Shown piece by piece: positions 1 through 64,000 of a stretch of DNA of 64,000 nucleotides. The notes beneath the pieces are model-generated. The model was not told where the DNA came from and did no database searches. It was given only the letters and a program-made list of their open reading frames with translations. Source of the DNA: Nannocystis bainbridge. GTDB taxonomy: Bacteria; Myxococcota_A; Polyangia; Nannocystales; Nannocystaceae. Where the stretch lies: the NCBI RefSeq assembly GCF_028368995.1, contig NZ_JAQNDL010000001.1, positions 3,104,001-3,168,000 of the forward strand, written 5' to 3'. How positions within the stretch are numbered: position 1 is the first letter of the stretch; each line of letters begins with the position of its first letter. Both the position numbers and the translations under genes were made by a program.

Positions 1-1476
1 CACCTCGTACGCGCCGGGTTGCAGCCCCGCCAGCTCGAAGCGCCCGCTCGCGTCGGAGTCGACGAACGCCGGGCCGCTCGCGCGCGGGGCCGCTTGCCCG
101 GCCTCGGCCTTGACCCGCGCCATCACGCTGACCGCCGCCGCCGGCTCGCCCTTCGCCGTCGTCACCGTGCCGCGGATCGCCCGCCCCGGCGCCACGTCCC
201 ACCGCAGGTCCTCGATCGGCCGCTCGGTAACCGTCACCGGCGCGTACTTCTCGGCCGACACGAACCCCTCGCAACGCACCGTCACCTCGTAGGTGCCCGG
301 CAGCAGGCCCGGGACGCGCACCCGCCCGTCGGCCTCGATCTCCGCCCCGAAGTCGCGCTCGCCCGCGCCCTGCAGCCCCACATGTCCCGAGGGACAGGAT
401 GCTCCGCCGGGCGTCACCACCACCGCGCCCGCGATCGTCGTCGCCGGGTGGGCCTCGATCACGATCGCCTCCGACGTCTCGCCGAGCCCGAGCACCACCT
501 GCTCGGCCGCCATGCCGAACGCGTCGTCGGCCGCCACGCTCGGCTTGTACGCGCCGGGCGAAAGTTGAGCGATGCGGAAGTTGCCGCCGGCATCGGTGAC
601 CGACACACCGCCGCCGCCGCCGAAGAACGTGTCGCCGCGCGTCGCCGTGACCTTCGCGCCCTCGACCGGCGAGCCGTCGCCCGCGCGCACCACCTTGCCG
701 ACCAGCACCGACTCGGGCGTCAAGAACAGCTCGAACCGGTGCCCCGGCGCCGCTCCGCGGTCGCTGCCGGGCGCGTAGCCCTCGGCGCGCGCGTGCACCT
801 GCGGCTGGCCGGGCGCGAGCCACAACGAGAACGCTCCCTCCGCGCCCGACGTGGCGAACGCCATGCCCGTGCCGAGGTACACCCCGCCCGCGCTGACGAT
901 CGCGCCCTCGACCGCGCCGCCGCTCAGGTCCGTGACGACGCCGTGGATCTCCACGCCCCCGCCGCGCAGCGTGATGTCGACGCCGAGCGCCTCGCCGCCG
1001 GGCGCCAGCGCCACCATGTCGAGGTTCGACGGCCGCTCGCCGCGGGTGTGAAACGCCGGCACGTACCCCGGCGCCGACGCGCTCACCGAGTGCCGCACCG
1101 CCCACAGGCCGTCGACGCGGTAGTGCCCGTCGCGCTCGCTGACGGCGCACGGCGGCGTGAAGGTGTCGCGCGCGTCGAGCAGCCCGCCCATGGCGATCGC
1201 ACACACCTGCGCGCCGGCGATCGGCTGGCCCTTGTCGTCGCGCACGGTCCCGGCGATCGCCGCCTTCGCCAGCTTGCGCGGGTCGATGTCCGGCTGCGAC
1301 GCCGCAGCGATCACCGGCGCGATCACGGGCGCCTCGTCCGGCGCCGCCGCTGCCGGCGTCTCTTCAACCTGTCTCTTCAGACATGTCGCCCAGGCCACCC
1401 CGGCGACGCCGAGCCCGAGCGGCAGAAACCACAAGATCCGCGACCGACCCTCGCGCGCGCCGTTCCGACTGGTCAT
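1..1476 (-). CDS. Carboxypeptidase regulatory-like (Cna-B/transthyretin-like repeat) domain membrane-anchored protein; 3' end runs off the window
   Basis: ATG at 1476 with AGGAGG upstream. Manual translation MTSRNGAREGRSRILWFLPLGLGVAGVAW...IAGTVRDDKGQPIAGAQV...SASDGHYRVDGL...SVSASAPGY, with repeated GxVxDxxGxPxxGA motifs. Absent from the ORF track because it has no stop in the window. Confidence 0.8.
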   Translation of the reverse strand, partial: MTSRNGAREGRSRILWFLPLGLGVAGVAWATCLKRQVEETPAAAAPDEAPVIAPVIAAASQPDIDPRKLAKAAIAGTVRDDKGQPIAGAQVCAIAMGGLLDARDTFTPPCAVSERDGHYRVDGLWAVRHSVSASAPGYVPAFHTRGERPSNLDMVALAPGGEALGVDITLRGGGVEIHGVVTDLSGGAVEGAIVSAGGVYLGTGMAFATSGAEGAFSLWLAPGQPQVHARAEGYAPGSDRGAAPGHRFELFLTPESVLVGKVVRAGDGSPVEGAKVTATRGDTFFGGGGGVSVTDAGGNFRIAQLSPGAYKPSVAADDAFGMAAEQVVLGLGETSEAIVIEAHPATTIAGAVVVTPGGASCPSGHVGLQGAGERDFGAEIEADGRVRVPGLLPGTYEVTVRCEGFVSAEKYAPVTVTERPIEDLRWDVAPGRAIRGTVTTAKGEPAAAVSVMARVKAEAGQAAPRASGPAFVDSDASGRFELAGLQPGAYEV

Positions 1477-1724
1477 GCGCCTCCTGTCTAGGCCGCCGGG
1501 CCGGCGATCGTCAAGGCGCCACCACCCCGCGACCGGTCACGGCTCGAGCTCGCCGCGTCACCGGCGGCCGCCGCGGTCCAAAACATGTCCCCGAGGACAT
1601 GTCACTGCGTCAGCCGGGATCTCGACCACGCCCCGGCCGGACCGCGAGGGGTCGCCCGTGCGCGCGGACGGCCGCCGCGATCGCGGCGCGACGCGTGGTC
1701 GAGATCCCGCACCGACGCCGCATT

Positions 1725-1865
1725 TCATCGTACCTCGCGGGTGGTGGCGGCCGCGACATCGGGGGCGACCAGGGCGGACAGGGCGGCGATCGAGCCGCCG
1801 ACGACGAGGACCCCGAGCAAATAGAGGGCACCGGGGCCGCGAGGACGATAGCGAGGACGCGTCAT
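1725..1865 (-). CDS. Possible 46-aa single-TM small protein
   Basis: Manual translation MTRPRYRPRGPGALYLLGVLVVGGSIAALSALVAPDVAAATTREVR*; lies in an otherwise empty intergenic gap. Confidence 0.35.
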   Translation of the reverse strand: MTRPRYRPRGPGALYLLGVLVVGGSIAALSALVAPDVAAATTREVR

Positions 1866-1955
1866 GATCGGGGTCAACGACGCCCGCCGCCCCGCGGTCT
1901 GCCCCCGCTGTCACACTTCTCGCGCCGGGCGACCTCGGGTACTCTGGACGTCGGC

Positions 1956-2860
1956 TTGGCCACCTCATCGACTTTCTTGCGCGACGCGTGGTTGATCGCC
2001 GGCTTCGACCTCCGCGAATCGATCCGCACCCGCCGCGCCCTCGTCCTCGCGCTCCTCTATCTGCTCGTCGCCTCGATCACGAGCTACATCTACGTCGAGG
2101 TCGTGAAGCTCGCCCAGGAGGCGGCCTCCGAGGTCATCGGCGGCATGGGCGACGCCAACGAGCAGCTCGCCGCGACCGCCGCCGCCGGAGCCGCCCAGGA
2201 CGCCGGCTACACCGGCCTCCTCTACGTCATCGCCGGCGGCGACAACGTCATCGCCGGCCACCTCGCGACCTACCCGGCGATGGTCCTCGTGTTCGCGTGG
2301 TTCTCGCTCGGCGCCTTGCCGTGGCTGATCTCGCTCACCAGCTACGACCTCGTCGCCGGCGACCTCCACCAGCGCACCGTCCGGTTCGTCGCCCTGCGGA
2401 CCAGCCGCGGCGCGTTCGTCCTCGGCAAGCTGCTGTCGCAGGTGCTGCTGGTCGCCATGATCGCCGGCCTCGGCATGATCCCCGTGCTGGTGATCGGCGG
2501 CGCCTTCCTGCCGCGCTTCGACTTCCTCGGCAGCTTCCTCGCCCTGCTGGCGACCTGGCCGATCCTGGCGTTGTTCGCGTTCGCGGTGCTCGGCCCGGTC
2601 GCGTGCGCCTCGCAGCTGGTGCGCGGGCCCGGGGCCGCGCGCGCCCTGGCGCTCTTCTTCCTGTTCGTGCTGTGGATCCTCGGGGTGTGGGCGGCATTCA
2701 CCCCCGGCCTGTCGGCGCTGCAGTACTTGACCCCGTTCGCCTACAAGACCTTGTTCTTCCACCCTGACCTTTCGTACAGGTTGCTCAACGCGGCCGGCTG
2801 CGCCGCCCTGTGCGCCGGCTACACCTGGCTCGGCTTTCAAGTGTTTCGTCGGAGGGACCT

Positions 2861-2864
<4 letters not shown>
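1956..2864 (+). CDS. ABC-2 type transporter permease (start uncertain)
   Basis: Multiple TM helices; motif YDLVAGDLHQRTVRFVALRTSRGAFVLGKLL is typical of ABC-2 permeases; stop overlaps the ATPase start (GTGA). Confidence 0.8.
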
Positions 2865-3784
<920 letters not shown>

Positions 3785-3836
3785 GCTGTGACGCCATCCA
3801 CCGTCCTCGGCGCCTGGTCGGCGCTAAGGAATCGGC

Positions 3837-4991
3837 ATGGCTCGCTCGATGTCGCATCCTGTCCACCTGTGGTTGGCGTGGACGCTCGTGGTCGCGTGTA
3901 ACGGCGAGGACCACCTGCGTGGGAGCGCCACGGACGGTTCCCCACCGTCCGCGATCCCGACCTCGGTGACCTTGCCGCCGGGCATCTTCGCCAGCGAGAG
4001 CGAAGGCGAGGCCACCAGCGCCGGCGCGACCGACAAGCTCGACCTCGCGGACGAGCCCACCGGCGGCGAGGTGCTGATGCCCCCGGGCTGCGACAAGGTC
4101 GATTTCCTGTTCGTCATCGACAACTCCAACTCGATGGCCGACGAGCAGAGCAGCCTGATCGCCTCGTTCCCCGGGTTCATCGCGGCGATCGAGCAGACCC
4201 TCGAGGCCGACGACTACCACCTCATGACGATCTCGACCGACGACGGCGACGCCGGCAACGGCGACGAGGACTGCGACTTCCAGCAGTGCATCTGCGCCCC
4301 CGCGCCGACCTGCTGCCAGGACGTGTGCGACACGATCTTCAAGGGCACCACCTGCAACGGCGACCCGTGCGACCAGATCAGCATCGACGCCTGCGAGTTC
4401 CAGTACGGCAGCGGCCGCCAGTTCGACCAGTACGGCGCCCGCTGCCCGATCGCCGACGAGCGCCGCTACATGCTCGCCTCGCAGCCGGACCTCGTCTCGA
4501 CCTTCGCCTGCACCGCCGGCATCGGCGCGTTCGGCAGCGGCGACGAGCGGCCGATCCACGCCGCCCTGAGCGCGCTCGGAGACGTGCAGAACGGGCCCGG
4601 CGGCTGCAACGAGGGCTTCTTGCGCGACGACGCGATCCTCGTGCTCGTCATCATCACCGACGAAGAGGACGACAACATCGAGGTGAACGAGGGCTCGCCC
4701 GGCGAGCCGGCCGCGTGGTACGAGGCGGTCGTGGCCGCCAAGCACGGGGTCCCCGACGCCGCGGTGGTGCTCGGCCTGGTCGGCGACAGCAACCTCCCGG
4801 GCGGCCTGTGCCCGCCGGTGTGGGACCCCGACGAGGACGGCGGCGAGGCGGCCCCGCGCCTGCAGTCGTTCGTCGACATGTTCTCCGGCGGCGTGATCGG
4901 CAGCGTCTGCGCGGCCGACTACACGCCCTTCTTCGTCGAGGCCGTCAGCGTCATCGACACCGCCTGCGACATCTTCGTCCCGGTCGGCTGA
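3837..4991 (+). CDS. Cys-rich VWA-like lipoprotein (paralog 1)
   Basis: Lipobox VVAC; KVDFLFVIDNSNSM (MIDAS DxSxS); FLRDDAILVLVIITDE. Confidence 0.8.
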   Translation: MARSMSHPVHLWLAWTLVVACNGEDHLRGSATDGSPPSAIPTSVTLPPGIFASESEGEATSAGATDKLDLADEPTGGEVLMPPGCDKVDFLFVIDNSNSMADEQSSLIASFPGFIAAIEQTLEADDYHLMTISTDDGDAGNGDEDCDFQQCICAPAPTCCQDVCDTIFKGTTCNGDPCDQISIDACEFQYGSGRQFDQYGARCPIADERRYMLASQPDLVSTFACTAGIGAFGSGDERPIHAALSALGDVQNGPGGCNEGFLRDDAILVLVIITDEEDDNIEVNEGSPGEPAAWYEAVVAAKHGVPDAAVVLGLVGDSNLPGGLCPPVWDPDEDGGEAAPRLQSFVDMFSGGVIGSVCAADYTPFFVEAVSVIDTACDIFVPVG

Positions 4992-5288
4992 GCGCCGCCG
5001 CGATCGCTCCACTTTGCGCCCTCGCGCCGCGCGCCGGCTCGGGGGCGCGCGACGTCCGGCGCGCGGCTCGCCGCGGGCGCGCGCGGCGGCCCCTATGATC
5101 ATAGCGCGCGCCGACGCGACGATGATGGTCGTCACGCCTCACCACATTCACGAGCCGCCCTCGATCGCCCGAATCGGCCCTCCGAACGGCGTTACAACGG
5201 GTCACACCCTGTGTGACGATTGCCGCCGCCGGTGATGGTACCCACGCACCAGGCACCTGTTCGCACGGGCGGGGCTAAATAGTTGGGC

Positions 5289-6497
5289 ATGACCCGCACT
5301 ACGAAGACCGTTCTTGGCAGGTGGCTGATGTGCGCCTCGGCCCTCACCGCCTGCGTCGAAAACGACCCGCAAGCGGTGGGCACCGACACCGACTCTCCCG
5401 GCGGCGCCGCCACGGCTGCGCCGCCGACCGGGGTCGCAGGCACCGACGCGACCCCGGGCGACACCGAGACGGATCCGCCGGACGACTCGGGCGGCGGCAC
5501 CGGGGCCGCGAGCGCCGGCAGCGGCGCGGACACCTCGACGCCCGAGACCACCGGGATCGACGGCACCACCGGCGCGCCCGCGGCCGGCTGCGAGAAGGTC
5601 GACCTGCTGTTCGTGATCGACAACGACACGACCATGAAGGCCGAGCAGGAGGGGCTCATCGCCGCGTTCCCGGCCTTTTACGACGGCATCAAGACCACGC
5701 TCGGCATGCAGGACACGCACGTGATGGCGGTCGGGGCCGACGACGGCAAGGCGCTCTCCAACTCGAGCCAGTGCCTGGGCGGCGGCAAGTGCTACTGCGG
5801 CCCGGCCCCGGTGTGCTGCCTCAACACGTGCGAGGGCGGCAACGCCGAGACCTGCAACGGCCTGCCGTGCGCCGGCCTGCAGGTCAGCGAGTGCGCCTCG
5901 CAGTACGGCGCCGGGCGCGACTACAGCAACTCCGGCGCGTTCTGCAACCTCGCCGACAACCGCCGCTACATGCTCGACAGCCAGCCCGAGCTGCACGCCA
6001 CCTTCGGCTGCACCGCCGCGGTCGGCCAGTACCAGACGGTCGCCGACAAGCGGCCGATGTTCGCCGCGACCGAGGCGGTCAGCCCGGCGATGAACGGCGC
6101 CGGCGGCTGTGACGAGGGCTTCCTCCGCAGCGACGCGCTGCTGGTGGTGGTGTTCGTGTCCGACAAGGACGACGCCAACGAGAACGGCGCCACCGGCTCT
6201 CCCGGCGGCCCGCAGGAGTGGTACGACGCGCTCGTGGCGGCCAAGGGCGGCAGCTCGGACTCGGTCGTGGTGCTCGGCCTGGTCGGCGACGGCAACATGA
6301 CCGGCGGCGGCTGCGATCCCAACATGGGCCCCGACATGCAGGCCCTCGCCGGCGGCCCGGCGCCACGCCTGCAGGAGTTCGTCAGCAAGTTCAGCCACGG
6401 CGCGATCGGCAGCATCTGCGCCGCCGACTACACGCCGTTCTTCACCAACGGCATCGACCTGGTCCACCAGGCCTGCGGCGCCTTCACCCCGGGCTGA
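5289..6497 (+). CDS. Cys-rich VWA-like lipoprotein (paralog 2)
   Basis: Lipobox LTAC; Thr/Gly linker; KVDLLFVIDNDTTM; aligns by eye along its length with 3837-4991. Confidence 0.8.
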   Translation: MTRTTKTVLGRWLMCASALTACVENDPQAVGTDTDSPGGAATAAPPTGVAGTDATPGDTETDPPDDSGGGTGAASAGSGADTSTPETTGIDGTTGAPAAGCEKVDLLFVIDNDTTMKAEQEGLIAAFPAFYDGIKTTLGMQDTHVMAVGADDGKALSNSSQCLGGGKCYCGPAPVCCLNTCEGGNAETCNGLPCAGLQVSECASQYGAGRDYSNSGAFCNLADNRRYMLDSQPELHATFGCTAAVGQYQTVADKRPMFAATEAVSPAMNGAGGCDEGFLRSDALLVVVFVSDKDDANENGATGSPGGPQEWYDALVAAKGGSSDSVVVLGLVGDGNMTGGGCDPNMGPDMQALAGGPAPRLQEFVSKFSHGAIGSICAADYTPFFTNGIDLVHQACGAFTPG

Positions 6498-6515
6498 CGC
6501 TCGCGCGGGCCGCCG

Positions 6516-7112
6516 TCACTGCCCGGCGGCCTGCGGCGTCTGCAGCTGCGCGAGCGCCAGCCGCGTCACCGCGCGCAGCACATCGAACACCCCCTCGCCG
6601 CGGGTGGCCACCGTCTCGAACTCGGGCCAGCCCGCGGGGTTGAGCGCCGCGCGCAGCTCCGCCAGCGGCAGCGCGTCCGGCGTGTCGCGCTTGTTGTACT
6701 GGATGACATAAGCGTCGCCGAGGTCGAGTCGATGCTCGGCGACGTCGCGGTGCAGGTTGTCGAGGCTCTCGCAGTTGGCGTCCATGCGCATCGCCTGCGA
6801 GTCGGCCACGAACACCACCCCGTCGGCCGAGCGCATCACCAGCTTGCGCGTCGCCGCGTAGTGGATCTGCCCCGGCACCGTGTACACGTGCAGGCGCACG
6901 CGCAGCCCGCCGAGGGTCCCGAGCGTCAGCGGCATGAAGTCGAAGAACAGCGTGCGCTCGCTGTCGGTGTTGAGCCGCAGCAGCGCGCCGCGCCGCGACG
7001 GATCGGTCTTCCGGTGGATCCACTGCGCACACTCGGTCTTGCCCGACAGACCTGGCCCGTAATACACGAGCTTCAGGTTGATCTCCTTGGCCGCGTAATT
7101 GAAAAACGGCAT
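6516..7112 (-). CDS. MglA-family small GTPase (orphan paralog)
   Basis: MPFFNYAAKEINLKLVYYGPGLSGKT, ERTLFFDF, YTVPGQ, QYNKRD, ATRGEGV, all diagnostic of the MglA family. Confidence 0.9.
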   Translation of the reverse strand: MPFFNYAAKEINLKLVYYGPGLSGKTECAQWIHRKTDPSRRGALLRLNTDSERTLFFDFMPLTLGTLGGLRVRLHVYTVPGQIHYAATRKLVMRSADGVVFVADSQAMRMDANCESLDNLHRDVAEHRLDLGDAYVIQYNKRDTPDALPLAELRAALNPAGWPEFETVATRGEGVFDVLRAVTRLALAQLQTPQAAGQ

Positions 7113-7211
7113 GACGATCCCTCCCCGGGCCCGGCCCGGAACAAATTTTCACCCGCAACAACATGTCCTTCGGGCCATATCGACCCGAACCCACCGCTCA
7201 CCCGCCGGCGA

Positions 7212-7823
7212 TCACGAAGCCAGCACGGACAGCCCGACGTCGATCATCTGCCGCAGCGCCGCGCGCCCCGCTCCGGCCCGGCTCATGATCCCGAGGCCGT
7301 AGAGCGTATTGACCAGGTGGCGCGCCAGCGCCCGCGGCTCGCTGCCCGGTCGCAGCTCGCCGGCCTCGTGCGCGCGCTCCAGGGCCGCGTGCAGCGCCTC
7401 CTCGACCCGCCCGAAGTAAGCGCGCACCACCGCCTGGATCTCCGGGTCGGCCGGCCCGACCTCGATCGCGGTGTTCGCCATCAGACACGAGCCGCGTTCG
7501 CGGTCGAGCACGACCTCGGCGAGGAACAGCTCGAAGAACCCGCGGATCGCCACCAGCGCCGTCAGCGGCCGCTCGATCGGCCGGCTCCAGCCGGTCCGCG
7601 TCAGCGTGTCGAGCATGCCCTCGACCGCCAGCGCCTCGTAGCGCGCGAGCACCTTCAAAAACAGCGAGCGCTTGTCGCCGAACGTGTCGTACAGGCTCTG
7701 GCGCGAGATCTCCATGTGCTCGAGCAGGTCGCGCAACGAGGCGCCCTCGTAGCCGCGCCGCCAGAACATGTCGAGCGCGCGGTCGAGCGCCTCCTCCGGG
7801 TCGAACTCCTTGACGCGAGGCAT
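7212..7823 (-). CDS. TetR/AcrR-family regulator (NemR/ComR-like)
   Basis: MPRVKEFDPEEALDRALDMFWRRGYEGASLRDLLEHMEISRQSLYDTFGDKRSLF HTH; GSCLMAN C-terminal motif. Confidence 0.9.
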   Translation of the reverse strand: MPRVKEFDPEEALDRALDMFWRRGYEGASLRDLLEHMEISRQSLYDTFGDKRSLFLKVLARYEALAVEGMLDTLTRTGWSRPIERPLTALVAIRGFFELFLAEVVLDRERGSCLMANTAIEVGPADPEIQAVVRAYFGRVEEALHAALERAHEAGELRPGSEPRALARHLVNTLYGLGIMSRAGAGRAALRQMIDVGLSVLAS

Positions 7824-7881
7824 CGCCTGTAAGTGCTGGTAGTAGGCCCGCGGCCGGGCACTTTCTTGAGCGTAGAAATTC

Positions 7882-7924
7882 TGGACCACCCAGTCAAGAT
7901 AGTGGTACCAGACCGGTCGGTCAA
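7882..7924. promoter_or_regulatory. Two imperfect palindromic TetR-type operators
   Basis: TGGACCACCCAGTCAA (7882-7897) and CAGACCGGTCGGTCAA (7909-7924), GACC-N4-GGTC-like, directly upstream of the TetR gene. Confidence 0.55.
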
Positions 7925-8004
7925 GACGATTTGCGGCGTAGCCCGGTCTACGTCCCCGCTCCCGAGGTGGCCCGCGGCCGATCTCGCAGGGCTCGGCGGA
8001 GCCA

Positions 8005-8060
8005 TGTCCGAACGGACATGGCCTCTTGGACATTACCAAAAAGACATGTCCTCACGGACA
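8005..8060. repeat. Array of four phased 14-bp palindromes (TGTCC-N4-GGACA family)
   Basis: TGTCCGAACGGACA|TGGCCTCTTGGACA|TTACCAAAAAGACA|TGTCCTCACGGACA. Confidence 0.9.
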
Positions 8061-8086
8061 TGCACGTGCGCAGCCCGCGTCGCCCC

Positions 8087-9124
8087 TCAGGCGGGCCCGA
8101 CGGTCACGCGGCGGGTGTCGCCGGGCGCGTCGATCACCTCGAACTTCACCGGCAGGAAGCGGCTGACGATGCCCATGTTGGTGATCGTGTGCTGCGTCAG
8201 CGCGTGCGAGCGGAAGCTGCCGCCGCCGGCGAGGGCCAGCGGGATGAGCAGTTGGTCGGCGAGGTGCGGGCCGACGGGCGCGTCGGAGCCGAGGTGTTCG
8301 CCGAGCTCCTTGACCACGCGCGCGGCCACCTGCTCGGCGGAGATCCGCTTCTCGCCGAACGCCGAGAACAGCTCGCTGCCGTGCTCGAACTCGACCGACA
8401 GCAGCAGCGCGTTGCCGGGCCCTGCGCTCTCGACCTCGATCGTGCGCATCTCGGAGCGCTCCCAGCCCAGCAGGTTCTGCACTGCCCGCAGCTCGCGGTC
8501 GGCGATCGACTTCGGCAGGTTGGCGTAGATGGCCCGCGCCTGGCGGCGGATGACCTGGCCGCGCTCGTGCCACTGCAGCGGCTGCAGCGGCTCGCCGCCG
8601 GTGATGGTGGCGGTGAAGCGCCCGCCGCCGGCCGGATAGAAGCCGACGCGCTCGAGGTTGGCCTGCACCTGCGCGCCCATGCGGCGCAGCAGCGGCAGGA
8701 ACACCTCGGCGATGAACTCGAACGGCGGCGCCATCGGGTTGTGCGTCCCGCCCTCGAAGCTCAGCGTCGACGTGCCCGGCGCGTGCAGCAGCGGCCAGAT
8801 CACCGTCTGCAGCACCAGCGTCACGCTGCCGGCGCTGCCGACCGAGAACGCGTACTCGCCGTGCTTGACCGGACCTGGCTGAAAGACCAGCTCCTGCGAA
8901 CCGAGCGCGTCGCCCTGGACCTTGGCCGCGCCGACGCTGGTGGCGGCGCGCACGGCCGTGAGGTGCTGGCGCAGCAGCCCCGGCTTGTGCCGGCGGGCCC
9001 GCAGCTTGATCAGGTGGAAGGGCCGCCCCGTGATGAGCGACAGGGCCAGCGAGGTGCGGAGGATCTGGCCTCCGCCCTCGCCCTCCGAGCCGTCGATCAC
9101 GATCGCGTCCTTCGGCGCCTGCAT
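8087..9124 (-). CDS. rtcA: RNA 3'-terminal phosphate cyclase
   Basis: IDGSEGEGGGQILRTSLALS, GGTHNPMAPP, GFYPAGGG, HLADQL. Confidence 0.95.
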   Translation of the reverse strand: MQAPKDAIVIDGSEGEGGGQILRTSLALSLITGRPFHLIKLRARRHKPGLLRQHLTAVRAATSVGAAKVQGDALGSQELVFQPGPVKHGEYAFSVGSAGSVTLVLQTVIWPLLHAPGTSTLSFEGGTHNPMAPPFEFIAEVFLPLLRRMGAQVQANLERVGFYPAGGGRFTATITGGEPLQPLQWHERGQVIRRQARAIYANLPKSIADRELRAVQNLLGWERSEMRTIEVESAGPGNALLLSVEFEHGSELFSAFGEKRISAEQVAARVVKELGEHLGSDAPVGPHLADQLLIPLALAGGGSFRSHALTQHTITNMGIVSRFLPVKFEVIDAPGDTRRVTVGPA

Positions 9125-9125
9125 C

Positions 9126-10361
9126 CTATCCCTTCACGCAGACGACCTGGCGCAGCGTGTGGACGACCTCGACCAGGTCGCGCTGCGCCTCCATCACCGC
9201 GTCGATGTCCTTGTATGCCATCGGCGTCTCGTCGATCACGTCCTCGTCCTTGCGGCACTCGACGCCCGCGGTCGCCTTGCGGTGGTCGGCCACCGTGAAC
9301 CGCTTGCGCGCCTCGGTCCGCGACATCGCCCGCCCCGCCCCGTGGCTGCACGAGTCGAAGCTCTCGGCGTTGCCCTTGCCGCGGACGATGTACGAGCGGG
9401 TCCCCATGCTGCCCGGGATGATCCCCAGGTCGCCCGTGCGGGCCCGTACCGCCCCCTTGCGGGTCACGAGCACGTCCTTGCCGTAGTGGTGCTCGCGCGC
9501 GACGTAGTTGTGGTGGCAGTTGACCGCCGTCGCCCCGAAGGTGAACGGCGGGATGCCCTTGCAACCCGCGACCGCCTGGACCGTCGCCTGCATCATCAGC
9601 TCGCGGTTGTGCCGCGCGAAGTCCTGGGCCCACTCGACCGCCTCGACGTAGTCGTCGAAGTATTTGGTCCCCTCGGACAGGTACGCCAGGTTGTGGTCGG
9701 GCAGGCTGACGAACCACCGCTTCATCTCCTCCTTGGCGAGGGCGATGAAGTGCGAGCCGATGCGGTTACCGACCCCGCGCGAGCCCGAGTGCAGCATGAA
9801 CCACACCCGGTCGCGCTCGTCGAGGCAGACCTCGATGAAGTGGTTGCCGGTCCCGAGCGTACCGAGGTGGACCGCCGTGTTGCTCTTCTCGATCGCCTTG
9901 TGCTTGTCGACGATCGTCTCGAAGCGCGACGCGAGCTGCTTCCACACCGTCGCCACCGGCGCCGGCGGCGAATGCCAGGCGCCCTTGTCGCGGCCGTGAT
10001 TGGTGGTGCGGCCGTGCGGCACGGCCCTCTCGATCGCCGAGCGGACCTCGCTCAGGTTGTCGGGCAGGTCCGACGCCTTGAGGCTGGTCTCGACCGCCAT
10101 CATCCCGCAGCCGATGTCGACGCCGACGGCTGCCGGGATCACCGCGCCGACGGTCGGGACCACGCTGCCGACCGTCGCGCCGATGCCGAGGTGCACATCC
10201 GGCATCGCGGCCACCCAGCGGTGGATGAAGGGCATCTGCGCGATCCGCTCGAGCTGCGCGATCGCGGCCTCTTCTACCTGCACCCCACGCGTCCACCGCT
10301 TGATCGGGACTCCGCCCGTGGGCTGATGGACCTCGTAGTTTTGCGCGTCACGGTTGGACAT
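9126..10361 (-). CDS. rtcB: RNA-splicing/repair ligase RtcB
   Basis: MPDVHLGIGATVG, VGVDIGCGM, GTLGTGNHFIE, HSGSRG, HHNY, RKGA, IPGSMG, SHGAGR, DETPMAYK. Confidence 0.97.
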   Translation of the reverse strand: MSNRDAQNYEVHQPTGGVPIKRWTRGVQVEEAAIAQLERIAQMPFIHRWVAAMPDVHLGIGATVGSVVPTVGAVIPAAVGVDIGCGMMAVETSLKASDLPDNLSEVRSAIERAVPHGRTTNHGRDKGAWHSPPAPVATVWKQLASRFETIVDKHKAIEKSNTAVHLGTLGTGNHFIEVCLDERDRVWFMLHSGSRGVGNRIGSHFIALAKEEMKRWFVSLPDHNLAYLSEGTKYFDDYVEAVEWAQDFARHNRELMMQATVQAVAGCKGIPPFTFGATAVNCHHNYVAREHHYGKDVLVTRKGAVRARTGDLGIIPGSMGTRSYIVRGKGNAESFDSCSHGAGRAMSRTEARKRFTVADHRKATAGVECRKDEDVIDETPMAYKDIDAVMEAQRDLVEVVHTLRQVVCVKG

Positions 10362-10385
10362 CGGCGTTCTCCTGAAGCCCGGTAT

Positions 10386-10401
10386 CGCAGGGAACGTGCC
10401 T
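10386..10401 (-). promoter_or_regulatory. Sigma54 (-24/-12) promoter of rtcBA
   Basis: Minus strand AGGCACGTTCCCTGCG has GG-N10-GC spacing; divergent from the sigma54 activator rtcR. Confidence 0.75.
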
Positions 10402-10517
10402 GGCGGCCCCGACTCAGGGATTAACGAGTAAGTTTCAAGATCTTACCGAAGGGCACGGAGCCTTGGCCAGCATTCTTTTCTATCCGAACCTATAATCTCT
10501 GATAACTTGATAGCCGC

Positions 10518-12119
<1,602 letters not shown>

Positions 12120-12162
12120 GCCCGCGCCCTCGTGGCACCCATCGCCCTTGCGACTGCACGTC

Positions 12163-12218
12163 TTGTCCTTCGAACATGTCCTCATGCACATGTTTTTAAG
12201 GACATGTTCTTTCGAACA
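12163..12218. repeat. Array of four phased 14-bp palindromes
   Basis: TTGTCCTTCGAACA|TGTCCTCATGCACA|TGTTTTTAAGGACA|TGTTCTTTCGAACA. Confidence 0.85.
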
Positions 12219-12472
12219 TAGACATAGAGTGATGTAGCGCTGCCAGCCGCGCGCAGCAGGTCCGTGTCGCATCTGCGTCCGCCGGCCGTGCACGCGCCCG
12301 CGGTCCTGCACAGGCGAGCGCGAGCCCGCGATCGAGCCGCCGCGCGCCATGCGAACGCGGACCCCTCATCCTCCGCCTCGCGCCCGCGAGCGCCCCGCGC
12401 AAACTCGCCCGCGCCGCCCGCTGTAAGCGCCGGCGCCCGGCCGCGTTTCGGTCGCACCTCCGGACGAACGCC

Positions 12473-13342
12473 ATGCCCCGCACCACCGTCGTCGCCTCGC
12501 TCCTCCTCGCCTCCGTCGCCGCCCTCGCCGCTTGCAGCAAGCACTCCGACGTGGCCAGCCTGAACGCCCCCGAGTCGTCCGGCTACACGCCCGCGGGCGC
12601 CCAGTTCGAGGCAGCCAACGCGGCCGACGCCCCCGCCCCGATGGCCCCGAGCAAGGGCGAGGCGAGCGTGAGCGGCGAGCTCGCCGAACGCGAGCGGTCG
12701 CGCGGCATCGGCACCGCTTATGGCGAGCAACGCTCGAGCTCGGTGCGCGGCACCCGGTTCGAACGCGCCGACGCCTACAACCCCGATCTGGTGCTCAGCC
12801 TGCGCTACAACGACGCCGCGGGGGTCCAGCAGATCGCCCAGCACAAGACCGGCTCGCCCTACCTCTTGCCGGCGAGCCGCCAGAGCGACGCCGTCAGCGT
12901 CGTCCTGCGCGACGAGTCCGGCTCGCCGCTGTCGGCCGCGCAGGTCGGCAGCGATGTCTACGCGATCGGGGAGATCGGTGCACGCTACTCGATCGGCGTC
13001 GAGAACCACACGGGCCAGCGCCTGGAGGTCGTGGCCTCGGTCGACGGCCTCGACGTGCTCGACGGCGCCGAGGCTGATTTCCACAAGCGCGGCTACGTGG
13101 TCGCCCCATACACCAGCTTCGCCATCGAGGGCTGGCGGACCTCCGACGACACGGTCGCCGCCTTCCGCTTCAGCGACACCGACGCCGGCTACGCGGCGCA
13201 GATGGGCAAGCCCCGCAACATCGGCGTCATCGGCGTCGCCTTCTTCCGCGAGTCCGGCCACGACGATCTGCTACGCCGCGACTCCGCCGACCCGTTCCCC
13301 AACCGCTACGCGCCGCCGCCGCCGTCCTACCGCGGCTACTGA
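12473..13342 (+). CDS. Hypothetical lipoprotein
   Basis: Lipobox LAAC; globular C-terminal region (VASVDGLDVLDG...GYVVAPY...IGVIGVAFF); typical codon bias. Confidence 0.75.
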   Translation: MPRTTVVASLLLASVAALAACSKHSDVASLNAPESSGYTPAGAQFEAANAADAPAPMAPSKGEASVSGELAERERSRGIGTAYGEQRSSSVRGTRFERADAYNPDLVLSLRYNDAAGVQQIAQHKTGSPYLLPASRQSDAVSVVLRDESGSPLSAAQVGSDVYAIGEIGARYSIGVENHTGQRLEVVASVDGLDVLDGAEADFHKRGYVVAPYTSFAIEGWRTSDDTVAAFRFSDTDAGYAAQMGKPRNIGVIGVAFFRESGHDDLLRRDSADPFPNRYAPPPPSYRGY

Positions 13343-13440
13343 TCTTCCCGTGCAGGCGCCGACGACGCGCAGCCGCGAGGCGCGCGTCGATTTTTTTCCC
13401 GCGCACCTGTAACGGCGACAGCGAAGCGGGAACTCGAGCG

Positions 13441-15297
<1,857 letters not shown>

Positions 15298-15337
15298 GAC
15301 ATACTCACAGTTTCTCCTGGTCCTCCCAGGTGCACGC

Positions 15338-15374
15338 AAAAAGAGACCCTCGGGGTCCGCACCCGAAAGATCCC
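15338..15374 (-). terminator. Terminator-like hairpin in the 5' leader of the tuf paralog (attenuator)
   Basis: Minus strand GGGATCTTTCGGG-TGCGGAC-CCCGAGGGTCTC-TTTTT, about 40 nt upstream of the start codon. Confidence 0.7.
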
Positions 15375-15565
15375 GTACCTTCAATGCATCACATGTCCAT
15401 TCGGACATACGCAGCATTGAGATCCCACGCGAAGATCCCGCCCGTCACCGGCGACCGCCGGCGTGAACGAATCACGCCGGGCGCCGGCGCTCAGGCGCCG
15501 AAAACCTCGCAGACCGGGTCTGCCACCCGATCAAAGCGTCCTGCAGCTCGCCCGGAGCCGCCGCC

Positions 15566-15643
15566 TCAGGCGCACGACAAGTCCAGGAGCTGCGGCTGCG
15601 AGAGCGCGAGCTGCGACTGGACGATGCGGGTGGCGCGAAGCAT
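15566..15643 (-). CDS. Putative 25-aa leader peptide
   Basis: MLRATRIVQSQLALSQPQLLDLSCA*, starting about 9 nt downstream of a predicted -10 element. Confidence 0.4.
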   Translation of the reverse strand: MLRATRIVQSQLALSQPQLLDLSCA

Positions 15644-15652
15644 GACGTCGCT

Positions 15653-15681
15653 CGAATAGCACGACCCCGCCGGGTCGTCAA
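15653..15681 (-). promoter_or_regulatory. Putative sigma70 promoter for the tuf-paralog leader
   Basis: TTGACG-N17-TATTCG with a TGn extended -10 on the minus strand. Confidence 0.5.
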
Positions 15682-15741
15682 CTATCACCATAGCCGAATA
15701 CGACGACCGCGGAATCGCGCGGTCGCCCTGACGATCGGCGC

Positions 15742-16797
<1,056 letters not shown>

Positions 16798-16969
16798 CGG
16801 GGCCCAAACGTCGCACGGGATGCGCCGCCAGGGAAGAGGCCCGCGTCATCAGGCCCCCGCGGACGGCCGCGGCCGCCGGACCGCGCCCACGGTTTTTTCC
16901 CGCCGACCCGGGCCTTCCCCTCGCCTTGCCGGTTTTGCCGGCCGCGCCGACGCGGCATCATCGCCGCGC

Positions 16970-18580
16970 GTGCCCCTCAGGCTCCCCCCACCGCCAGCTC
17001 CGCCGCTGCGCCTGCGCCACAGCCTCGCCGCGCGAATCACCGCCCTCGTGGTCCTCGTGGTCATCACCAGCGGCGTCACCTCGCTGCTGATCATCCGCGA
17101 GCTCCGCGCCCTCAAGGTCAGCTTCGACCTCCTCACCATCATCTACGTCAAGTTCAACCAGGACCTCACCACCGCCTATCGCCAGTCGGTCCGCATCAGC
17201 ACCCACGCCCGCGAGCGCCGCGGCAGCGAGGTCCAGCGCCTCAGCTCCGGCCTCGAGGCCACCCTCGCCGAGGCCTTCGAGATGCGCGCCGAACAGGTCC
17301 AGCAGGCCCGCTCCGTGCTCGACAGCGCGATCGCCCACCCCGAGCGGCTCGGCGGCGAAGAGGCCGTCCGCACCCTCCGCGAATTCCGCGAGGTCCTGAG
17401 CCGGCTCGAGGACCTGGCAGCGGCCGCCGCCAACCAGAACCCGGCCGAGGCGCTGGCCGACGTGCGCACGCAGAACGAGATCAGCGAGCTGTTCCGTCGC
17501 CTCGACGAGCAGGTCTCGCGCGCGATCATCGACCTGCAGATCCAGGTCAGCGAGCGCGAGCGCGAAACCGAGCGGACCATCGCCCTGCTCGCCGCCGCCA
17601 CCGCCGTCATGGCCCTCCTCGCGGCCCTCGGCGTGATCTGGACCCTGCGGCCGCTGCGGCGCCTGGCGATCAGCGTGCGCCAGCTCGGCGAGGGCGACTG
17701 GGCCCAGCGGGTCGCCGCCCCCGGGGCCCTGCGCGGCGACGAGGTCGGCCGCCTCGCGCTCGAGTTCAACCACATGGCCGAGGCGCTGCAGGAGCGCGAG
17801 CGCCGGCTGATCCGCGGCGAGCGCCTGGCCGCCGTGGGCCAGCTCGCGGCCCAGGTCACGCACGAGATCCGCAACCCGCTGTCGAGCGTGGCCCTCAACG
17901 TCGAGCTGCTCGACGACGAGATCGCCTCGGCCAGCCCCGAGGCGCAGCAGCTCCTGCGCAAGATCACCGCCGAGATCGATCGCCTCACCGCGATCACCGA
18001 GGACTACCTCGGCCTGGCCCGCCGCAAGCCGCCCGAGCGCGTGCCGACCGACCTCGCGGCCGAGCTCCACAGCCTGGTCGACTTCATGGCCGAGGAGCTG
18101 GCCAGCGTCGGCGTCGAGGTCGTCGTCGAGGCGCCCGCGCCGGCGTGGGTGCTGGGCGACGCCGGCCAGCTGCGGCAGCTTTTCATGAACCTGCTGCGCA
18201 ACGCCCAGGAGGCGCTGGTCGGCAGCCGCGGCGGGTCCGCCGGCGATCTGGGCGACCTCGGCGATCTCCCCTCGGACCTCGCGCGGACCCCGAGGATCGC
18301 CGTGCGCCTGCGTCAGGGCCCGGAGGTCGTCCGCGTCCTCATCGAGGACAACGGCCCCGGCCTGCCGGTCGCCGACGTCGACAAGGTGTTCGAGGCCTTC
18401 TTCACGGCCAAGCCGCAAGGCACCGGCCTCGGGCTCTCGATCGTCCAGCAGCTCGCGCAGGACCACGAGGGCAGCGTGCGCGTGGCCGCCACCGGCCCCG
18501 AGGGCACCACCTTCGAGGTCCAGATCCCGGCTTGCGCTCCTCCGCCCCCCTCCGTATCCTCGGCGGGCGTACCCGTCTGA
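16970..18580 (+). CDS. HAMP-domain sensor histidine kinase (NtrB-like)
   Basis: 2 TM segments, HAMP (DEVGRLALEFNHM), H-box THEIRNPL, N-box NLLRNA, DNGPG, GTGLGL; no adjacent response regulator. Confidence 0.9.
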   Translation: MPLRLPPPPAPPLRLRHSLAARITALVVLVVITSGVTSLLIIRELRALKVSFDLLTIIYVKFNQDLTTAYRQSVRISTHARERRGSEVQRLSSGLEATLAEAFEMRAEQVQQARSVLDSAIAHPERLGGEEAVRTLREFREVLSRLEDLAAAAANQNPAEALADVRTQNEISELFRRLDEQVSRAIIDLQIQVSERERETERTIALLAAATAVMALLAALGVIWTLRPLRRLAISVRQLGEGDWAQRVAAPGALRGDEVGRLALEFNHMAEALQERERRLIRGERLAAVGQLAAQVTHEIRNPLSSVALNVELLDDEIASASPEAQQLLRKITAEIDRLTAITEDYLGLARRKPPERVPTDLAAELHSLVDFMAEELASVGVEVVVEAPAPAWVLGDAGQLRQLFMNLLRNAQEALVGSRGGSAGDLGDLGDLPSDLARTPRIAVRLRQGPEVVRVLIEDNGPGLPVADVDKVFEAFFTAKPQGTGLGLSIVQQLAQDHEGSVRVAATGPEGTTFEVQIPACAPPPPSVSSAGVPV

Positions 18581-18597
18581 GGTCGCACACCCGCCCC

Positions 18598-19386
18598 ATG
18601 CCCATCCGCTCGCTCGTCGCCTCCGCCCTGTTCGCCGTGGTCGCCTCGCTCGGCTGCAACTTCATCATGAACCCCGACGGCGACGGGATCTTCCGCTGCG
18701 ACAACGCGGACGACTGCGACGTCCCCCTGGCCGAGCACCTCTCCGACAAGCGCGGGCAGTCGAGCTGCGCCGCGGCCGGCGGCGGCGGCGGCGGCTTCAC
18801 CCAGAGCCAGGACAACAAGGTCTGCAGCATCCTCGACAAAGAGGACGTGAGCTGCAACCCGGCGCCCTACCTCGACGACGACAGCGTCCCGGTCGCCAAG
18901 ACCTACAACGACGCCCTCGACGAGGCCGCCGCGTACTCGTGCGCCCCCGAGCAGTACGGCAGCGCCGGCTGTCCGCCCAACGGCAGCGCCTGCAACGCCG
19001 GCCTGCAGGTCCGCACCTACGAGTCGCTGAGCGGCGACGCCGGCAACCCGGAGCAGACCGAGGTCAAGGTGTGCGCGCCCGAGGGCACCGCCGCCGTGAT
19101 CGGCAACAGCGCCCTGCGCGGCTTCGACGTGCTCGACCAGCACTGCCGCTCGTACTTCTGCGACGAGGACTTCGTGTGCAACCGCGGCAGCGGCACCAGC
19201 AGCGGCTGGCGCTGCGTCCGCTGCGACCCCGACCGCGCCTACGGCAACGGCGGCTGCGGCACCATGTACCTGCAGGGCGCCCCCTCGACGGTCTACACCG
19301 ACCCCAGCAAGTCCTGCGAGAGCGTCGCCGCCGCCGACAAGACCGACTTCGGCCCCGCCGTCCTCGCGCCGCCCCCGGCCCCCTGA
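18598..19386 (+). CDS. Cys-rich lipoprotein
   Basis: MPIRSLVASALFAVVASLGC lipobox; many Cys. Confidence 0.75.
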   Translation: MPIRSLVASALFAVVASLGCNFIMNPDGDGIFRCDNADDCDVPLAEHLSDKRGQSSCAAAGGGGGGFTQSQDNKVCSILDKEDVSCNPAPYLDDDSVPVAKTYNDALDEAAAYSCAPEQYGSAGCPPNGSACNAGLQVRTYESLSGDAGNPEQTEVKVCAPEGTAAVIGNSALRGFDVLDQHCRSYFCDEDFVCNRGSGTSSGWRCVRCDPDRAYGNGGCGTMYLQGAPSTVYTDPSKSCESVAAADKTDFGPAVLAPPPAP

Positions 19387-19403
19387 GCCGTCGGCTCCGC
19401 TGC

Positions 19404-19487
19404 TGTCCCTGCGGACATGCCCCTCCGGGCATGTCCCTGCGAGCATGCCCCCGCGAGCATGTTCCTGCGAACATGTCCCTCCGGACA
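19404..19487. repeat. Array of six phased 14-bp palindromes
   Basis: TGTCCCTGCGGACA|TGCCCCTCCGGGCA|TGTCCCTGCGAGCA|TGCCCCCGCGAGCA|TGTTCCTGCGAACA|TGTCCCTCCGGACA. Confidence 0.92.
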
Positions 19488-19570
19488 TGCCCTTCGCGGC
19501 CCGTCCTGGCGCCCGCTCCGCGCGCCGCGGGCTTCCCGGCACGGACGAGCTCGGCTAGACTCGCCGGTCG

Positions 19571-20791
19571 ATGGCGGGCTCCTCTGGCGCTTCCGGACAT
19601 GTCCCTTCGGCCAGCCCGCCGCTGCTGCTGCTGCGCGGCGCCGAGGTGTTCGCCCCCGCCGCGCTCGGCGTCTGCGACGTCCTGCTCGCCGGCGGCAAGA
19701 TCGCCGCGATCGCCCCCGAGCTGCCGGCCCTCCCGCCCGAGCTCGCGGCCGTGCACGACCTCCGCGGCCACCGGCTGATCCCCGGCCTCATCGACGCCCA
19801 CGTCCACCTCATCGGCGGCGGCGGCGAGGCCGGCCCGAGCACCCGCGTCCCGCCGATCACCCTCAGCCAGCTCACCCGCGCCGGCATCACCTCCGTCGTC
19901 GGCGTCCTCGGCACTGACGGCACCACCCGCACCGTCGCCGACCTCGTCGCCCGCACCCTCGGCCTGCGCGACGAGGGCCTGTCCGCCTGGTGCTACACCG
20001 GCAGCTACGAGCTGCCCGTGCCCACGCTCACCGGCAGCGTGCGCCGCGACCTCGTGTTCGTCGACCCGATCATCGGCGTCGGCGAGCTGGCCCTGTCCGA
20101 CCACCGCTCCTCCCAGCCGACCCTCGACGAGCTGCTGCGGGTCGCCGCCGACGTCCACGTCGGCGGCATGATGGCGGGCAAGGCCGGCATCGTGCACCTG
20201 CACATGGGCGACGGCCTGCGCGGCCTCGACCTCGTGCGTCGGGCCCTCGACGTGAGCGAGCTGCCGCCGCGGGTGTTCCACCCGACCCACGTCAACCGCA
20301 ACCGGCGGCTGTTCATCGAGGCGGGCGAGCTCGTCGCGCGCGGCTGCAGCGTCGACGTCACCGCCTTCCCGCCCGAAGATGACCCCGGGGACAGCCTCTA
20401 CGCCGCCGACGCGATCGACCGCTGGATCGCGCAGGGCCTGCCGGTAAGCCGGCTCACGTGCTCCTCCGACGGGGCCGGCTGCATGCCGGTGTTCGACGGC
20501 CACGGGCACATCTGCGCCATGGACGTCGGCCGTCCGACCACCCTCAGCGACACCCTGACCGAGCTCCTGGCCCGCGGGCGGGACCTCGCCGAGGTCCTCC
20601 CGATCTTCACGGTCAACGTCGCCGACCTCCTGCGCCTCGGGCACAAGGGCCGGCTCGCCGCGGGGGCCGACGCCGACCTCGTCGCCCTCGACGACCACGG
20701 TCACATCGCCGGCGTGATCGCCCGGGGCAGGTGGCTGATCCAGGGCGGTCAAACAGTGGTATGCGGGCCCTTCGAGAGGTCTGCCTCGTGA
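19571..20791 (+). CDS. iadA: Isoaspartyl dipeptidase (beta-aspartyl peptidase)
   Basis: PGLIDAHVHLIGGGGEAG, LGTDG, YTGSY, GELALSDHRSS, PTHVNRN, SSDG; start uncertain. Confidence 0.93.
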   Translation: MAGSSGASGHVPSASPPLLLLRGAEVFAPAALGVCDVLLAGGKIAAIAPELPALPPELAAVHDLRGHRLIPGLIDAHVHLIGGGGEAGPSTRVPPITLSQLTRAGITSVVGVLGTDGTTRTVADLVARTLGLRDEGLSAWCYTGSYELPVPTLTGSVRRDLVFVDPIIGVGELALSDHRSSQPTLDELLRVAADVHVGGMMAGKAGIVHLHMGDGLRGLDLVRRALDVSELPPRVFHPTHVNRNRRLFIEAGELVARGCSVDVTAFPPEDDPGDSLYAADAIDRWIAQGLPVSRLTCSSDGAGCMPVFDGHGHICAMDVGRPTTLSDTLTELLARGRDLAEVLPIFTVNVADLLRLGHKGRLAAGADADLVALDDHGHIAGVIARGRWLIQGGQTVVCGPFERSAS

Positions 20792-21633
20792 GCCCAGCAC
20801 GCATCGAAGAGCACCACAGCCGCGGGTGGATCGTCCCTGTCGGCGGCGCCGAAGAGAAGGAGCAGGACCCGGTCATCCTCCGCCGCTTCGTCGAGATCAG
20901 CGGCGGGGCGGGCGCCCGGATCGCCGTCATTCCGACCGCCTCGCGCCTCGCCGACACCGGCGTCCGCTACGAAAAGATCTTCCGCCAGTTGGGCGCCCAC
21001 AGCGCTCGCGCCTTGCCGTTCGAGACCCGCGCCGACGCCGAGCGCGAGGACTGGCTCGGCATCCTCGAGCAGGCCACCGGCGTCTTCTTCACCGGCGGCA
21101 ACCAGCTGCAGCTCAGCACGATCCTCGGCGGCACCTCCGTCGCCCGCTCGATCCGCAAGCTCAACGCCCGCGGCGTCACGGTCGGCGGCACGTCCGCCGG
21201 CGCCGCGATTCTCTCCGAGCACATGATCGCCTTTGGCCAGGGGGGCGCGACCCCCAAGGCGGGTCTCGCATCGCTGGCGCCGGGCTTCGGCCTGACCAAC
21301 CGCGTCGTCATCGACCAGCACTTCCGCCAGCGCGACCGGCTGGGCAGACTGCTGTCGGTCCTCGCCTTCAACCCCTTCGCCGTCGGCATCGGCCTCGACG
21401 AAGACACCGCCGCCTTCCTCGGCCCTGACGACGTCATGCACGTCGACGGCGCCGGCGCCATCACCCTCGTGGACGTCGCCAACCTCGAGCACTCCTCGAT
21501 GGCCTTCGCGAAACCCGGTCAACCCATCTGTTTGACCGGCATCAAGCTGCATATCCTCACCAAGGGCGCGCGCTACAATTTCGTCACCCGCGAGGCCGTC
21601 CCGCCGCTGCCGCCGCCCGACGACGACGACTGA
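20788..21633 (+). CDS. cphB: Cyanophycinase
   Basis: GGAEEK, IPTAS, FTGGNQ, GTSAGA (catalytic Ser), IDQHFRQRDRLGRL, GIGLDEDT; GTGA overlap with iadA. Confidence 0.93.
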   Translation: MSPARIEEHHSRGWIVPVGGAEEKEQDPVILRRFVEISGGAGARIAVIPTASRLADTGVRYEKIFRQLGAHSARALPFETRADAEREDWLGILEQATGVFFTGGNQLQLSTILGGTSVARSIRKLNARGVTVGGTSAGAAILSEHMIAFGQGGATPKAGLASLAPGFGLTNRVVIDQHFRQRDRLGRLLSVLAFNPFAVGIGLDEDTAAFLGPDDVMHVDGAGAITLVDVANLEHSSMAFAKPGQPICLTGIKLHILTKGARYNFVTREAVPPLPPPDDDD

Positions 21634-21702
21634 TCGATACTCACCTCGCGGCCTGCTGCTCTCCGCCTCTCCGGTCCACGACAACCTGCCCCAAGGGACA
21701 TC

Positions 21703-24564
21703 ATGCAGATCCTCGAGCGTCGCGTCTACCGCGGTCCCAACCTCTACGCCCACTTCCCGGTCATCCGGATGAACCTCGACCTCGGCGAGCTCGAGCAGTG
21801 GCCGAGCGCGAAGATCCCGGGCTTCGTCGATGGGCTGCTCGAGGCGCTGCCGAGCCTGCAGCAGCACACCTGCTCGTATGGTGACGCGGGAGGGTTCGTC
21901 CGCCGCCTGCGCGAGGACAGCGGCACCTGGCTCGGCCACGTGCTCGAGCACGTCGCCATCGAGATCCAGGTGCTCACCGGGGCCAAGGTCAGCTTCGGCA
22001 AGACCCGCAGCACCGGCGCCACCGGCCAGTACTACGTCGTCTACGAGTACGAAGAGGAGCGCGTCGGCGAGGCCGCCAGCGACCTCGCGCTCGACCTCCT
22101 GCACTCGCTCCTGCCTGACGGTTTCGAGGGTCGCAAGGGCGTGCCCGAAGGCTTCGATTTCCCGTCGCGGCTCGAGGACCTGATCGCCTTCGCCCAGAAG
22201 CGCCAGTTCGGCCCCTCGACCGCCTCGCTGGTGCGGGCGGCCGAGCGGCGCGACATCCCGTGGATCCGCCTCAACGACCAGTCGCTGGTCCAGTTCGGCC
22301 ACGGCCGCTACCAGAAGCGCATCCGCGCCACCGTCACCTCCGAGACTCGCCACATCGCCGTCGAGATCGCCAGCGACAAAGAGGAGACCAACAAGATCCT
22401 CGGCGACCTCGGCCTCCCGGTCCCGCGCCAGCACCTCGTGCGCACCGCCGATCGGGCCGTCGCCGCCGCCACGCGGCTCGGCTTCCCCGTGGTCGTCAAG
22501 CCGCTCGACGCCAACCACGGCCGCGGCGTCTCGATCGACCTGCAGAGCGAGACCGCCGTGCGGGCCGCCTTCGAGAAGGCCCAGGAGCACTCCAACAGCG
22601 TCATCGTCGAGACCTACATCCCCGGCTTCGACCACCGCATGTTGGTCGTCGCCGGCGAGCTGATCGCCGTCGCCAAGCGCGTCCCGGGCCACGTCGTCGG
22701 CGACGGCGAGCGGACCATCACCCAGCTCATCGAGCACGTGAACAGCGACCCGCGGCGCGGCATCGGCCACGAGAAGGTCCTCACCCGCATCGAGCTCGAT
22801 TACCAGGCGCGGCGGCTGCTCGAGCTCAAGGGTTACACCGCCGACACCGTGCCGGCCGCCGGCGAAGAGGTCTACCTGCGCAGCACCGGCAACCTCAGCA
22901 CTGGCGGCACCGCGATCGACCTCACCGACGTCTGCCACCACGACAACCGCGAGATGGCGGTGCGCGCCGCCAAGGCGATCGGCCTCGACATCTGCGGCAT
23001 CGACTTCATCACCCCTGACATCACCCGCAGCCACCGCGAGGCCGGCGGCGGCATCTGCGAGGTCAACGCCGCCCCCGGCTTCCGCATGCACGTCGCGCCC
23101 ACCGAGGGCACCCCGCGCGACGTCGCCGGCCCGGTCATGGAGATGTTGTTCCCGCCCGGCACCCCGAGCCGGATCCCCATCGCCGCCGTCACCGGCACCA
23201 ACGGCAAGACCACCGTCTGCCGCATGATCGCCCACATCCACAAGATGTCCGGCGCCACCGTCGGCCTGTGCACCACTGACGGCGTCTACATCGACGGCGA
23301 GCGCACCGTCGTCGGCGACATGACCGGCCCCGTCGCCGCGCAGATGGTCTTGCGCGACCCGCTGGTCGACCTCGCCGTCCTCGAGACCGCGCGCGGCGGC
23401 CTGCTGCGCGCCGGCATGGGCTACCGCGCCTGCAACGTCGGCGCCGTCCTCAACGTCACCGCCGATCACCTCGGCCTCGGCGGCATCGACAACCTCGACC
23501 AGCTCGCCGAGCTCAAGCGCATCGTCGTCGAGGTCGCGCGCGACTGCGCCGTGCTCAACGCCGACGACGAGCACTGCCTGCGCATGGCCGACTACACCCA
23601 GGCCAACCGCATCGGCTACGTCACCACCAGCCCCAAGCACGACCTCGTGCGCCGGCACATCCGCGCCGGCGGCCTCGCGGTCGTGCTCGAGGAGGGCATC
23701 AACGGCGACATGATCACCGTCTACGACCGCGGCTCGCACATCCCGCTGCTGTGGACGCACCTCATCCCCGCCACCCTCGAGGGCAAGGCGCTGCACAACG
23801 TGCAGAACGCGATGTTCGCCACCTGCGTCGCCTACGCCATGGGCGTCAAGCTCGAGAACATCCGCCAGGGCCTGCGCACCTTCGACAGCACCTACTTCCA
23901 GGCGCCCGGCCGGCTCAACGTGTTCGAGGAGCTGCCGTTCAAGGTCATCCTCGACTACGGCCACAACCCCGCGGCCGTGCGCGCCATGGCCAGCCTGGTC
24001 TCGCGGCTCGACGTCAAGGGCAAGCGGGTCTGCGTGCTCGCGGCCCCCGGCGACCGCCGTGACGCCGACATCGCCGAGATCGCCCGCCACGCCGCGCCCG
24101 CCTTCGACCAGTTCATCATCCGCCAGGACGACGGCCTGCGCGGCCGCGCCTCCGGCGAGGTCGCCGACCTGCTGCGCACCGGCCTCCTGCAGCAGGGCGT
24201 CGCCGAGAGCAAGATCCAGATCATCCTCGACGAGCAGCGCTCGATCGACGCCGCCCTCGCCGCCTGCGATCAGGGCGACCTGCTGCTGATCTTCGGCGAC
24301 AACATCTCGCGCTGCTGGAAGCAGATCGTCCGCTTCCGCGAGGACCGGTTCGCCCCGGCCGCCCGCGCCGCCGCCACCTCGAGCGTCGGCCAGCTCGCCG
24401 TCGGCCTGCCGAGCAACCCCACCGGTCACCTCGCCGGCCAGCCCGTCGGCCTCACCGGCCCGGTCAACGACGACCGCCCGGTCGAGGACCGGACCACCCC
24501 GTCCGGCGTCGTCGAGGACGCCCGCGGCGTCCGCCTCGCCCGCGACGCCGGGCTCGACGACTGA
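21703..24564 (+). CDS. cphA: Cyanophycin synthetase
   Basis: RGPN N-terminus, HTCS...HVLEHVA N-domain site, ATP-grasp (VVKPLDANHGRGV, EVNAAPGFRMH), Mur-ligase domain (TGTNGKTT, ETARGG, DYGHN). Confidence 0.96.
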   Translation: MQILERRVYRGPNLYAHFPVIRMNLDLGELEQWPSAKIPGFVDGLLEALPSLQQHTCSYGDAGGFVRRLREDSGTWLGHVLEHVAIEIQVLTGAKVSFGKTRSTGATGQYYVVYEYEEERVGEAASDLALDLLHSLLPDGFEGRKGVPEGFDFPSRLEDLIAFAQKRQFGPSTASLVRAAERRDIPWIRLNDQSLVQFGHGRYQKRIRATVTSETRHIAVEIASDKEETNKILGDLGLPVPRQHLVRTADRAVAAATRLGFPVVVKPLDANHGRGVSIDLQSETAVRAAFEKAQEHSNSVIVETYIPGFDHRMLVVAGELIAVAKRVPGHVVGDGERTITQLIEHVNSDPRRGIGHEKVLTRIELDYQARRLLELKGYTADTVPAAGEEVYLRSTGNLSTGGTAIDLTDVCHHDNREMAVRAAKAIGLDICGIDFITPDITRSHREAGGGICEVNAAPGFRMHVAPTEGTPRDVAGPVMEMLFPPGTPSRIPIAAVTGTNGKTTVCRMIAHIHKMSGATVGLCTTDGVYIDGERTVVGDMTGPVAAQMVLRDPLVDLAVLETARGGLLRAGMGYRACNVGAVLNVTADHLGLGGIDNLDQLAELKRIVVEVARDCAVLNADDEHCLRMADYTQANRIGYVTTSPKHDLVRRHIRAGGLAVVLEEGINGDMITVYDRGSHIPLLWTHLIPATLEGKALHNVQNAMFATCVAYAMGVKLENIRQGLRTFDSTYFQAPGRLNVFEELPFKVILDYGHNPAAVRAMASLVSRLDVKGKRVCVLAAPGDRRDADIAEIARHAAPAFDQFIIRQDDGLRGRASGEVADLLRTGLLQQGVAESKIQIILDEQRSIDAALAACDQGDLLLIFGDNISRCWKQIVRFREDRFAPAARAAATSSVGQLAVGLPSNPTGHLAGQPVGLTGPVNDDRPVEDRTTPSGVVEDARGVRLARDAGLDD

Positions 24565-24585
24565 CCTGACCCGAAGGACAGGACC

Positions 24586-26469
24586 ATGCGACTCCTCGAC
24601 GCCCGCCGGCTGACCGGGGTCAACCTCGACCTCGACGGCCCGGGCGCGATCGCCGAGGTCGAGTTCGAGCCCGGCGACGACCTCGCGCGGGCCCTCGCCG
24701 CCTGGCGGGACGCGGTCGCCCGCGCGGCCGCGCGGCTCGGCTGGCACGCGCCGACGACCGTGCGTCGGTGGGCTGGCGATCACGGCGCGGCTCTGGTGTT
24801 CCCGGCCCCGCCCGACGCGCTCTACGTCGCCGTCGACGTCACCGAGTGGGCCGTCGAGTGCGCCCAGCGGGCGCTGACCGGCGAGCCCCCGCGCGACCTC
24901 GAAGCGCTCCTGCCCGACCTGCTGGCGGCCCGCGAGCGCGAGCGCCTCGCCGTCCTCCCCGAGCTGCAGGCCGCCGCCGCCGCCCGCGGCGTCCCGCTGC
25001 TGCTCGACGACGACAGCCTCTCGCTCGGCGAGGGCGCCAGCTCGCGCACCTGGCCGCGGATCCTCGCGCCCTTGCCCGCGGATGTCCCCTGGGACAGCTT
25101 GCGAGCGATCCCCGTCGCCATCATCACCGGCACCAACGGCAAGACCACCACCGCGCGCCTGCTGGCCCGGATCGCCCGCACCGCCGGCCATGTCCCCGGC
25201 AACACCTCCACCGACGGCCTCGCCGTCGCCGAGCAGGTGGTCGAGACCGGCGACTGGACCGGCCCCGGCGCCGCCCGCATCGTCCTCCGCGACCACCGCG
25301 TCACGCTCGCCGTGCTCGAGGTCGCCCGCGGCGGGATCCTCCGCCGCGGCCTCGCGGTCGACCGCTGCGACGCCGCCTGCATCACCAACGTCGCCGCCGA
25401 CCACCTCGGCGAGCACGGCATCGACGACCTCGCCGCCATGGCCCGCGTCAAGGCCGTGGTCGCCCGCGTGGTCGCTCCCCACGGCCGCGTCATCCTCGGC
25501 GCCGACGCCCCGGCCGGCGTGCCTGCCTCATCGGACATGTCCGAAGCGACCTTGCCGAAAGGCCATGTCCATGCAGACATGCCCCTTCGGACATCCGCGC
25601 CGACGAGCGCCGCGTCTGCCCCTTCGGACAGCGGCAATTTACCTGCTCTTTCAGCCAGCGCTGCCAACCCCCTGCTCGACCTCCCGCCCGAGGCCTTCTC
25701 GGCGCCGGTCGTGTGGTTCTCGCGCGACCCGCAGCACCCGCGCCTGCTGCGTCACCGCGCGGCTGGCGGCGAGGTGTGGTTCGTCTCGCCCGCGGGGACG
25801 CTCACGCGCGGCCGCGGGGCCGAGCCCGACGTCGCCATCGTGCCCGTCGCCGAGCTCCCGTTCTGCTTCGGCGGGGCCGCCACGCACAACGTCGCCAACG
25901 CCCTCGCCGCCGCCGCCCTGGCGACCGCGCTCGGCCTGCCCGACGCCGCCATCGCCGCCGGCCTGCGCAGCTTCGACGACAACCCCGGGCGCGCCCAGTT
26001 GGTCCAGGTCGGCCACGCCAAGCTGTTCCTCGACTTCGCCCACAACCCCGCCGGCATCGCCGGCCTCGCCCCGCTGCTCGGGCAGATCCGCGCCGGCGCG
26101 CGCTTATTGATCAGCCTCGGCATCGCCGGCGACCGCCGCGACGAAGACCTCCGCGACGTCGCCCGCGCCGTCGCCTCGCTGCGCCCCGACCTCGTGCTCA
26201 CCCGCGACCTCGATCACTACCTGCGCGGACGGGCCCCGGGCGAGGTCCCGGGGCTGCTGGAGCGCAACTTCGCCGCGCTCGGGATCGCGTGCGAGCGGAC
26301 CGCGAGCGAGGTCGCGGCGATCCGTCGCGGCCTGGAGTGGGCGCGGCCTGGCGACCTGATCGCGATCCTCGTGCACGTCGACCGCGACGAGGTCTGGGCT
26401 GAACTGCGCGCCCGCGGCGTCGCGACCGCGGCCGATGGAGACCGATCCGGGCGCCCCGGAGCGGCGTAA
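24586..26469 (+). CDS. CphA-related Mur-ligase-domain protein lacking the ATP-grasp domain
   Basis: RRLTGVN CphA-like start, then ITGTNGKTT, EVARGG, NVAADHLG, DFAHNP, GDRRD; no ATP-grasp motifs. Confidence 0.85.
   Translation: MRLLDARRLTGVNLDLDGPGAIAEVEFEPGDDLARALAAWRDAVARAAARLGWHAPTTVRRWAGDHGAALVFPAPPDALYVAVDVTEWAVECAQRALTGEPPRDLEALLPDLLAARERERLAVLPELQAAAAARGVPLLLDDDSLSLGEGASSRTWPRILAPLPADVPWDSLRAIPVAIITGTNGKTTTARLLARIARTAGHVPGNTSTDGLAVAEQVVETGDWTGPGAARIVLRDHRVTLAVLEVARGGILRRGLAVDRCDAACITNVAADHLGEHGIDDLAAMARVKAVVARVVAPHGRVILGADAPAGVPASSDMSEATLPKGHVHADMPLRTSAPTSAASAPSDSGNLPALSASAANPLLDLPPEAFSAPVVWFSRDPQHPRLLRHRAAGGEVWFVSPAGTLTRGRGAEPDVAIVPVAELPFCFGGAATHNVANALAAAALATALGLPDAAIAAGLRSFDDNPGRAQLVQVGHAKLFLDFAHNPAGIAGLAPLLGQIRAGARLLISLGIAGDRRDEDLRDVARAVASLRPDLVLTRDLDHYLRGRAPGEVPGLLERNFAALGIACERTASEVAAIRRGLEWARPGDLIAILVHVDRDEVWAELRARGVATAADGDRSGRPGAA
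25524..25630. repeat. 14-bp palindrome array inside the CDS (five phased units plus one)
   Basis: TGCCTCATCGGACA|TGTCCGAAGCGACC|TTGCCGAAAGGCCA|TGTCCATGCAGACA|TGCCCCTTCGGACA ... TGCCCCTTCGGACA. Confidence 0.85.
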
Positions 26470-26540
26470 GAGCGTGACGACCTCGCACGCTCACCATGCT
26501 TGACGCGCACGCATACGGCCGCGCATATAGTCCAGCACCC

Positions 26541-27137
26541 GTGTCACGGCTGGGCCCAAACTCGCCGCCCGGGCCTTCGGGCCCCGAGCGCAGCGACGGC
26601 GAGCTCCTCGCCGCCATGGCCTCCGGCGACAGTGACGCGCTCGGCGACCTGCACGACCGCTACGCCGGCACCCTGCTGGCCACCGCGATCCGGATCCTCG
26701 GCAGCCGCCGCGAGGCCGAGGACCTCGTGCACGACGTGCTGATGGAGGTCTGGCAGAAGTCCGCCGACTACGACCCCGAGCGGGGCAGCGTGCGCACCTG
26801 GATCCTCATCCGCCTGCGCAGCCGGGCCCTCGACCGCTGCCGCCGGGCCGGTCGCTTCCGCGTCGAGACCCTCGAGGAGCGCGACCTCGACGACCTCGGG
26901 CTCGCCGGCGGCGACGATCCCGGCCACAGCCTCGACCACGAGCGCGTACGCCGCGCACTGCACGAACTGCCGCCCGCACAGCGCCAGGTGCTCGAATTGG
27001 CCTATTTCGAGGGTCTCTCGGCCACCGAGATCGCCGAGCGGCTCGCCGTTCCGGTCGGCACCGTCAAGTCGCGGACCGCTTCCGGCCTCGCCAAGCTGCG
27101 CGCCGCCCTTCATGCTGAAGACAGGGGGGACCGATGA
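26541..27137 (+). CDS. ECF RNA polymerase sigma factor
   Basis: AEDLVHDVLMEVW (region 2), WILIRLRSRALD, LAYFEGLSATEIAERLAVPVGTVKSR (region 4); start uncertain. Confidence 0.9.
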   Translation: MSRLGPNSPPGPSGPERSDGELLAAMASGDSDALGDLHDRYAGTLLATAIRILGSRREAEDLVHDVLMEVWQKSADYDPERGSVRTWILIRLRSRALDRCRRAGRFRVETLEERDLDDLGLAGGDDPGHSLDHERVRRALHELPPAQRQVLELAYFEGLSATEIAERLAVPVGTVKSRTASGLAKLRAALHAEDRGDR

Positions 27138-27763
27138 CCGGCCGCGACCGCGAAGCCCCGCCGCCGGACCCGCGCCACGCGTCCGCGCCGCACGAGGATG
27201 ATCTTCAGGACATGTCCATCAGGACAGGCGATGCTGATGCTGTCGACGGCGCCATCGCCGAGGCGTTCACCGCCCTCTCGCTCGCGCTGAAGCCGGTCCG
27301 CCCGACCGCCGCCATGCGTGCCCGCCTGCTCGCCGCCGTCACCGCGCCCGAGCGCCGCTTCAGCCCCTTCATCGGCCGCCTCGCCCGCCTCCTCGACCTC
27401 GCCGAGGCCCGCGTGCGCGAGCTGCTGGACCGCCTCACCGACCGCGCGGCGTGGGAGAACGTGCTGCCGGACGTCGAGCTGTTCCACCTCGAGGGCGGCC
27501 CGGCCACCGCGGGCGCCGACGTCGGGTTCGTGCGCGTCGCCGCCGGCGCCCGCTTCCCGCACCACAACCACCTCGGCGACGAGCACGTGCTGGTGCTGCA
27601 GGGCGGCTTCGTCGAGGACGACGGCACCGTCGTGCGCGCCGGCGCCAGCTCCCACTGCGGCCCCGGCAGCAGCCACAGCCTCACCGCCCTGCCCGACCAG
27701 GACCTGGTCTACGCCGTCGTCGTGTTCGGCGTCGAGTTCCCCGGCCTGCCGCCGCGGCCCTGA
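27134..27763 (+). CDS. ChrR-like cupin-domain anti-sigma factor
   Basis: ATGA overlap with the sigma gene; PHHNHLGDEHVLVLQG...SSH cupin motif. Confidence 0.8.
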   Translation: MTGRDREAPPPDPRHASAPHEDDLQDMSIRTGDADAVDGAIAEAFTALSLALKPVRPTAAMRARLLAAVTAPERRFSPFIGRLARLLDLAEARVRELLDRLTDRAAWENVLPDVELFHLEGGPATAGADVGFVRVAAGARFPHHNHLGDEHVLVLQGGFVEDDGTVVRAGASSHCGPGSSHSLTALPDQDLVYAVVVFGVEFPGLPPRP

Positions 27764-27769
27764 CTCGCC

Positions 27770-27825
27770 TGCCTCCCGGGACATGTCCGAGTGGACATGC
27801 CCCGAAAGACATGCCCGAAAGCACC
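27770..27825. repeat. Array of four phased 14-bp palindromes
   Basis: TGCCTCCCGGGACA|TGTCCGAGTGGACA|TGCCCCGAAAGACA|TGCCCGAAAGCACC. Confidence 0.88.
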
Positions 27826-27875
27826 CGCAGCCGGGGCTGCCCTCGCACCGCGCCGCACGCCGGCGCATCGGGGAG

Positions 27876-28262
27876 CTACCCGTGGTTCATCAGGAAGGTC
27901 GCGGTGTCGGCGAAGAACCCCCGCAGCGTCGCCGCCGCCCCCGGCTCGAGCTGGACCTCGGCGAGCGCCGCTTCCATCAGCGCCACCCAGCGATCGCGGG
28001 CGCGCAGGTCGAGCTTGAAGGGCATGTGCCTGGCCCGCAGCCGCGGATGGCCCCGCTGCGCGATGTAGCGCTGCGGACCGCCGAATCGGCCGACCAGGAA
28101 GTCGCGCAGGCGGACCTCGGCCCCGGTCATGTCGTCGCGCGGGTACATCGGCCCCAGGATGTCGTCGTCGACCACGCGGCGATAAAAGGCCGCTGCCAGC
28201 CGCGCAAAGCCCTCCTCGCCGATCCGGGCGTAGATCTCGTGTTCCGGCGCCTGCTCGCTCAT
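27876..28262 (-). CDS. Group II truncated hemoglobin (GlbO-like)
   Basis: IYARIGEE...FYRRV...FGGPQRY...GHPRLRARH...RDRW. Confidence 0.9.
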   Translation of the reverse strand: MSEQAPEHEIYARIGEEGFARLAAAFYRRVVDDDILGPMYPRDDMTGAEVRLRDFLVGRFGGPQRYIAQRGHPRLRARHMPFKLDLRARDRWVALMEAALAEVQLEPGAAATLRGFFADTATFLMNHG

Positions 28263-28409
28263 CGGCGTCAGTGTGCCACGGGGCCTCGGCGCAGCCGCCG
28301 TCGCGGGCCGTGAGACAGCCGGCGCCGCCGAGCCGATCGCCGTGATCGCCGCCGCCGCCCGCGTGAACAAACTTCGGGCCGCGCGCACCCGGAAGTCCGC
28401 CGGGTCCCG

Positions 28410-29441
28410 GTGTCACCGCCCGCCGGGCGCGACCTGTCCCAAGGTAGGGGGACCGGGTCCGCGGCGCCCGCCCCGCCCGTCCTGCGCCGAGTTCTCCCGC
28501 CCGCGGCGAGCCCCGTGGTAGCCTGGACGCAGGTGCAGAGCCTGGCGCAGGACGAAGAGGACACCCTCGAAGCGGGCACCCTCGTCGCGACCTACTTCCG
28601 CGTGCTCGAGTTCATCGGCCCCGCCAACTTCGGCGATCTGTACCGCGGCGAGCACATCCAGATGGGCAGCCGCTGCGCCGTGCGGGTGCTCAGCCCGCAG
28701 TGGAAGAGCCTCGTGCGCGGCGACGAGGACGTCGACCGCTTCCGCCGCATGGCCCGCGCCGCCAGCGACACCTCGCACCCCAACATCGCGCAGGTGTTCG
28801 ACGGCGGCCGGCTGGCCGACGGCCGGCTGTTCCTGGTCACCGAGCTGCTGGTCGGCAGCAGCCTGTTCGAGGCCGTCGCCGAGCGGCGCTACCTGCCGGT
28901 CCTGCGGGCCGCGCGGATCCTCCGCGACGTCGCCCGGGCCGTGCGCGCCGCCCACAACGCCGGCCAGGTCCACCGCGACCTCAAGGCCGAGAACGTCATG
29001 CTCGTGCCGCTGCCCGACGGCGACGGCGAGGCCGTGCAGGTGCTCGACTTCGGCATCGCCGCCTGGGCCGAGGCCGAGGCGCGCAAGCAGAACCCCGGCG
29101 CCTTCGTGGCCACGCCCGAGTACATGGCCCCCGAGCAGGTGCTGGGCAAGCCCGCCAGCCCGCTGTTCGACATCTACGCCATGGGCGTGATGCTGTTCGA
29201 GGCCCTCGTCGGCGAGACCCCGTTCTCCGGCAACCCGCAGGCGCTGATGAAGGCCAAGGTCGCCCGCCCCGCACCCTCGCTCGCCAGCAAGCTGCCCGGC
29301 ATGCCGCGCCGCCTCAGCGAGCTGGTCGACGACTGCCTCCACACGGACCCCGGCCTGCGGCCCCAGAGCGCCAACGAGTTCGTGGTCCGCATCGAGGAGA
29401 TCCTCCGCACCTTGAACCGGACCTCGGGCCCGCAGACATGA
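28410..29441 (+). CDS. Hanks-type Ser/Thr kinase-like protein, possibly a pseudokinase
   Basis: HPNI, HRDLKAEN, DFG, YMAPE, DIYAMG present; Gly loop reads GPANFG and VAIK reads CAVR. Confidence 0.85.
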   Translation: MSPPAGRDLSQGRGTGSAAPAPPVLRRVLPPAASPVVAWTQVQSLAQDEEDTLEAGTLVATYFRVLEFIGPANFGDLYRGEHIQMGSRCAVRVLSPQWKSLVRGDEDVDRFRRMARAASDTSHPNIAQVFDGGRLADGRLFLVTELLVGSSLFEAVAERRYLPVLRAARILRDVARAVRAAHNAGQVHRDLKAENVMLVPLPDGDGEAVQVLDFGIAAWAEAEARKQNPGAFVATPEYMAPEQVLGKPASPLFDIYAMGVMLFEALVGETPFSGNPQALMKAKVARPAPSLASKLPGMPRRLSELVDDCLHTDPGLRPQSANEFVVRIEEILRTLNRTSGPQT

Positions 29442-29462
29442 GCCCGCGGGCCGCCCCCGGCC

Positions 29463-29660
29463 TGTCCTGAAGCACATGTCCCCCGGAACCTGCCCTCGGG
29501 ACCCTGTCCTGAAGCACATGTCCCCCGGAGCCTGTCCTCGCGCACCTGTCCCGCCGGGCAGCCCAGCCCCCGCCGCGGCCTGTCCTCGCGCACCTGTCCC
29601 GCCGGGCAGCCCAGCCCCCGCCGCGACCCGCCTTCGAGCAACTGTCCCGCCGGGCAGCCC
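29463..29660. repeat. 14-bp unit array with 42-bp and 48-bp higher-order duplications
   Basis: TGTCCTGAAGCACA|TGTCCCCCGGA(A/G)CC occurs twice 42 bp apart; the block TGTCCTCGCGCACC|TGTCCCGCCGGGCA|GCCCAGCCCCCGCCGCGGCC repeats at 48 bp. Confidence 0.85.
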
Positions 29661-30609
29661 AGCTCCCACCGGGTCCGCGGCCTCGATCGCCGCCGCTCGG
29701 CTCGCCACGCTCCTGGCCTTTGGAGCATGTTCCTCGAGCCCTGTCCCTTCCGACAGCCCCGGCCCGCCCCCGCCCGCGCTCGCCCCCGTCCCCCCGGCCG
29801 TCGAGTGCCCCGAGTTCGCCGTCGCCGCCAGCCCCGGCTCGCTCGCCCCGCCGGAGATCGTCGAGGCCTCGGGCCTGGCCGCCAGCCGTCAGAACCCGGG
29901 CGTGCTGTGGACCCACAACGACTCCGACGCCGGCGGCCCGCTCGTCTACGCGTTCGCCCGCGACGGCGCGCGCTACCTCGGCCGCTGGCGGCTGGGCGGC
30001 GCCGCGGTCCATGACTGGGAGGACATGGCCCTCGGGCCAGGCAAGGACGGCCGCGACGCGCTCTACGTCGGCGACATCGGCGACAACCAGCGCAAGCGCG
30101 CGCACGTGGTCGTCTACCGGGTCGCCGAGCCGACCGTCGACCTCGCCGCCGCGCCCGCCGAGCACCGCCTGTCCGGCGTCGAGCGCCTGGTCTTCACCTA
30201 CCCGGGCGGCCAGGCTCACAACGCCGAGACCTTGCTCGTCGACCCCGTGCGCGGCGACCTTTGCATCGTCACCAAGCGCCGCGGCGGCTCGGCCGTGTTC
30301 TGCGCCGCCGCCCCGCTGAGCTCCGGCGAGCTCGTCGCGGCCGGCGAGTCCGACGTGCTCGGCCTCGTCACCGGCGGCGCCGTCAGCCGCGACGGCACGC
30401 TGGTGGCCCTCCGCTCCTACCTGGCCGCCCGCGCCTGGCGCCGCGACCCCTCACGCCCGCTCGCCGAGGCCTTCCGCGGCCCCGACTGCCACCTCCCGCT
30501 CGCGCTCGAGCGCCAGGGCGAGGCGCTCACCTTCGCCAGCGACGGCCGCGGCTACTACACCGTCAGCGAAGGCCTCGCCCCGACGCTGCACGTCTACGCG
30601 CCCCGCTGA
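29518..30609 (+). CDS. Secreted beta-propeller-like lipoprotein (true start uncertain, probably downstream of the repeat)
   Basis: FGAC lipobox; EASGLA, WTHNDS, DWEDMA, GDIGDN, NAETL, QGEAL motifs. Confidence 0.7.
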   Translation: MSPGACPRAPVPPGSPAPAAACPRAPVPPGSPAPAATRLRATVPPGSPAPTGSAASIAAARLATLLAFGACSSSPVPSDSPGPPPPALAPVPPAVECPEFAVAASPGSLAPPEIVEASGLAASRQNPGVLWTHNDSDAGGPLVYAFARDGARYLGRWRLGGAAVHDWEDMALGPGKDGRDALYVGDIGDNQRKRAHVVVYRVAEPTVDLAAAPAEHRLSGVERLVFTYPGGQAHNAETLLVDPVRGDLCIVTKRRGGSAVFCAAAPLSSGELVAAGESDVLGLVTGGAVSRDGTLVALRSYLAARAWRRDPSRPLAEAFRGPDCHLPLALERQGEALTFASDGRGYYTVSEGLAPTLHVYAPR

Positions 30610-30687
30610 TCCCGCGCGAACCGGTCCTGTTCCAAACCGCTCCCGCGCGCGCACGACCTCACCGGCGACCCGCGCGGCAAGAGAGAC

Positions 30688-31122
30688 TCAGAGATACTGG
30701 ATCGTCACGCGCTGGACCGTCCCGCCGGCCGCCACGCTGAATTTCGCGTCGCGGTACTTCGGCGGCCCGAACCGGCCCTTCGCGTTGTTCGAGGCGGCGA
30801 ACCCTTCCTTCGGGATCCCCACCCACGTCGTGTCCATCGCGTTGTTGCCGTTCTCGTCGTGGACCACGGCGAACGCGTACTCGCCGACCGGCGCCGCCAG
30901 GTCGACCTGCGCCTTTCCGTTCGCCACCTTCGCCACCGCCGTCTGCCACGCCTTGCCCGGGTCGCTCGGGAAGCCGTCAGGGCCGCGATACACCGCCACC
31001 AGCACCTGACCGGCGTCGCTGCGGAACCCGCTCATCCGGATCGACAGTCCGCCCTCGGCCTCGGCCGGCGCGGCGGTGGCGAGGAGCGCCAGGATGCTCG
31101 TGATCAAGCTTTGTGCCAGCAT
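30688..31122 (-). CDS. DUF2141-family exported protein
   Basis: Signal peptide; GEYAFAVVHDENGN...GIPKEGFAASNN...GPPKY. Confidence 0.85.
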   Translation of the reverse strand: MLAQSLITSILALLATAAPAEAEGGLSIRMSGFRSDAGQVLVAVYRGPDGFPSDPGKAWQTAVAKVANGKAQVDLAAPVGEYAFAVVHDENGNNAMDTTWVGIPKEGFAASNNAKGRFGPPKYRDAKFSVAAGGTVQRVTIQYL

Positions 31123-31258
31123 GCGGGGTCGAGTCTCCAGCCGGGGATGGCGCCGCAAGCGGTTGCAGAGCGGCCTGGATCGCAGTATACAAGCTTTGCG
31201 GAGAGTTGCTCGCAACCTTTCGCAAGCCCTGAACCCTCTCCGTCGACCCGCGACCCCC

Positions 31259-32173
31259 GTGAGTACCGGACGATACCGCATCCAATCGGTGGCCGAGATG
31301 ACCGGCGTGTCGGCGGCCACCCTGCGCGCCTGGGAGCGTCGCTACGGCCTGCCCGCCCCCCGGCGCTCGTCGTCGGCCTACCGCCTCTACAGCGACCGTG
31401 ACGTCGAGCGGATCCGCCGCGTGCGCGAGCTGTGCGAGGCGGGCATGGCGCCGTCCGAAGCCGCACGCAGCGTGCTCGCCACCGACGACGAGAGCGCCGT
31501 GGCCGCCCGCGTCGAGGCCGACAACGACGAGCTCGCCGTCCAGCGGATCCTCGAGGCCGTCGACCACTTCGACCCCGACCGCATCGAGGCCGCCGTCAAG
31601 AGCTCGCTGTTCCTCGGCCCGGCCGTTACCCTGTTCGAGCGGGTGTTCAGCCCCGCCCTCGTGCAGCTCGGCGAGCGCTGGGCCCAGGGCACCGTCAGCG
31701 TCGCCCAGGAACACCTGGCCGCCGAGATCCTCGGCAACACCATGCGCTTCCTGCTGCGCCTCGTGCAGCCCGAGCGCGCGCGCCGGCAGGTCGTGCTGGC
31801 CTGCTTCGCCGACGAGGAGCACACCGGCCCGCTCTACGGCGTCGGCCTGCGCCTGGCCACCTGGGGCGTCAAGTCGATCGTGCTCGGGGCCCGCACCCCG
31901 CCCGAGGCCGTGCGCCACATGATCGACGAGCTGCGCCCCGACATCGTCGGCCTGTCCGCCACCGTCGTCCCCCCTCCCGAGCGCCTCCACGCCCTCCTCG
32001 ACGGCTACGCCGCCGCCTGCGGCTCGACCCCGTGGATGGTCGGCGGGATCGCGGCCGAGGCCATGCGCGAGCCCCTGACTGCCCGCGGCGGCCACGTCGC
32101 CCCGACCGCCAAGGATCGCCTCCACGAGCTGATCCAGCGGCTCTGCCCGCTCGACGCCGCCGCCGCCGACTGA
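31259..32173 (+). CDS. CarH/CarA-like MerR regulator with B12-binding domain
   Basis: TLRAWERRYG MerR HTH; W-x9-EH (WAQGTVSVAQEH); EEHTG B12-binding His. Confidence 0.88.
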   Translation: MSTGRYRIQSVAEMTGVSAATLRAWERRYGLPAPRRSSSAYRLYSDRDVERIRRVRELCEAGMAPSEAARSVLATDDESAVAARVEADNDELAVQRILEAVDHFDPDRIEAAVKSSLFLGPAVTLFERVFSPALVQLGERWAQGTVSVAQEHLAAEILGNTMRFLLRLVQPERARRQVVLACFADEEHTGPLYGVGLRLATWGVKSIVLGARTPPEAVRHMIDELRPDIVGLSATVVPPPERLHALLDGYAAACGSTPWMVGGIAAEAMREPLTARGGHVAPTAKDRLHELIQRLCPLDAAAAD

Positions 32174-32183
32174 CCGCCGCGGC

Positions 32184-32244
32184 AGCCCCTTCGGACATGC
32201 CCCGAAGGACATGTCTCTAAGAACATTACCCATGGGACATGTCC
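32184..32244. repeat. Array of four or more phased 14-bp palindromes
   Basis: AGCCCCTTCGGACA|TGCCCCGAAGGACA|TGTCTCTAAGAACA|TTACCCATGGGACA|TGTCC. Confidence 0.88.
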
Positions 32245-32491
32245 ACTGCTACGACAAGCTCGCCGCCCCCTGTCACCGCATCGATCGCCGCCGAGCCGTC
32301 AGAGCGCGAGCGCCGCGACAGCAGACGCCCACGCCCCACCTTCGTCACCCTCCCGCTGTCGCTACCTTCGTGGGAGACCCGCTGCGCGGCCCGGGCTCTG
32401 CGCGTGAATTCGGCGGCTGCGAGCGCCTCCCCATCGCAACCCCCGGCGCCCTTTGACAACGCCGGCCCGGCGCGTCAAAACCGCCTCGCCG

Positions 32492-33397
32492 ATGTCGCCA
32501 CGCCGCTTCGCCCCTGTCCTGTCCCTCGCGCTCGCTCTGGCCTGCACCCGCGGCGGCGAGAGTGCCCCGCCGGTCGACGCACCGCCGCCCGAGCCGCCCG
32601 CCGTGGCCGCCGAGATCGCCCCCGAGCCCGAGCCCGAAGCCCCGCCGGAGCCCGAGGCCCCGCCCGCGCCCACGCTCGACCTCCTCGCCACCGCCAGCGA
32701 GACCGGCGGCCTCACCACCTTCCTGTCCGCGGTCGACGTCGCCGGCCTGCGCGACGCCTTGCAGGGCCCCGGCCCCTTCACGATCTTCGCCCCCAGCGAC
32801 AAGGCGTTCGCCGCCCTGCCCAAGGGCGAGCTCGACCGCCTGCTCAAGAACAAGAAGAAGCTCGCCGCGCTGCTGCAGCACCACGTCGTCGCCGGCCCGC
32901 CGCTGCCCGGCAAGGCCTACCCGTCGGCGGTCGGCAGCCCCGCCGAGCCTGCCGCCGCCGAGCCTGCCGCCGCCGAGCCGCCCGCCGAGCTCCCGCCGCC
33001 CACGCTCACGACCCTCGCCGGCGTCCCGCTGCCGCTGCTGCCCGCGCTGGCGCGCGCCGACATTCCGGCCACCAACGGCGTGCTCCACGTGATCGACGCC
33101 GTCCTGCCCGCCCCCGGCAAGCCCGCGAAGTCGGTCAAGCCCGCCCAGCCGGCCACCAAGCCCACCCAGCCGGCCACCAAGCCCGCCCAAGGGACCGACC
33201 CCGCCCCAAGCAACAAGCCCGCGCAAGCGACGGACCCCGCCGCCAAGCCGCCCGAGCCGAGCAAGCCCGCGCAAGCGACCGACCCCGCCGCCAAGCCGCC
33301 CGAGCCGAGCAAGCCCGCGCAAGCGACCGACCCCGCCATCAAGCCCGCCAAGCCCGCCGAGGCGAGCAAAAAGCCCGCGCAGCCGCCTGCCCCGTAG
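32492..33397 (+). CDS. Fasciclin (FAS1) domain lipoprotein with Pro/Ala/Lys repeat tail
   Basis: LALAC lipobox; GPFTIFAPSDKAF; NGVLHVIDAVL; KPAQATDPAAKPPEPS repeats. Confidence 0.88.
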   Translation: MSPRRFAPVLSLALALACTRGGESAPPVDAPPPEPPAVAAEIAPEPEPEAPPEPEAPPAPTLDLLATASETGGLTTFLSAVDVAGLRDALQGPGPFTIFAPSDKAFAALPKGELDRLLKNKKKLAALLQHHVVAGPPLPGKAYPSAVGSPAEPAAAEPAAAEPPAELPPPTLTTLAGVPLPLLPALARADIPATNGVLHVIDAVLPAPGKPAKSVKPAQPATKPTQPATKPAQGTDPAPSNKPAQATDPAAKPPEPSKPAQATDPAAKPPEPSKPAQATDPAIKPAKPAEASKKPAQPPAP

Positions 33398-33401
33398 AGC
33401 A

Positions 33402-33546
33402 TGTCCTATGCGACCTGTCGCTTTGGACATGCTTTAAAGGGCATGTCCGAAGCACCAGGATCCTCGAGCTCGCCGAACGGGGCCCGACAGACCAGCCAGC
33501 CCGAGCGAGTCCCCCCGAGCTTCGCTCTCACCTGTCCGCAAGGACA
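33402..33546. repeat. Array of four phased 14-bp palindromes plus a solitary copy
   Basis: TGTCCTATGCGACC|TGTCGCTTTGGACA|TGCTTTAAAGGGCA|TGTCCGAAGCACCA; TGTCCGCAAGGACA at 33533. Confidence 0.8.
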
Positions 33547-33601
33547 GCCGTCGCCTCGCCCTCTCGCTGTCCCTTCGCAGCGCCGGACCTGCCCGCTCCG
33601 C

Positions 33602-34816
33602 TCACGGCACGTTCGCCAGCTCGGTCGCGCCGCGGCGGACCTTCTCGTAGTGCAGCACCGCCGGCAGCACCCCGAGCGCGCACAGCACCGCCGCCAGCAA
33701 GAAGTGCGCCCCGTAGCCGAACTTGGCCGCCGAGAAGCCTGAAAGCGCAGCCCCGATCCCGGTCGCCAGCACCACCACGCTGGCCTGGATCGTGTAGTCG
33801 GTGCCGGCGGTGCGTGGGCGTGACGCGTCCATCATCATCGTGAACAGCGCCGCCGTCGCCATCCCGCCCGAGAAGTGCTCGAACATGCAGAGCGCGTACA
33901 GCATCCAGCCCTCGCGCGCCCCCGCGGCCGCGATCGCGTACGACGCGACCGCCAGCGCCTGCACCGCCGCGAACACGAACAGGCAGCGGTAGCGGCCGTA
34001 GCGGGTCACGAATGCCCCGCCGACCATCGCCCCGACCAGCCCGGCCAAGAACCCCGCCGTGCCCGTCAGCCAGCCGATGTCGGCCAGGCCGAGGCCGAGG
34101 TCGATGAAGAACGGCCGCAGCATCCCGACCCCGAACGCCTCGCCGAGCTTGAACGCCGCGATCGCGGCCAGCCACGAGCCGACCCCCGGCCGGCGGAAGA
34201 ACTCGGTGAACGCGGCCAGCCCCGGGCGCTCCGCCTGCTCCGGCGCCGGCTCGCCGCGGAACGCCGCGATCGGCAGCGTCGTGAGCGCGATCGCCCCGGC
34301 CATGCACTGGCACACGCGGGCCCAGCCGAGCCACGGATACAGGATCAGCAGCACCCCACCGCACAGGATCATCCCCAGGCGATACGCCGCGACCTGCACC
34401 CCGTTGCCGAGCCCGCGCTCCTGCGGCGCCAGGATCGTCACCGCCAGCCCGTCGGTCGCGATGTCCTGCGTCGACGCCAGGAAGTTGAGGATCAGCACCC
34501 CGACCAGCATCGCCTGCAGGTCGACCGTCGGCTCGACCGTCGCCAGCACCAGCAGCGTGATCACCGTGAGCAGCTGCAGCGGCACGATCCAGCTGCGCCG
34601 GCGACCGAAGCGATCGAGCCCGTGGCGGTCGACCAGCGGCGCCCACGCGAACTTCAGCGCCCACGGCAGCGCCAGCAGCGACGCCAGCCCCACGCCCTCG
34701 AGCGACACGCCCTGCTCGCGCAGCATCGCCGGCAGGAACTGCGAGAAGAACCCGTACGGCATCCCCTGCGCCAGATACAGCGATGCGAGCAGCGCGAGCT
34801 TGCCGGCGGGCGTCAT
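33602..34816 (-). CDS. MFS transporter, AmpG/RhtX-FptX family
   Basis: LYLAQGMPYG, LPWALKFAWAPLVD, STQDIATDG, AGTDYT. Confidence 0.88.
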   Translation of the reverse strand: MTPAGKLALLASLYLAQGMPYGFFSQFLPAMLREQGVSLEGVGLASLLALPWALKFAWAPLVDRHGLDRFGRRRSWIVPLQLLTVITLLVLATVEPTVDLQAMLVGVLILNFLASTQDIATDGLAVTILAPQERGLGNGVQVAAYRLGMILCGGVLLILYPWLGWARVCQCMAGAIALTTLPIAAFRGEPAPEQAERPGLAAFTEFFRRPGVGSWLAAIAAFKLGEAFGVGMLRPFFIDLGLGLADIGWLTGTAGFLAGLVGAMVGGAFVTRYGRYRCLFVFAAVQALAVASYAIAAAGAREGWMLYALCMFEHFSGGMATAALFTMMMDASRPRTAGTDYTIQASVVVLATGIGAALSGFSAAKFGYGAHFLLAAVLCALGVLPAVLHYEKVRRGATELANVP

Positions 34817-35000
34817 CGTCCGCGCACGATAGCGCACCGCCCTGGCCGCCGCTCGCGCCGCACCATCTTCGGCGCGCTTCGCGACGCGCAGATGACGGTG
34901 CGTCCGCGATTTCGCAGCACCCCTCACCACCTGTCTCTTCGGACATCTCGTGACCCGGCCTGCGCTTGACGCTCGCGCGCGGCCAGGCGAAGGTCGCCCG

Positions 35001-37481
35001 ATGACCCGCGCCTATGCCTTGCCTTGCACGCTCGTCCTCGCGCTCGCCGGTTGCGGCGACGACGGGCGCCCGGCCGACGACGGCACCGCCACGCTCGCGA
35101 CCTCGACGCCGAACCTGACCGAGCCGACCAGCACCAGCGACGGCTCGACCGCCACCACCGCCCCGACCACCACCGACCCGACCACCACCGGCACCACCAC
35201 CGGCGGTCAGGGCAGCGGCGAGGCCGGCGAGCCGTGTGGCGTCAGCGCGGAGTGCAAGCCCGGCCTCGTGTGCGCCGGCGGCGAGTGTGCCCCGACCGAC
35301 GGCGAGTGTCAGACCGACGACGACTGCAGCGGCGACACCTACTGCTGCGCCGACGGCTGCCTCCCCGTCGGCGAGAGCCCCGCCGTCTGTATCCCGTACG
35401 GCTTCGATCCGAACCAGTGGAGCAACGACGAGTGCGTCGGCGACGTCACCATCGGCCTGTTCGAGCCGGCCGTGCAGTGCGAGTGGGCCGCCCCGCCCGA
35501 CGGCGATCCTTACCCCGGCCACAAGTCGGTGCTCACCACCCCGCTCATCTTCGACCTCCCGCACGGCAGCAACGTCGAGTTCCCGCAGGCCGAGATCGTC
35601 ATCGTCACTTACAACTACACCGACGGCGGCGAGCCGTCCGGCTGGGGCTCCGACCCCAACTACTACGGCGTCATCCGCATCCTCGACGGCACCACCTGCG
35701 CGCTGATCGAGTCGATCGACGACCCCGCCAACCGCATCATCGCCGCCAGCCCGCCGGCGATCGGCGACATCGACGGCGACGGCCTGGCCGAGATCGTCAC
35801 CCACCGCGCCGTGTCCGGCACGATCGCCTTCGGCTGGGACGTCGCCACCAAGAAGTACGTCACCAAGTGGGTCGCCGCCGGCACCGACTTCAGCATGGTC
35901 ACCCGCTGGGACGGCCCCTCGCTGCACGACCTCGACGACGACGGCGTCGCCGAGGTCATCACCGGCAGCGAGGTCTACGACGGCGCCAGCGGCACGCGCC
36001 TCAACCCCGGCCAGGTCGTGCCCGGCGCCGGCGCGGGCCGCTTCTCGGTCATCGGCGACCTCGACCAGGACGGCGCGGCCGAGCTGATCGGCGCCGGCGT
36101 GTGGCGCTGGAACGTCGGCACCAACACCTGGGACATGGCCTGGCCCGGCGACCCCGACGGCGGCGCCCACTACGGCTTCGCCGACTTCGGCACCCCCGGC
36201 GCCGACCCGGCCAGCTTCAACGCCGCCGCGCTCGACGGCCGCGCCGAGATCGTCAGCGTCACCGGCGGCCTGGTCGAGCTCTACACCCTCGAGGGCCAGC
36301 TGATCTTCAGCGCGGTCACGGACCTCGGCAGCGGCGGCCCGCCGACCATCGGTGACTTCGACGCCGACGGCTTCCCCGAGATCGCCAGCGCCGGCGGCAA
36401 GGCCTTCAGCATCTACGACCTCGACTGCAAGGACGGCCTCGCCCCCGGCTGCGTCGCGCCGTGGATCCGCTGGTCGCAGGCGTCGCAGGACCTGTCGTCG
36501 CAGAACACCGGCTCGTCGATCTTCGACTTCGAGGGCGACGGCGCCGCCGAGGCCGTCTACGCCGACGAGTGCTTCCTCCGCGTCTACGCCGGCGCCACCG
36601 GCGAGGTCCTCTACTCGACCTTCCGCACCTCGTGCACCTGGTACGAAAACCCCGTGGTCGGCGACCCCGACTACGACCAGAACACCGAGATCCTGGTCGG
36701 CTCGAACGACAACTGCAGCGTGGTCTGCCCCGACATCGACCCGATCCACCGCGGCCTGCGCTGCGAGACCGGCGAGGAGTGCGGCGCGCCGTTCATCTGC
36801 GACGCCGGCTTCTGCCGCTGCAGCGACGACACCCAGTGCGTCAGCGGCCACGCCTGCACCGAGCCGCTGGCCGGCACCCCGGGCGCCGGCAACGTGTGCC
36901 GCGCCGTCCACCCGCCGGGCGTCGGCCTCACCGGCCTACGTGTCCTTCGGGACAGGCTCGACCGCTGGGCCTCGTCGCGTCCGCTGTGGAACCAGCACGC
37001 CTACTCGGTCACCAACGTCGACGACGACGGCGGCATCCCTGCGATCTCGCAGTGGCAGCCGAACTTCACCCAGCCCGACCTCAACAACTACCGCCAGAAC
37101 CGCCAGGGTGACACGCCGCCGGCCGCCTTGCCCGACATCACCGGCAAGCTCGGCGACCAGAGCTGCATGGGCAAGGACGGCAAGGTGGTCCTGACGAGCA
37201 CCGTCTGCAACCGCGGCAAGAAGGCCGTCGGCGCCAACCTGCCCGCGACCTTCTACCTCGGCGACCCGGCCGACGGCATGGTCCTGTGCGTCGCGTACAC
37301 GTCCGAGCCCGTCCCGGTCGAGGAGTGCCGCGACGTCTCGTGCACCATCGACGACACCGTCGACGGCACCGTCACCGTGGTCGTCGACGACGACGGCCAG
37401 GGCGGCGAGTTCGCCCTCGAGTGCTTCGAGAACAACAACAGCGACGCCATCCAGATCAAGAACTGCAGCCCGGTCGGCTGA
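35001..37481 (+). CDS. FG-GAP/VCBS repeat Cys-rich lipoprotein
   Basis: LAGC lipobox; repeated GDIDGDGLAEI/DLDDDGVAEV/GDFDADGFPEI; WNQHAYSVTN. Confidence 0.85.
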   Translation: MTRAYALPCTLVLALAGCGDDGRPADDGTATLATSTPNLTEPTSTSDGSTATTAPTTTDPTTTGTTTGGQGSGEAGEPCGVSAECKPGLVCAGGECAPTDGECQTDDDCSGDTYCCADGCLPVGESPAVCIPYGFDPNQWSNDECVGDVTIGLFEPAVQCEWAAPPDGDPYPGHKSVLTTPLIFDLPHGSNVEFPQAEIVIVTYNYTDGGEPSGWGSDPNYYGVIRILDGTTCALIESIDDPANRIIAASPPAIGDIDGDGLAEIVTHRAVSGTIAFGWDVATKKYVTKWVAAGTDFSMVTRWDGPSLHDLDDDGVAEVITGSEVYDGASGTRLNPGQVVPGAGAGRFSVIGDLDQDGAAELIGAGVWRWNVGTNTWDMAWPGDPDGGAHYGFADFGTPGADPASFNAAALDGRAEIVSVTGGLVELYTLEGQLIFSAVTDLGSGGPPTIGDFDADGFPEIASAGGKAFSIYDLDCKDGLAPGCVAPWIRWSQASQDLSSQNTGSSIFDFEGDGAAEAVYADECFLRVYAGATGEVLYSTFRTSCTWYENPVVGDPDYDQNTEILVGSNDNCSVVCPDIDPIHRGLRCETGEECGAPFICDAGFCRCSDDTQCVSGHACTEPLAGTPGAGNVCRAVHPPGVGLTGLRVLRDRLDRWASSRPLWNQHAYSVTNVDDDGGIPAISQWQPNFTQPDLNNYRQNRQGDTPPAALPDITGKLGDQSCMGKDGKVVLTSTVCNRGKKAVGANLPATFYLGDPADGMVLCVAYTSEPVPVEECRDVSCTIDDTVDGTVTVVVDDDGQGGEFALECFENNNSDAIQIKNCSPVG

Positions 37482-37565
37482 GCGCGGGCGCGCCCGCGAG
37501 AAATCGCGCGGCCGCGTGCCTGCGCCGCGCTGGGCAGGCAGGCGACGAGCCCCTAAACTCGGCCC

Positions 37566-38594
37566 GTGCTCCCTCCTGCCCTGCGGCTCGGCGTCGCCCT
37601 GCTCCTGCTCCCCGCCTGCTTCAACCCGACCGGCGCCCTCACGACCGGCTCGACCGGCCCCGGCACCAGCGGCGACAGCGAGACCCTCACCGACGCGACC
37701 TCGACCTCGACGACCTCGCCCGGCAACACCACCCCGCCGACCACGCTGCCGTCGATGACCGAGGCGACCTCCGAGCCGACGTCGACCGAGCCGGGCCCCG
37801 GCACCACGCAGCCCTCGCCCATCTGCGGCGACGGCAACGTCGACAACGGCGAGCTGTGCGACGACGGCAACGCCGAAGAGACCGACGACTGCCTCAACAA
37901 CTGCCAGCTGGCCAGCTGCGGCGACGGCTTCGTCCACGCCAAGCGCGAGCTGTGCGACGACGGCCCCGACAACGCCACCGACGCCCCGTGCACCCCGGAG
38001 TGCACCCCGGCCACGTGCGGCGACAAGATCGTGTGCCACGACTGCGGCGAGGAGTGCGACGGCGGCCTCTGCGACGACGACTGCACCTTCAAGCAGCGCT
38101 ATGTGTTCGTCACCAGCAGCCTGTACCAGGGCAGCCTGGTCGGCGGCCTGTCCGGCGCCGACGACAAGTGCGTGCTCGCGGCCGGCAGCAATGCGGCGCT
38201 GGCCGGCCGCAAGTTCGTCGCCTGGCTCAGCACCAGCGAGGTCGACGCGAAGTCGCGGATCGGCGTGACGGACGACCCGTACGTACGCGTCGACGGCCAG
38301 ACGCTCGCGGTCGGCACGGCGGACTTCCTCGACATCACGTCGCCGATGATGGTGCCCATCGACGTCAACGAGAACGGCCAGATGGTGAACGACAGCCTGG
38401 AGGCCTGGACCGGCACCCAGGCCGACGGCCTCAAGTCGGTGACGACCCAAATGTGCGGCGACTGGGAGCGGGGCGAGGGCGACGGCCGCAAGGGCACGAT
38501 CAGCGAGAACGGCGTGCTGTGGACCGACGACGGCACGATCTCCTGCAACAGCACCGCCCGCCTCTACTGCATCCAGGTCGCCCCGCCGCCATGA
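37566..38594 (+). CDS. Lipoprotein with myxobacterial Cys-rich repeats (DUF4215-like) and a DUF1554-like C-terminal domain
   Basis: CGDGNVDNGELCDDGN repeats; YVFVTS...GGLSGADDKC...AWLS...WTGT...LYCIQ. Confidence 0.8.
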   Translation: MLPPALRLGVALLLLPACFNPTGALTTGSTGPGTSGDSETLTDATSTSTTSPGNTTPPTTLPSMTEATSEPTSTEPGPGTTQPSPICGDGNVDNGELCDDGNAEETDDCLNNCQLASCGDGFVHAKRELCDDGPDNATDAPCTPECTPATCGDKIVCHDCGEECDGGLCDDDCTFKQRYVFVTSSLYQGSLVGGLSGADDKCVLAAGSNAALAGRKFVAWLSTSEVDAKSRIGVTDDPYVRVDGQTLAVGTADFLDITSPMMVPIDVNENGQMVNDSLEAWTGTQADGLKSVTTQMCGDWERGEGDGRKGTISENGVLWTDDGTISCNSTARLYCIQVAPPP

Positions 38595-38596
38595 CA

Positions 38597-38685
38597 TGTC
38601 CCAAAGGCCATGTCATTCGCGCCGACCCGCGCGGCCGCGATCGCGGGCAGCATGTCCCTTTCGCCATGTCCTGAATGACATGTTA
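38597..38685. repeat. 14-bp palindrome cluster between convergent genes
   Basis: TGTCCCAAAGGCCA; TGTCCCTTTCGCCA|TGTCCTGAATGACA|TGTTA. Confidence 0.75.
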
Positions 38686-38689
38686 TTTT

Positions 38690-40078
38690 TCACGGCTTCT
38701 CCGGGTAGAGCTTGGCGCAGCGAGCGACCGCGCCGGCGTCGACCTGCGGCAGCGTGACCTTCGGCGGCGTCGCGTCCGGCGGCGCCGCGAAGTCGAACAT
38801 GTCCCACGGCGCCAGCGCGTTGGCGTCGCGGGCGGTCAGCGCCGGCAGGACGAAGCGGGCCTCGATGAAGCGGAGGATCGACGTGTGGTCGTAGACCTCG
38901 TGGCTGACGTGGTGCTTCTTCGCGTACGGCGAGACGACGATGAACGGCACGCGCGGCCCGAGCTGGTCGAACCGGCCCGGCCGGTCGTGCGGCTGCAGCT
39001 CCGGCTCGTGGGCGTCGGGCGGGCAAGCGGCCGGCGGCGCCACATGGTCGAACAGCCCGCCGTGCTCGTCGTACGCGAAGAACAGCGCCGAGCGCGACCA
39101 GTTCGGGCTCTTCAGCAGCGCAACGACCACCTGGGCCACGAACAGCTGCCCGAGCCCCGCCACCGACGGCGGGTGCTCCCACGTCGCCTGCGACTCCGGC
39201 GCGTCGAAGGTCGCGTTGACGAACGACACCGCCGGCAGCTTGCCCGCCGCCGCGTCGGCGAAATACTGCGCGATCGGCCGCCGCTGCGCCCCCGGGTCCG
39301 GCAGCATGCCGGTCAAAAAATCACCGAGCCCGCCCTCGTCGCTGAAGTACACCTTGAACTCGACGCCGCGCGTCACAAGGTGGTCGAAGATCGTCACGTC
39401 GGGCTTGAAGTTGACGTTGACGGTGCGCCCGTACGACGACCCCGCGTAGAGGTACATCCGGTTGGGCCAGGTCGGCCCCGGCACCGCGCTGAAGTAACGA
39501 TCGCCGAGCGCGAACTCGTTGGCCAGCCAGTAGTAAAACGGCAGGTCGGGCTCGTCGTAATAACCCATCGCCCGCTCGCCCTTCAGCGTTGCGTCGATCA
39601 CCTCGTCGCCCTTGCCCTCGTTGGTGCTGACGAACCCGTCCATCTTGCCGCCGGCGATCTGCTCGTGCACGGCGTCCCACGAGTGGTTGGTGTTGCCGAA
39701 GCAGGGATGCTTCTGGTGGTGGATCGCCACCGGGGCGCCGTCAGGCCCGGGGTTCGAAAAATCCACCGGCGCGACGTCGGCCTCCGGTTGCCCACGCACC
39801 GGGAGCATCTGAAAGTAGTGATCGAACGAGCGGTTCTCCTGCATGAGCACGACGATGTGATCGATCGGGATCTGGTCGCCGCCCGGATACGATTTGCCCT
39901 GCGTCTCCGCCGGCAACGCCCCGGCCTCGTAGTGACAACTGCCCCGCGCCTTGGCGGCCTCGGCGTCGCCCGGCGGCGTCACCGGCCGATCCCAGTCGGC
40001 CTCGGTGGTCTGCTCGCCCGTGTTGACGACGCAAGCCGCCACCACGGCCAGCGCCCCGACTCCTGCTCTTCGTGCCAT
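38690..40078 (-). CDS. Phosphoesterase (phospholipase C/AcpA family) lipoprotein
   Basis: IDHIVVLMQENRSFDHYF, GPTWPNR, YDEHGGLFDHV, GPRVP, YDHTSIL. Confidence 0.92.
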   Translation of the reverse strand: MARRAGVGALAVVAACVVNTGEQTTEADWDRPVTPPGDAEAAKARGSCHYEAGALPAETQGKSYPGGDQIPIDHIVVLMQENRSFDHYFQMLPVRGQPEADVAPVDFSNPGPDGAPVAIHHQKHPCFGNTNHSWDAVHEQIAGGKMDGFVSTNEGKGDEVIDATLKGERAMGYYDEPDLPFYYWLANEFALGDRYFSAVPGPTWPNRMYLYAGSSYGRTVNVNFKPDVTIFDHLVTRGVEFKVYFSDEGGLGDFLTGMLPDPGAQRRPIAQYFADAAAGKLPAVSFVNATFDAPESQATWEHPPSVAGLGQLFVAQVVVALLKSPNWSRSALFFAYDEHGGLFDHVAPPAACPPDAHEPELQPHDRPGRFDQLGPRVPFIVVSPYAKKHHVSHEVYDHTSILRFIEARFVLPALTARDANALAPWDMFDFAAPPDATPPKVTLPQVDAGAVARCAKLYPEKP

Positions 40079-40261
40079 GCCGGCTCCTCGCTCCGCTGCG
40101 AATCCGAACGCGAGCCCCCGCCGCCTCGCAAGCGGCCCGGTGCGCGCGGCCAGCCGGGTAGCACGCGCCCGCCTCCGCGCGAGCCAAGGCGCCCACGCCC
40201 GCGAGAACCCGCATGCTAACGTCCCGGCGCCCCAACGACGAGCCCATGCGGGGCCTCCGCC

Positions 40262-40495
40262 GACATGTCCCTTCGAACATGCCGGCGAGCGCTCGAGCGA
40301 CCGACTACATGTCCCTCAAGACATGTTCATTCGAGCGCTCCGGCGAGCGCCCGAACGACGCCGGCGACACGTCCTTCAAGACATGTCATTCGAAAATGCA
40401 TCCAGAATTCCGGCGAGCGCTCGAGCGAGCGGCGACATGTCTCTCAACCCATGTCCGTTCGCAGCAAACCTTTGGCATGTTTCTACGAGCGCCGG
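40262..40495. repeat. Mosaic repeat: 14-bp palindromes alternating with CCGGCGAGCGC(T/C)CGA(G/A)CGA
   Basis: Three copies of CCGGCGAGCGCYCGARCGA interleaved with ACATGTCC...RRACATG units. Confidence 0.8.
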
Positions 40496-40596
40496 GCCGA
40501 CCGCCGCCCTGAGCGAGCGACGCGCCTCCAGTCCGTCCCGCAGCCCCTGCCGCGCTGCGTGCAGCGTCCCGAGACCCGTTTTCAGGTCATGCGAGA

Positions 40597-42789
40597 TCAG
40601 CCCGCGCGGCGGCGTCGTCGGGCCAGCCCGAGCAGCCCGAACCCCAGCAGCGAGGCCTCCGGACCGTCCGCCGCCGCCGCACAGCCGCAGCCCTCCTTGG
40701 CCGCTCCGCCCGGCGCCCCGCTGTCGGATTCGCCGGCGGTGGTCGACCCTTCACCGCCCTCGCCCGGCCCCTCGCTCGTGCCCGGCTGTCCACCCGTCGG
40801 CGCCCCCGTCGTCACACCGGTCGTCGTCGCATCGGTCGTAGCCGCGTCCGTCGTCATCCCGCCCGTCGTCGAGGTGCCCGTCGTGGCGCCCTCCGAAGTC
40901 ATCGCGCCGGTCGTCGGCTCGGGCTCGGCGGTGGTCGGCTCCCCGCCGTCGGAGGTCGCGTCCGAGTCGCTGGGATCCGGCAACGGATCGGGCTCGCCGA
41001 CCTCGTCGCCGCTGTCGAGCCCGCCGCAGTGCAGCCCGCCGCAGCACGGATCGATCATCGTCTGCGCCAGCACCTCGGTGAACATGTGCTCGAAGATCGC
41101 CGCGAAGGCCGCCTGCAGCTCGACCTGCGAGTCCCCAGCCGGGAAGAAGTCGAGCGCGCCGCCCGAGCCCCACGCCGCCATCATCGTCAGCTGCTCGACC
41201 GCCTCCGGCGCCGCGGCCAGCTCGCCGAGCCCGAGCACGTACGTGCGCACCCCGTCGGTGACCATCTGCTCGAGCGACGCCTGCACGTCCGCGTCGACCG
41301 AGTCATACGTGCCGTCCATGATCAGCACGTTGTAAAATTTCGTCTGCGCGTCGCAGGTGTGCGCCGCGTCCACGGCCAAGCAGCTCGAGCGGGCCTCGGC
41401 CAGGTGTCCCTGCACCAGCTCGAGCCCGAGGTGCACGAACGCCCCCGAACCGGCGCACGCGTCCGGCTTCTGCGGATCTTCGTCGCAGCGCGGCACATGG
41501 CTCTGCACCGACGTCGTCGGCCCGGGGAACATGATCTCGTCGGTCTTGAAGGTCCACGTGATCGGCGGCCCCCCCCACGGGTCGACGCACCCCGGCGCCA
41601 CACACGAGGTCTGCGGGTCGAGCGCCCAGGCGAGTACGCCGCCGCGGCATGGCGCGTAGTCGACGACGAGCTCGTGCTCGGCCGGCGCATCATCGCCGAA
41701 CACCGTCGCGCCGACGATCGTCCACATGTCGAGCGGCACACTCCCCCCGGCCAGCGGCAGCGTCCCCTGGTTCAGGGCTGTCTCGATCCCCCCGTTGCGC
41801 AGCAGGTCCCAGCGCGTCTGCCCCATCGCCCCGTGCACGCTGTCGCCCATCACGTTGAGCATCGACGACGACCCGTCGAGGATGAACATGACGCGCGGCC
41901 GCCTCGGGTCGCAGACCGGTTGAACGACCCCGCCGATGATCGCCTGGATCATCATCTTCAACGCGTCATTGAGCATCGACAGCTCGACGAACGCATGATC
42001 GGTGCCGCCGGCCGCCGCCAGCTCGCTGGCCTTCGCCGTGCCGGCGGCGTCGCCGACCGACAGCACGTAGGTCGGGATCGCCGCCTCGTTCCACATGGCC
42101 AGCGCGACAGCCGACGGATCGGCCTCCGGCGGCTGCAGCACCTGGGTGTTCTCCCCATCGCTCCACACGCCCTGCGTGATCACGATCAGCGCCGGCTTGC
42201 GCGCGTCCGGCCCGACCTCCTCTGGATGATCGGCGGCCGCTGCCGCGAACAGCGAGCCGGCCCGAATCAGCGCCCCCGCCGTCCACGCCCCGATCCCGCT
42301 CGGAGCCCCGTCGAGCGGCGGCGGCACTGCGGCCAGCGTTTCCTTCACGGCCACGCCGTTGCACTGAAAATAATCCTTGTCGGGCGCGAGCGGATCATAG
42401 AACCCGACATCGAGCTTCTGCCCGTCGACCAGCCCGCTCGAATCACCGACGATCGTCGTGCCCGTCTGCTCGACGTCGGGGTCGTGCCCGAAGCGCATCA
42501 GCGCCAGCATGGTGTTGCCCTGGATGTAGCCGTTGTCGCCGTCGACGATCCCTTGCACCGCCGCGACCGCTCGCTGCCAGCGCGTCTCGTCGGCGTCGAA
42601 CATCGCGTTCATCGCCGTCGAGTAGTCGAGCGCGATCAAGAACAGCGGCTTGGTGAAGGTGCATTGCCCCTCCATGACGCACACCGGGGCCGCGCGCGAC
42701 GGCTCCACGCCCACCATGGCCAGCCCCGCCCCGGCGAGGATCCCGAATTGCGAACCGATGCGCTTCCACGACCGCAGGGTCTCGCTCAT
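40597..42789 (-). CDS. Double VWA-domain surface protein with MYXO-CTERM sorting signal
   Basis: Signal peptide; LDYSTAM and LDGSSSM VWA motifs; Thr-rich linker; C-terminus GCGC...LLGFGLLGLARRRRR. Confidence 0.82.
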   Translation of the reverse strand: MSETLRSWKRIGSQFGILAGAGLAMVGVEPSRAAPVCVMEGQCTFTKPLFLIALDYSTAMNAMFDADETRWQRAVAAVQGIVDGDNGYIQGNTMLALMRFGHDPDVEQTGTTIVGDSSGLVDGQKLDVGFYDPLAPDKDYFQCNGVAVKETLAAVPPPLDGAPSGIGAWTAGALIRAGSLFAAAAADHPEEVGPDARKPALIVITQGVWSDGENTQVLQPPEADPSAVALAMWNEAAIPTYVLSVGDAAGTAKASELAAAGGTDHAFVELSMLNDALKMMIQAIIGGVVQPVCDPRRPRVMFILDGSSSMLNVMGDSVHGAMGQTRWDLLRNGGIETALNQGTLPLAGGSVPLDMWTIVGATVFGDDAPAEHELVVDYAPCRGGVLAWALDPQTSCVAPGCVDPWGGPPITWTFKTDEIMFPGPTTSVQSHVPRCDEDPQKPDACAGSGAFVHLGLELVQGHLAEARSSCLAVDAAHTCDAQTKFYNVLIMDGTYDSVDADVQASLEQMVTDGVRTYVLGLGELAAAPEAVEQLTMMAAWGSGGALDFFPAGDSQVELQAAFAAIFEHMFTEVLAQTMIDPCCGGLHCGGLDSGDEVGEPDPLPDPSDSDATSDGGEPTTAEPEPTTGAMTSEGATTGTSTTGGMTTDAATTDATTTGVTTGAPTGGQPGTSEGPGEGGEGSTTAGESDSGAPGGAAKEGCGCAAAADGPEASLLGFGLLGLARRRRRAG

Positions 42790-43058
42790 GCCCCGCCAGT
42801 TCATCCGCGGCGGCCGTCCGCGTCAATTCCACCTCGCGCTCCGCGCCCACGCCTCAGCTCGTCGGCCTCACCGGCGGATCACCATCTCCGAGCCGATCGC
42901 CGCCCGCGCTTCATTCCGTCGTCGCCATCACTGGCACGATCCGCACACCGATCAAGCTCCAAAAGTCTGACACCACGCTTCATCTGCCATCGACCCGAAA
43001 GATCGACGTCGTGTTTCACCGCGACCTCGAGCGACACGCGTCGCCGGCCGCCGGTCGC

Positions 43059-43376
43059 TCACGAAGCGTTCTGCTCGACCGCGGCTCGCAGGGCTGACAC
43101 CGATGCCGTGCGCAAATACACCACCTTGGTGTCGTCGGTGACGAGGTCCTTGATCTGGTCGCGGAGCGCGTGCGAGACCATGCCGACCATCACCACGACG
43201 AGCGCGATCTTGCCGGCTCCGTGACGCACGCCCGGGGGGATCCGCTGCTCGAAGTGGCGGAGCGACCAACCGAAGCGTTGCGCGACTTCGCGGTAGCGGC
43301 TCGACATCCCACCGTGTCCGCCCACGACCACGACCGTCGACTCGCTCGCCTCTTTTTTCTCCTGCTTGGTAGCCAT
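43059..43376 (-). CDS. DUF2325-family small protein
   Basis: VVVVGG...VVMVGMVSH...SVSAL pattern. Confidence 0.7.
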   Translation of the reverse strand: MATKQEKKEASESTVVVVGGHGGMSSRYREVAQRFGWSLRHFEQRIPPGVRHGAGKIALVVVMVGMVSHALRDQIKDLVTDDTKVVYLRTASVSALRAAVEQNAS

Positions 43377-43527
43377 GCCCCTGCTTGTGCAACGCGCGGG
43401 CCAACATCGATCCGACGCATACGCGGGCGCAGGCCCCCCTGCGCCCTATTCCCAAATATTTACGTTTGTCATTTTGGCACGCGGCCGGACGACGCGGTGC
43501 CACGAGGATGATCTACCCTGCGGGGGC

Positions 43528-44718
43528 ATGCGTCTCCGCTCGCGCGTCGCGCTCCTCGCTCTCGCCCTCGCCGCCTGTGATGGTGGCTACAAGCCTCCGC
43601 CGCGCCCACCCACCCCGGCTCCGCCGACCCCGCAGCCGCAGCCTCAGCCGCGCCCCCAGCCGCAGCAGCCGGCCCCTCCACCAGCGGACCCGGCCGTCGC
43701 CATCTCCGCGCACGGCGAGCACAGCTGTATTCGCCGCAAGTCGGGTGCGGTCGCGTGTTGGGGCAAGAACAGCGACGGCCAGCTCGGCGACGGCGGCCGC
43801 GCCGACCTGCCCCGGGCCGCGCCCGTACCTGGTCTTTCGGGCATGTCCGAAGTGTCAGCCGGTGGCAACTTCACCTGCGCGCGCAAGCCCGGCGGCCAGG
43901 TGCTGTGTTGGGGCAACAACGAGGACGGCCAGCTCGGCGACGGCGCCGGCGCGCGGCCGGGCGCGCGCAGCAACACGCCCGTGACCGTCGCGGGGCTCGC
44001 CGACGCGGTCGAGCTCGTCGCCGGTGGCGCGCACGCGTGCGCCCGGCGCAAGGCCGGCGGCGCGGTCTGCTGGGGCCTCGGCGAGAACGGCCAGCTCGGC
44101 ACCCAGGCCGACCGCGCGGCCCGGCCCCTGGCTGTCCCTTCGACCAGCCGCGCCGTCCAGCTCGCGGCCGGCGACGCGCACACCTGCGCCCGCAACGACA
44201 GCGGCACCGTCCTCTGCTGGGGCCGCAACACCGAGGGCCAGCTCGGCGACGGCCTCCACGCCGGCCGCTCGACCCCCAAGCCGGTCCCCGGCCTCAGCGA
44301 CGCCGTCGACCTGGTCGCTGGCGGCAAGCACACCTGCGCCCGCCGCAAGACCGGCGGCGTGGCCTGCTGGGGTCACAACCAGGACGGCCAGCTCGGCGAC
44401 GGCACCAGCGGCACCTTCGCGCAGCGCAGCCCCGTGGTCGTCGCCGGCCTCTCCGCGCCGCTCGAGCTCGCCGCCGGCGGCTCGCACACCTGCGCGAAAG
44501 TCCAGGGTGACAAGGTCCTGTGCTGGGGCGCCGGCCGCAACGGCCAGGTTGACGGCGCCGCCGCCTCGCGCCCGCGCCCGACCCCTGTCCCCGGCCTGAC
44601 CGGCGCCGCCGCGCTCGCCCTCGGCGCCGCCCACTCGTGCGCCCTGCAGTCGTCGGGCAACATCACCTGCTGGGGTAGCGACGAGCACCGCGCCCTCGGC
44701 CCGCGCCGCCTGCCCTGA
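43528..44718 (+). CDS. RCC1-repeat lipoprotein
   Basis: LAAC lipobox; about 7 repeats of AGxxHTCA...VxCWGxNxxGQLGDG. Confidence 0.9.
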   Translation: MRLRSRVALLALALAACDGGYKPPPRPPTPAPPTPQPQPQPRPQPQQPAPPPADPAVAISAHGEHSCIRRKSGAVACWGKNSDGQLGDGGRADLPRAAPVPGLSGMSEVSAGGNFTCARKPGGQVLCWGNNEDGQLGDGAGARPGARSNTPVTVAGLADAVELVAGGAHACARRKAGGAVCWGLGENGQLGTQADRAARPLAVPSTSRAVQLAAGDAHTCARNDSGTVLCWGRNTEGQLGDGLHAGRSTPKPVPGLSDAVDLVAGGKHTCARRKTGGVACWGHNQDGQLGDGTSGTFAQRSPVVVAGLSAPLELAAGGSHTCAKVQGDKVLCWGAGRNGQVDGAAASRPRPTPVPGLTGAAALALGAAHSCALQSSGNITCWGSDEHRALGPRRLP

Positions 44719-44912
44719 TCGACATGCCCTCCAGGACATGCTCTTGACGACATGTCCTGCAGAGCAGGATCGTATCGACATGCCCTGGAGGACATCGGCG
44801 GCCCGCCAGGCCGGATCGGGACAGGCCGGCGAGCCCTCGAAGGTCACCCGCTCGACGCTCCAGCGTCCGCGTCGACATGTCCCGAAGGCCATATGATATG
44901 TCCCGGCGGACA
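44711..44912. repeat. Array of six phased 14-bp palindromes plus two further copies
   Basis: TGCCCTGATCGACA|TGCCCTCCAGGACA|TGCTCTTGACGACA|TGTCCTGCAGAGCA|GGATCGTATCGACA|TGCCCTGGAGGACA; TGTCCCGAAGGCCA; TGTCCCGGCGGACA. Confidence 0.88.
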
Positions 44913-45006
44913 TATCATCCCGAGCGCCGGGAGCATCGCCTCGCTCGCATGCTCCCATCCTGCCGCAACCGCGGCCCCTGGCCCATGGACCCCGATCGGA
45001 CTGACC

Positions 45007-46452
45007 TCAGCCGATCGTGCCCACCGACTGGACCGTGAATTCGCGCTGGTTGCGGAACACCACGTCGTATACCGGCAGACCCTTCGCAAGCACTGACAGC
45101 GTCGCTGCTTGCTGGATCTCCGCCAGCCGGCGGATGTCCTTACGGAGGATCCCGTACTCCGCCTCCCCGAGCGGCAGCAGCTCCGGGTGGGTCGTGAAGT
45201 AGCGCGCCACCTGCTCGCGCATGAAGTCGGCCACCTGCGGGTGGTTGACGAAGATCTGCACCCCCGCCGTGCCGCACGCCGGCGAGATCAGCGGCACGCG
45301 GGTGAACGCCCACACGCCTTGCTCGAGGCGGACATTGACGACCGCGCCCTCCTCGTGGCCGCCGCCGAGGATCACCAGGTCGAGCTCGACCATCCCGTTC
45401 CAGCGCATCGAGAACAGCGCGCGCAGGAACGCCTCGACCAGCGGGCGGCGGACCAGGTAGCGCTCGGGGTGCTGCAGCATCAGCCGCAGGTGGCCGCAGC
45501 CGAGGTTGCCGGGCGTGATCACGTGCTCCAGCATCTGCGATCGCAGCGCCTCGGGCGGGCTGTTGAGGAACGCCCGCCACTCCTTCGGCCCCGAGCTGGT
45601 CGGCGGCAACCTGTCCGAAAGTGCAGGATCGGCCCGCATCGCCGCGATCAGGTTGTTGGCCGCGGTCGTGTCGGAGTGGATGTAGAAGTGGCCGAACGTC
45701 TCGACGTAGCCCTCGAGCAGCGCGCCGATCCGCTCGAGCGGGACCGGCTGGCCCGACACGCGCTCGACCGCCGCCAGCGCCAGCAGGAACTCGCCCGCGT
45801 CGCCGCCCGGCGTGCCGACCACCGCGTGGTCGTCGCGACCGTCGACGCACGACGTCTTGCTGTGCAGCATCAGCGCCGCCATCTTGACCCACCGGACCCG
45901 CTGCGCGTCGCCGATGTGGGCCTCGATCTGCGCCTGCGCCAGCGGCCCCGGGGCCGTCTCGATCTCGAGCGGCGCCGGCGCTGGCAGGGTCGGCTGACGC
46001 AGGATCGCCTCGTCGCGCATCGTCGCGAACCCGAACTTGCGCCACGCCGAGATCCCGCCATCCATCACCGCGACGAACTCCATGCCGAGGCACTCGAGCT
46101 CCTGCGCCGCTCTGGCCGCTCGCGGTCCGCCGTTGCGCGACACCAGCACCACCGGCGTGCCCGGCGACCACCGCCCCGCCGCCTCGTGGATGCGCGCCAG
46201 CGGCAGCCACACGCTGCCTGGCACGTAGCCGAGCGGCCCGGTCAGCTCCTCCGCCTCGCGCACGTCGACCAGCTGGACCGCGCGGCCCTGGCGGCCGACA
46301 AACTCGACCGGCAGCAGCGGCGTCCCGTCGGGCGCCGTCCACAGCTGACCGAGCCAGTTGAGCTTGACCAGCCGCTCGTGGATCGGCAGCGTCAGCAGCT
46401 CGGCCGAGGTGACCTCCTTCGGGTCTGTCCGTTTCAACCTGTCCCTCCGCAC
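45007..46452 (-). CDS. Rhodanese-like domain fused to a putative carbonic anhydrase-like (CDCA/zeta-like) domain
   Basis: LVDVREAEE...GYVPGS...MDGGISAW (rhodanese); CVDGR, TPGG, HSD, GCGH, GHEEGAVV. Confidence 0.75.
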   Translation of the reverse strand: MRRDRLKRTDPKEVTSAELLTLPIHERLVKLNWLGQLWTAPDGTPLLPVEFVGRQGRAVQLVDVREAEELTGPLGYVPGSVWLPLARIHEAAGRWSPGTPVVLVSRNGGPRAARAAQELECLGMEFVAVMDGGISAWRKFGFATMRDEAILRQPTLPAPAPLEIETAPGPLAQAQIEAHIGDAQRVRWVKMAALMLHSKTSCVDGRDDHAVVGTPGGDAGEFLLALAAVERVSGQPVPLERIGALLEGYVETFGHFYIHSDTTAANNLIAAMRADPALSDRLPPTSSGPKEWRAFLNSPPEALRSQMLEHVITPGNLGCGHLRLMLQHPERYLVRRPLVEAFLRALFSMRWNGMVELDLVILGGGHEEGAVVNVRLEQGVWAFTRVPLISPACGTAGVQIFVNHPQVADFMREQVARYFTTHPELLPLGEAEYGILRKDIRRLAEIQQAATLSVLAKGLPVYDVVFRNQREFTVQSVGTIG

Positions 46453-46469
46453 ATGTTCATTGATTCATG

Positions 46470-47831
46470 TCACTTTGCGGCGCCGGCGGGGCGCCGGCGC
46501 AGCGCGAAGAAGTAGTACGGCAGCGGCAGCAGCAAGCAGGCCGCGGTGAGCGCGACGATCGTCGCGCCCGAGCCGGCGATCATCAGCACTACCACGGCCA
46601 GCCCGATCGAGGCGGTCCACGGCGCCCGGCGGTGTTGCTGCGGCGAGAAGCGATCGGGTTCGCGCCGCAGCAGCCTCAGCTGGGCCGCGCAGGCCGCCCC
46701 GATCGCCACCAGCGCGGTCGCCGTCGAGAGCAGGGCGATGAAGTTGTAGATCTCGAGCGTCGAGCCGCTGAAGTACAGCCCGACCAGCGCGCCCGACAGC
46801 ACCGCCGTGAGCACCAGCGCGCGCGTCGGCGTGCCGAAGCGCGGGTGCAGCTGCGCCAGCGCGCGCGGCCCCAGCCCGTCGCGCGCGGTCGCGTGGGCCA
46901 TGCGGCTGGTGACCAGCACCCAGCCGTTCAGGATCCCCGCCACTGACACCAGCGCGCCCACCGTCACCAGCGTCGCCGCCGTCGGCCCGAAGTGATGCGC
47001 CGCCACGTCCGCCAGCGGGCTCGCGCTCTTCGCCAGCAGCTCGGCGGGGACCGCCAGGCTGAGCGAGCCGAGCACCAGCAGGTAGACCACGCAGGTCATG
47101 GCGAAGCCGATGTAGACCGACTTGCGGATCGTGCGACCGGCCCCGCGGATCTCCTCGGCCGGCACCGTCACCGACTCCATGCCGACGAACAGCCACGACA
47201 CCAGCGACACCGCCGGCAGCAGCGAGCCCCAGCCCTTCGGCGCGAACGGCTGCACGTGCTCGAGCGAGGCCAGCGGCCACAGCGCCACGCTGAGGATCAC
47301 CAGCGGCGCCAGCTTGCAGATCACCGTGACCACCTGGATCGCCCCGCCCGCGCGCACTCCGATCGCGTTCGTCAGCGTCAGCGCCCACAGCAGCGCCTGA
47401 CTGACCACGAAGGCCGTCCACGGATCGCCCGCCGCCGGCCACAGCACCGCCAGGTAGCCGACGAACGCGGTGAGGAACGCCGCGTTGCCGATCACCGCGC
47501 ACAGCCAGTACAGGAACCCGACCTCGAGCCCGACAAGGTCGCCGAAGGCCCGGCGCGCGAACGCCTGCAGCCCACCCGACACCGGATAGGCCCCGCCGAG
47601 GTCGGCGAACACCGCCGTGAGGCACAGGTAGCCGGCCGCGTTGATCGCCCACGCCACCAGCCCCAGCGGCCCCGCGGTCTCGGCCAGGCTCGACGGGATC
47701 ACGTAGATCCCCGAGCCGATCATGTTGCCGACCACCAGCGCCGTGGTCGCCACGAGCCCGAGCCCGCGGAACATCCCCGAGCCCGAGGGCGGGAGAGTCG
47801 GCGTCGTCCCGGTCGTGGCGGTCACCGTCAC
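46470..47831 (-). CDS. APC-family amino acid permease (AdiC/PotE-like)
   Basis: GNMIGSGIY, WLFVGMES, 12 TM; GTGA overlap with the upstream gene. Confidence 0.88.
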   Translation of the reverse strand: MTVTATTGTTPTLPPSGSGMFRGLGLVATTALVVGNMIGSGIYVIPSSLAETAGPLGLVAWAINAAGYLCLTAVFADLGGAYPVSGGLQAFARRAFGDLVGLEVGFLYWLCAVIGNAAFLTAFVGYLAVLWPAAGDPWTAFVVSQALLWALTLTNAIGVRAGGAIQVVTVICKLAPLVILSVALWPLASLEHVQPFAPKGWGSLLPAVSLVSWLFVGMESVTVPAEEIRGAGRTIRKSVYIGFAMTCVVYLLVLGSLSLAVPAELLAKSASPLADVAAHHFGPTAATLVTVGALVSVAGILNGWVLVTSRMAHATARDGLGPRALAQLHPRFGTPTRALVLTAVLSGALVGLYFSGSTLEIYNFIALLSTATALVAIGAACAAQLRLLRREPDRFSPQQHRRAPWTASIGLAVVVLMIAGSGATIVALTAACLLLPLPYYFFALRRRPAGAAK

Positions 47832-49084
47832 CCGATCGGCCGCAGCCGGCTCATCAGCGGCTCGACCTGCTTGCTCAGGCCCTGCTCCTTCGAGCGGCGC
47901 ACCAGGCTGCCGGCGGTGAACAGCGCGAAGCTGACGTAGTCGTACAGCAGCTCCTTGAGCTGGCGCTCGATGTTGGCCCCGGCGAACAGCGCCCTGGCGT
48001 TGTCGACCACTCGCTGGGCCTCGAACGCGCCCTTTTCGGCCGGGCCCGCGCGCGAGAACAGCTGCTCGTAGGTCGGGTCGACGAAGCTGGCCAGGTTGTT
48101 GCGCAGGATCGTGCCCTTGCCGCCCGAGTCGGCGTCCTGGTGGATCTGCTGCAGCACCGCGTTGGCGGTCTCGACCACCTCGAGCGGCCCGCCGCGCATG
48201 CGCGGCTTCTGCATCACCACGTGCTTCGACTGGATCAGCTGGAACAGCTGCTTGGTGGTCTGGAACTCGCCGAGGCCGAGCACGCGGCCGAGCTCGATCA
48301 CGCTGAGCACCCCGTCGATCGCCTCGTAGATCGCGCGGAACTCCTTGGGCGGCTCGGTGCGGCCCTCGGCGCGCTCGGGCACGTAGTCGCCGCTCGGCAC
48401 CCGCTGCCGGAAGTAGCGCATCTCGTCCATGCGCGTGACCCCGTCCATCAGCAGGTTGTTGAGGTTGAGCGAGTGGTGGAACGGGATCGCCTCGTCGTCG
48501 AAGCCGTCGAGGAAGCAGAACATCCCGTCGCCGACCTGCATCGACGCCAGCACGATCTCTTCGGCCTGCTTGCCGAGGTAGTGATAGACCTGCGAATGGT
48601 TCGAGATCCCGAGCTCGACCGCCATGTCGCCGAAGCGCAGGGTCGACTCCTTCTGCTTGTCGAGCGTGTGGCGCAGCTGGAACTCGTCGATCGCGCCGAA
48701 GCGGTACATGATCTTGCCGAACCGCTCCTCGTCGACGTCGCTGGTGGCGCACACCGCGTTGCCGGAGTCGATGAAGATGCTGCGCACGTGCTCGCCGTCG
48801 CGGACCGTCAGCTCGCCGCGCCAGTTGGCCTGGGCGATCAGGGCGATGACGTCGCACATCGTCCCGGGGTGCGTGATCTCGCCGGCCAGGCGGACGATCG
48901 CGCCGTCTTCCTCGTCGCGCCGGCCGTCCTGGCCGGTGAAGCGCATGAACACCACGTGGTTCGGCGTCGGCATCAGCCGGTACGCGCCCACGCGGGCCCG
49001 CATCTGCGTGCCCGCGTGATCGCCGTGCGGCTGCGCCACGCCTCGCTCATCGATGAAGACCAGGTCGTCTTGCGGCTTGCGCAT
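47828..49084 (-). CDS. DUF4388 (PATAN-like) domain protein
   Basis: LAGEI...DVIALI...GELTV...IFIDSG...S...RFGKIM...RFGD pattern typical of myxobacterial DUF4388 proteins. Confidence 0.75.
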   Translation of the reverse strand: MRKPQDDLVFIDERGVAQPHGDHAGTQMRARVGAYRLMPTPNHVVFMRFTGQDGRRDEEDGAIVRLAGEITHPGTMCDVIALIAQANWRGELTVRDGEHVRSIFIDSGNAVCATSDVDEERFGKIMYRFGAIDEFQLRHTLDKQKESTLRFGDMAVELGISNHSQVYHYLGKQAEEIVLASMQVGDGMFCFLDGFDDEAIPFHHSLNLNNLLMDGVTRMDEMRYFRQRVPSGDYVPERAEGRTEPPKEFRAIYEAIDGVLSVIELGRVLGLGEFQTTKQLFQLIQSKHVVMQKPRMRGGPLEVVETANAVLQQIHQDADSGGKGTILRNNLASFVDPTYEQLFSRAGPAEKGAFEAQRVVDNARALFAGANIERQLKELLYDYVSFALFTAGSLVRRSKEQGLSKQVEPLMSRLRPIG

Positions 49085-49239
49085 GCGCTGCGCGGACCTG
49101 CGTCCGCGTTCTCCGCCAGTTTGGTATCACCCGCGCGATCTGCCCGCAAGCGGCCGCGCGACCTCGGGAGCGCGTTGCGACCGGCGCCGCCGCTCGTGGA
49201 GACAGCGTTCCACGCGCCCGCGCCCGCCTCGCGCACGCC

Positions 49240-49689
49240 TCACTCGAGGCGGAACGTGAACAGCACCGTGTCTTGCGGCTCCTCCGCCCCGCCCGCGGCC
49301 GCGTACAGCCGCATCGCCGGGGTGTTGCCGCGGTCGGTCGCCACCCACGCCACGCCGCACCCGAGCTCGCGGCCCAGCGCCAGCGTCGCCTGCAGCAGCG
49401 CCTGTCCGAGCCCCTGTCCGCGGTGCGACGAGGCCACGCCGACCTCGTTGATCCACAGCTCCGGGTCGGCCTTGTCGGGGTGGAGGTAATCGACCGCCGA
49501 GACCATGCCGACCACCACCCCGTCGGCGAGCGCGACCATCAGGTGGTGGTGCCGGTCGGCCAGGAACTCGCGCGCGCGCGCCGGCACGATCGGGTCGTCG
49601 AACACGTCGGCGGCGACCTGCCCCAGCAGCTCGGCCTCGTCCGCCGCGAGCGGCCTGATCTCGAGCGTCATGGCTGCTCCTTGCGACAT
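49240..49689 (-). CDS. GNAT acetyltransferase
   Basis: VGVASSHRGQGLGQAL; NTPAMRLY. Confidence 0.88.
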   Translation of the reverse strand: MSQGAAMTLEIRPLAADEAELLGQVAADVFDDPIVPARAREFLADRHHHLMVALADGVVVGMVSAVDYLHPDKADPELWINEVGVASSHRGQGLGQALLQATLALGRELGCGVAWVATDRGNTPAMRLYAAAGGAEEPQDTVLFTFRLE

Positions 49690-49692
49690 GTC

Positions 49693-50703
49693 CTAGAAGA
49701 CAGCCACGGACCCGGCCCAGGTGAAGCCGGCGCCGAAGGCGGCCATCAGCACGCGCGAGCCGGGGCCGATCTTGCCGGCGCGCCACGACTCGCTGATGCC
49801 GATCGGGATGGTCGCGGCGGTGGTGTTGCCGTAGCGCTCGATGTTGTGGACGACCCGGTCCTCGGGGATCCCGAGCTTGGCGGCCACCATTTGGTTGATG
49901 CGCATGTTGGCCTGGTGCGGCACGAACATGTCGATGTCGGCCATCGTCAGGCCGGCCTTGCGGACCACCGAGTGGGCCACCTCGGGCATCTTCTCGGTGG
50001 CCCAGCGGAACACCTGCTTGCCGTTCATGCGCGGGTAATGGCGGCCCTCGGCGAACATCTCCTCGGTCAGCCGCGGCACGAACATGCTGGCCGGGGCCTC
50101 GACCCACAGCTCCTGGGCGCCGACGCCGTCGGCGTGGAGCTCGATGTTGTGGATGCCCTGGTCTTCGCGCGTGGCCTCGCCGACCACCACACAGCCAGCG
50201 CCGTCGCCGAACAGCACCGCGACGTCGCGGCCGCGCTCGTTGAACTCCATCCCGGTCGAGTGGACCTCGGCGCCGGCGACGAGCACGTTCTTGTAGACGC
50301 CGGCGCGGACCCACGCGTCGGCGACCGACAGGCTGTACAGGAAGCCCGAGCACTGGTTGCGCACGTCGAGCGCCGGCACGCCGGCGATCCCCAGCTTGTG
50401 AGCGAGGAAGCAGCCCGACCCGGGGAAGTTCACGTCCGGGCTGAGGGTCGCGAAGATCACCGCGTCGATGTCCTTCACCTCGCGGCCGGCCTGCTCGAGC
50501 GCCATCCTGGCCGCCGGCAGCGCCAGGTCGCTGGGGCCGATGCCCGAGCGCTCGATGTAGCGGCGCTCGCGGATCCCCGTGCGCTGGTGGATCCATTCGT
50601 CGCTGGTCGGCATCAACTTCGCCAGGTCGTCGTTCGTCACGACCCGCGTCGGCACGTAGTGGCCCGAACCCAGGATAGCGGCGCGCTTGGTCATCGCCGG
50701 CAT
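49693..50703 (-). CDS. fabH: 3-oxoacyl-ACP synthase III family
   Basis: TSDEWIHQRTGI, NQCSGF, LFGDGAG, PHQAN, YGNT, FGAGFTW. Confidence 0.9.
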   Translation of the reverse strand: MPAMTKRAAILGSGHYVPTRVVTNDDLAKLMPTSDEWIHQRTGIRERRYIERSGIGPSDLALPAARMALEQAGREVKDIDAVIFATLSPDVNFPGSGCFLAHKLGIAGVPALDVRNQCSGFLYSLSVADAWVRAGVYKNVLVAGAEVHSTGMEFNERGRDVAVLFGDGAGCVVVGEATREDQGIHNIELHADGVGAQELWVEAPASMFVPRLTEEMFAEGRHYPRMNGKQVFRWATEKMPEVAHSVVRKAGLTMADIDMFVPHQANMRINQMVAAKLGIPEDRVVHNIERYGNTTAATIPIGISESWRAGKIGPGSRVLMAAFGAGFTWAGSVAVF

Positions 50704-50993
50704 GGTGCCAGGCACGCCGCGACGTTCAAGCTGAAACCCCTTTCGCACCGCGCCTGCAGGCCGGGCGCAGGGTTTTTCGCAGGGGCAGCGCACGCGTCCG
50801 CGGACCGCGGCGCGCCCGTGGAGCGCGGCGCCACGCGATCCTGGCGGGCGCGACGGGAGGCCCGACCGCGGGACCCGGGGCGCGGACGCCAGGAGGCGCG
50901 ACGCCGGGCGGCGGACGAGGGACCAAAAGCCGAGACCGAGCAGGCGGTGTGCCGGCTCGGTCTCGTGTGGTGCGGGTTTGGGTTCCCGCGGGG

Positions 50994-51066
50994 TGGAGGC
51001 GAGGGGGATCGAACCCCTGACCTTCGCGCTGCCAGCGCGACGCTCTCCCAGCTGAGCTACGCCCCC
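50994..51066 (-). tRNA. tRNA-Ala (GGC)
   Basis: GGGGGCGTAGCTCAGCTGGGAGAGCGTCGCGCTGGCAGCGCGAAGGTCAGGGGTTCGATCCCCCTCGCCTCCA; G3:U70; anticodon GGC; CCA not encoded. Confidence 0.97.
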
Positions 51067-51326
51067 AGGTCGTTTGGTGGGCGGAGTGTCTAACAGCGAA
51101 GCCCCCGGCTCGTCAAGCCCCTTCGCGTGAGCGCACTCCCATGGCGGCGGCACCGACAGGTTGCGACAGGCCCCTGGCAGAGAGTACACCGCTTCAATCC
51201 GCTCCCGGCGGACCTTTTTCCTCGCTCTTCTTCTCGCTTTCCCTGCCCTCCGCCGAGCCTCGGCCCGGGCACCTGGCAACACTCACGGGCCTACCGCCGG
51301 CCTCTCCGACCGGGCGAACCACCGCG

Positions 51327-52025
51327 ATGGATCTCAAGGAACTCTTCGAACAGGGCGGGCCCCTGATGTGGGCCATCTTGGTCGCCTCGATCGTGGGCGT
51401 CGGCATCTTCTTCGAGCGGCTGTGGTCGACCCAGCGGTCCAAGGTGCTGCCCCGGGCCTTCGTCGACCGCATCCGCGCCCTCGTCGCCAAGGGCAAGGTC
51501 AACGAGGCGCTGCTGCTGTGCGAGGAGAACGCCTCGTCGATCGCCCTCGTGATCGCCTCCGCGCTCCGCGCGTTCGAGCACAGCACCACCCGCGCCGACA
51601 TCAAGGAGGCCGTCGAGGAGGTGGGCGCCCGCGAGATCGCCCACATGGACCGCAACGTCGAGATCGTCGGCACCGTCGCCACCATCTCGCCGCTGCTCGG
51701 CCTCCTCGGCACCGTCGTCGGCATGATCCAGGTGTTCCGCAACTTCGTCGAGGCCTACGCCTCCGGCGCGGTCGGCCCTGACACCTTCGCCCAGGGCATC
51801 TGGCAGGCCCTCATCACCACCGCCTACGGCCTCACCGTGGCGATCCCGATGCTGCTCCTCTACCGCGTGCTGCTCGACCGCACCAACAAGCTGGTGCTCG
51901 AGATGGAGGAGGACGCGATGGCGATCGTCAACCTGCTCGAGGACGGTCGGCGCGCCGCCAAGGCCCGCCCTGCCGCCGCGCAGGTGGCCGAGCCCCGGCC
52001 CGCGCCCGCCGAGGTGACCCCGTGA
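51327..52025 (+). CDS. MotA/TolQ/ExbB proton channel
   Basis: SPLLGLLGTVVGMI; GIWQALITTAYGL. Confidence 0.92.
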   Translation: MDLKELFEQGGPLMWAILVASIVGVGIFFERLWSTQRSKVLPRAFVDRIRALVAKGKVNEALLLCEENASSIALVIASALRAFEHSTTRADIKEAVEEVGAREIAHMDRNVEIVGTVATISPLLGLLGTVVGMIQVFRNFVEAYASGAVGPDTFAQGIWQALITTAYGLTVAIPMLLLYRVLLDRTNKLVLEMEEDAMAIVNLLEDGRRAAKARPAAAQVAEPRPAPAEVTP

Positions 52026-52438
52026 ACTTCCGCGGCAAGGCCGGTCGCAAGCGCCCCGGCAGCGGCGGCAACCTGGTCGACCTGACGCCGCTCATCGACG
52101 TCACCTTCCAGCTGCTCATCTTCTTCCTGCTGACCGCGACCTTCAACACCGACAGCGCCTTCAAGGTCAAGCTGCCCAAGGCCTCGAGCAACGAGCCCGC
52201 CAGCGAGGCCAAGGCCATGGTGGTCGAGATCAGCGAGGACGGCCGGTTCGAGGTCGACCGCGTCGTCGTCGACGACCGCGAGCTGCAGATGCGCCTGTGC
52301 AACGCCGCCAAGGACAACAAGGTGTCGACGGTCAACATCAAGGCCGACCAGAACACCCGCCACGAGAAGGTCGTGCAGGCGATGGACGTGGCCAAGCTGT
52401 GCGGCATCGAGAAGCTCGGCATCCTCCACCGCCACTGA
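52022..52438 (+). CDS. ExbD/TolR family protein
   Basis: DLTPLIDVTFQLLIFFLL; IKAD; VVQAMD. Confidence 0.92.
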   Translation: MNFRGKAGRKRPGSGGNLVDLTPLIDVTFQLLIFFLLTATFNTDSAFKVKLPKASSNEPASEAKAMVVEISEDGRFEVDRVVVDDRELQMRLCNAAKDNKVSTVNIKADQNTRHEKVVQAMDVAKLCGIEKLGILHRH

Positions 52439-52590
52439 GCCTTCGGGACATGTCCTCCGGGACATACTAACCCGACAGGCATGGCCCGGGATGTTTGACC
52501 CGACAGACATGTCCCTCGGGACAGCCTGAGCCTAACAGACATGTCCCTCGGGATAGCCTGAGCCCGACGGACCTGTCCTCGCGGCCATCT
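52437..52590. repeat. 14-bp palindromes embedded in about 32-bp tandem units
   Basis: TGTCCCTCGGGA(C/T)AGCCTGAGCC(T/C)(A/G)AC(A/G)GAC(A/C) twice, plus degenerate flanking copies. Confidence 0.82.
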
Positions 52591-52775
52591 CGCCTTCGGC
52601 GCAGCCCGCATGTCGGCCGCGCCCGCGGACGGCCCGCGCCATCGTCGCGTCCGCTCGACCTGCCCTGTGACGGCTGTCCGTCACTGCACGGGTGCGCAGC
52701 ATCGCGCGCTCGCGCGGGCGCTCTCGCCGATTTTTTGCCCCGATCGATCACCCCGGCCAAGGTCGGCCCGCTCCC

Positions 52776-53075
52776 ATGCAATGGGTCAACCGGATCTTGC
52801 TCGCCGCGCTGCTCGCGTTCGCGATCGCCTACCTGCCGCAGCACGTCGCCACCGGCGGCAGCGCCGAGGACCTCGCGCGCGTGGAGAAGGAGCACGCCTC
52901 GCTGCGCCGCGGCAACGAGCGGCTGCAGGGCGACATCGAGGCCCTGCGCGCCGAGATCGCCGCGCTCAAGCGCGACCCGGAAGAGGTCGCGCGGATCGCC
53001 CGCGAGGACCTCAACCTGATCCGGCCCGGTGAAGTGGTGTTCGAGATCCGCCGCGACGACAAGACCAAGCCATGA
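52776..53075 (+). CDS. ftsB: FtsB/DivIC septum formation initiator
   Basis: N-terminal TM, coiled coil, IAREDLNLIRPGEVVF. Confidence 0.85.
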   Translation: MQWVNRILLAALLAFAIAYLPQHVATGGSAEDLARVEKEHASLRRGNERLQGDIEALRAEIAALKRDPEEVARIAREDLNLIRPGEVVFEIRRDDKTKP

Positions 53076-55219
53076 CCACGCTCGCCCGCACCCTCCACGG
53101 CCTCCGCCTCCGCGCCCGCGAGCGCTGGAGCCTCCTCGTCCTGCTCGCCACCTGGCTGGTGCTGGCCGTGGGCGTCGCCACGCCGACCGCCTTCGACGAG
53201 GGCAGCCCGGCCCTGGCCGCCTCGCTGACGGTGTTCGCCGCCACCCTCGTGCGCGCGCTGGTCCGCGAGCTGCGGCCCAACGCCGCCACCTACTCGCAGA
53301 CCCACGAGCTCGAGCTCGGCCTGCTGATCATCACCGGCACCTACCTCCTGATCGCCGTCACCGGCGGCCTCGCCAGCCCGGCCCACCCGCTGGTCTACGC
53401 CCTCGCCTCGTTCCTGCTGCTGCTCCACCGCGCGCGCTGGATCGCCGGCGTGTGGCTGGCCTCGATCGCCCTGCTCGAGATCCTCGTCGGCTGGTCTTCG
53501 GGACATGCTCAAGGGGCCAGGATCGCCTTCCACCTCAGCTACATCGCCTTCTTCGCCGCCGGCAACCTGCTGATCCTCGGCGCGCTGGTCCGGCGCCTGC
53601 GGGGTGAGCACGCCCAGCGGCTCGCCGACGAGCTGTCGAACATCCGCCAGGAGGCCCGCGATTTCCGCCTGGTCGCCGCCGCGACCCCGCGCAAGAGCCG
53701 GGACGCCGAGGAGGCGCAGCTGACCCAGTCGGCCGTGCACGCGATCCACGAGCAGGTCGCGTTCAGCCTCGAGCTCATCCGCGGCGACCTCGAGCTGCAC
53801 ACCTGCGCGCTGGTGTGGATGTCCGAGGAGGAGCTCGTGCTCAAGCGGGCCGCCTCGGCCTCCAAGGCGCTGGTCGCCGCGCCCGAGCTGGCCAACCCGG
53901 GCGTGCTCGCGGGGCTGCTGCGCAACCCGAAGACGCTCGTCCTCAAGAACATGTCGGAGAAGCACCTGCCGCCGTACTACGGCGCCCCGGTCGCAGTCAC
54001 CGACCTGTGCGCCGTGCCGCTGGTCCGCGGCGAGCGGCTGCTCGGGATCCTGTGCGCCGACCGCATCGACGGCAAGCCGTTCACCAGCGCCGATCAGGAC
54101 AAGCTGACCTCCGCGGCGCAGCACGTGCTGCGCACCGTCGACCACGAGCGGGCCTTCATCACCGCCATGCGCAGCCGCTACGAGCACGAGCAGCTGTACC
54201 GCGCCAGCGAGCTGCTGAGCGGCGCGCTCGGGCTCGAGGCGCTGTACGGCAAGAGCTTCGAGGCGATCCGCGCCATCGCCCCCTACGACCTCGCCGCGAT
54301 CTCGACCTACGACGAGCACGCCGAGGCCCACCGCGTGCTCGCCGTCGACGTCCCCGGCGACCGCGACCCGACCCACGGCGGCAGCTGGCGCAGCATCGCC
54401 GAGTCGCTGCGCGACCGCGTGTTCGAGCACGGCTCCGGCCTGGTCGCCATGGCGACCAAGAACCGCCACTTCATGCCGGCCGCCGACGAGCGCGTCGAGC
54501 CCGACACCGTCGTGTTCGACGTCCACACCCGCCTGCGCCCGGCCCAGAGCGTGCTGGTCCTGCCGCTGCTCCACGGCGACAAGGTCCTCGGCACCCTCAC
54601 CCTCGCCGCCGTGCGCGAGCGGCAGTTCCCGCGGGCCACCCGCGAGATCCTCCGCGTCCTCTCGCACCAGCTCAGCGTCGGCCTGCAGAACGCGCGCATG
54701 TACCGGGCCATGGAGGAGCGCGCCACCACCGACGGCCTCACCGGCCTCACCAACCACCGCGCCTTCCAGGAGCGCCTGGCCCAGATCCACGCCCTGGCCG
54801 AACGGACAGGTCGCAACTTCTCCCTGATCCTCACCGACATCGACCACTTCAAGCGGGTCAACGACACCTACGGCCACCCGATCGGCGACGCCGTGCTGAA
54901 GCGCGTCGCCGCGGTGTTCGCCGGCCGCGCGCGCAAGGTCGACATCGTCGCCCGCTACGGCGGCGAGGAGTTCGTGCTGGTCCTGCCCGACACCGACGCC
55001 GAGGGCGCTGCCATCTTCGCCAACAAGCTGCGCGAGGAGGTCGCCGCCCAGACCATGACCAGCGACCAGGGCCCGTTCGCCGTCACGGTCTCCATGGGCG
55101 TCGCTCAGTACCCGATCGACGGCCACGCCACCGCCGAGCTCATCGAGCGCGCCGACCAGGCGCTCTACCACTGCAAGCACAACGGCCGGAACTGCGTCAC
55201 CCGGGCCGGCTCGCTGTGA
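53072..55219 (+). CDS. dmxA: Membrane diguanylate cyclase (TM-GAF-GAF-GGDEF), DmxA-like
   Basis: TM region, two GAF domains, DGLTGL, DIDHFK, I-site RKVD, RYGGEEF; ATGA-coupled to ftsB as for Myxococcus dmxA. Confidence 0.8.
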   Translation: MTTLARTLHGLRLRARERWSLLVLLATWLVLAVGVATPTAFDEGSPALAASLTVFAATLVRALVRELRPNAATYSQTHELELGLLIITGTYLLIAVTGGLASPAHPLVYALASFLLLLHRARWIAGVWLASIALLEILVGWSSGHAQGARIAFHLSYIAFFAAGNLLILGALVRRLRGEHAQRLADELSNIRQEARDFRLVAAATPRKSRDAEEAQLTQSAVHAIHEQVAFSLELIRGDLELHTCALVWMSEEELVLKRAASASKALVAAPELANPGVLAGLLRNPKTLVLKNMSEKHLPPYYGAPVAVTDLCAVPLVRGERLLGILCADRIDGKPFTSADQDKLTSAAQHVLRTVDHERAFITAMRSRYEHEQLYRASELLSGALGLEALYGKSFEAIRAIAPYDLAAISTYDEHAEAHRVLAVDVPGDRDPTHGGSWRSIAESLRDRVFEHGSGLVAMATKNRHFMPAADERVEPDTVVFDVHTRLRPAQSVLVLPLLHGDKVLGTLTLAAVRERQFPRATREILRVLSHQLSVGLQNARMYRAMEERATTDGLTGLTNHRAFQERLAQIHALAERTGRNFSLILTDIDHFKRVNDTYGHPIGDAVLKRVAAVFAGRARKVDIVARYGGEEFVLVLPDTDAEGAAIFANKLREEVAAQTMTSDQGPFAVTVSMGVAQYPIDGHATAELIERADQALYHCKHNGRNCVTRAGSL

Positions 55220-55266
55220 GCGCCGGCGCGCCCGGCCATCCGCCACCGATCTGCCATACTGATCCC

Positions 55267-55683
55267 ATGCGATTCACCTGGCTCGTCCCCCTCCTCCTGG
55301 TGTTCGCCCCGGCCTGCACCGAGCAGCACAACTACAGCGAAGGCGAGATCTGCGTCGACGCCCCCGCGCTCGCCTCGTTCGCCGCCGGCGACGAGCTCGA
55401 GATCGTGGTCGTGCTCGACGACTGCATGGCCTGCCCCAAGGACTTCAACGCCAACTGCGAGGTCGACCGCCAGGGCAGCACGATCAACCTCCACGCCGGC
55501 GGCGTCTACACCCAGCGCAGCGGCCCCTGCGACACCTGCCTGACCCTTTCCATCGCCTGCGTCGTCGGCGGCCTCGAGCCCGGCAACTACACCATCCGCA
55601 GCGGCGACCAGAAGCTCGAGGTCAGTCTCCCGCAGGCCGACGCCCCCAGCCTCGACGCGACCTGCGACGCCGTGAAGTGGTGA
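55267..55683 (+). CDS. Small Cys-containing lipoprotein
   Basis: MRFTWLVPLLLVFAPAC lipobox; CxxC pairs. Confidence 0.7.
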   Translation: MRFTWLVPLLLVFAPACTEQHNYSEGEICVDAPALASFAAGDELEIVVVLDDCMACPKDFNANCEVDRQGSTINLHAGGVYTQRSGPCDTCLTLSIACVVGGLEPGNYTIRSGDQKLEVSLPQADAPSLDATCDAVKW

Positions 55684-55917
55684 GCCGCGGCGCGACCGGT
55701 TCTCCTGTCCTTCGGGCCAGGTTATCTGAAGCGCGCGACTCGACGGGGCGAGACGAGACACCTGCTGGAGGTGACGAGTTCGCGCGGAGTGATGCTCGCG
55801 CGGGTCACGGGCGGGTTCCAGTTCCGCACGTCTCGATGCCGCGCGTGGAGCAGACCTGCGCGGGGCAGGCCCTGACGGGGAGCGTCTCGCGGATCCCTGG
55901 TCGGCGCGTCCCCAGCC

Positions 55918-56826
55918 TCACCGCAGCGTGATGCGCACCGGGCAGTGGTCGGACACCGTGGGCAGCTTCGCCGGCTCCGCCGTCTGGACCGCGCACCCCA
56001 GCGCCGCGCACATGCCCAGGACCTCGGGTGTCCCGAAGGACAGGTCCTTCCCGCCGAGGAAATGATCGAGCAGGCTCGCCTCCCAGCGCCGCACCTTCGA
56101 CTTCGGCCGCCAGTACTCCGTGCAGCCGAGCACTCCGGTCGGCAGCTGCAGCCCCTCGCGCTCGACCATGCCGTCGATGAAGCGCCGCTCCTCGTCCTCC
56201 GCCTCGAGGTAGCCCGTCGTGTTGAAGTCGCCCGCGACCACGACCTCGCCGCCGAACTCCTCGCGCAGCCGCGGCAGGATCGACGACAGCCACTGCCACT
56301 GCTGCTTGCGCCGGGCCCACCGCTCCGGCTTGCCGCCCGAATCGAAGTGCACCGACACCAGCGCCAGCGTCCGCCCCCTGGCCGTGCGCAGCGAGGTCAG
56401 CGACGCCGGCGCCTGTCCCAGAGGACATTTTTCGCCCTCGCTGAGCGGCCGGTGCTCCTTCAGCTCGAGCCGCGCCGCGTCGTACACCACCCCGACGTGC
56501 AGCCGCCCCTTGCTGTTGCCGCGGCACGACGCCGTCAACGCCGCCCCGTAGCGCCGCCCCGTCAGCGCGTTCGCCCGGTCCAGCACCGCAAACAGCCGCG
56601 CGGGCTCGCGGATCTCCTGCACCGCGAACGCGTCCGCGTTCAGCTCGGCGATCGCCGCCGCGACCTCCTCCGGATCGGTCTTCTTGTCCGGGAACGTCCG
56701 GATATTAAAAGTCCCGAGCACCAGCGGCGCCTCGCGGCGGTACCACAACAGCAGCAGCGCGATCGCCACCAGCAGCGCCCACGGCCACACCCGGCGACGA
56801 CGGCGACGACGACGGCGCTCCTGCAT
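55918..56826 (-). CDS. Endonuclease/exonuclease/phosphatase family protein
   Basis: GTFNI, AVQEI, VSVH, AGDFN, LDH, SDHCPV; N-terminal TM. Confidence 0.88.
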   Translation of the reverse strand: MQERRRRRRRRRVWPWALLVAIALLLLWYRREAPLVLGTFNIRTFPDKKTDPEEVAAAIAELNADAFAVQEIREPARLFAVLDRANALTGRRYGAALTASCRGNSKGRLHVGVVYDAARLELKEHRPLSEGEKCPLGQAPASLTSLRTARGRTLALVSVHFDSGGKPERWARRKQQWQWLSSILPRLREEFGGEVVVAGDFNTTGYLEAEDEERRFIDGMVEREGLQLPTGVLGCTEYWRPKSKVRRWEASLLDHFLGGKDLSFGTPEVLGMCAALGCAVQTAEPAKLPTVSDHCPVRITLR

Positions 56827-56883
56827 CTCGGCATCGACGGTAGACGCCGCCGCGGGCGCCCACAAGACGGCGAGATCGCGCCC

Positions 56884-57966
56884 TCAGCCGTCGCGGGGCT
56901 CGCGGAGCAGGCGCATGCGGACGTGCTGGTGTTGCCGCCGCTTGTACTCGGCGTGCGAGCTCTCGCCCTGCTCGTTGGCCTCGGCGGTGCGCTTGTCCAT
57001 CACCTGGAACTCCGCGAGCACGAACACCACCCGGCCGCGGCGTTCGTCGTGGTCGTGGGGCAGCAGCGCGTCGACGCGGACCGGCAGGTCGGCGACGAAG
57101 TTGAGCACGTGGAAGCCCTTGCCCGAGAACTCGTTGCCCGGCTGCGGGTGGTTGGCCGCGTCGGTGTCGAACGTCGTGTCGCCGAGGACCTTGAGGCTGT
57201 GGAGGTCGATCAGCGTGTTGACCGTCTGGTCGGGCACCACGTAGTTGAACGGGATACAGCGGTGCAGCATGATCCGCAGCGTCGGCACCAGGTCGTCGGG
57301 GTCGCGGACGATCAGGCGGAAGCGCAGGCGGTCGAACACGCGCGCCGCATTGGTCTCGCGCTTCAGCAGCAGCTTGGTCAGCTGCGACTCCTTCGACTTG
57401 CGCGACCACGAGAACTCGACCACCGGCACCCCGGCGGTGCGCAGCTCGTCGAACATGCGGGTCACGCTCTCCTCGACCAGCGAGAAGATCTCCGAGTCGG
57501 AGATCGCCAGCGACGCCCGCATCTCCCGCGCCTCGAGGTGATACAGGATGTGCATCACCTTGAGCACGGTGCAGGCCTGGCGCTGGTGGGCGCCGGCCTT
57601 GCCGGAGGCGATCCGCGGCAGCTGCACCCACGGCACCTTGTCGGCGATCGTGTCGTCGAGGCGCAGCTTGAGCACGTCGCTGATGTAGCGGACGGCCTGT
57701 TGGCGCAGATCGGCCAGGCGGGCCTCGTCGCGGGGGTCGCTGAGCTCGAGCCCGTTGAGCGCGAGCAGGCGGACCACGTCCTCGTCGGAGGTCACCGCCA
57801 GGCGGTGCCAGTCGATGACCGACTGCCCGCGCAGCAGCAGCTGGATCTCGTTGATGTCCTGCAGCGACAGCTCGGCGTGCTCGCCGCCCTGCGCGGCCTC
57901 GCGCCACAGCGCTTGCGAGGCCAAAAAGGCGCCGAACGGATCGGAGCGCTGCGGAGGCCTGGCCAT
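56884..57966 (-). CDS. TIGR04552-like protein (RelA/SpoT-like nucleotidyltransferase fold)
   Basis: RKSKESQLTKLL...VFDRLRFRLIV...AEFQV...HAEYK; family call recalled, not searched. Confidence 0.75.
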   Translation of the reverse strand: MARPPQRSDPFGAFLASQALWREAAQGGEHAELSLQDINEIQLLLRGQSVIDWHRLAVTSDEDVVRLLALNGLELSDPRDEARLADLRQQAVRYISDVLKLRLDDTIADKVPWVQLPRIASGKAGAHQRQACTVLKVMHILYHLEAREMRASLAISDSEIFSLVEESVTRMFDELRTAGVPVVEFSWSRKSKESQLTKLLLKRETNAARVFDRLRFRLIVRDPDDLVPTLRIMLHRCIPFNYVVPDQTVNTLIDLHSLKVLGDTTFDTDAANHPQPGNEFSGKGFHVLNFVADLPVRVDALLPHDHDERRGRVVFVLAEFQVMDKRTAEANEQGESSHAEYKRRQHQHVRMRLLREPRDG

Positions 57967-57982
57967 TCGCGCGGCAGCCCGG

Positions 57983-58075
57983 CTAGCCGCTTACGTGCCG
58001 TGAGAAGCGGAGGGTACCGACGAGCAGACCGATCGTGACGAGGGCGGCACAGATGTTTCCGAGGTAAGCGGTCAT
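57983..58075 (-). CDS. 30-aa hydrophobic small protein
   Basis: MTAYLGNICAALVTIGLLVGTLRFSRHVSG*, with GGAG upstream; stop 16 nt before the TIGR04552-like start. Confidence 0.5.
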   Translation of the reverse strand: MTAYLGNICAALVTIGLLVGTLRFSRHVSG

Positions 58076-58479
58076 GAACCTTGTTGCTCCAGTCCTTGCA
58101 ATCGTGTGCTCAGGACTTATCACGGAATCGGGCGAGGTCGGAAAAAGTGGGAGATGTAGGACAATCTCGGCGAGGACTCAGACCAAGGTTCAGTTCAAGG
58201 AGATCGGGGCGAGGGAGCCGTAAATCAAGCAGGAGCAGCGGGATTTCAGGCCTGTAATCCGGGTCGCGGGCGCGATCCTGGAGCCTGAAGGCGCCAGGCC
58301 CCCGTCTTCTGGGGCCAGAACGCCGGATGGCAGATAACACATTCCTGTGGCCGTTGGAAAGTCCCACAGCCGCGCAAAACGCGCAAGAACGCTGGCGCGG
58401 CCCGCGAAGGCCGTTTCGGCACACGCAGGCGCACTCGGCACGGATGGCCAGGCGCGCGCGGGAGCGCTACTGTGACGCC

Positions 58480-58962
58480 ATGCGCGACCCCGAGGACGAC
58501 GATGTGCCCCCCCGCGACGACCGCCTCGGGTTCACCTCGAGCAACTTCCGGCGCAAGCTCGGCGAAGGCCTCGCCGGCCTGCTCGACCCCGACGGCGCGA
58601 TCGGCAAGGGCAAAGACCTCGTGACCGGGGTGACCCAGGCGACCAAAAACGAGGTCGTACGGATGGTCAGCGCCGAGGTCCGCCAGTTCCTCGACGGCAT
58701 GGACACCGTCGAGTTGTTGCAGCGAGTCATCGCCGGCCTGGTGATCGACGTGAAGGCCGAGATCCGGTTCTCGATCGATCCCGAGGGCCAGCTGAAGTCG
58801 GCGATCAAGGCCGAAAAGGCGACCCAGCGGGCCAAGGAGCCGTCGGCCCCGCAGGCGTCGCAGCCGCCTCAGCCGTCGCAGCCCTCGCCGCCCTCCCCAG
58901 GGGCCGGCGCCGCGACGACACCACCACCGGCGCCGCCGAGCTCCCGGGCCCCCAAGGAGTGA
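58480..58962 (+). CDS. Hypothetical protein
   Basis: Coding-like codon usage; TKNEVVRMVSAEVRQFL...VKAEIRF core with a Pro-rich tail. Confidence 0.7.
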   Translation: MRDPEDDDVPPRDDRLGFTSSNFRRKLGEGLAGLLDPDGAIGKGKDLVTGVTQATKNEVVRMVSAEVRQFLDGMDTVELLQRVIAGLVIDVKAEIRFSIDPEGQLKSAIKAEKATQRAKEPSAPQASQPPQPSQPSPPSPGAGAATTPPPAPPSSRAPKE

Positions 58963-58965
58963 GCC

Positions 58966-59112
58966 TCAGCTCTGCGTCGACGGGTCGACCGGCACGACCT
59001 TGTTGTCGCCGTCGTCGTCGGGCAGCCCGAGCTTCTTCTTGACCGCCTTGTAGATGTCGGCCCCGAGCTTGAGCCCAAAGCCGGTGATGATGGCATTGAC
59101 GAGGAGTCGCAT
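58966..59112 (-). CDS. 48-aa small protein
   Basis: MRLLVNAIITGFGLKLGADIYKAVKKKLGLPDDDGDNKVVPVDPSTQS*, with strong GC3 codon bias. Confidence 0.65.
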   Translation of the reverse strand: MRLLVNAIITGFGLKLGADIYKAVKKKLGLPDDDGDNKVVPVDPSTQS

Positions 59113-59207
59113 GGCCGGCAGCGTAGCAGCTAGGACCCGGTCGACCTGACGCGGGTCCCTGCATCATCACTCCAGGCGCTCCAGGCGCCTCGCCCGGAGC
59201 GCGGGCC

Positions 59208-60158
59208 TCAGGCGGGGATCACGCAGACCCCGACATCCTCATAGTTGGGCGGTGCCATGCCCATCTCGAAGAACGGCGTGCACTCCTCGCCCGTCTGGCA
59301 CGGCCCGTTGCCGCCGCTGACCGGGCAGAACGGAGTGCAGCAGCCGGTCGACATCGGCGGGCAATTGGCGACCGCGGCCGTGGCCGCGCAGAAGCCGCCC
59401 TTCTGACATTGATTGATGTACTGGCACTCGTCGCCCGGCCCGCCCTCGCCGGCCATCGCCGACTCCTTGAAGCACACGAACAGGTCGCCGGCCGAGTTGT
59501 AACAGCCCTGTCCTTCGGGACAGTCCTGCACGAGCGGGTCGCACGAGCCGAGGCAGATCGGCAGCGAGCCGTCGTTGTAGACCACGCAGTTGGCCGTCGG
59601 CGTGTCGGGGCAATTGTCGTTGGCGTCGCAGAACTCGACGCACACCCCGCCCTTGCCCTCCTCGTCGGTCAGCAGGCAGATGTTGCCGAGCGCGCAATTG
59701 TCGACGCCGGTGTACTTGCCGTCCACGACGTCGCACGGGTCGCCGACCACGCCCTCGCCGCCGATCTCGACGCAGGTGTTGACGCCCCACGGCTCGCCCT
59801 CGGCCGGCGCGACCGCCGTGCACTTCTGTCCTTCGGGACAGTCCTGCGCCCGCGGGTCGCACTGGCCGCTGATCCCGCCGTCGGGCGGGACGATGAAGCC
59901 CGCGCTGGTGCCGGTCCCGGCCTCGGAGGTGCTGGTCGGATTCGTCGGCCCACCGCTGGCGCTGGTGCCGCTGTCGGTCCCGTCCGTGGTCGAGGTCGCT
60001 CCGGGCTCCGTCGTCTCCGGATCCTCGCCGTCGTCCTGGTCGTCGGGATTGCTGGTCGGGCCAGACGCGCTCGTCGCGGTCATCATCCCGGACTTGTCGC
60101 CACACGCGCCCAAAGCGACCACGGCGGCGGATACGAACCAGAGTTGAAGCGATCTCAT
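59208..60158 (-). CDS. Cys-rich repeat lipoprotein
   Basis: LGAC lipobox, Thr/Ser linker, repeated CDPxxQDCPEGQxC. Confidence 0.8.
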   Translation of the reverse strand: MRSLQLWFVSAAVVALGACGDKSGMMTATSASGPTSNPDDQDDGEDPETTEPGATSTTDGTDSGTSASGGPTNPTSTSEAGTGTSAGFIVPPDGGISGQCDPRAQDCPEGQKCTAVAPAEGEPWGVNTCVEIGGEGVVGDPCDVVDGKYTGVDNCALGNICLLTDEEGKGGVCVEFCDANDNCPDTPTANCVVYNDGSLPICLGSCDPLVQDCPEGQGCYNSAGDLFVCFKESAMAGEGGPGDECQYINQCQKGGFCAATAAVANCPPMSTGCCTPFCPVSGGNGPCQTGEECTPFFEMGMAPPNYEDVGVCVIPA

Positions 60159-60231
60159 GAGCGGGCCTCCAGTCGGGCACGCTATCACAGAAAGCAGCAA
60201 AAGCTCGAAACCTCCCGGGAGGATCGGAGGT

Positions 60232-60735
60232 CTAAGGCCGCCTTCCGCCGAGGCCGACGTCCGAGAGCGCCGCGAGCGTCGCCATCAGCTCCTCGCGGAC
60301 CTCCGGCGAAAGCCCCGGATCGGCCACGGCTGCCTCCAGGTGCCCGATCCGCGGCAACCATGTCGCGTGGGCCGACTCGTCGAAGGCCACGCCCGCGGGG
60401 GTCAGCGCCGCGGCCTCATCGCGCAACGCCTGCGCCTCGCTCAGCGAGATCGGTGGCGCCTTGGTGACGACGATCGGCGGCAGTTCGGCGGACACCTCGT
60501 TCGCGCGCGCCGGCTCGACCTCCGACGCGTCGGCCTGCAGCCCTTGCAGCGCCACGGCCGCGACCACACCGAGCGCTGCCGCGGCCAGCATCGACGGCCA
60601 CTGGCGCCACCGCGGCTCCGGCAGGCTCCGGCGACAGCCCTCGGCGGTTCGCCGCTCCACGCCGGGCGCGATCGCCGGCCGCGAACTGTCGCGGCGGTCC
60701 CTTCGCCCCTGCCGCCTCTCGAGATCCGGACCCAT
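60232..60735 (-). CDS. Hypothetical single-TM protein divergent from lexA
   Basis: MGPDLERR...WPSMLAAAALGVVAAVAL TM; start uncertain. Confidence 0.5.
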   Translation of the reverse strand: MGPDLERRQGRRDRRDSSRPAIAPGVERRTAEGCRRSLPEPRWRQWPSMLAAAALGVVAAVALQGLQADASEVEPARANEVSAELPPIVVTKAPPISLSEAQALRDEAAALTPAGVAFDESAHATWLPRIGHLEAAVADPGLSPEVREELMATLAALSDVGLGGRRP

Positions 60736-60853
60736 GTCGGCAGGGTCGCGGGGGCCGGGCCGGCGGGCAAATTTCAGGCTCCAGCGGCCCTGTCGGGCGG
60801 CCCTGCGGGCGCCCCTTCGCAGTTCCGCATAGCTTGACCTGAGCAAATTGTTT

Positions 60854-60870
60854 GTATACACCCGTTCAGT
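60854..60870 (+). promoter_or_regulatory. Myxobacterial-type LexA box
   Basis: GTATACACCCGTTCAGT matches 15/17 positions of the recalled M. xanthus consensus CTRHAMRYBYGTTCAGS; 43 nt upstream of lexA. Confidence 0.7.
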
Positions 60871-60913
60871 GTCGAAGGCGTGATCTCCGCAGTCGCCGCA
60901 GGAGGCTCTCCCC

Positions 60914-61552
60914 GTGAAACCCCAGCTCACCCACCGCCAGCAGCAAGCGCTCGACTTCATCTCCTCCTGCCTGGAGGCGAACGGGTACCCGCCCACGCTG
61001 CGCGAAATCGGCGAGCACATGGGGATTCGCTCGACCAACGGGGTCAACGACCACCTCAAGGCGCTCGAGCGCAAGGGGTACCTGCTCCGCGAGGAGCTCA
61101 AGAGCCGCGCGCTGCGCCCGGTGGATGCGCCGGAGAGCGCCGCGCGGGCCCGCGCCACCGAGATCCCGATCCTCGGGCGCGTCGCCGCCGGTCAGCCGAT
61201 CCTGGCTGACGAGAACGTCACCAACCGGATCAGCGTCGACCAGTTCTTCCTCCACGGCAATCAGCCGCGCGAGGTGTTCGGCCTCGTCGTCCACGGCGAG
61301 AGCATGATCGAGGACGGAATCTTCGACGGCGATTACGTGTTCGTCCGTCGCCAGGCCAACGCCGAGCGGGGCGAGATCGTCGTGGCGATGATCGAGGGCG
61401 AGGTGACGTGCAAGCGTTACTACCTCGAAGGCGACCGGATCCGTCTGCAGCCCGGCAACGCGGCGATGCAACCGATCTTCGTCCACCGCGGCGATCATCG
61501 CGCCTTCGAGTTGGTTGGCAAGGTCATCGGCGTCTACCGCAGCCTCCACTAG
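60914..61552 (+). CDS. lexA: SOS repressor LexA
   Basis: [22 protein letters not shown] cleavage site, GESM (Ser), TCKR (Lys). Confidence 0.96.
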
Positions 61553-61642
61553 CGCGCCGGCAGTTTCGCCGCTGCCGCCGCCGTGAGGCCAAGCAGCCGC
61601 GGCGGCGAGCCCTTACGAAATATTTCCGCTACAGTGTTGCCC

Positions 61643-63826
61643 GTGTCGCGGCCGCCCACACCTGGCGCTCTCGCGCCTGGGGACCGCAGTCGGCGTCGTC
61701 GGGGCGTCGGACCTCTCGCGCTCCTCGGCTGCTTCCTGTTCTCTGCGGGCCTCAACGTGGCCGCGGTGAGCACGAGCCTGCTGGTGCTGATCCGCGCCGA
61801 CGACCGCGTCGCCTCGCACCCGGTCGCGCGCAAGCCCGCGTGCGTCAACGGCTACGAGCGCGGCGTCGACCTGCTGGAGAAGGCGCTGTCGGGCGACGAG
61901 GGCCGACTCTACGACGGCCTCCTGCACACCATCGTCGACGGCAAGTGCGAGACCGAGGTGATCGTCGCATTGGTCGACGACAAGGACCCGGTCGATCCGC
62001 TGGCCGAGCTCGACGACCCCGACCTGCCGGAGCCGCGCAAGAAAGAGCGCGAGAAGAAAAAGAAGGAAGAGGAGAAGCCGCCCGAGCCGCTGCCGGTCGA
62101 GGAGCCGAAGCCCGAGGAGAAGAAGAAGGAAGAGGAGCAGCCGAAGCCCGAGGAGGAGCAGCCGAAGGAGAAGATCGACTTCGAGCTGCTGCAGCTCAAG
62201 ATGGTCGAGCAGCTCGAGGAGAAGGACGAGAAGGAGTCCCCCGACGACGCCCACTACCTCTCCAACGTCAACCGCGACGTCACCGAAGAGACCCGGGCCG
62301 AGATGACCAACCTGCAGCGGGACGCCGAGCAGGCCAAGGCCTCGCAGCAGGAGCCGAGCGAAGAGCCCACCAAGGGCATGGCCAACGAAGAGAAGATCGC
62401 CGAGACGCGCGAGCAGAAGAGCCAGCTCGCGCAGGAGGCCCCCAAGGTCCAGCAGAGCCCGGAGACCAAGATCCCGGAGCAGAACGACCCGCGGGCCAAG
62501 AGCAACCTGGCGATGCGCGACCTGGCCCCGCGCGAGCACTCGCCCGAGATGCTCAAGCACGAGGCCGTCGCCGACGCCGCCAACTCCGGCGAGCTCGCGC
62601 CCGACAAGAAGTCCGCCGCCGCGGTCATGCAGCGCAACAAGCAGCAGGCCGGCTCGTCGGACACCAAATCACCTGTCCTTCGGTTCAGGTTGTCGGCCAA
62701 CGAGATGAACGCGCTGTTCGGGCGCGACATCGCCGAGAAGAAGGACCTCGTGTCCCAGCGCCAGTCGAAGAAGAAGGGCATCTGGGAGGAGGCGCGCGAG
62801 CTGTATCAGTCGCCGCTCGAGAACATGGTCCCCGAGGTCCGGCCCGGCAACCAGACCGCGCTGCGCTCGCGCAAGCACCCGTTCGCCCAGTTCATCGCCA
62901 CGATGCACCGGACGATCCACGACAAGTGGGCGTTCGGCTTCCTCGAGCAGCTCGACACGATGGGCCGCGGCAACGCGCTCAACAAGCCCGACCTGTGGAC
63001 CCGCGTCGAGATCGTGCTCAACAGCGACGGCTCGCTCGACAAGCTGCGGACGGTCCGTTACTCCGGCAACATGCAGTTCGACGGGGCCGCGCGCGAGGTC
63101 GTGCGCAACGCCGGGCCCTACCCGCAGCCGCCGCGCGAGATCTTGAGCGGCAACGGCAAGGTCTACATCCACTGGGCGTTCCACCGCGACGAGCGGGCCT
63201 GCGGCACCTTCGGCGCCGAGCCGTTCATCCTCGACAACTCCGGTCAGGGCGAGCGACCCGATCCGAACCGGGCTGTCCGTCCGGCCAGCTCCGAGTCGGA
63301 GGCGAATGCGTCGCGGCGGCTCGCGCGTCAAGCGGGCCCGGCCGCGCCCGGGCCGTCCGGTCCCGAGGGCCCGTCGGCCCCCGGCGGCCACAACCATGAG
63401 CACGGCGAGGGCGACGGTCACAACCACGGCACCCCGCCCGAGCAGGGCAGCAGCGGCGACCAGCCCGACGCCGAGGCCAAGCACGCCGCCAACGCCTGGC
63501 TCAAGGTGTTCGCCGCCCGCGACGCCGCCAAGCTGGCCGCGCGCGCCAGCCTGCCGTTCGTCATCGGCGACCAGGTGGTCGCTCGCACCCGCGAGGAGCT
63601 GCAAGGTGTCCTTCAGGCCATGCTCGACGAGGCCGGCAGCGGCGCGCCGGGAGCGGCCGAGGTCTTCACCGCCTCCGGCCTGCGCAAGCGCTTCGGCAGC
63701 GTCCCCGCCGGCGTGCAGGAGGGCCTCGGCCGCAACTACGCGGTCAGCAAGGTCCGCGGCGAACCCTTCATCCTGATCCTCGAGCGCCGCTTCGGCGACT
63801 GGCGCGTCGTCGGCGTCGCCCGCTGA
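61643..63826 (+). CDS. TonB C-terminal-domain protein with N-terminal TM and E/K/P-rich linker (start uncertain)
   Basis: TM segment; KEEEKP linker; VEIVLNSDGSL...SGNMQFDGAAREVVRNAGPYPQPP. Confidence 0.78.
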   Translation: MSRPPTPGALAPGDRSRRRRGVGPLALLGCFLFSAGLNVAAVSTSLLVLIRADDRVASHPVARKPACVNGYERGVDLLEKALSGDEGRLYDGLLHTIVDGKCETEVIVALVDDKDPVDPLAELDDPDLPEPRKKEREKKKKEEEKPPEPLPVEEPKPEEKKKEEEQPKPEEEQPKEKIDFELLQLKMVEQLEEKDEKESPDDAHYLSNVNRDVTEETRAEMTNLQRDAEQAKASQQEPSEEPTKGMANEEKIAETREQKSQLAQEAPKVQQSPETKIPEQNDPRAKSNLAMRDLAPREHSPEMLKHEAVADAANSGELAPDKKSAAAVMQRNKQQAGSSDTKSPVLRFRLSANEMNALFGRDIAEKKDLVSQRQSKKKGIWEEARELYQSPLENMVPEVRPGNQTALRSRKHPFAQFIATMHRTIHDKWAFGFLEQLDTMGRGNALNKPDLWTRVEIVLNSDGSLDKLRTVRYSGNMQFDGAAREVVRNAGPYPQPPREILSGNGKVYIHWAFHRDERACGTFGAEPFILDNSGQGERPDPNRAVRPASSESEANASRRLARQAGPAAPGPSGPEGPSAPGGHNHEHGEGDGHNHGTPPEQGSSGDQPDAEAKHAANAWLKVFAARDAAKLAARASLPFVIGDQVVARTREELQGVLQAMLDEAGSGAPGAAEVFTASGLRKRFGSVPAGVQEGLGRNYAVSKVRGEPFILILERRFGDWRVVGVAR

Positions 63827-64000
63827 GTCGGCGTCACGTACCCGGACTCCGCTGCAGCGGCAGCGCCCCCACGAGCTGGCGCAGGCCGCCGCGTCCGCGG
63901 ATCTCGTGAGTGCGGCCCCGAGTCGCGCGTGGACCCCGATGACCTGTACTCCGCGGCGAACCTCGTCGCGTGGCGCTCGCCGAGTCATGCATGCAGCGAG

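Follow-up and report, generated by a model that had tools for sequence, protein, structure and literature searches.

According to PMC3733652, REPs are imperfect palindromes of 20-40 bp, one end of which carries the tetranucleotide GTAG or CGTC as a criterion, and termination and mRNA stability are their proposed roles; a bioRxiv text (10.64898/2026.03.23.713779) presents them as 3'UTR regulators. The 14-bp palindrome described here, TGTCC-N4-GGACA of Nannocystis, resembles the REP, BIME and REPIN families of Enterobacteria and Pseudomonas: these are high-copy, lineage-specific palindromes whose arms are conserved and whose short loop varies; they lie chiefly in extragenic DNA, at 3' ends and in convergent gaps, they cluster, they vary in number between relatives, and they can form hairpins in DNA or RNA. 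Like them, the unit is a high-copy, mainly extragenic potential stem-loop. However, its core is only 14 nt, below the 20-40 nt of REPs, and fully symmetric, and it has no GTAG or CGTC head. The units abut at an exact 14-bp period. BIMEs are clusters of alternating orientation with linkers; the clusters seen here run head to tail with zero linker, and a unit has no orientation because it is symmetric. Moreover, 37% of the exact Nannocystis copies are in coding sequence, and the RAYT gene flanked by repeats is missing: RAYT (Y1/IS200-like transposase, PF01797) was found in 0 of 11 Nannocystis genomes at E <= 0.001, and PF01797 was positive in 8 of the 31 genomes searched. The first-pass annotation had compared the units with REP/BIME elements; their behaviour indeed fits this comparison better than its other one, to chromosome-organising sites, but the RAYT and the GTAG head do not accompany it.

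Rickettsia palindromic elements (RPE) are single elements of about 100-150 bp. They are alike in being inserted in frame and translated as an extra loop, of which one case is found here (the cphA-like gene); the Nannocystis insert, however, is an array of 14-bp units rather than a single element of that size, and most copies are intergenic. HIP1 of cyanobacteria, an uninterrupted palindrome of 8 bp, is in excess both within coding sequence and outside it, evenly spread and lineage-specific, and it is not known to form arrays, to favour 3' ends or to have a reader. The DNA-level over-representation, even spread, lineage restriction and lack of a known reader are common to both, whereas the Nannocystis unit has a free 4-bp spacer, forms phased arrays and strongly favours 3' ends. 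The parS/ParB, Noc NBS, RacA ram and matS sites are placed regionally, with tens per genome. They are palindromes of 14-16 bp read by dimeric proteins, and the Nannocystis unit presumably resembles parS shortened by one base per arm. In contrast, the unit occurs in about 10,000 evenly spread copies tied to gene ends, and no extra ParB-like gene was found: the genome holds one ParB_N match, like the sister genera without the motif. Membership in ParB-parS or Noc-NBS was rejected, since these have few regional sites and a dedicated reader, whereas unit density is even on five contigs and ParB_N is matched once. The earlier analogy to chromosome-organising sites is thus not borne out, given the even density, the 3'-end placement, the single ParB_N match and a sense-strand G.U bias near stop codons that points to an RNA-level role.

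Copy number, phasing and placement of the unit

The window is the whole stretch of 64,000 nucleotides analysed from the soil myxobacterium Nannocystis bainbridge (GCF_028368995.1, NZ_JAQNDL010000001.1:3104001-3168000). It contains 19 exact units, versus 0.01 expected from 100 dinucleotide-preserving shuffles, and 55 units when up to one arm mismatch is allowed. The first-pass annotation had called the palindrome pervasive, and all 29 of its listed loci showed a unit or near-unit when printed; enrichment over shuffled background is huge. In the 11-Mb genome there are 1,987 exact units, the top count among all 5-N4-5 palindromes, with 4,258 having one and 7,530 having two arm mismatches (reversed control pattern: 3, 161 and 3,152, respectively); copies with two or fewer arm mismatches come to about 10,000. 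G2 and C13 are nearly invariant, and positions 3/12 and 5/10 are the most variable. TG...CA and the spacing are conserved as had been claimed, and the centre varies; but it is not fully free, for position 6 is C/T in 78% and position 9 G/A in 76% of units. The extended unit is (A/C)TGTCC-N4-GGACA(T/G), with base frequencies reading RCA-TGTCC...GGACA-TGY, and flank conservation stops 3 bases beyond the core on either side (core 14 nt, at most 20 with flanks). The half-site ACATGTCC is rarely alone (276 of its 3,947 genomic copies are outside palindromic units), and GACATGTC exceeds its mononucleotide expectation about 30-fold, more than any other 8-mer. A literature search found no published description of the TGTCC-N4-GGACA motif, in agreement with the annotation, which had not recognised it.

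Start-to-start spacings peak genome-wide only at multiples of 14 bp, namely 14 (485), 28 (305), 42 (232), 56 (128) and 70 (64), so the phasing seen by eye in the window holds throughout. The spacer is strict (N4 1,987, N3 16, N5 5), and so is the junction (N0 956, N1 11, any of N1-N12 at most 19). TRF reported period 14 at 19404-19493, 8003-8062, 12171-12219, 29477-29557 and 44720-44758. Abutting CA/TG junctions and arrays of six to seven units, as described before, were found at 19404-19493 (six full units and a partial seventh); arrays reach 8 units in the genome. Adjacent units have identical loops in 3.3% of cases, versus 1.3% for random pairs, and are identical as whole units in 1.1%; the eight near-identical units at C3:1085844 are a recent identical-copy array. 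Among 185,579 species genomes searched, exact double units were found only in Nannocystis-titled records. Matches to the 16-base pattern TGTCC-N4-GGACATG, summed over both strands, number 112-1,468 per Nannocystis genome; two sister genera have 26-253, and in 14 other genera the count never exceeds 3.

Gene coordinates were taken from a crude in-house gene finder. The density of exact units is 1.51 per kb in convergent gaps, 0.62 in tandem and 0.22 in divergent ones, and it falls to 0.08 per kb in coding sequence. At least one unit is present in 742 of 1,303 convergent gaps (57%) and 1,010 of 3,786 tandem gaps; for divergent gaps the fractions are 45/638 at 100-299 bp and 0/170 at 20-99 bp. 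A unit starts within 100 nt past the stop codon of 2,082 of the 7,965 genes, in registers tied to that codon. The intergenic share of exact copies is 63%, in about 18% of the genome. The exact units in coding sequence, 734 versus 22.8 under a synonymous-codon shuffle (32-fold), are enriched under this codon-preserving test as well. They lie in variable protein loops and less conserved stretches (flank identity 0.898 versus 0.938 expected). A distribution relative to oriC/ter had been proposed as a check; density is even along the five contigs, with no ori/ter regional pattern.

The genome of the window served as the outgroup in the constraint test: units were picked in it and then compared for identity across three ingroup species, with small between-species samples (n between 8 and 42). 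For intergenic units, identity was 0.932 in arms, 0.790 in local flanks and 0.764 in loops (n=24); for exact units in coding sequence it was 0.967 in arms and 0.898 in flanks (n=14). Gap occupancy is also kept, as 23 of 39 gaps with a unit in the outgroup have units in all three other species, and 63 of 68 gaps without one are empty in all three. The gap length range across the four species has a median of 194.5 bp with units versus 6 bp without. From species to species the arms and the 4-bp spacer persist, while loops, copy number and gap length change rapidly. Selection maintains the arm sequence as well as the spacings of 4 nt and 0 nt, which implies a putative sequence-specific reader. The earlier proposal that selection, and not slippage among identical copies, is at work has support, with adjacent loops rarely the same and arms better conserved than flanks.

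Loci in the window and their orthologues

The array at 19404..19493, six units and a partial seventh, starts 18 nt past a stop codon (19384-19386) and has a predicted fold of 8-10 bp stems; its orthologues have about two units or a far longer array. The four-unit array at 8005..8060 adjoins the stop codon (3' end) of an RtcA-like minus-strand gene, and the orthologous arrays keep the CATG junctions and differ in loops and length. Four-unit arrays also lie about 45 nt past the stop codon of an RtcR-like gene (12164..12218) and in a convergent gap (27770..27825), and two units start 10 nt past the stop codon of a MerR/B12-binding regulator gene (32184..32211). Other convergent gaps hold units at 33402..33546 (3' of a fasciclin-domain gene), two units at 38597..38680 (the first beginning 2 nt past the stop codon), and an array with more units at 44711..44912, in a gap whose length is 288 bp in this genome and ranges over 171-1,637 bp among the other species. 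Higher-order repeats accompany units at 29463..29671 (42-bp and 48-bp tandem repeats, 3' of a protein kinase gene), 40266..40400 (58-bp repeat) and 52437..52587 (32-bp repeats, from the stop codon of an ExbD-like gene onward).

Two degenerate abutting units occupy a divergent gap (1370..1397), and an exact unit followed by a degenerate one is at 1586..1599. One-mismatch units are found between minus-strand genes (7164..7177), upstream of an amidohydrolase gene (19600..19613, kept in all four species), immediately 5' of the cyanophycin synthetase start codon (21687..21700), and in the 21-bp gap that separates cphA from the cphA-like gene, which the unit fills (24567..24580). A single exact unit at 15394..15407 is common to all four species.

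Inside genes, the exact unit at 383..396, in a predicted minus-strand gene, keeps its arms and differs in its loop in three other species. The cphA-like (cyanophycin-synthetase-like) gene contains an exact unit kept in four species (25083..25096) and, on the plus strand, an array (25524..25630) that is in frame and translated within the Mur_ligase_M domain. This array is present in 6 of 9 genomes and missing in three more distant Nannocystis genomes; the insert is 96-279 bp long, a multiple of 3 in every case. A ChrR-like gene holds two units (27199..27226), the second of which (at 27213) reads TGCCC/GGGCA instead of TGTCC/GGACA in the other species, a compensated change. The exact unit in an FG-GAP repeat gene (36941..36954) is identical across four species. 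An endonuclease/exonuclease/phosphatase-family gene has two exact units, at 56029..56042, in a variable protein loop, and at 56414..56427, whose arms differ by a compensated change in another species. The exact unit at 59509..59522 is part of a repeated motif coding for Cys-Pro-Glu-Gly-Gln, of which 59827..59840 is the second in-gene copy.

Proposed transcript-end hairpins and rival explanations

To our judgement it is about an even chance that the units form an undescribed, clade-restricted, RAYT-less family of REP/BIME-like mini-palindromes, acting as transcript-end hairpins with a putative sequence-specific reader. Units sitting single or phased at 14 bp, mainly in the first 100 nt past stop codons and especially between convergent genes, would serve as bidirectional transcript-end hairpins, in termination and/or as a shield against 3' exonucleases; hairpin-plus-T terminators are not evident in this genome. 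The putative reader would recognise arms and spacing. Unit number shifts quickly, probably via slipped-strand mispairing of the self-complementary sequence, and arrays now and then land in frame within genes.

A single transcribed unit has a predicted 5-bp stem and 4-nt loop, and in arrays the arms of neighbouring units lengthen the predicted stems to 8-10 bp on either strand (z -4.1 to -6.4 versus shuffles). Among units with 1-2 mismatches in tandem gaps, the sense-strand mismatches within 100 nt past the stop codon were 616 G.U-type versus 472 C.A-type (p = 1.4e-5), compared with 280 versus 278 beyond 150 nt. On sequence grounds, this bias suggests an RNA hairpin role, at an excess of only 1.3-fold. 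No stable-tetraloop preference was found on the sense strand (UUCG 28, CGAA 37). Arm covariation is weak, with the C-G double change at positions 3/12 seen 146 times versus about 86 expected and no enrichment of A-T and G-C doubles there; therefore the arms resemble a sequence that is being read more than a freely varying stem. Position frequencies revealed no U-tract or T enrichment 3' of units, and 20 kb of the window held 6 canonical hairpin-plus-T sites versus 3.9 +/- 2.1 expected. Intrinsic (Rho-independent) terminators were accordingly rejected as an assignment, the hairpins having no U-tract. In an Rfam scan of the window, only the tRNA at 50994-51066 reached the gathering score.

The small G.U bias, the weak covariation and the missing tetraloop preference and U-tract count against the hairpin reading, and a 3'-end role leaves the 734 conserved coding-sequence units unexplained. 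The strict N4 spacer and the symmetric unpaired Y6/R9 suit a dimeric DNA reader at least equally. The first-pass annotation had proposed such a reader, a putative symmetric dimeric protein loading side by side on double-stranded DNA. Such a protein, at gene ends, might manage supercoiling, belong to the nucleoid proteins, or serve as a roadblock or terminator. This explanation is possible, though rather unlikely. It agrees with the strict N0 junction, the sequence-specific arms with nearly invariant G2/C13, the pyrimidine/purine preference at 6 and 9 without base-pairing, the weak covariation, the seldom identical neighbours (1.1% of units, 3.3% of loops), the half-site almost never alone, and the DNA-level enrichment and conservation within coding sequence. 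However, the search gave no candidate protein. The annotation saw no evident binding protein or transposase in the window; genome-wide, no RAYT was found, and there is one ParB_N match, as in the sister genera. The lexA promoter box differs from the unit, no ori/ter pattern exists, and some 10,000 sites with fast-changing copy number would be unusual for a site-specific factor. The sense-strand G.U bias is unexpected for a pure double-stranded DNA site, and the compensated arm changes at 27213 and 56414 also speak against it.

A selfish or neutral hairpin repeat without host function, spreading by some copying route plus slippage and surviving where it harms least (gene ends, variable protein loops), seems improbable. 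The clade-restricted expansion, the mismatch classes (1,987 / 4,258 / 7,530) resembling a decaying family, the recent identical-copy arrays, the in-gene units favouring variable, less conserved stretches, and the cphA-like array (6/9 genomes), inserted in frame with its length then drifting, might be explained in this way. Against it, arms outconserve neighbouring DNA even for outgroup-chosen units, gap occupancy is kept across four species, and the spacer length is fixed despite fast loop change. Nor was a transposase partner found (PF01797 0/11). Multi-copy genes are few, and no recurrent unit-bracketed enzyme gene emerged among 97 bracketed genes, the sole recurrent family being a duplicated glutathione S-transferase. 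That the motif is a DUS/USS-type signal for DNA uptake or self-recognition is very hard to credit. The word is genus-specific, highly over-represented (GACATGTC tops the 8-mers), evenly spread over coding and non-coding DNA, and frequent in terminator-like positions; but it is strictly palindromic, with 4 free base pairs in the middle, and its half-site hardly ever stands alone (276/3,947) as an asymmetric uptake word would. To our knowledge, uptake signals do not form tandem 14-bp arrays, and we know of no report of competence in Nannocystis.

Meaning for Nannocystis genomes

If the transcript-end hairpin reading is correct, this would be the smallest REP-like family known to us, thriving without the RAYT thought to move and maintain REPs. 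A bolder version, which we hold to be doubtful, is that Nannocystis and two sister genera have a dedicated end-of-gene code: a clade-specific factor would read the symmetric 14-bp word, as DNA or as an RNA hairpin, would end or process transcripts bidirectionally in place of hairpin-plus-U terminators, and the word would be selected even in genes. The selected arms and spacing, with free loops, would offer a clean handle on the reader factor. The arrays also matter for annotating Nannocystis genomes, in which natural products are sought: they make intergenic regions hypervariable, provide stop codons and extend enzymes by in-frame peptide loops. More than half of the convergent junctions in an 11-Mb genome carry units, so transcript ends are probably shaped by them chromosome-wide.

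Copy number, spacing and anatomy of the unit

The 14-bp palindrome TGTCC-N4-GGACA had been claimed as enriched in the window, and the counts agreed. Nineteen exact units were found, compared with a mean of 0.01 in 100 dinucleotide-preserving shuffles of the 64 kb; the number rose to 55 when at most one arm mismatch was allowed. Each of the 29 loci listed in the first-pass annotation contained a unit or near-unit in the printed sequence. The array at 19404-19493 is composed of six complete units plus part of a seventh, which abut with CATG junctions (CA of one unit, TG of the next). Tandem Repeats Finder reported the period of 14 for this array and for four further places in the window. The window has a G+C content of 70-75%, and the assembly holding it comprises 11.05 Mb in five contigs.

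Among all perfect 5-N4-5 palindromes of the genome, TGTCC was the commonest arm (1,987 copies). Units with none, one and two arm mismatches numbered 1,987, 4,258 and 7,530, whereas the reversed control pattern gave 3, 161 and 3,152 in the same classes; these counts indicate about 10,000 units above background. The proposed 14-bp phasing also extended to the whole genome, since the start-to-start spacings peaked at 14, 28, 42, 56 and 70 bp only (heights 485, 305, 232, 128 and 64). The majority of loci (4,102) are single units; two units occur together at 1,100 loci, three at 289, and four to eight at 146. The spacer length is rigid (genome counts: N4, 1,987; N3, 16; N5, 5). At the junction, GGACA was followed directly by TGTCC in 956 cases, compared with at most 19 for any spacing from N1 to N12. 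Relative to base composition, no 8-mer of the genome is more over-represented than GACATGTC. The half-site ACATGTCC was located outside palindromic units in 276 of its 3,947 copies. No CATG was present on either side of 888 of the 1,987 exact units, whereas only 33 of the 956 junction palindromes lacked units of two or fewer mismatches on both flanks. The basic element is the palindromic unit, not the junction. An eight-unit variant array on contig C3 of the source genome (G000:C3:1054308-1054420) has the junction CAGG in place of CATG (GGACAGGTCC). In the whole genome, CTAG occurs at 0.05 of the mononucleotide expectation, and TCGA (4.2x) and GATC (3.0x) are in strong excess.

The description of a conserved TG...CA with a free inner arm and free central bases stood only in part. 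G2/C13 is near-invariant, followed by T1/A14 and C4/G11, and the variation is largest at positions 3/12 and 5/10. The central 4 bp are diverse; however, a pyrimidine is preferred at position 6 and a purine at position 9, and the two positions do not pair. The flank bias covers three bases per side (RCA before the unit and TGY after it), and complementarity further out is at the chance level.

Placement in genes and gaps, and change between species

The gene-position figures were obtained with our own crude codon-usage gene finder (7,965 genes, 82% coding). On this basis, 1,238 exact units are intergenic, 15 lie across a gene end and 734 are within coding sequence. Convergent gaps contain 1.51 exact units per kb, followed by tandem gaps (0.62), divergent gaps (0.22) and coding sequence (0.08). 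When up to one mismatch was tolerated, one or more units were present in 742 of the 1,303 convergent gaps (406 of the 609 with a length of 100-299 bp) and in 1,010 of the 3,786 tandem gaps. The corresponding numbers for divergent gaps were 45 of 638 at 100-299 bp and none of 170 at 20-99 bp. A unit starts within 100 nt 3' of the stop codon in 2,082 of the 7,965 genes. The unit starts fall in 14-bp registers relative to the stop codon, with peaks at -3, +2, +11 and +16, so that the stop codon often itself lies within a degenerate unit. The suggested chromosome-organising distribution was not found: the density is even on all contigs and is unrelated to the points where the GC skew switches.

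The enrichment within genes was also retained against codon-preserving controls. The 734 exact units in coding sequence compare with 22.8 ± 3.7 after synonymous-codon shuffling and with 4.8 ± 1.7 after codon-order shuffling. The units are distributed over the reading frames as 416, 255 and 63, and this frame choice follows codon usage. Nine in-gene units of the window were found without indels in three other species, two of them with TGTCC/GGACA replaced by TGCCC/GGGCA, a compensated change. In a protein of the endonuclease/exonuclease/phosphatase family, both units are in indel-rich loops that are variable in the sister genera, and the alignment with those genera gave no clear-cut sign of clean insertions.

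The documented insertion is the array at 25524-25630 in the cyanophycin-synthetase-like gene (24586-26466). The Pfam Mur_ligase_M match ends at residue 310, which is the start of the array. Three genomes more distant in the genus (G004, G008 and G009) have no array in this gene, and the anchors are 30 bp apart. Six genomes (G000, G003, G005, G010, G007 and G001) have 96-279 bp extra, built of units and always a multiple of three. This cphA-like gene is the second, shorter, Mur-ligase-type member of a cyanophycin cluster at 19646-26466, which also includes an amidohydrolase-family gene, a Peptidase_S51 (cyanophycinase-like) gene and a 953-aa cyanophycin synthetase; repeat units fill the short gaps between these genes.

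For comparison between species, 183 kb around the window was aligned between G000, which is the outgroup of the four genomes, and three others of the genus, G005, G010 and G001. Orthologous arrays occupy the same gaps and keep the CATG junctions; the loops and the number of units differ. Among 107 gaps anchored in the four genomes, 39 had a unit in G000, and units were also present in all three others for 23 gaps, in two for five, in one for five and in none for six. The other 68 gaps had no unit in G000, and 63 of them were empty in all three others. The median range of gap length over the four genomes was 194.5 bp with units versus 6 bp without. Gap-free alignment failed for 89 of the 116 intergenic units that had no more than one mismatch. 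The gaps with units at window-relative 44718, 52438 and 105420 of G000 differ in length by 1-2 kb between species, and the extra DNA contains open reading frames with units on their flanks. Genes seem to be gained and lost between units.

The conservation test used units picked in the outgroup G000, and identity was scored among the three ingroup genomes only; the samples are small (8-42 units). For 24 intergenic units of no more than one mismatch, the identity was 0.932 in the arms, 0.790 in the local flanks and 0.764 in the loops, and the arms exceeded the flanks by 0.139 (bootstrap interval 0.096-0.186). For 14 exact units in coding sequence the values were 0.967, 0.898 and 0.911, and for 42 coding-sequence units with at most one mismatch they were 0.961, 0.927 and 0.911. 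The view that the arrays are not slippage of identical copies gained support: the loop is the same in 3.3% of adjacent units versus 1.3% of random pairs. This rare sharing indicates that recent copying does not account for most arrays; it clearly does for a few, such as the eight near-identical units on contig 3.

The window also contains other features. At 8090-12116, the genes of RtcA (RNA cyclase) and RtcB (RNA ligase) diverge from that of the sigma-54 activator RtcR, and the divergent gap of 234 bp has an identical length in four species. Long coding tandem repeats of CGACGA and GACACCGGC units, with up to 31 copies, are located at 13548-13984 in a predicted gene that matches no Pfam family. 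Tandem repeats of 15, 21 and 48 bp (32940-33358) lie in the C-terminal half of a fasciclin-domain gene and encode a Pro/Ala/Lys-rich tail. A MerR-type regulator with B12-binding domains (31289-32170) has a CarH-like light sensor architecture.

Taxonomic range and the search for a reader or partner

Exact units were present in all 11 Nannocystis genomes (G000 and ten others), with 114-2,090 copies against 1-6 for the reversed control. Among 31 related genomes, two other genera of the family had 87 and 161 exact units, and the remaining genomes at most seven. A survey of 61 genomes from 17 genera of the family used the 16-base pattern TGTCC-N4-GGACATG, with both strands summed. It gave 112-1,468 matches in Nannocystis (7 of 7 genomes), 36-55 in one sister genus (5 of 5) and 26-253 in another (7 of 7), and at most three per genome in the remaining 14 genera. 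A scan for double units in one genome per species (185,579 species) returned 18 stretches, and every record was titled Nannocystis. An analogous but different palindrome was sought in the sister genera, and none was prominent in 200 kb of G011 and 41 kb of G013. None of the metagenome or metatranscriptome contigs of relatives spans the array at 19404-19493.

Several candidate partners were rejected. The RAYT/IS200 family (PF01797) was found in none of the 11 Nannocystis genomes, and G000 lacks the 23S-rRNA-IVP family (PF05635). GIY-YIG (PF01541) is confined to two large open frames in G000. Ninety-seven genes lie between units; the sole recurrent family among them is glutathione S-transferase, which lies in a segmental duplication. 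High-copy insertion sequences were also dismissed, as just 74 repeat regions reached a length of 500 bp, with at most six partners each, and few genes are multi-copy. The analogy with ParB-type sites gained nothing from the family check: ParB_N has one match in the genome, the same as in the sister genera, and no extra reader was seen. LexA was tried because CTGTCC-N4-GGACAG fits CTGT-N8-ACAG; however, the region upstream of lexA has no site of this type, and a different, GTTCAG-type box is present. The sequence with the GTTCAG end is at 60820-60880, upstream of lexA (60914-61549), and is distinct from the repeat unit; we take it to resemble the LexA box of Myxococcus xanthus.

A single unit (CTGTCCATTTGGACAG) is located in a divergent promoter gap of locus L121 (3008-3021; G000:C1:3267008-3267021). 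The gap length (216-219 bp) and the unit are kept in four species, and the gap adjoins the gene of a 976-aa BRCT-domain protein. In this unit the word may truly be used as an operator-like site. The flanking genes gave a BRCT domain and a protein of no family, and no DNA-binding regulator was seen among them.

Folding, relation to REP elements and likely function

A single unit was folded as RNA into a stem of 5-6 bp. In arrays, neighbouring arms combine into stems of 8-10 bp on both strands (z-scores versus shuffles, -4.1 to -6.4). Position frequencies revealed no T-run 3' of the unit hairpins. A hairpin-plus-T consensus scan of 20 kb gave six sites, of which one is a unit, versus 3.9 ± 2.1 in shuffles. 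The Rfam search of the window matched tRNA only. Covariation between the arms is weak: the C-G double at positions 3/12 occurred 146 times versus about 86 expected under independence, and the remaining compensating pairs were not enriched. The sense strand showed no preference for UUCG loops (UUCG 28 versus CGAA 37).

Full-text searches covering this motif, palindromes or repeats of Nannocystis, and REP of Myxococcus gave no account of the element. The main text of a 2025 REP survey (PMC12306157) does not mention Nannocystis, Myxococcus, tandem or RAYT. A 2026 inverted-repeat survey (PMC13155455) required arms of at least 10 bp, and the 14-bp unit would therefore be missed by that threshold. 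The survey describes bacterial inverted repeats as mostly having 4-bp spacers and being concentrated 3' of stop codons. Like REP/BIME, the Nannocystis palindrome is lineage-specific, retains its arms while the loop is free, and is found at transcript ends, clustered and in unstable number. It departs from REP in the defining features of size, GTAG head and RAYT. We therefore treat it as a REP-like element of a new form.

A dimeric DNA-binding protein might read the units. The rigid spacing, the arms behaving like a read sequence and the conserved in-gene copies all speak for such a reader, which we regard as a less likely but live rival. That the units are a purely selfish repeat is improbable. 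In tandem gaps within 100 nt past the stop codon, units with one or two mismatches had 616 G.U-type versus 472 C.A-type mismatches on the sense strand (p = 1.4e-5), whereas more than 150 nt past the stop codon the numbers were 280 and 278. Though modest, the G.U excess near stops is specific and points to selection on the transcript. A hairpin at the transcript end is the likeliest function of the units in Nannocystis, and we give this reading an even chance.

Follow-up and report, generated by a model that had tools for sequence, protein, structure and literature searches.

Hyper-abundant short DNA words such as DUS, USS, HIP1, Chi and REP are rare, and each of them has exposed a DNA-handling machinery. 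REP sequences carry a conserved GTAG-type tetranucleotide head beside a hairpin, and Rickettsia palindromic elements (RPE) are insertions of 100–150 bp that add a peptide segment. According to one paper, peptides encoded by the uptake sequences USS and DUS become roughly twice as frequent, genes lacking homologues are devoid of these words, and 34.5% of DUS copies in Neisseria lie in ORFs (PMC2817400). HIP1 is described as exceeding expectation 15–300-fold, with conservation both inside ORFs and between them (PMC5861425); its function was long unknown (PMC5861425; PMC4390886), and it was recently linked to transformation (PMC13756078; 10.1101/2024.09.10.611283). Our search of literature outside the subscription journals, including the text of PMC5217627, returned no description of the motif reported below in Nannocystis or other myxobacteria; the matches to GGACATGTCC were p53 papers and primers.

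The window, a 64,000-nucleotide stretch from the genome of the soil myxobacterium Nannocystis bainbridge, contained 19 perfect copies of the palindrome TGTCC-N4-GGACA, compared to 0.01 expected and a maximum of 1 in 100 dinucleotide-preserving shuffles. The complete genome (11.05 Mb) holds 1987. At a spacer of four bases the excess was more than 100-fold over other spacers, an over-representation of the HIP1 type: genome counts were 6, 0, 8 and 16 for N0 to N3 and 5, 3, 2, 2, 7, 11, 6 and 5 for N5 to N12, and in-frame controls within coding sequences gave 0, 2 and 5 sites for N1, N7 and N10. The lone half-site TGTCC occurred near expectation (12351 copies versus about 10250). Sites were clustered (353 neighbouring pairs less than 100 bp apart), their coding and intergenic densities co-varied regionally (rho 0.45), and they were scarce in at least one non-syntenic region. 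This description of the motif, together with its lineage distribution, imprint, turnover and conservation as given below, is held with high confidence.

The motif shares with DUS and USS a copy number in the thousands, genus-level "dialects", enrichment downstream of genes and the regional scarcity just mentioned. As with those words, copies in genes arise by substitution in the cheapest reading frames and thereby shape codon and peptide usage, and the share of copies in ORFs is alike (37% in Nannocystis, 34.5% in the Neisseria paper). However, DUS and USS are asymmetric single 9–12-mers, whereas the Nannocystis motif is palindromic and bipartite, its halves exactly 4 bp apart, and a lone half-site is not enriched. 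Preferential uptake of motif-bearing DNA through a specific receptor is a trait of DUS and USS. HIP1 (GCGATCGC, cyanobacteria) is likewise a hyper-abundant palindrome of coding and non-coding DNA, lineage-restricted and conserved beyond neutral expectation. The two words differ in build and placement: HIP1 consists of eight contiguous bases and is associated with orphan methylases reading GATC and CGATCG, whereas a spacer interrupts the 10–16 specified bases of the present word, whose density outside genes is 8 times that inside. A search for PF00145 found no C5-methylase in the source genome.

Sites and associated features of the window, with the gene or intergenic setting of each
Feature	Position in window	Setting	Reading or detail
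Motif (genome 3104383)	383..396	Long − strand gene running off the window start	TGT CCC TCG GGA CAT = CPSGH
Intergenic copy	1586..1599	Divergent region	ACATGTCC-CCGA-GGACATGT
Two perfect copies, 42 bp apart	8005..8060	30 nt downstream of the stop of gene 8090-9124 (−)	
Intergenic copy	15394..15407	Between two − strand genes	
Non-coding array	19404..19490	21 nt past the stop of gene 18598-19383	Six CATG cores, 14-bp period (GGRCATGYCC+N4), two perfect copies
Motif	25083..25096	Mur-ligase-like gene 24586-26466 (+)	GAT GTC CCC TGG GAC AGC
Motif	27213..27226	ChrR-cupin gene 27134-27760 (+)	ATG TCC ATC AGG ACA
Intergenic copy	27784..27797	Between convergent genes, 24 nt past a stop	Predicted hairpin, −19 kcal/mol
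Intergenic copy	33533..33546	Between convergent genes	
Motif	36941..36954	FG-GAP repeat protein gene 35001-37478 (+)	CGT GTC CTT CGG GAC AGG
Intergenic copy	44899..44912	Between convergent genes	ATGATATGTCC-CGGC-GGACATATCAT, 26-bp palindrome except central CGGC
Non-coding cluster	52451..52523	16 nt past the stop of gene 52022-52435	Two perfect copies, degenerate ones beyond
Motif	56029..56042	Exo_endo_phos (EEP) family gene 55921-56790 (−)	CTG TCC TTC GGG ACA = LSFGT
Second motif	56414..56427	EEP gene 55921-56790 (−)	TGT CCT CTG GGA CAG = CPLGQ
Cys-rich lipoprotein gene	59211..60086	− strand	No Pfam family; many paralogues in Nannocystaceae
Motif copy 1, TGTCC-TTCG-GGACA	59509..59522	Lipoprotein gene, − strand reading	TGT CCC GAA GGA CAG = CPEGQ
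Motif copy 2	59827..59840	Lipoprotein gene, second CPEGQ repeat	Codons identical to copy 1

The first-pass annotation had pointed to a lipoprotein gene in which both CPEGQ repeats are spelled TGT CCC GAA GGA CAG, and this spelling was confirmed on the minus strand, the plus strand reading TGTCCTTCGGGACA at both places. Our own gene caller bounded this gene as given in the table, while the ORF spans 59208-60200. Its codon usage is dominated by TGC (22, with 4 TGT), GAG (18, with 2 GAA) and, for glycine, GGC (32, with 8 GGG, 3 GGA and 1 GGT), with a GC3 of 0.921; the two motif copies hold both GAA codons, two of the three GGA and two of the four TGT. Four aligned Nannocystis genomes (L002, L003, L005 and L006) and five orthologous loci share the codons of both copies. 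Across the lipoprotein family, the CPEGQ peptide is conserved but the TGT..GGA spelling is not.

Seven examples of genic sites had been listed in that annotation. Those at 59509/59827, 36941, 56029 and 56414 are perfect, but the remaining three are imperfect: the site at 3177, within an ABC-ATPase gene, carries one mismatch (TGTCC-CCAG-AGACA), that at 1370 is a symmetric variant (TGTCT-N4-AGACA) outside our own gene call, and that at 53492 retains the right half-site only. The proposed independence of gene function held, since genes for an EEP nuclease/phosphatase, an FG-GAP protein, a Mur-ligase-like protein, a ChrR-cupin and the lipoprotein all carry the motif. RPE also place a palindromic repeat within protein-coding genes of unrelated function; the Nannocystis word differs in being 14–20 bp long and made in place by point substitutions, with length unchanged.

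Genome-wide, 728 of the 1987 sites (37%) fell in called genes. The calls came from our own crude caller, and two dense "intergenic" clusters actually lie in long low-complexity ORFs; 389–498 sites are stringently coding, the lower figure being the number of the 728 that passed a strict local periodicity test (sensitivity 0.89). When motif-forming codon use was compared with expectation, as had been proposed, 35–46% of the compatible peptide contexts carried the motif, a 45- to 1300-fold excess. In high-confidence coding sequences the motif was encoded by 47 of 103 CPxG[HQ] contexts (0.15 expected), 178 of 387 [LMV]Sx[WRG]T contexts (0.14 expected) and 297 of 855 contexts of the third frame (6.6 expected). 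Genome-wide frequencies of the codons required are low (TGT 0.082, GGA 0.018, ACA 0.016), and ten within-gene synonymous shuffles left 16–25 sites versus the 728 observed. The context test and the shuffles identify the motif in genes as a DNA-level feature and not a by-product of peptide or codon usage. The spacer is affected as well: its proline codon in frame 0 (n = 47) was CCC 32 times, CCT 11 times, CCA once and CCG 3 times, compared to a genomic CCG frequency of 0.654, and GAA made up 13 of 22 glutamate codons in the spacer versus 0.066 genome-wide. This skew shows that the symmetric spacer preference extends to synonymous positions.

The consensus is a symmetric word of approximately 20 bp, R-C-M-TGTCC-Y-N-N-R-GGACA-K-G-Y. 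Among the 4258 near-sites with one mismatch, variation hardly touches the G at position 2 or the mirror-image C (29 and 21 near-sites), and the middle T/A accepts any base (946 and 943 near-sites). The first spacer position favours Y and the last R, without pairing (C..A 346, C..G 343, T..G 319), and 189 different spacers were recorded. The R-C-M and K-G-Y flanks covary weakly; their profile is symmetric and lacks GTAG, and no shared flanks were found around the sites. Taken together, the near-site and flank profile looks like that of protein recognition.

Orthologue alignments bore out the idea that sites are gained and lost between species by point substitution: of 24 coding positions that vary in a five-genome alignment, 20 differed by substitutions only. 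The expectation of synonymous change was borne out in part, because 5 of these 20 sites varied purely synonymously and the other 15 also changed an amino acid. At the 56414 site (genome 3160414), synonymous TGC/GGG variants break the motif in two relatives; the 27213 site (genome 3131213) is present in the source genome alone of five aligned, the other four having ATG CCC CTT TGG GCA. All ten core bases were identical at 72–80% of coding sites versus 48–49% in frame-matched controls (p 0.002–0.026 per relative, the relatives not being independent). The spacers of coding sites were conserved at background level. At intergenic sites, half-site identity was 0.92–1.0 versus 0.67–0.92 in the flanks. 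In a 365-kb aligned block, core and non-core genes carried 0.089 and 0.094 sites per kb, a comparison without power because the non-core class holds only 2 sites. The argument against a purely mobile repeat also stood, with 189 spacers, no shared flanks and a Y1/RAYT transposase in none of 11 Nannocystis genomes. A mobile micro-element with target-site duplication was rejected, since the flanks are inverted-complementary and not direct repeats, and coding sites differ without indels.

The coding-centred picture of the first-pass annotation proved incomplete, as called genes exclude 1245 of the 1987 sites (about 62%), most of which follow closely on the 3′ end of a gene. Motif density was 1.48 per kb in convergent, 0.56–0.66 in tandem and 0.22 in divergent intergenic DNA, and 0.08 in coding DNA, an order that follows constraint. 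A site was located within 200 nt after the stop in 12.9% of genes versus within 200 nt before the start in 4.4%. A transcription-factor operator regulon was rejected, as sites are not concentrated upstream and divergent regions have the lowest intergenic density. In about 800 non-coding clusters, at least three GGRCATGYCC+N4 units are arrayed with a 14-bp period, a feature not known of DUS, USS or HIP1. Predicted folding energies were −19 kcal/mol for a single unit and −44 kcal/mol for an array (z −5.5 in both cases).

A single-strand or RNA role may apply to the non-coding copies, since their predicted hairpins are stable and their positions resemble those of REPs and terminators. No T-run was found downstream of 657 sense-oriented sites (T fraction 0.08–0.30 beyond the K-G-Y flank), and an intrinsic terminator was rejected on this ground, although the hairpin potential is present. 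The RNA-hairpin test found no sense-strand bias for G.U-compatible variants (332 versus 290, p = 0.10), and spacer orientation relative to transcription had no clear bias. At gathering thresholds, the sole Rfam match in the whole window was a tRNA at 50994-51066.

All 23 genomes surveyed from three genera of the family are rich in the motif, whereas 50 genomes from 14 other genera carry it no more often than chance predicts. Its 16-bp form was counted 16–652 times in 11 of 11 Nannocystis genomes, 22–34 times in 5 of 5 genomes of the genus g2 and 11–102 times in 7 of 7 of the genus g4, compared to 0–1 in the 50 other genomes and 0–1 for the controls. The ten other Nannocystis genomes hold 114–2090 copies of the motif, with 1–6 for reversed-pattern controls. 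A palindrome scan of 200 kb of another genus (G011) gave TTGCA-N2-TGCAA as its best match, with 10 copies.

By analogy with DUS/USS and HIP1, we consider the motif to be probably (about 55%) a symmetric recognition site on double-stranded DNA that is kept by selection or drive. A symmetric, dimeric protein would read TGTCC-N4-GGACA on double-stranded DNA; this reader is something we infer. Selection or a self-reinforcing drive, rather than mutation bias, would hold the copy number up genome-wide, as has been suggested for neisserial DUS, Pasteurellaceae USS and cyanobacterial HIP1. Copies would build up wherever the sequence tolerates them, most of them in the DNA under least constraint, past the 3′ ends of genes and in the gaps of convergent gene pairs, where they would expand into arrays with a 14-bp period. 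Genic copies would be made one point substitution at a time via rare codons (TGT, GGA, ACA, GGG, xxT), often with an amino-acid change and in the least costly reading frames.

Several other explanations were weighed. The motif resembles REP/BIME elements in forming short, clustered, hairpin-capable palindromes, hundreds to thousands in number, located 3′ of genes and between convergent genes. The non-coding hairpin or array could be the real element, ending or stabilising transcripts or binding gyrase as E. coli REPs do, spread by a transposase or slippage, with the coding copies as a by-product. The 3′ bias, the enrichment between convergent genes, the 353 close pairs and the roughly 800 arrays with strong predicted folds speak for this account. 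We nevertheless regard it as unlikely. A search for the RAYT transposase (Y1 HUH, Y1_Tnp, PF01797) gave no match in the 11 Nannocystis genomes or in the single genus g2 genome, while 6 of 14 control genomes matched; in a search of 21 genomes, PF01797 matched 5, none of them Nannocystis. Neither a GTAG-type 5′ tetranucleotide nor shared flanks accompany the 189 different spacers, the loops are free where the stems are fixed, and the T-run and sense-strand wobble bias are missing at the sites tested. REPs are strictly extragenic, whereas at least 20–37% of the Nannocystis copies are genic and substitution-born, and a by-product cannot explain the substitution-built 45- to 1300-fold coding excess or the extra conservation. 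The idea that CPEGQ and the other encoded peptides are selected and their codons incidental is almost certainly wrong. CPEGQ is indeed conserved far beyond the genus, for example as TGC CCC GAG GGG CAA in a Plesiocystis record. However, its spelling matches the motif in 31 of 72 contexts where the record title names a Nannocystis isolate, versus 5 of 39 with other titles. The excess is also seen in each of the three frames and over hundreds of unrelated peptides, and it is destroyed by synonymous shuffling.

The first-pass annotation had proposed that either selection or a mutational or repair bias maintains the motif. In a site-directed bias of the very-short-patch (VSP) type, an enzyme would turn near-sites into full sites without selective value, which would fit the many sites one substitution away from their orthologues, the plentiful near-sites (4258) and the regional covariation of coding and intergenic densities (rho 0.45). 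In its classical form this bias relies on a C5-methylase together with Vsr, and that form is unlikely, the source genome having yielded neither; Vsr (PF03852) occurs in 1 of 11 Nannocystis genomes and C5-methylase (PF00145) in 3 of 11, and the distribution of the latter over 73 genomes is uncorrelated with the motif. Moreover, the commonest near-sites (TGTCT 407, AGACA 461) are C>T products that VSP-type repair should remove. All VSP sites known to us are far shorter than 10–16 specified bases plus a spacer. We rate repair bias as quite improbable overall. Little credence is also given to the proposal that the motif is the cleavage site of a symmetric enzyme with a 4-base stagger, such as a type IIA topoisomerase or a nuclease, with the half-sites as contacts and the centre as overhang. 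The spacing of exactly 4 bp and the symmetric arms would suit such an enzyme, and the motif is densest in the gaps of convergent gene pairs, where positive supercoils accumulate. At non-coding sites perfect in both genomes of a pair, the spacers differed at 8/40, 12/36, 10/28, 9/24 and 12/28 positions, compared to an intergenic background divergence of 0.09–0.18 (p 0.0014–0.026). However, these samples are small and overlapping (6–10 sites per pair), arrays that gain or lose units can look like changed spacers, and alignable intergenic DNA is itself constrained, so that the spacer may simply be neutral; staggered cutting by itself does not account for the tandem 14-bp arrays.

Within the preferred reading of a selected or driven recognition site, a more specific picture is offered tentatively: an undescribed genome-signature system of Nannocystis and two sister genera, in which a dimeric protein may read a bipartite 14–20-bp palindrome. 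Such a system would have reshaped the codon choice and amino-acid sequence of hundreds of unrelated proteins and built about 800 gene-end arrays, and the fast-changing 4-bp centre hints at cutting or distortion, possibly in self-recognition, uptake or topology.

The Nannocystis word is very clean, with an excess of at least 100-fold at exactly one spacing and a measurable imprint on proteins. Its phyletic boundary is sharp (23 genomes with, 50 without), so that phylogenetic profiling or pull-down could identify the putative reader protein. For annotation, the result is a warning that clusters of rare codons and peptides such as [LM]SxGT, PVPEDS and CPxGQ can be dictated by DNA in these genomes. 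If the motif governs DNA uptake, recombination or stability, it would have a practical use in genetic manipulation. Should the tentative genome-signature picture be true, Nannocystis and its sister genera would provide the first myxobacterial example of such a system and the first example with a split palindromic word. The phenomenon would then extend to a group with large genomes rich in natural-product genes.

The perfect site TGTCC-N4-GGACA occurs 1987 times in the N. bainbridge genome (11.05 Mb in five contigs, 71–72% G+C); other spacer lengths gave 6, 0, 8 and 16 sites (N0–N3) and 5, 3, 2, 2, 7, 11, 6 and 5 sites (N5–N12). Among all inverted 5-mer pairs at spacers of 0–10, screened without bias over 1.5 Mb, its family ranked top, together with the outward extensions ATGTC-N6-GACAT, CATGT-N8-ACATG and ACATG-N10-CATGT. 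The site profile gives the extended word R-C-M-TGTCC-Y-N-N-R-GGACA-K-G-Y, and 189 of the 256 possible spacer tetranucleotides were seen. Tolerance among the 4258 one-mismatch sites was strongly position-dependent: position 2 (G) and its mirror position (C) were hardly ever substituted (29 and 21 near-sites), any base was accepted at the middle T/A (946 and 943), and the inner C>T variant was frequent (407 and 461).

The window (G000:C1:3104001-3168000) holds 19 perfect sites against 0.01 expected (100 dinucleotide-preserving shuffles), 8 in genes and 11 between genes by our own calls. Its site-bearing genes encode an Exo_endo_phos family protein (two sites), an FG-GAP protein, a Mur-ligase-like protein, a ChrR-cupin protein and the lipoprotein, and one is a long gene running off the window. 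They are unrelated to one another, in agreement with the first-pass annotation, which had described the motif as independent of gene function.

Coordinates of features in the window, in the N. bainbridge genome (G000; C, contigs; L, loci) and in a genome of the sister genus g2 (G011)
Feature	Coordinates	Strand	Remarks
Lipoprotein gene	window 59211-60086 (own gene caller); ORF 59208-60200	-	no Pfam family
Motif copies in lipoprotein gene	window 59509-59522; 59827-59840	+	TGTCCTTCGGGACA
Motif arrays	window 19404-19490; 52440-52580		GGRCATGYCC+N4, strict 14-bp period
tRNA gene	window 50994-51066	-	sole Rfam match in window
ScpA-domain protein gene	G000:C3:1270033-1273215 (L203:133-3315:+)	+	1061 aa; ScpA (SMC kleisin) domain at residues 43-248 only; very long extension; six perfect motif copies
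Split ORF	G000:C5:657329-661411 (L206:329-4411:+)	+	Pro-rich low-complexity repeats, motif in each repeat
Split ORF	G000:C2:1216680-1219196 (L207:1080-3596:-)	-	Pro-rich low-complexity repeats, motif in each repeat; 42-bp repeat
Motif-poor region	G000:C1:1100000-1300000		4 copies in 200 kb vs ~36 expected from genome average; lower G+C, 0.686-0.692; poor codon-model coverage
Aligned block	G000:C1:2.9-3.4 Mb		small sample: non-coding spacers change 2-3x faster than alignable intergenic surroundings; half-sites fixed
TTGCA-N2-TGCAA	G011:C6:1-200000 (L124-L133)		62% G+C; top over-represented 5-mer palindrome pair; 10 copies in 200 kb vs 0.08 expected

Genes were called with our own simple and crude procedure, which scores ORFs by codon log-likelihood (7990 genes, 82% of the genome) and placed 728 sites inside genes, 1245 outside and 14 across a boundary. 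The in-gene sites were evenly distributed along genes (median local GC3 0.93), and 498 were in long, high-scoring genes, 90 nt or more from the gene ends. Within-gene shuffles of synonymous codons (n = 10) yielded 16–25 sites against the 728 observed, and in-frame spacer controls in coding sequence gave 0 (N1), 2 (N7) and 5 (N10).

The first-pass annotation had proposed that the palindrome is written into genes with rare synonymous codons. When all peptide contexts compatible with the motif were examined in high-confidence coding sequence, motif-forming codons clearly exceeded the frequency expected from genome usage, where TGT accounts for 0.082 of Cys codons, GGA for 0.018 of Gly codons and ACA for 0.016 of Thr codons. 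The motif encoded 47 of 103 CPxG[HQ] contexts (TGT CCN NNN GGA CAN; 0.15 expected), 178 of 387 [LMV]Sx[WRG]T contexts (NTG TCC NNN NGG ACA; 0.14 expected) and 297 of 855 contexts of the form NNT GTC CNN NNG GAC ANN (6.6 expected). Since more than one third of such peptides are motif copies, the motif appears to raise the frequency of the compatible peptides themselves, as an earlier study describes for uptake sequences (PMC2817400). The symmetric base preference extends into the spacer at synonymous positions: the frame-0 Pro codon (n = 47) was CCC in 32 cases, CCT in 11, CCA in 1 and CCG in 3, with CCG forming 65% of Pro codons genome-wide, and spacer Glu was GAA in 13 of 22 cases versus 6.6% in the genome. 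Genes with many sites encode long repeat or linker-rich proteins (HEAT, kinase-WD40, TPR, extended ScpA-domain, UvrD-like helicase).

In the lipoprotein gene (GC3 0.921), both CPEGQ repeats are spelled TGT CCC GAA GGA CAG on the minus strand, exactly as claimed. The gene uses TGC 22 times and TGT 4 times; GGC 32, GGG 8, GGA 3 and GGT 1 times; and GAG 18 and GAA 2 times; the two motif copies hold both GAA, two of three GGA and two of four TGT codons. Its product is one of a large family of Cys-rich Nannocystaceae paralogues that has no Pfam model (loci L045-L123), with many copies per genome and CPEGQ kept across genera. Of the other examples cited alongside it, 3177 lies inside an ABC ATPase gene but is a one-mismatch site, 1370 is a symmetric variant (TGTCT-N4-AGACA) outside our gene calls, and 53492 is a single half-site.

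Both lipoprotein sites were retained in four relatives (those with correctly oriented alignment), with identical spelling in five orthologous loci; a more distant congener retains one (TGT CCC GAT GGA CAG). Across the paralogues, the share of CPxG[QH] contexts spelled as the motif was 31 of 72 where the record title names a Nannocystis isolate, 0 of 5 in Nannocystis-titled MAGs and 5 of 39 in other-titled records, where TGC...GGC/GGG is usual. Syntenic blocks of 400 kb from four congeners (~90% identity to N. bainbridge, 92–96% among themselves) gave 57 site positions aligned in five genomes, 38 of them coding. Among the latter, 14 were perfect in all five genomes and 24 variable, 20 of these through substitutions alone. 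At 5 of these 20 the core differed by synonymous changes alone (GGA/GGC, GTC/GTT, TGT/TGC, AGG/AGA), and 15 involved an amino-acid change, such as Ala>Ser (GCC>TCC), Ser>Thr (TCA>ACA) and, in N. bainbridge alone, Pro>Thr (CCA>ACA). In some gained or lost sites, 4 of the 10 core bases had changed within a 14-bp stretch.

Conservation of the half-sites exceeds background: all ten core bases were identical at 72–80% of coding sites versus 48–49% of frame-matched control 14-mers (p = 0.002–0.026 per relative, the relatives not being independent). Spacers of coding sites were at background (67–80% vs. 75%), and flanks slightly below the coding average (e.g., 0.887 vs. 0.912). Core and non-core genes did not differ in sites, the non-core class containing only two.

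The non-coding majority of copies was not covered by the first-pass annotation. Of the 728 in-gene sites, 389 showed both 3-periodic GC and a frame open across ±90 nt, as did 27 of the 1259 others; this strict local test for coding sequence has a sensitivity of 0.89 and a false-positive rate of 0.064. The two densest "intergenic" clusters fall within long low-complexity ORFs split by our caller (repeats such as CCT GTC CCC GAG GAC AGC, PVPEDS), and the intergenic count is inflated because these repeat regions were left uncalled. Given the strict test and the split ORFs, the coding share is 20–37% and the non-coding share ~62%. Site density was 1.48/kb in convergent, 0.56–0.66/kb in tandem and 0.22/kb in divergent intergenic regions and 0.08/kb inside genes. 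In tandem spacers, site counts fell with distance from the upstream stop codon (235, 149, 122, 87 and 53 by quintile); 12.9% of genes had a site within 200 nt past the stop and 4.4% within 200 nt ahead of the start.

Sites also cluster, with 353 adjacent pairs less than 100 bp apart and spacing peaks at 14, 28, 42 and 56 bp. The sequence GGACATGTCC, a palindrome in its own right, had 956 copies against 9.5 expected, and CATG at a 14-bp period formed 801 runs of at least three units (maximum 12), versus 8, 1, 3 and 0 at control periods of 12, 13, 15 and 16. Arrays of the GGRCATGYCC unit plus four free bases, mostly 3–7 units in ~800 places, share no flanks and often start directly after a stop codon. 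With 14 bp per unit, neighbouring units would lie ~120 degrees apart on the helix.

Judging from the sequence pattern, a symmetric protein that recognises double-stranded DNA is a better fit than a hairpin. The information profile is position-dependent and operator-like, and outer flanks and spacer ends show symmetric preferences without base-pair covariation (spacer-end pairs C..A 346, C..G 343, T..G 319, T..A 171). The first flank position had 1066 Watson–Crick pairs versus 899 expected, with no excess further out. No T-run was found 3' of the site, and in 3866 co-directional intergenic regions the near-sites arising by a transition were equally often G.U-compatible and C.A on the sense strand (332 vs. 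290, p = 0.10). Against this, non-coding copies have strong predicted folds (−19.1 kcal/mol for a single 31-nt unit and −44.2 kcal/mol for an array, both z −5.5) and may therefore have a structural role; coding copies fold more weakly in prediction (z −1.3 to −3.3). Where a non-coding site was perfect in both genomes compared, its four spacer bases diverged above intergenic background: 8 of 40 in the closest pair (background 0.09), then 12/36 (0.13), 10/28 (0.14), 9/24 (0.175) and 12/28 (0.18), with p = 0.0014–0.026 in small, overlapping sets. Gain and loss of array units could mimic such an excess; alternatively the spacer may be truly neutral and alignable intergenic DNA constrained, or the excess may mark a genuine central hotspot of the kind expected where DNA is distorted or cut with a stagger. 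Several sites chosen by eye for their unique flanks showed the same effect.

That the motif is not a purely mobile repeat, as had been argued, is upheld: a REP-like element is disfavoured, with no Y1/RAYT transposase in 11 Nannocystis genomes, no conserved head and free spacers. The accompanying choice between positive selection and repair bias leans towards selection or a drive. VSP-type repair is disfavoured, as Vsr (1 of 11 Nannocystis genomes) and C5-methylase (3 of 11) were not found in N. bainbridge, C5-methylase distribution over 73 genomes was unrelated to the motif, and the commonest near-sites are C>T products, which such repair should remove. Rfam matched no known RNA family in the window apart from the tRNA gene.

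The core motif had 114–2090 copies in 10 of 10 other Nannocystis genomes (reversed-pattern controls 1–6), 87 and 161 in two other Nannocystaceae genera, 3–5 in six further genera and 0–7 in twelve genomes of other families. Among 73 genomes of the family, the stricter ATGTCC-N4-GGACAT had 16–652 copies in Nannocystis (11/11 genomes), 22–34 in g2 (5/5) and 11–102 in the other sister genus, g4 (7/7); of 50 genomes from 14 other genera, 12 had one copy and 38 none. In g2, TTGCA-N2-TGCAA could be an iterated word of its own, though a weaker one. Within N. bainbridge, density per 100 kb ranged from 2 to 43 and rose with G+C (rho 0.44), and coding and non-coding densities correlated regionally (rho 0.45). 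A 20-kb sample of the motif-poorest region lacked synteny in 9 of 10 congeners, with a 10-kb match at 94% in one, which suggests recently moved DNA. These patterns fit a slow build-up of the motif in resident DNA.

A literature search found no published description of TGTCC-N4-GGACA. The closest known kinds, by analogy, are DUS/USS and HIP1, which it resembles in abundance, lineage restriction, conservation and imprint on proteins, and REP/BIME, which it resembles in placement and clustering. Unlike all of these, its palindrome is strictly bipartite, its central bases are free and it forms 14-bp-period arrays; REP systems are defined by RAYT, which it lacks, and the C5-methylase/Vsr pair of the repair-bias model is absent as far as tested. 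The descriptive claims of abundance, conservation and protein imprint are strong. The remaining reading, of the same class as those for DUS/USS and HIP1 and rated by us slightly better than even, is that the motif would be a recognition word of a putative reader protein, kept in these genomes by selection or by a drive.
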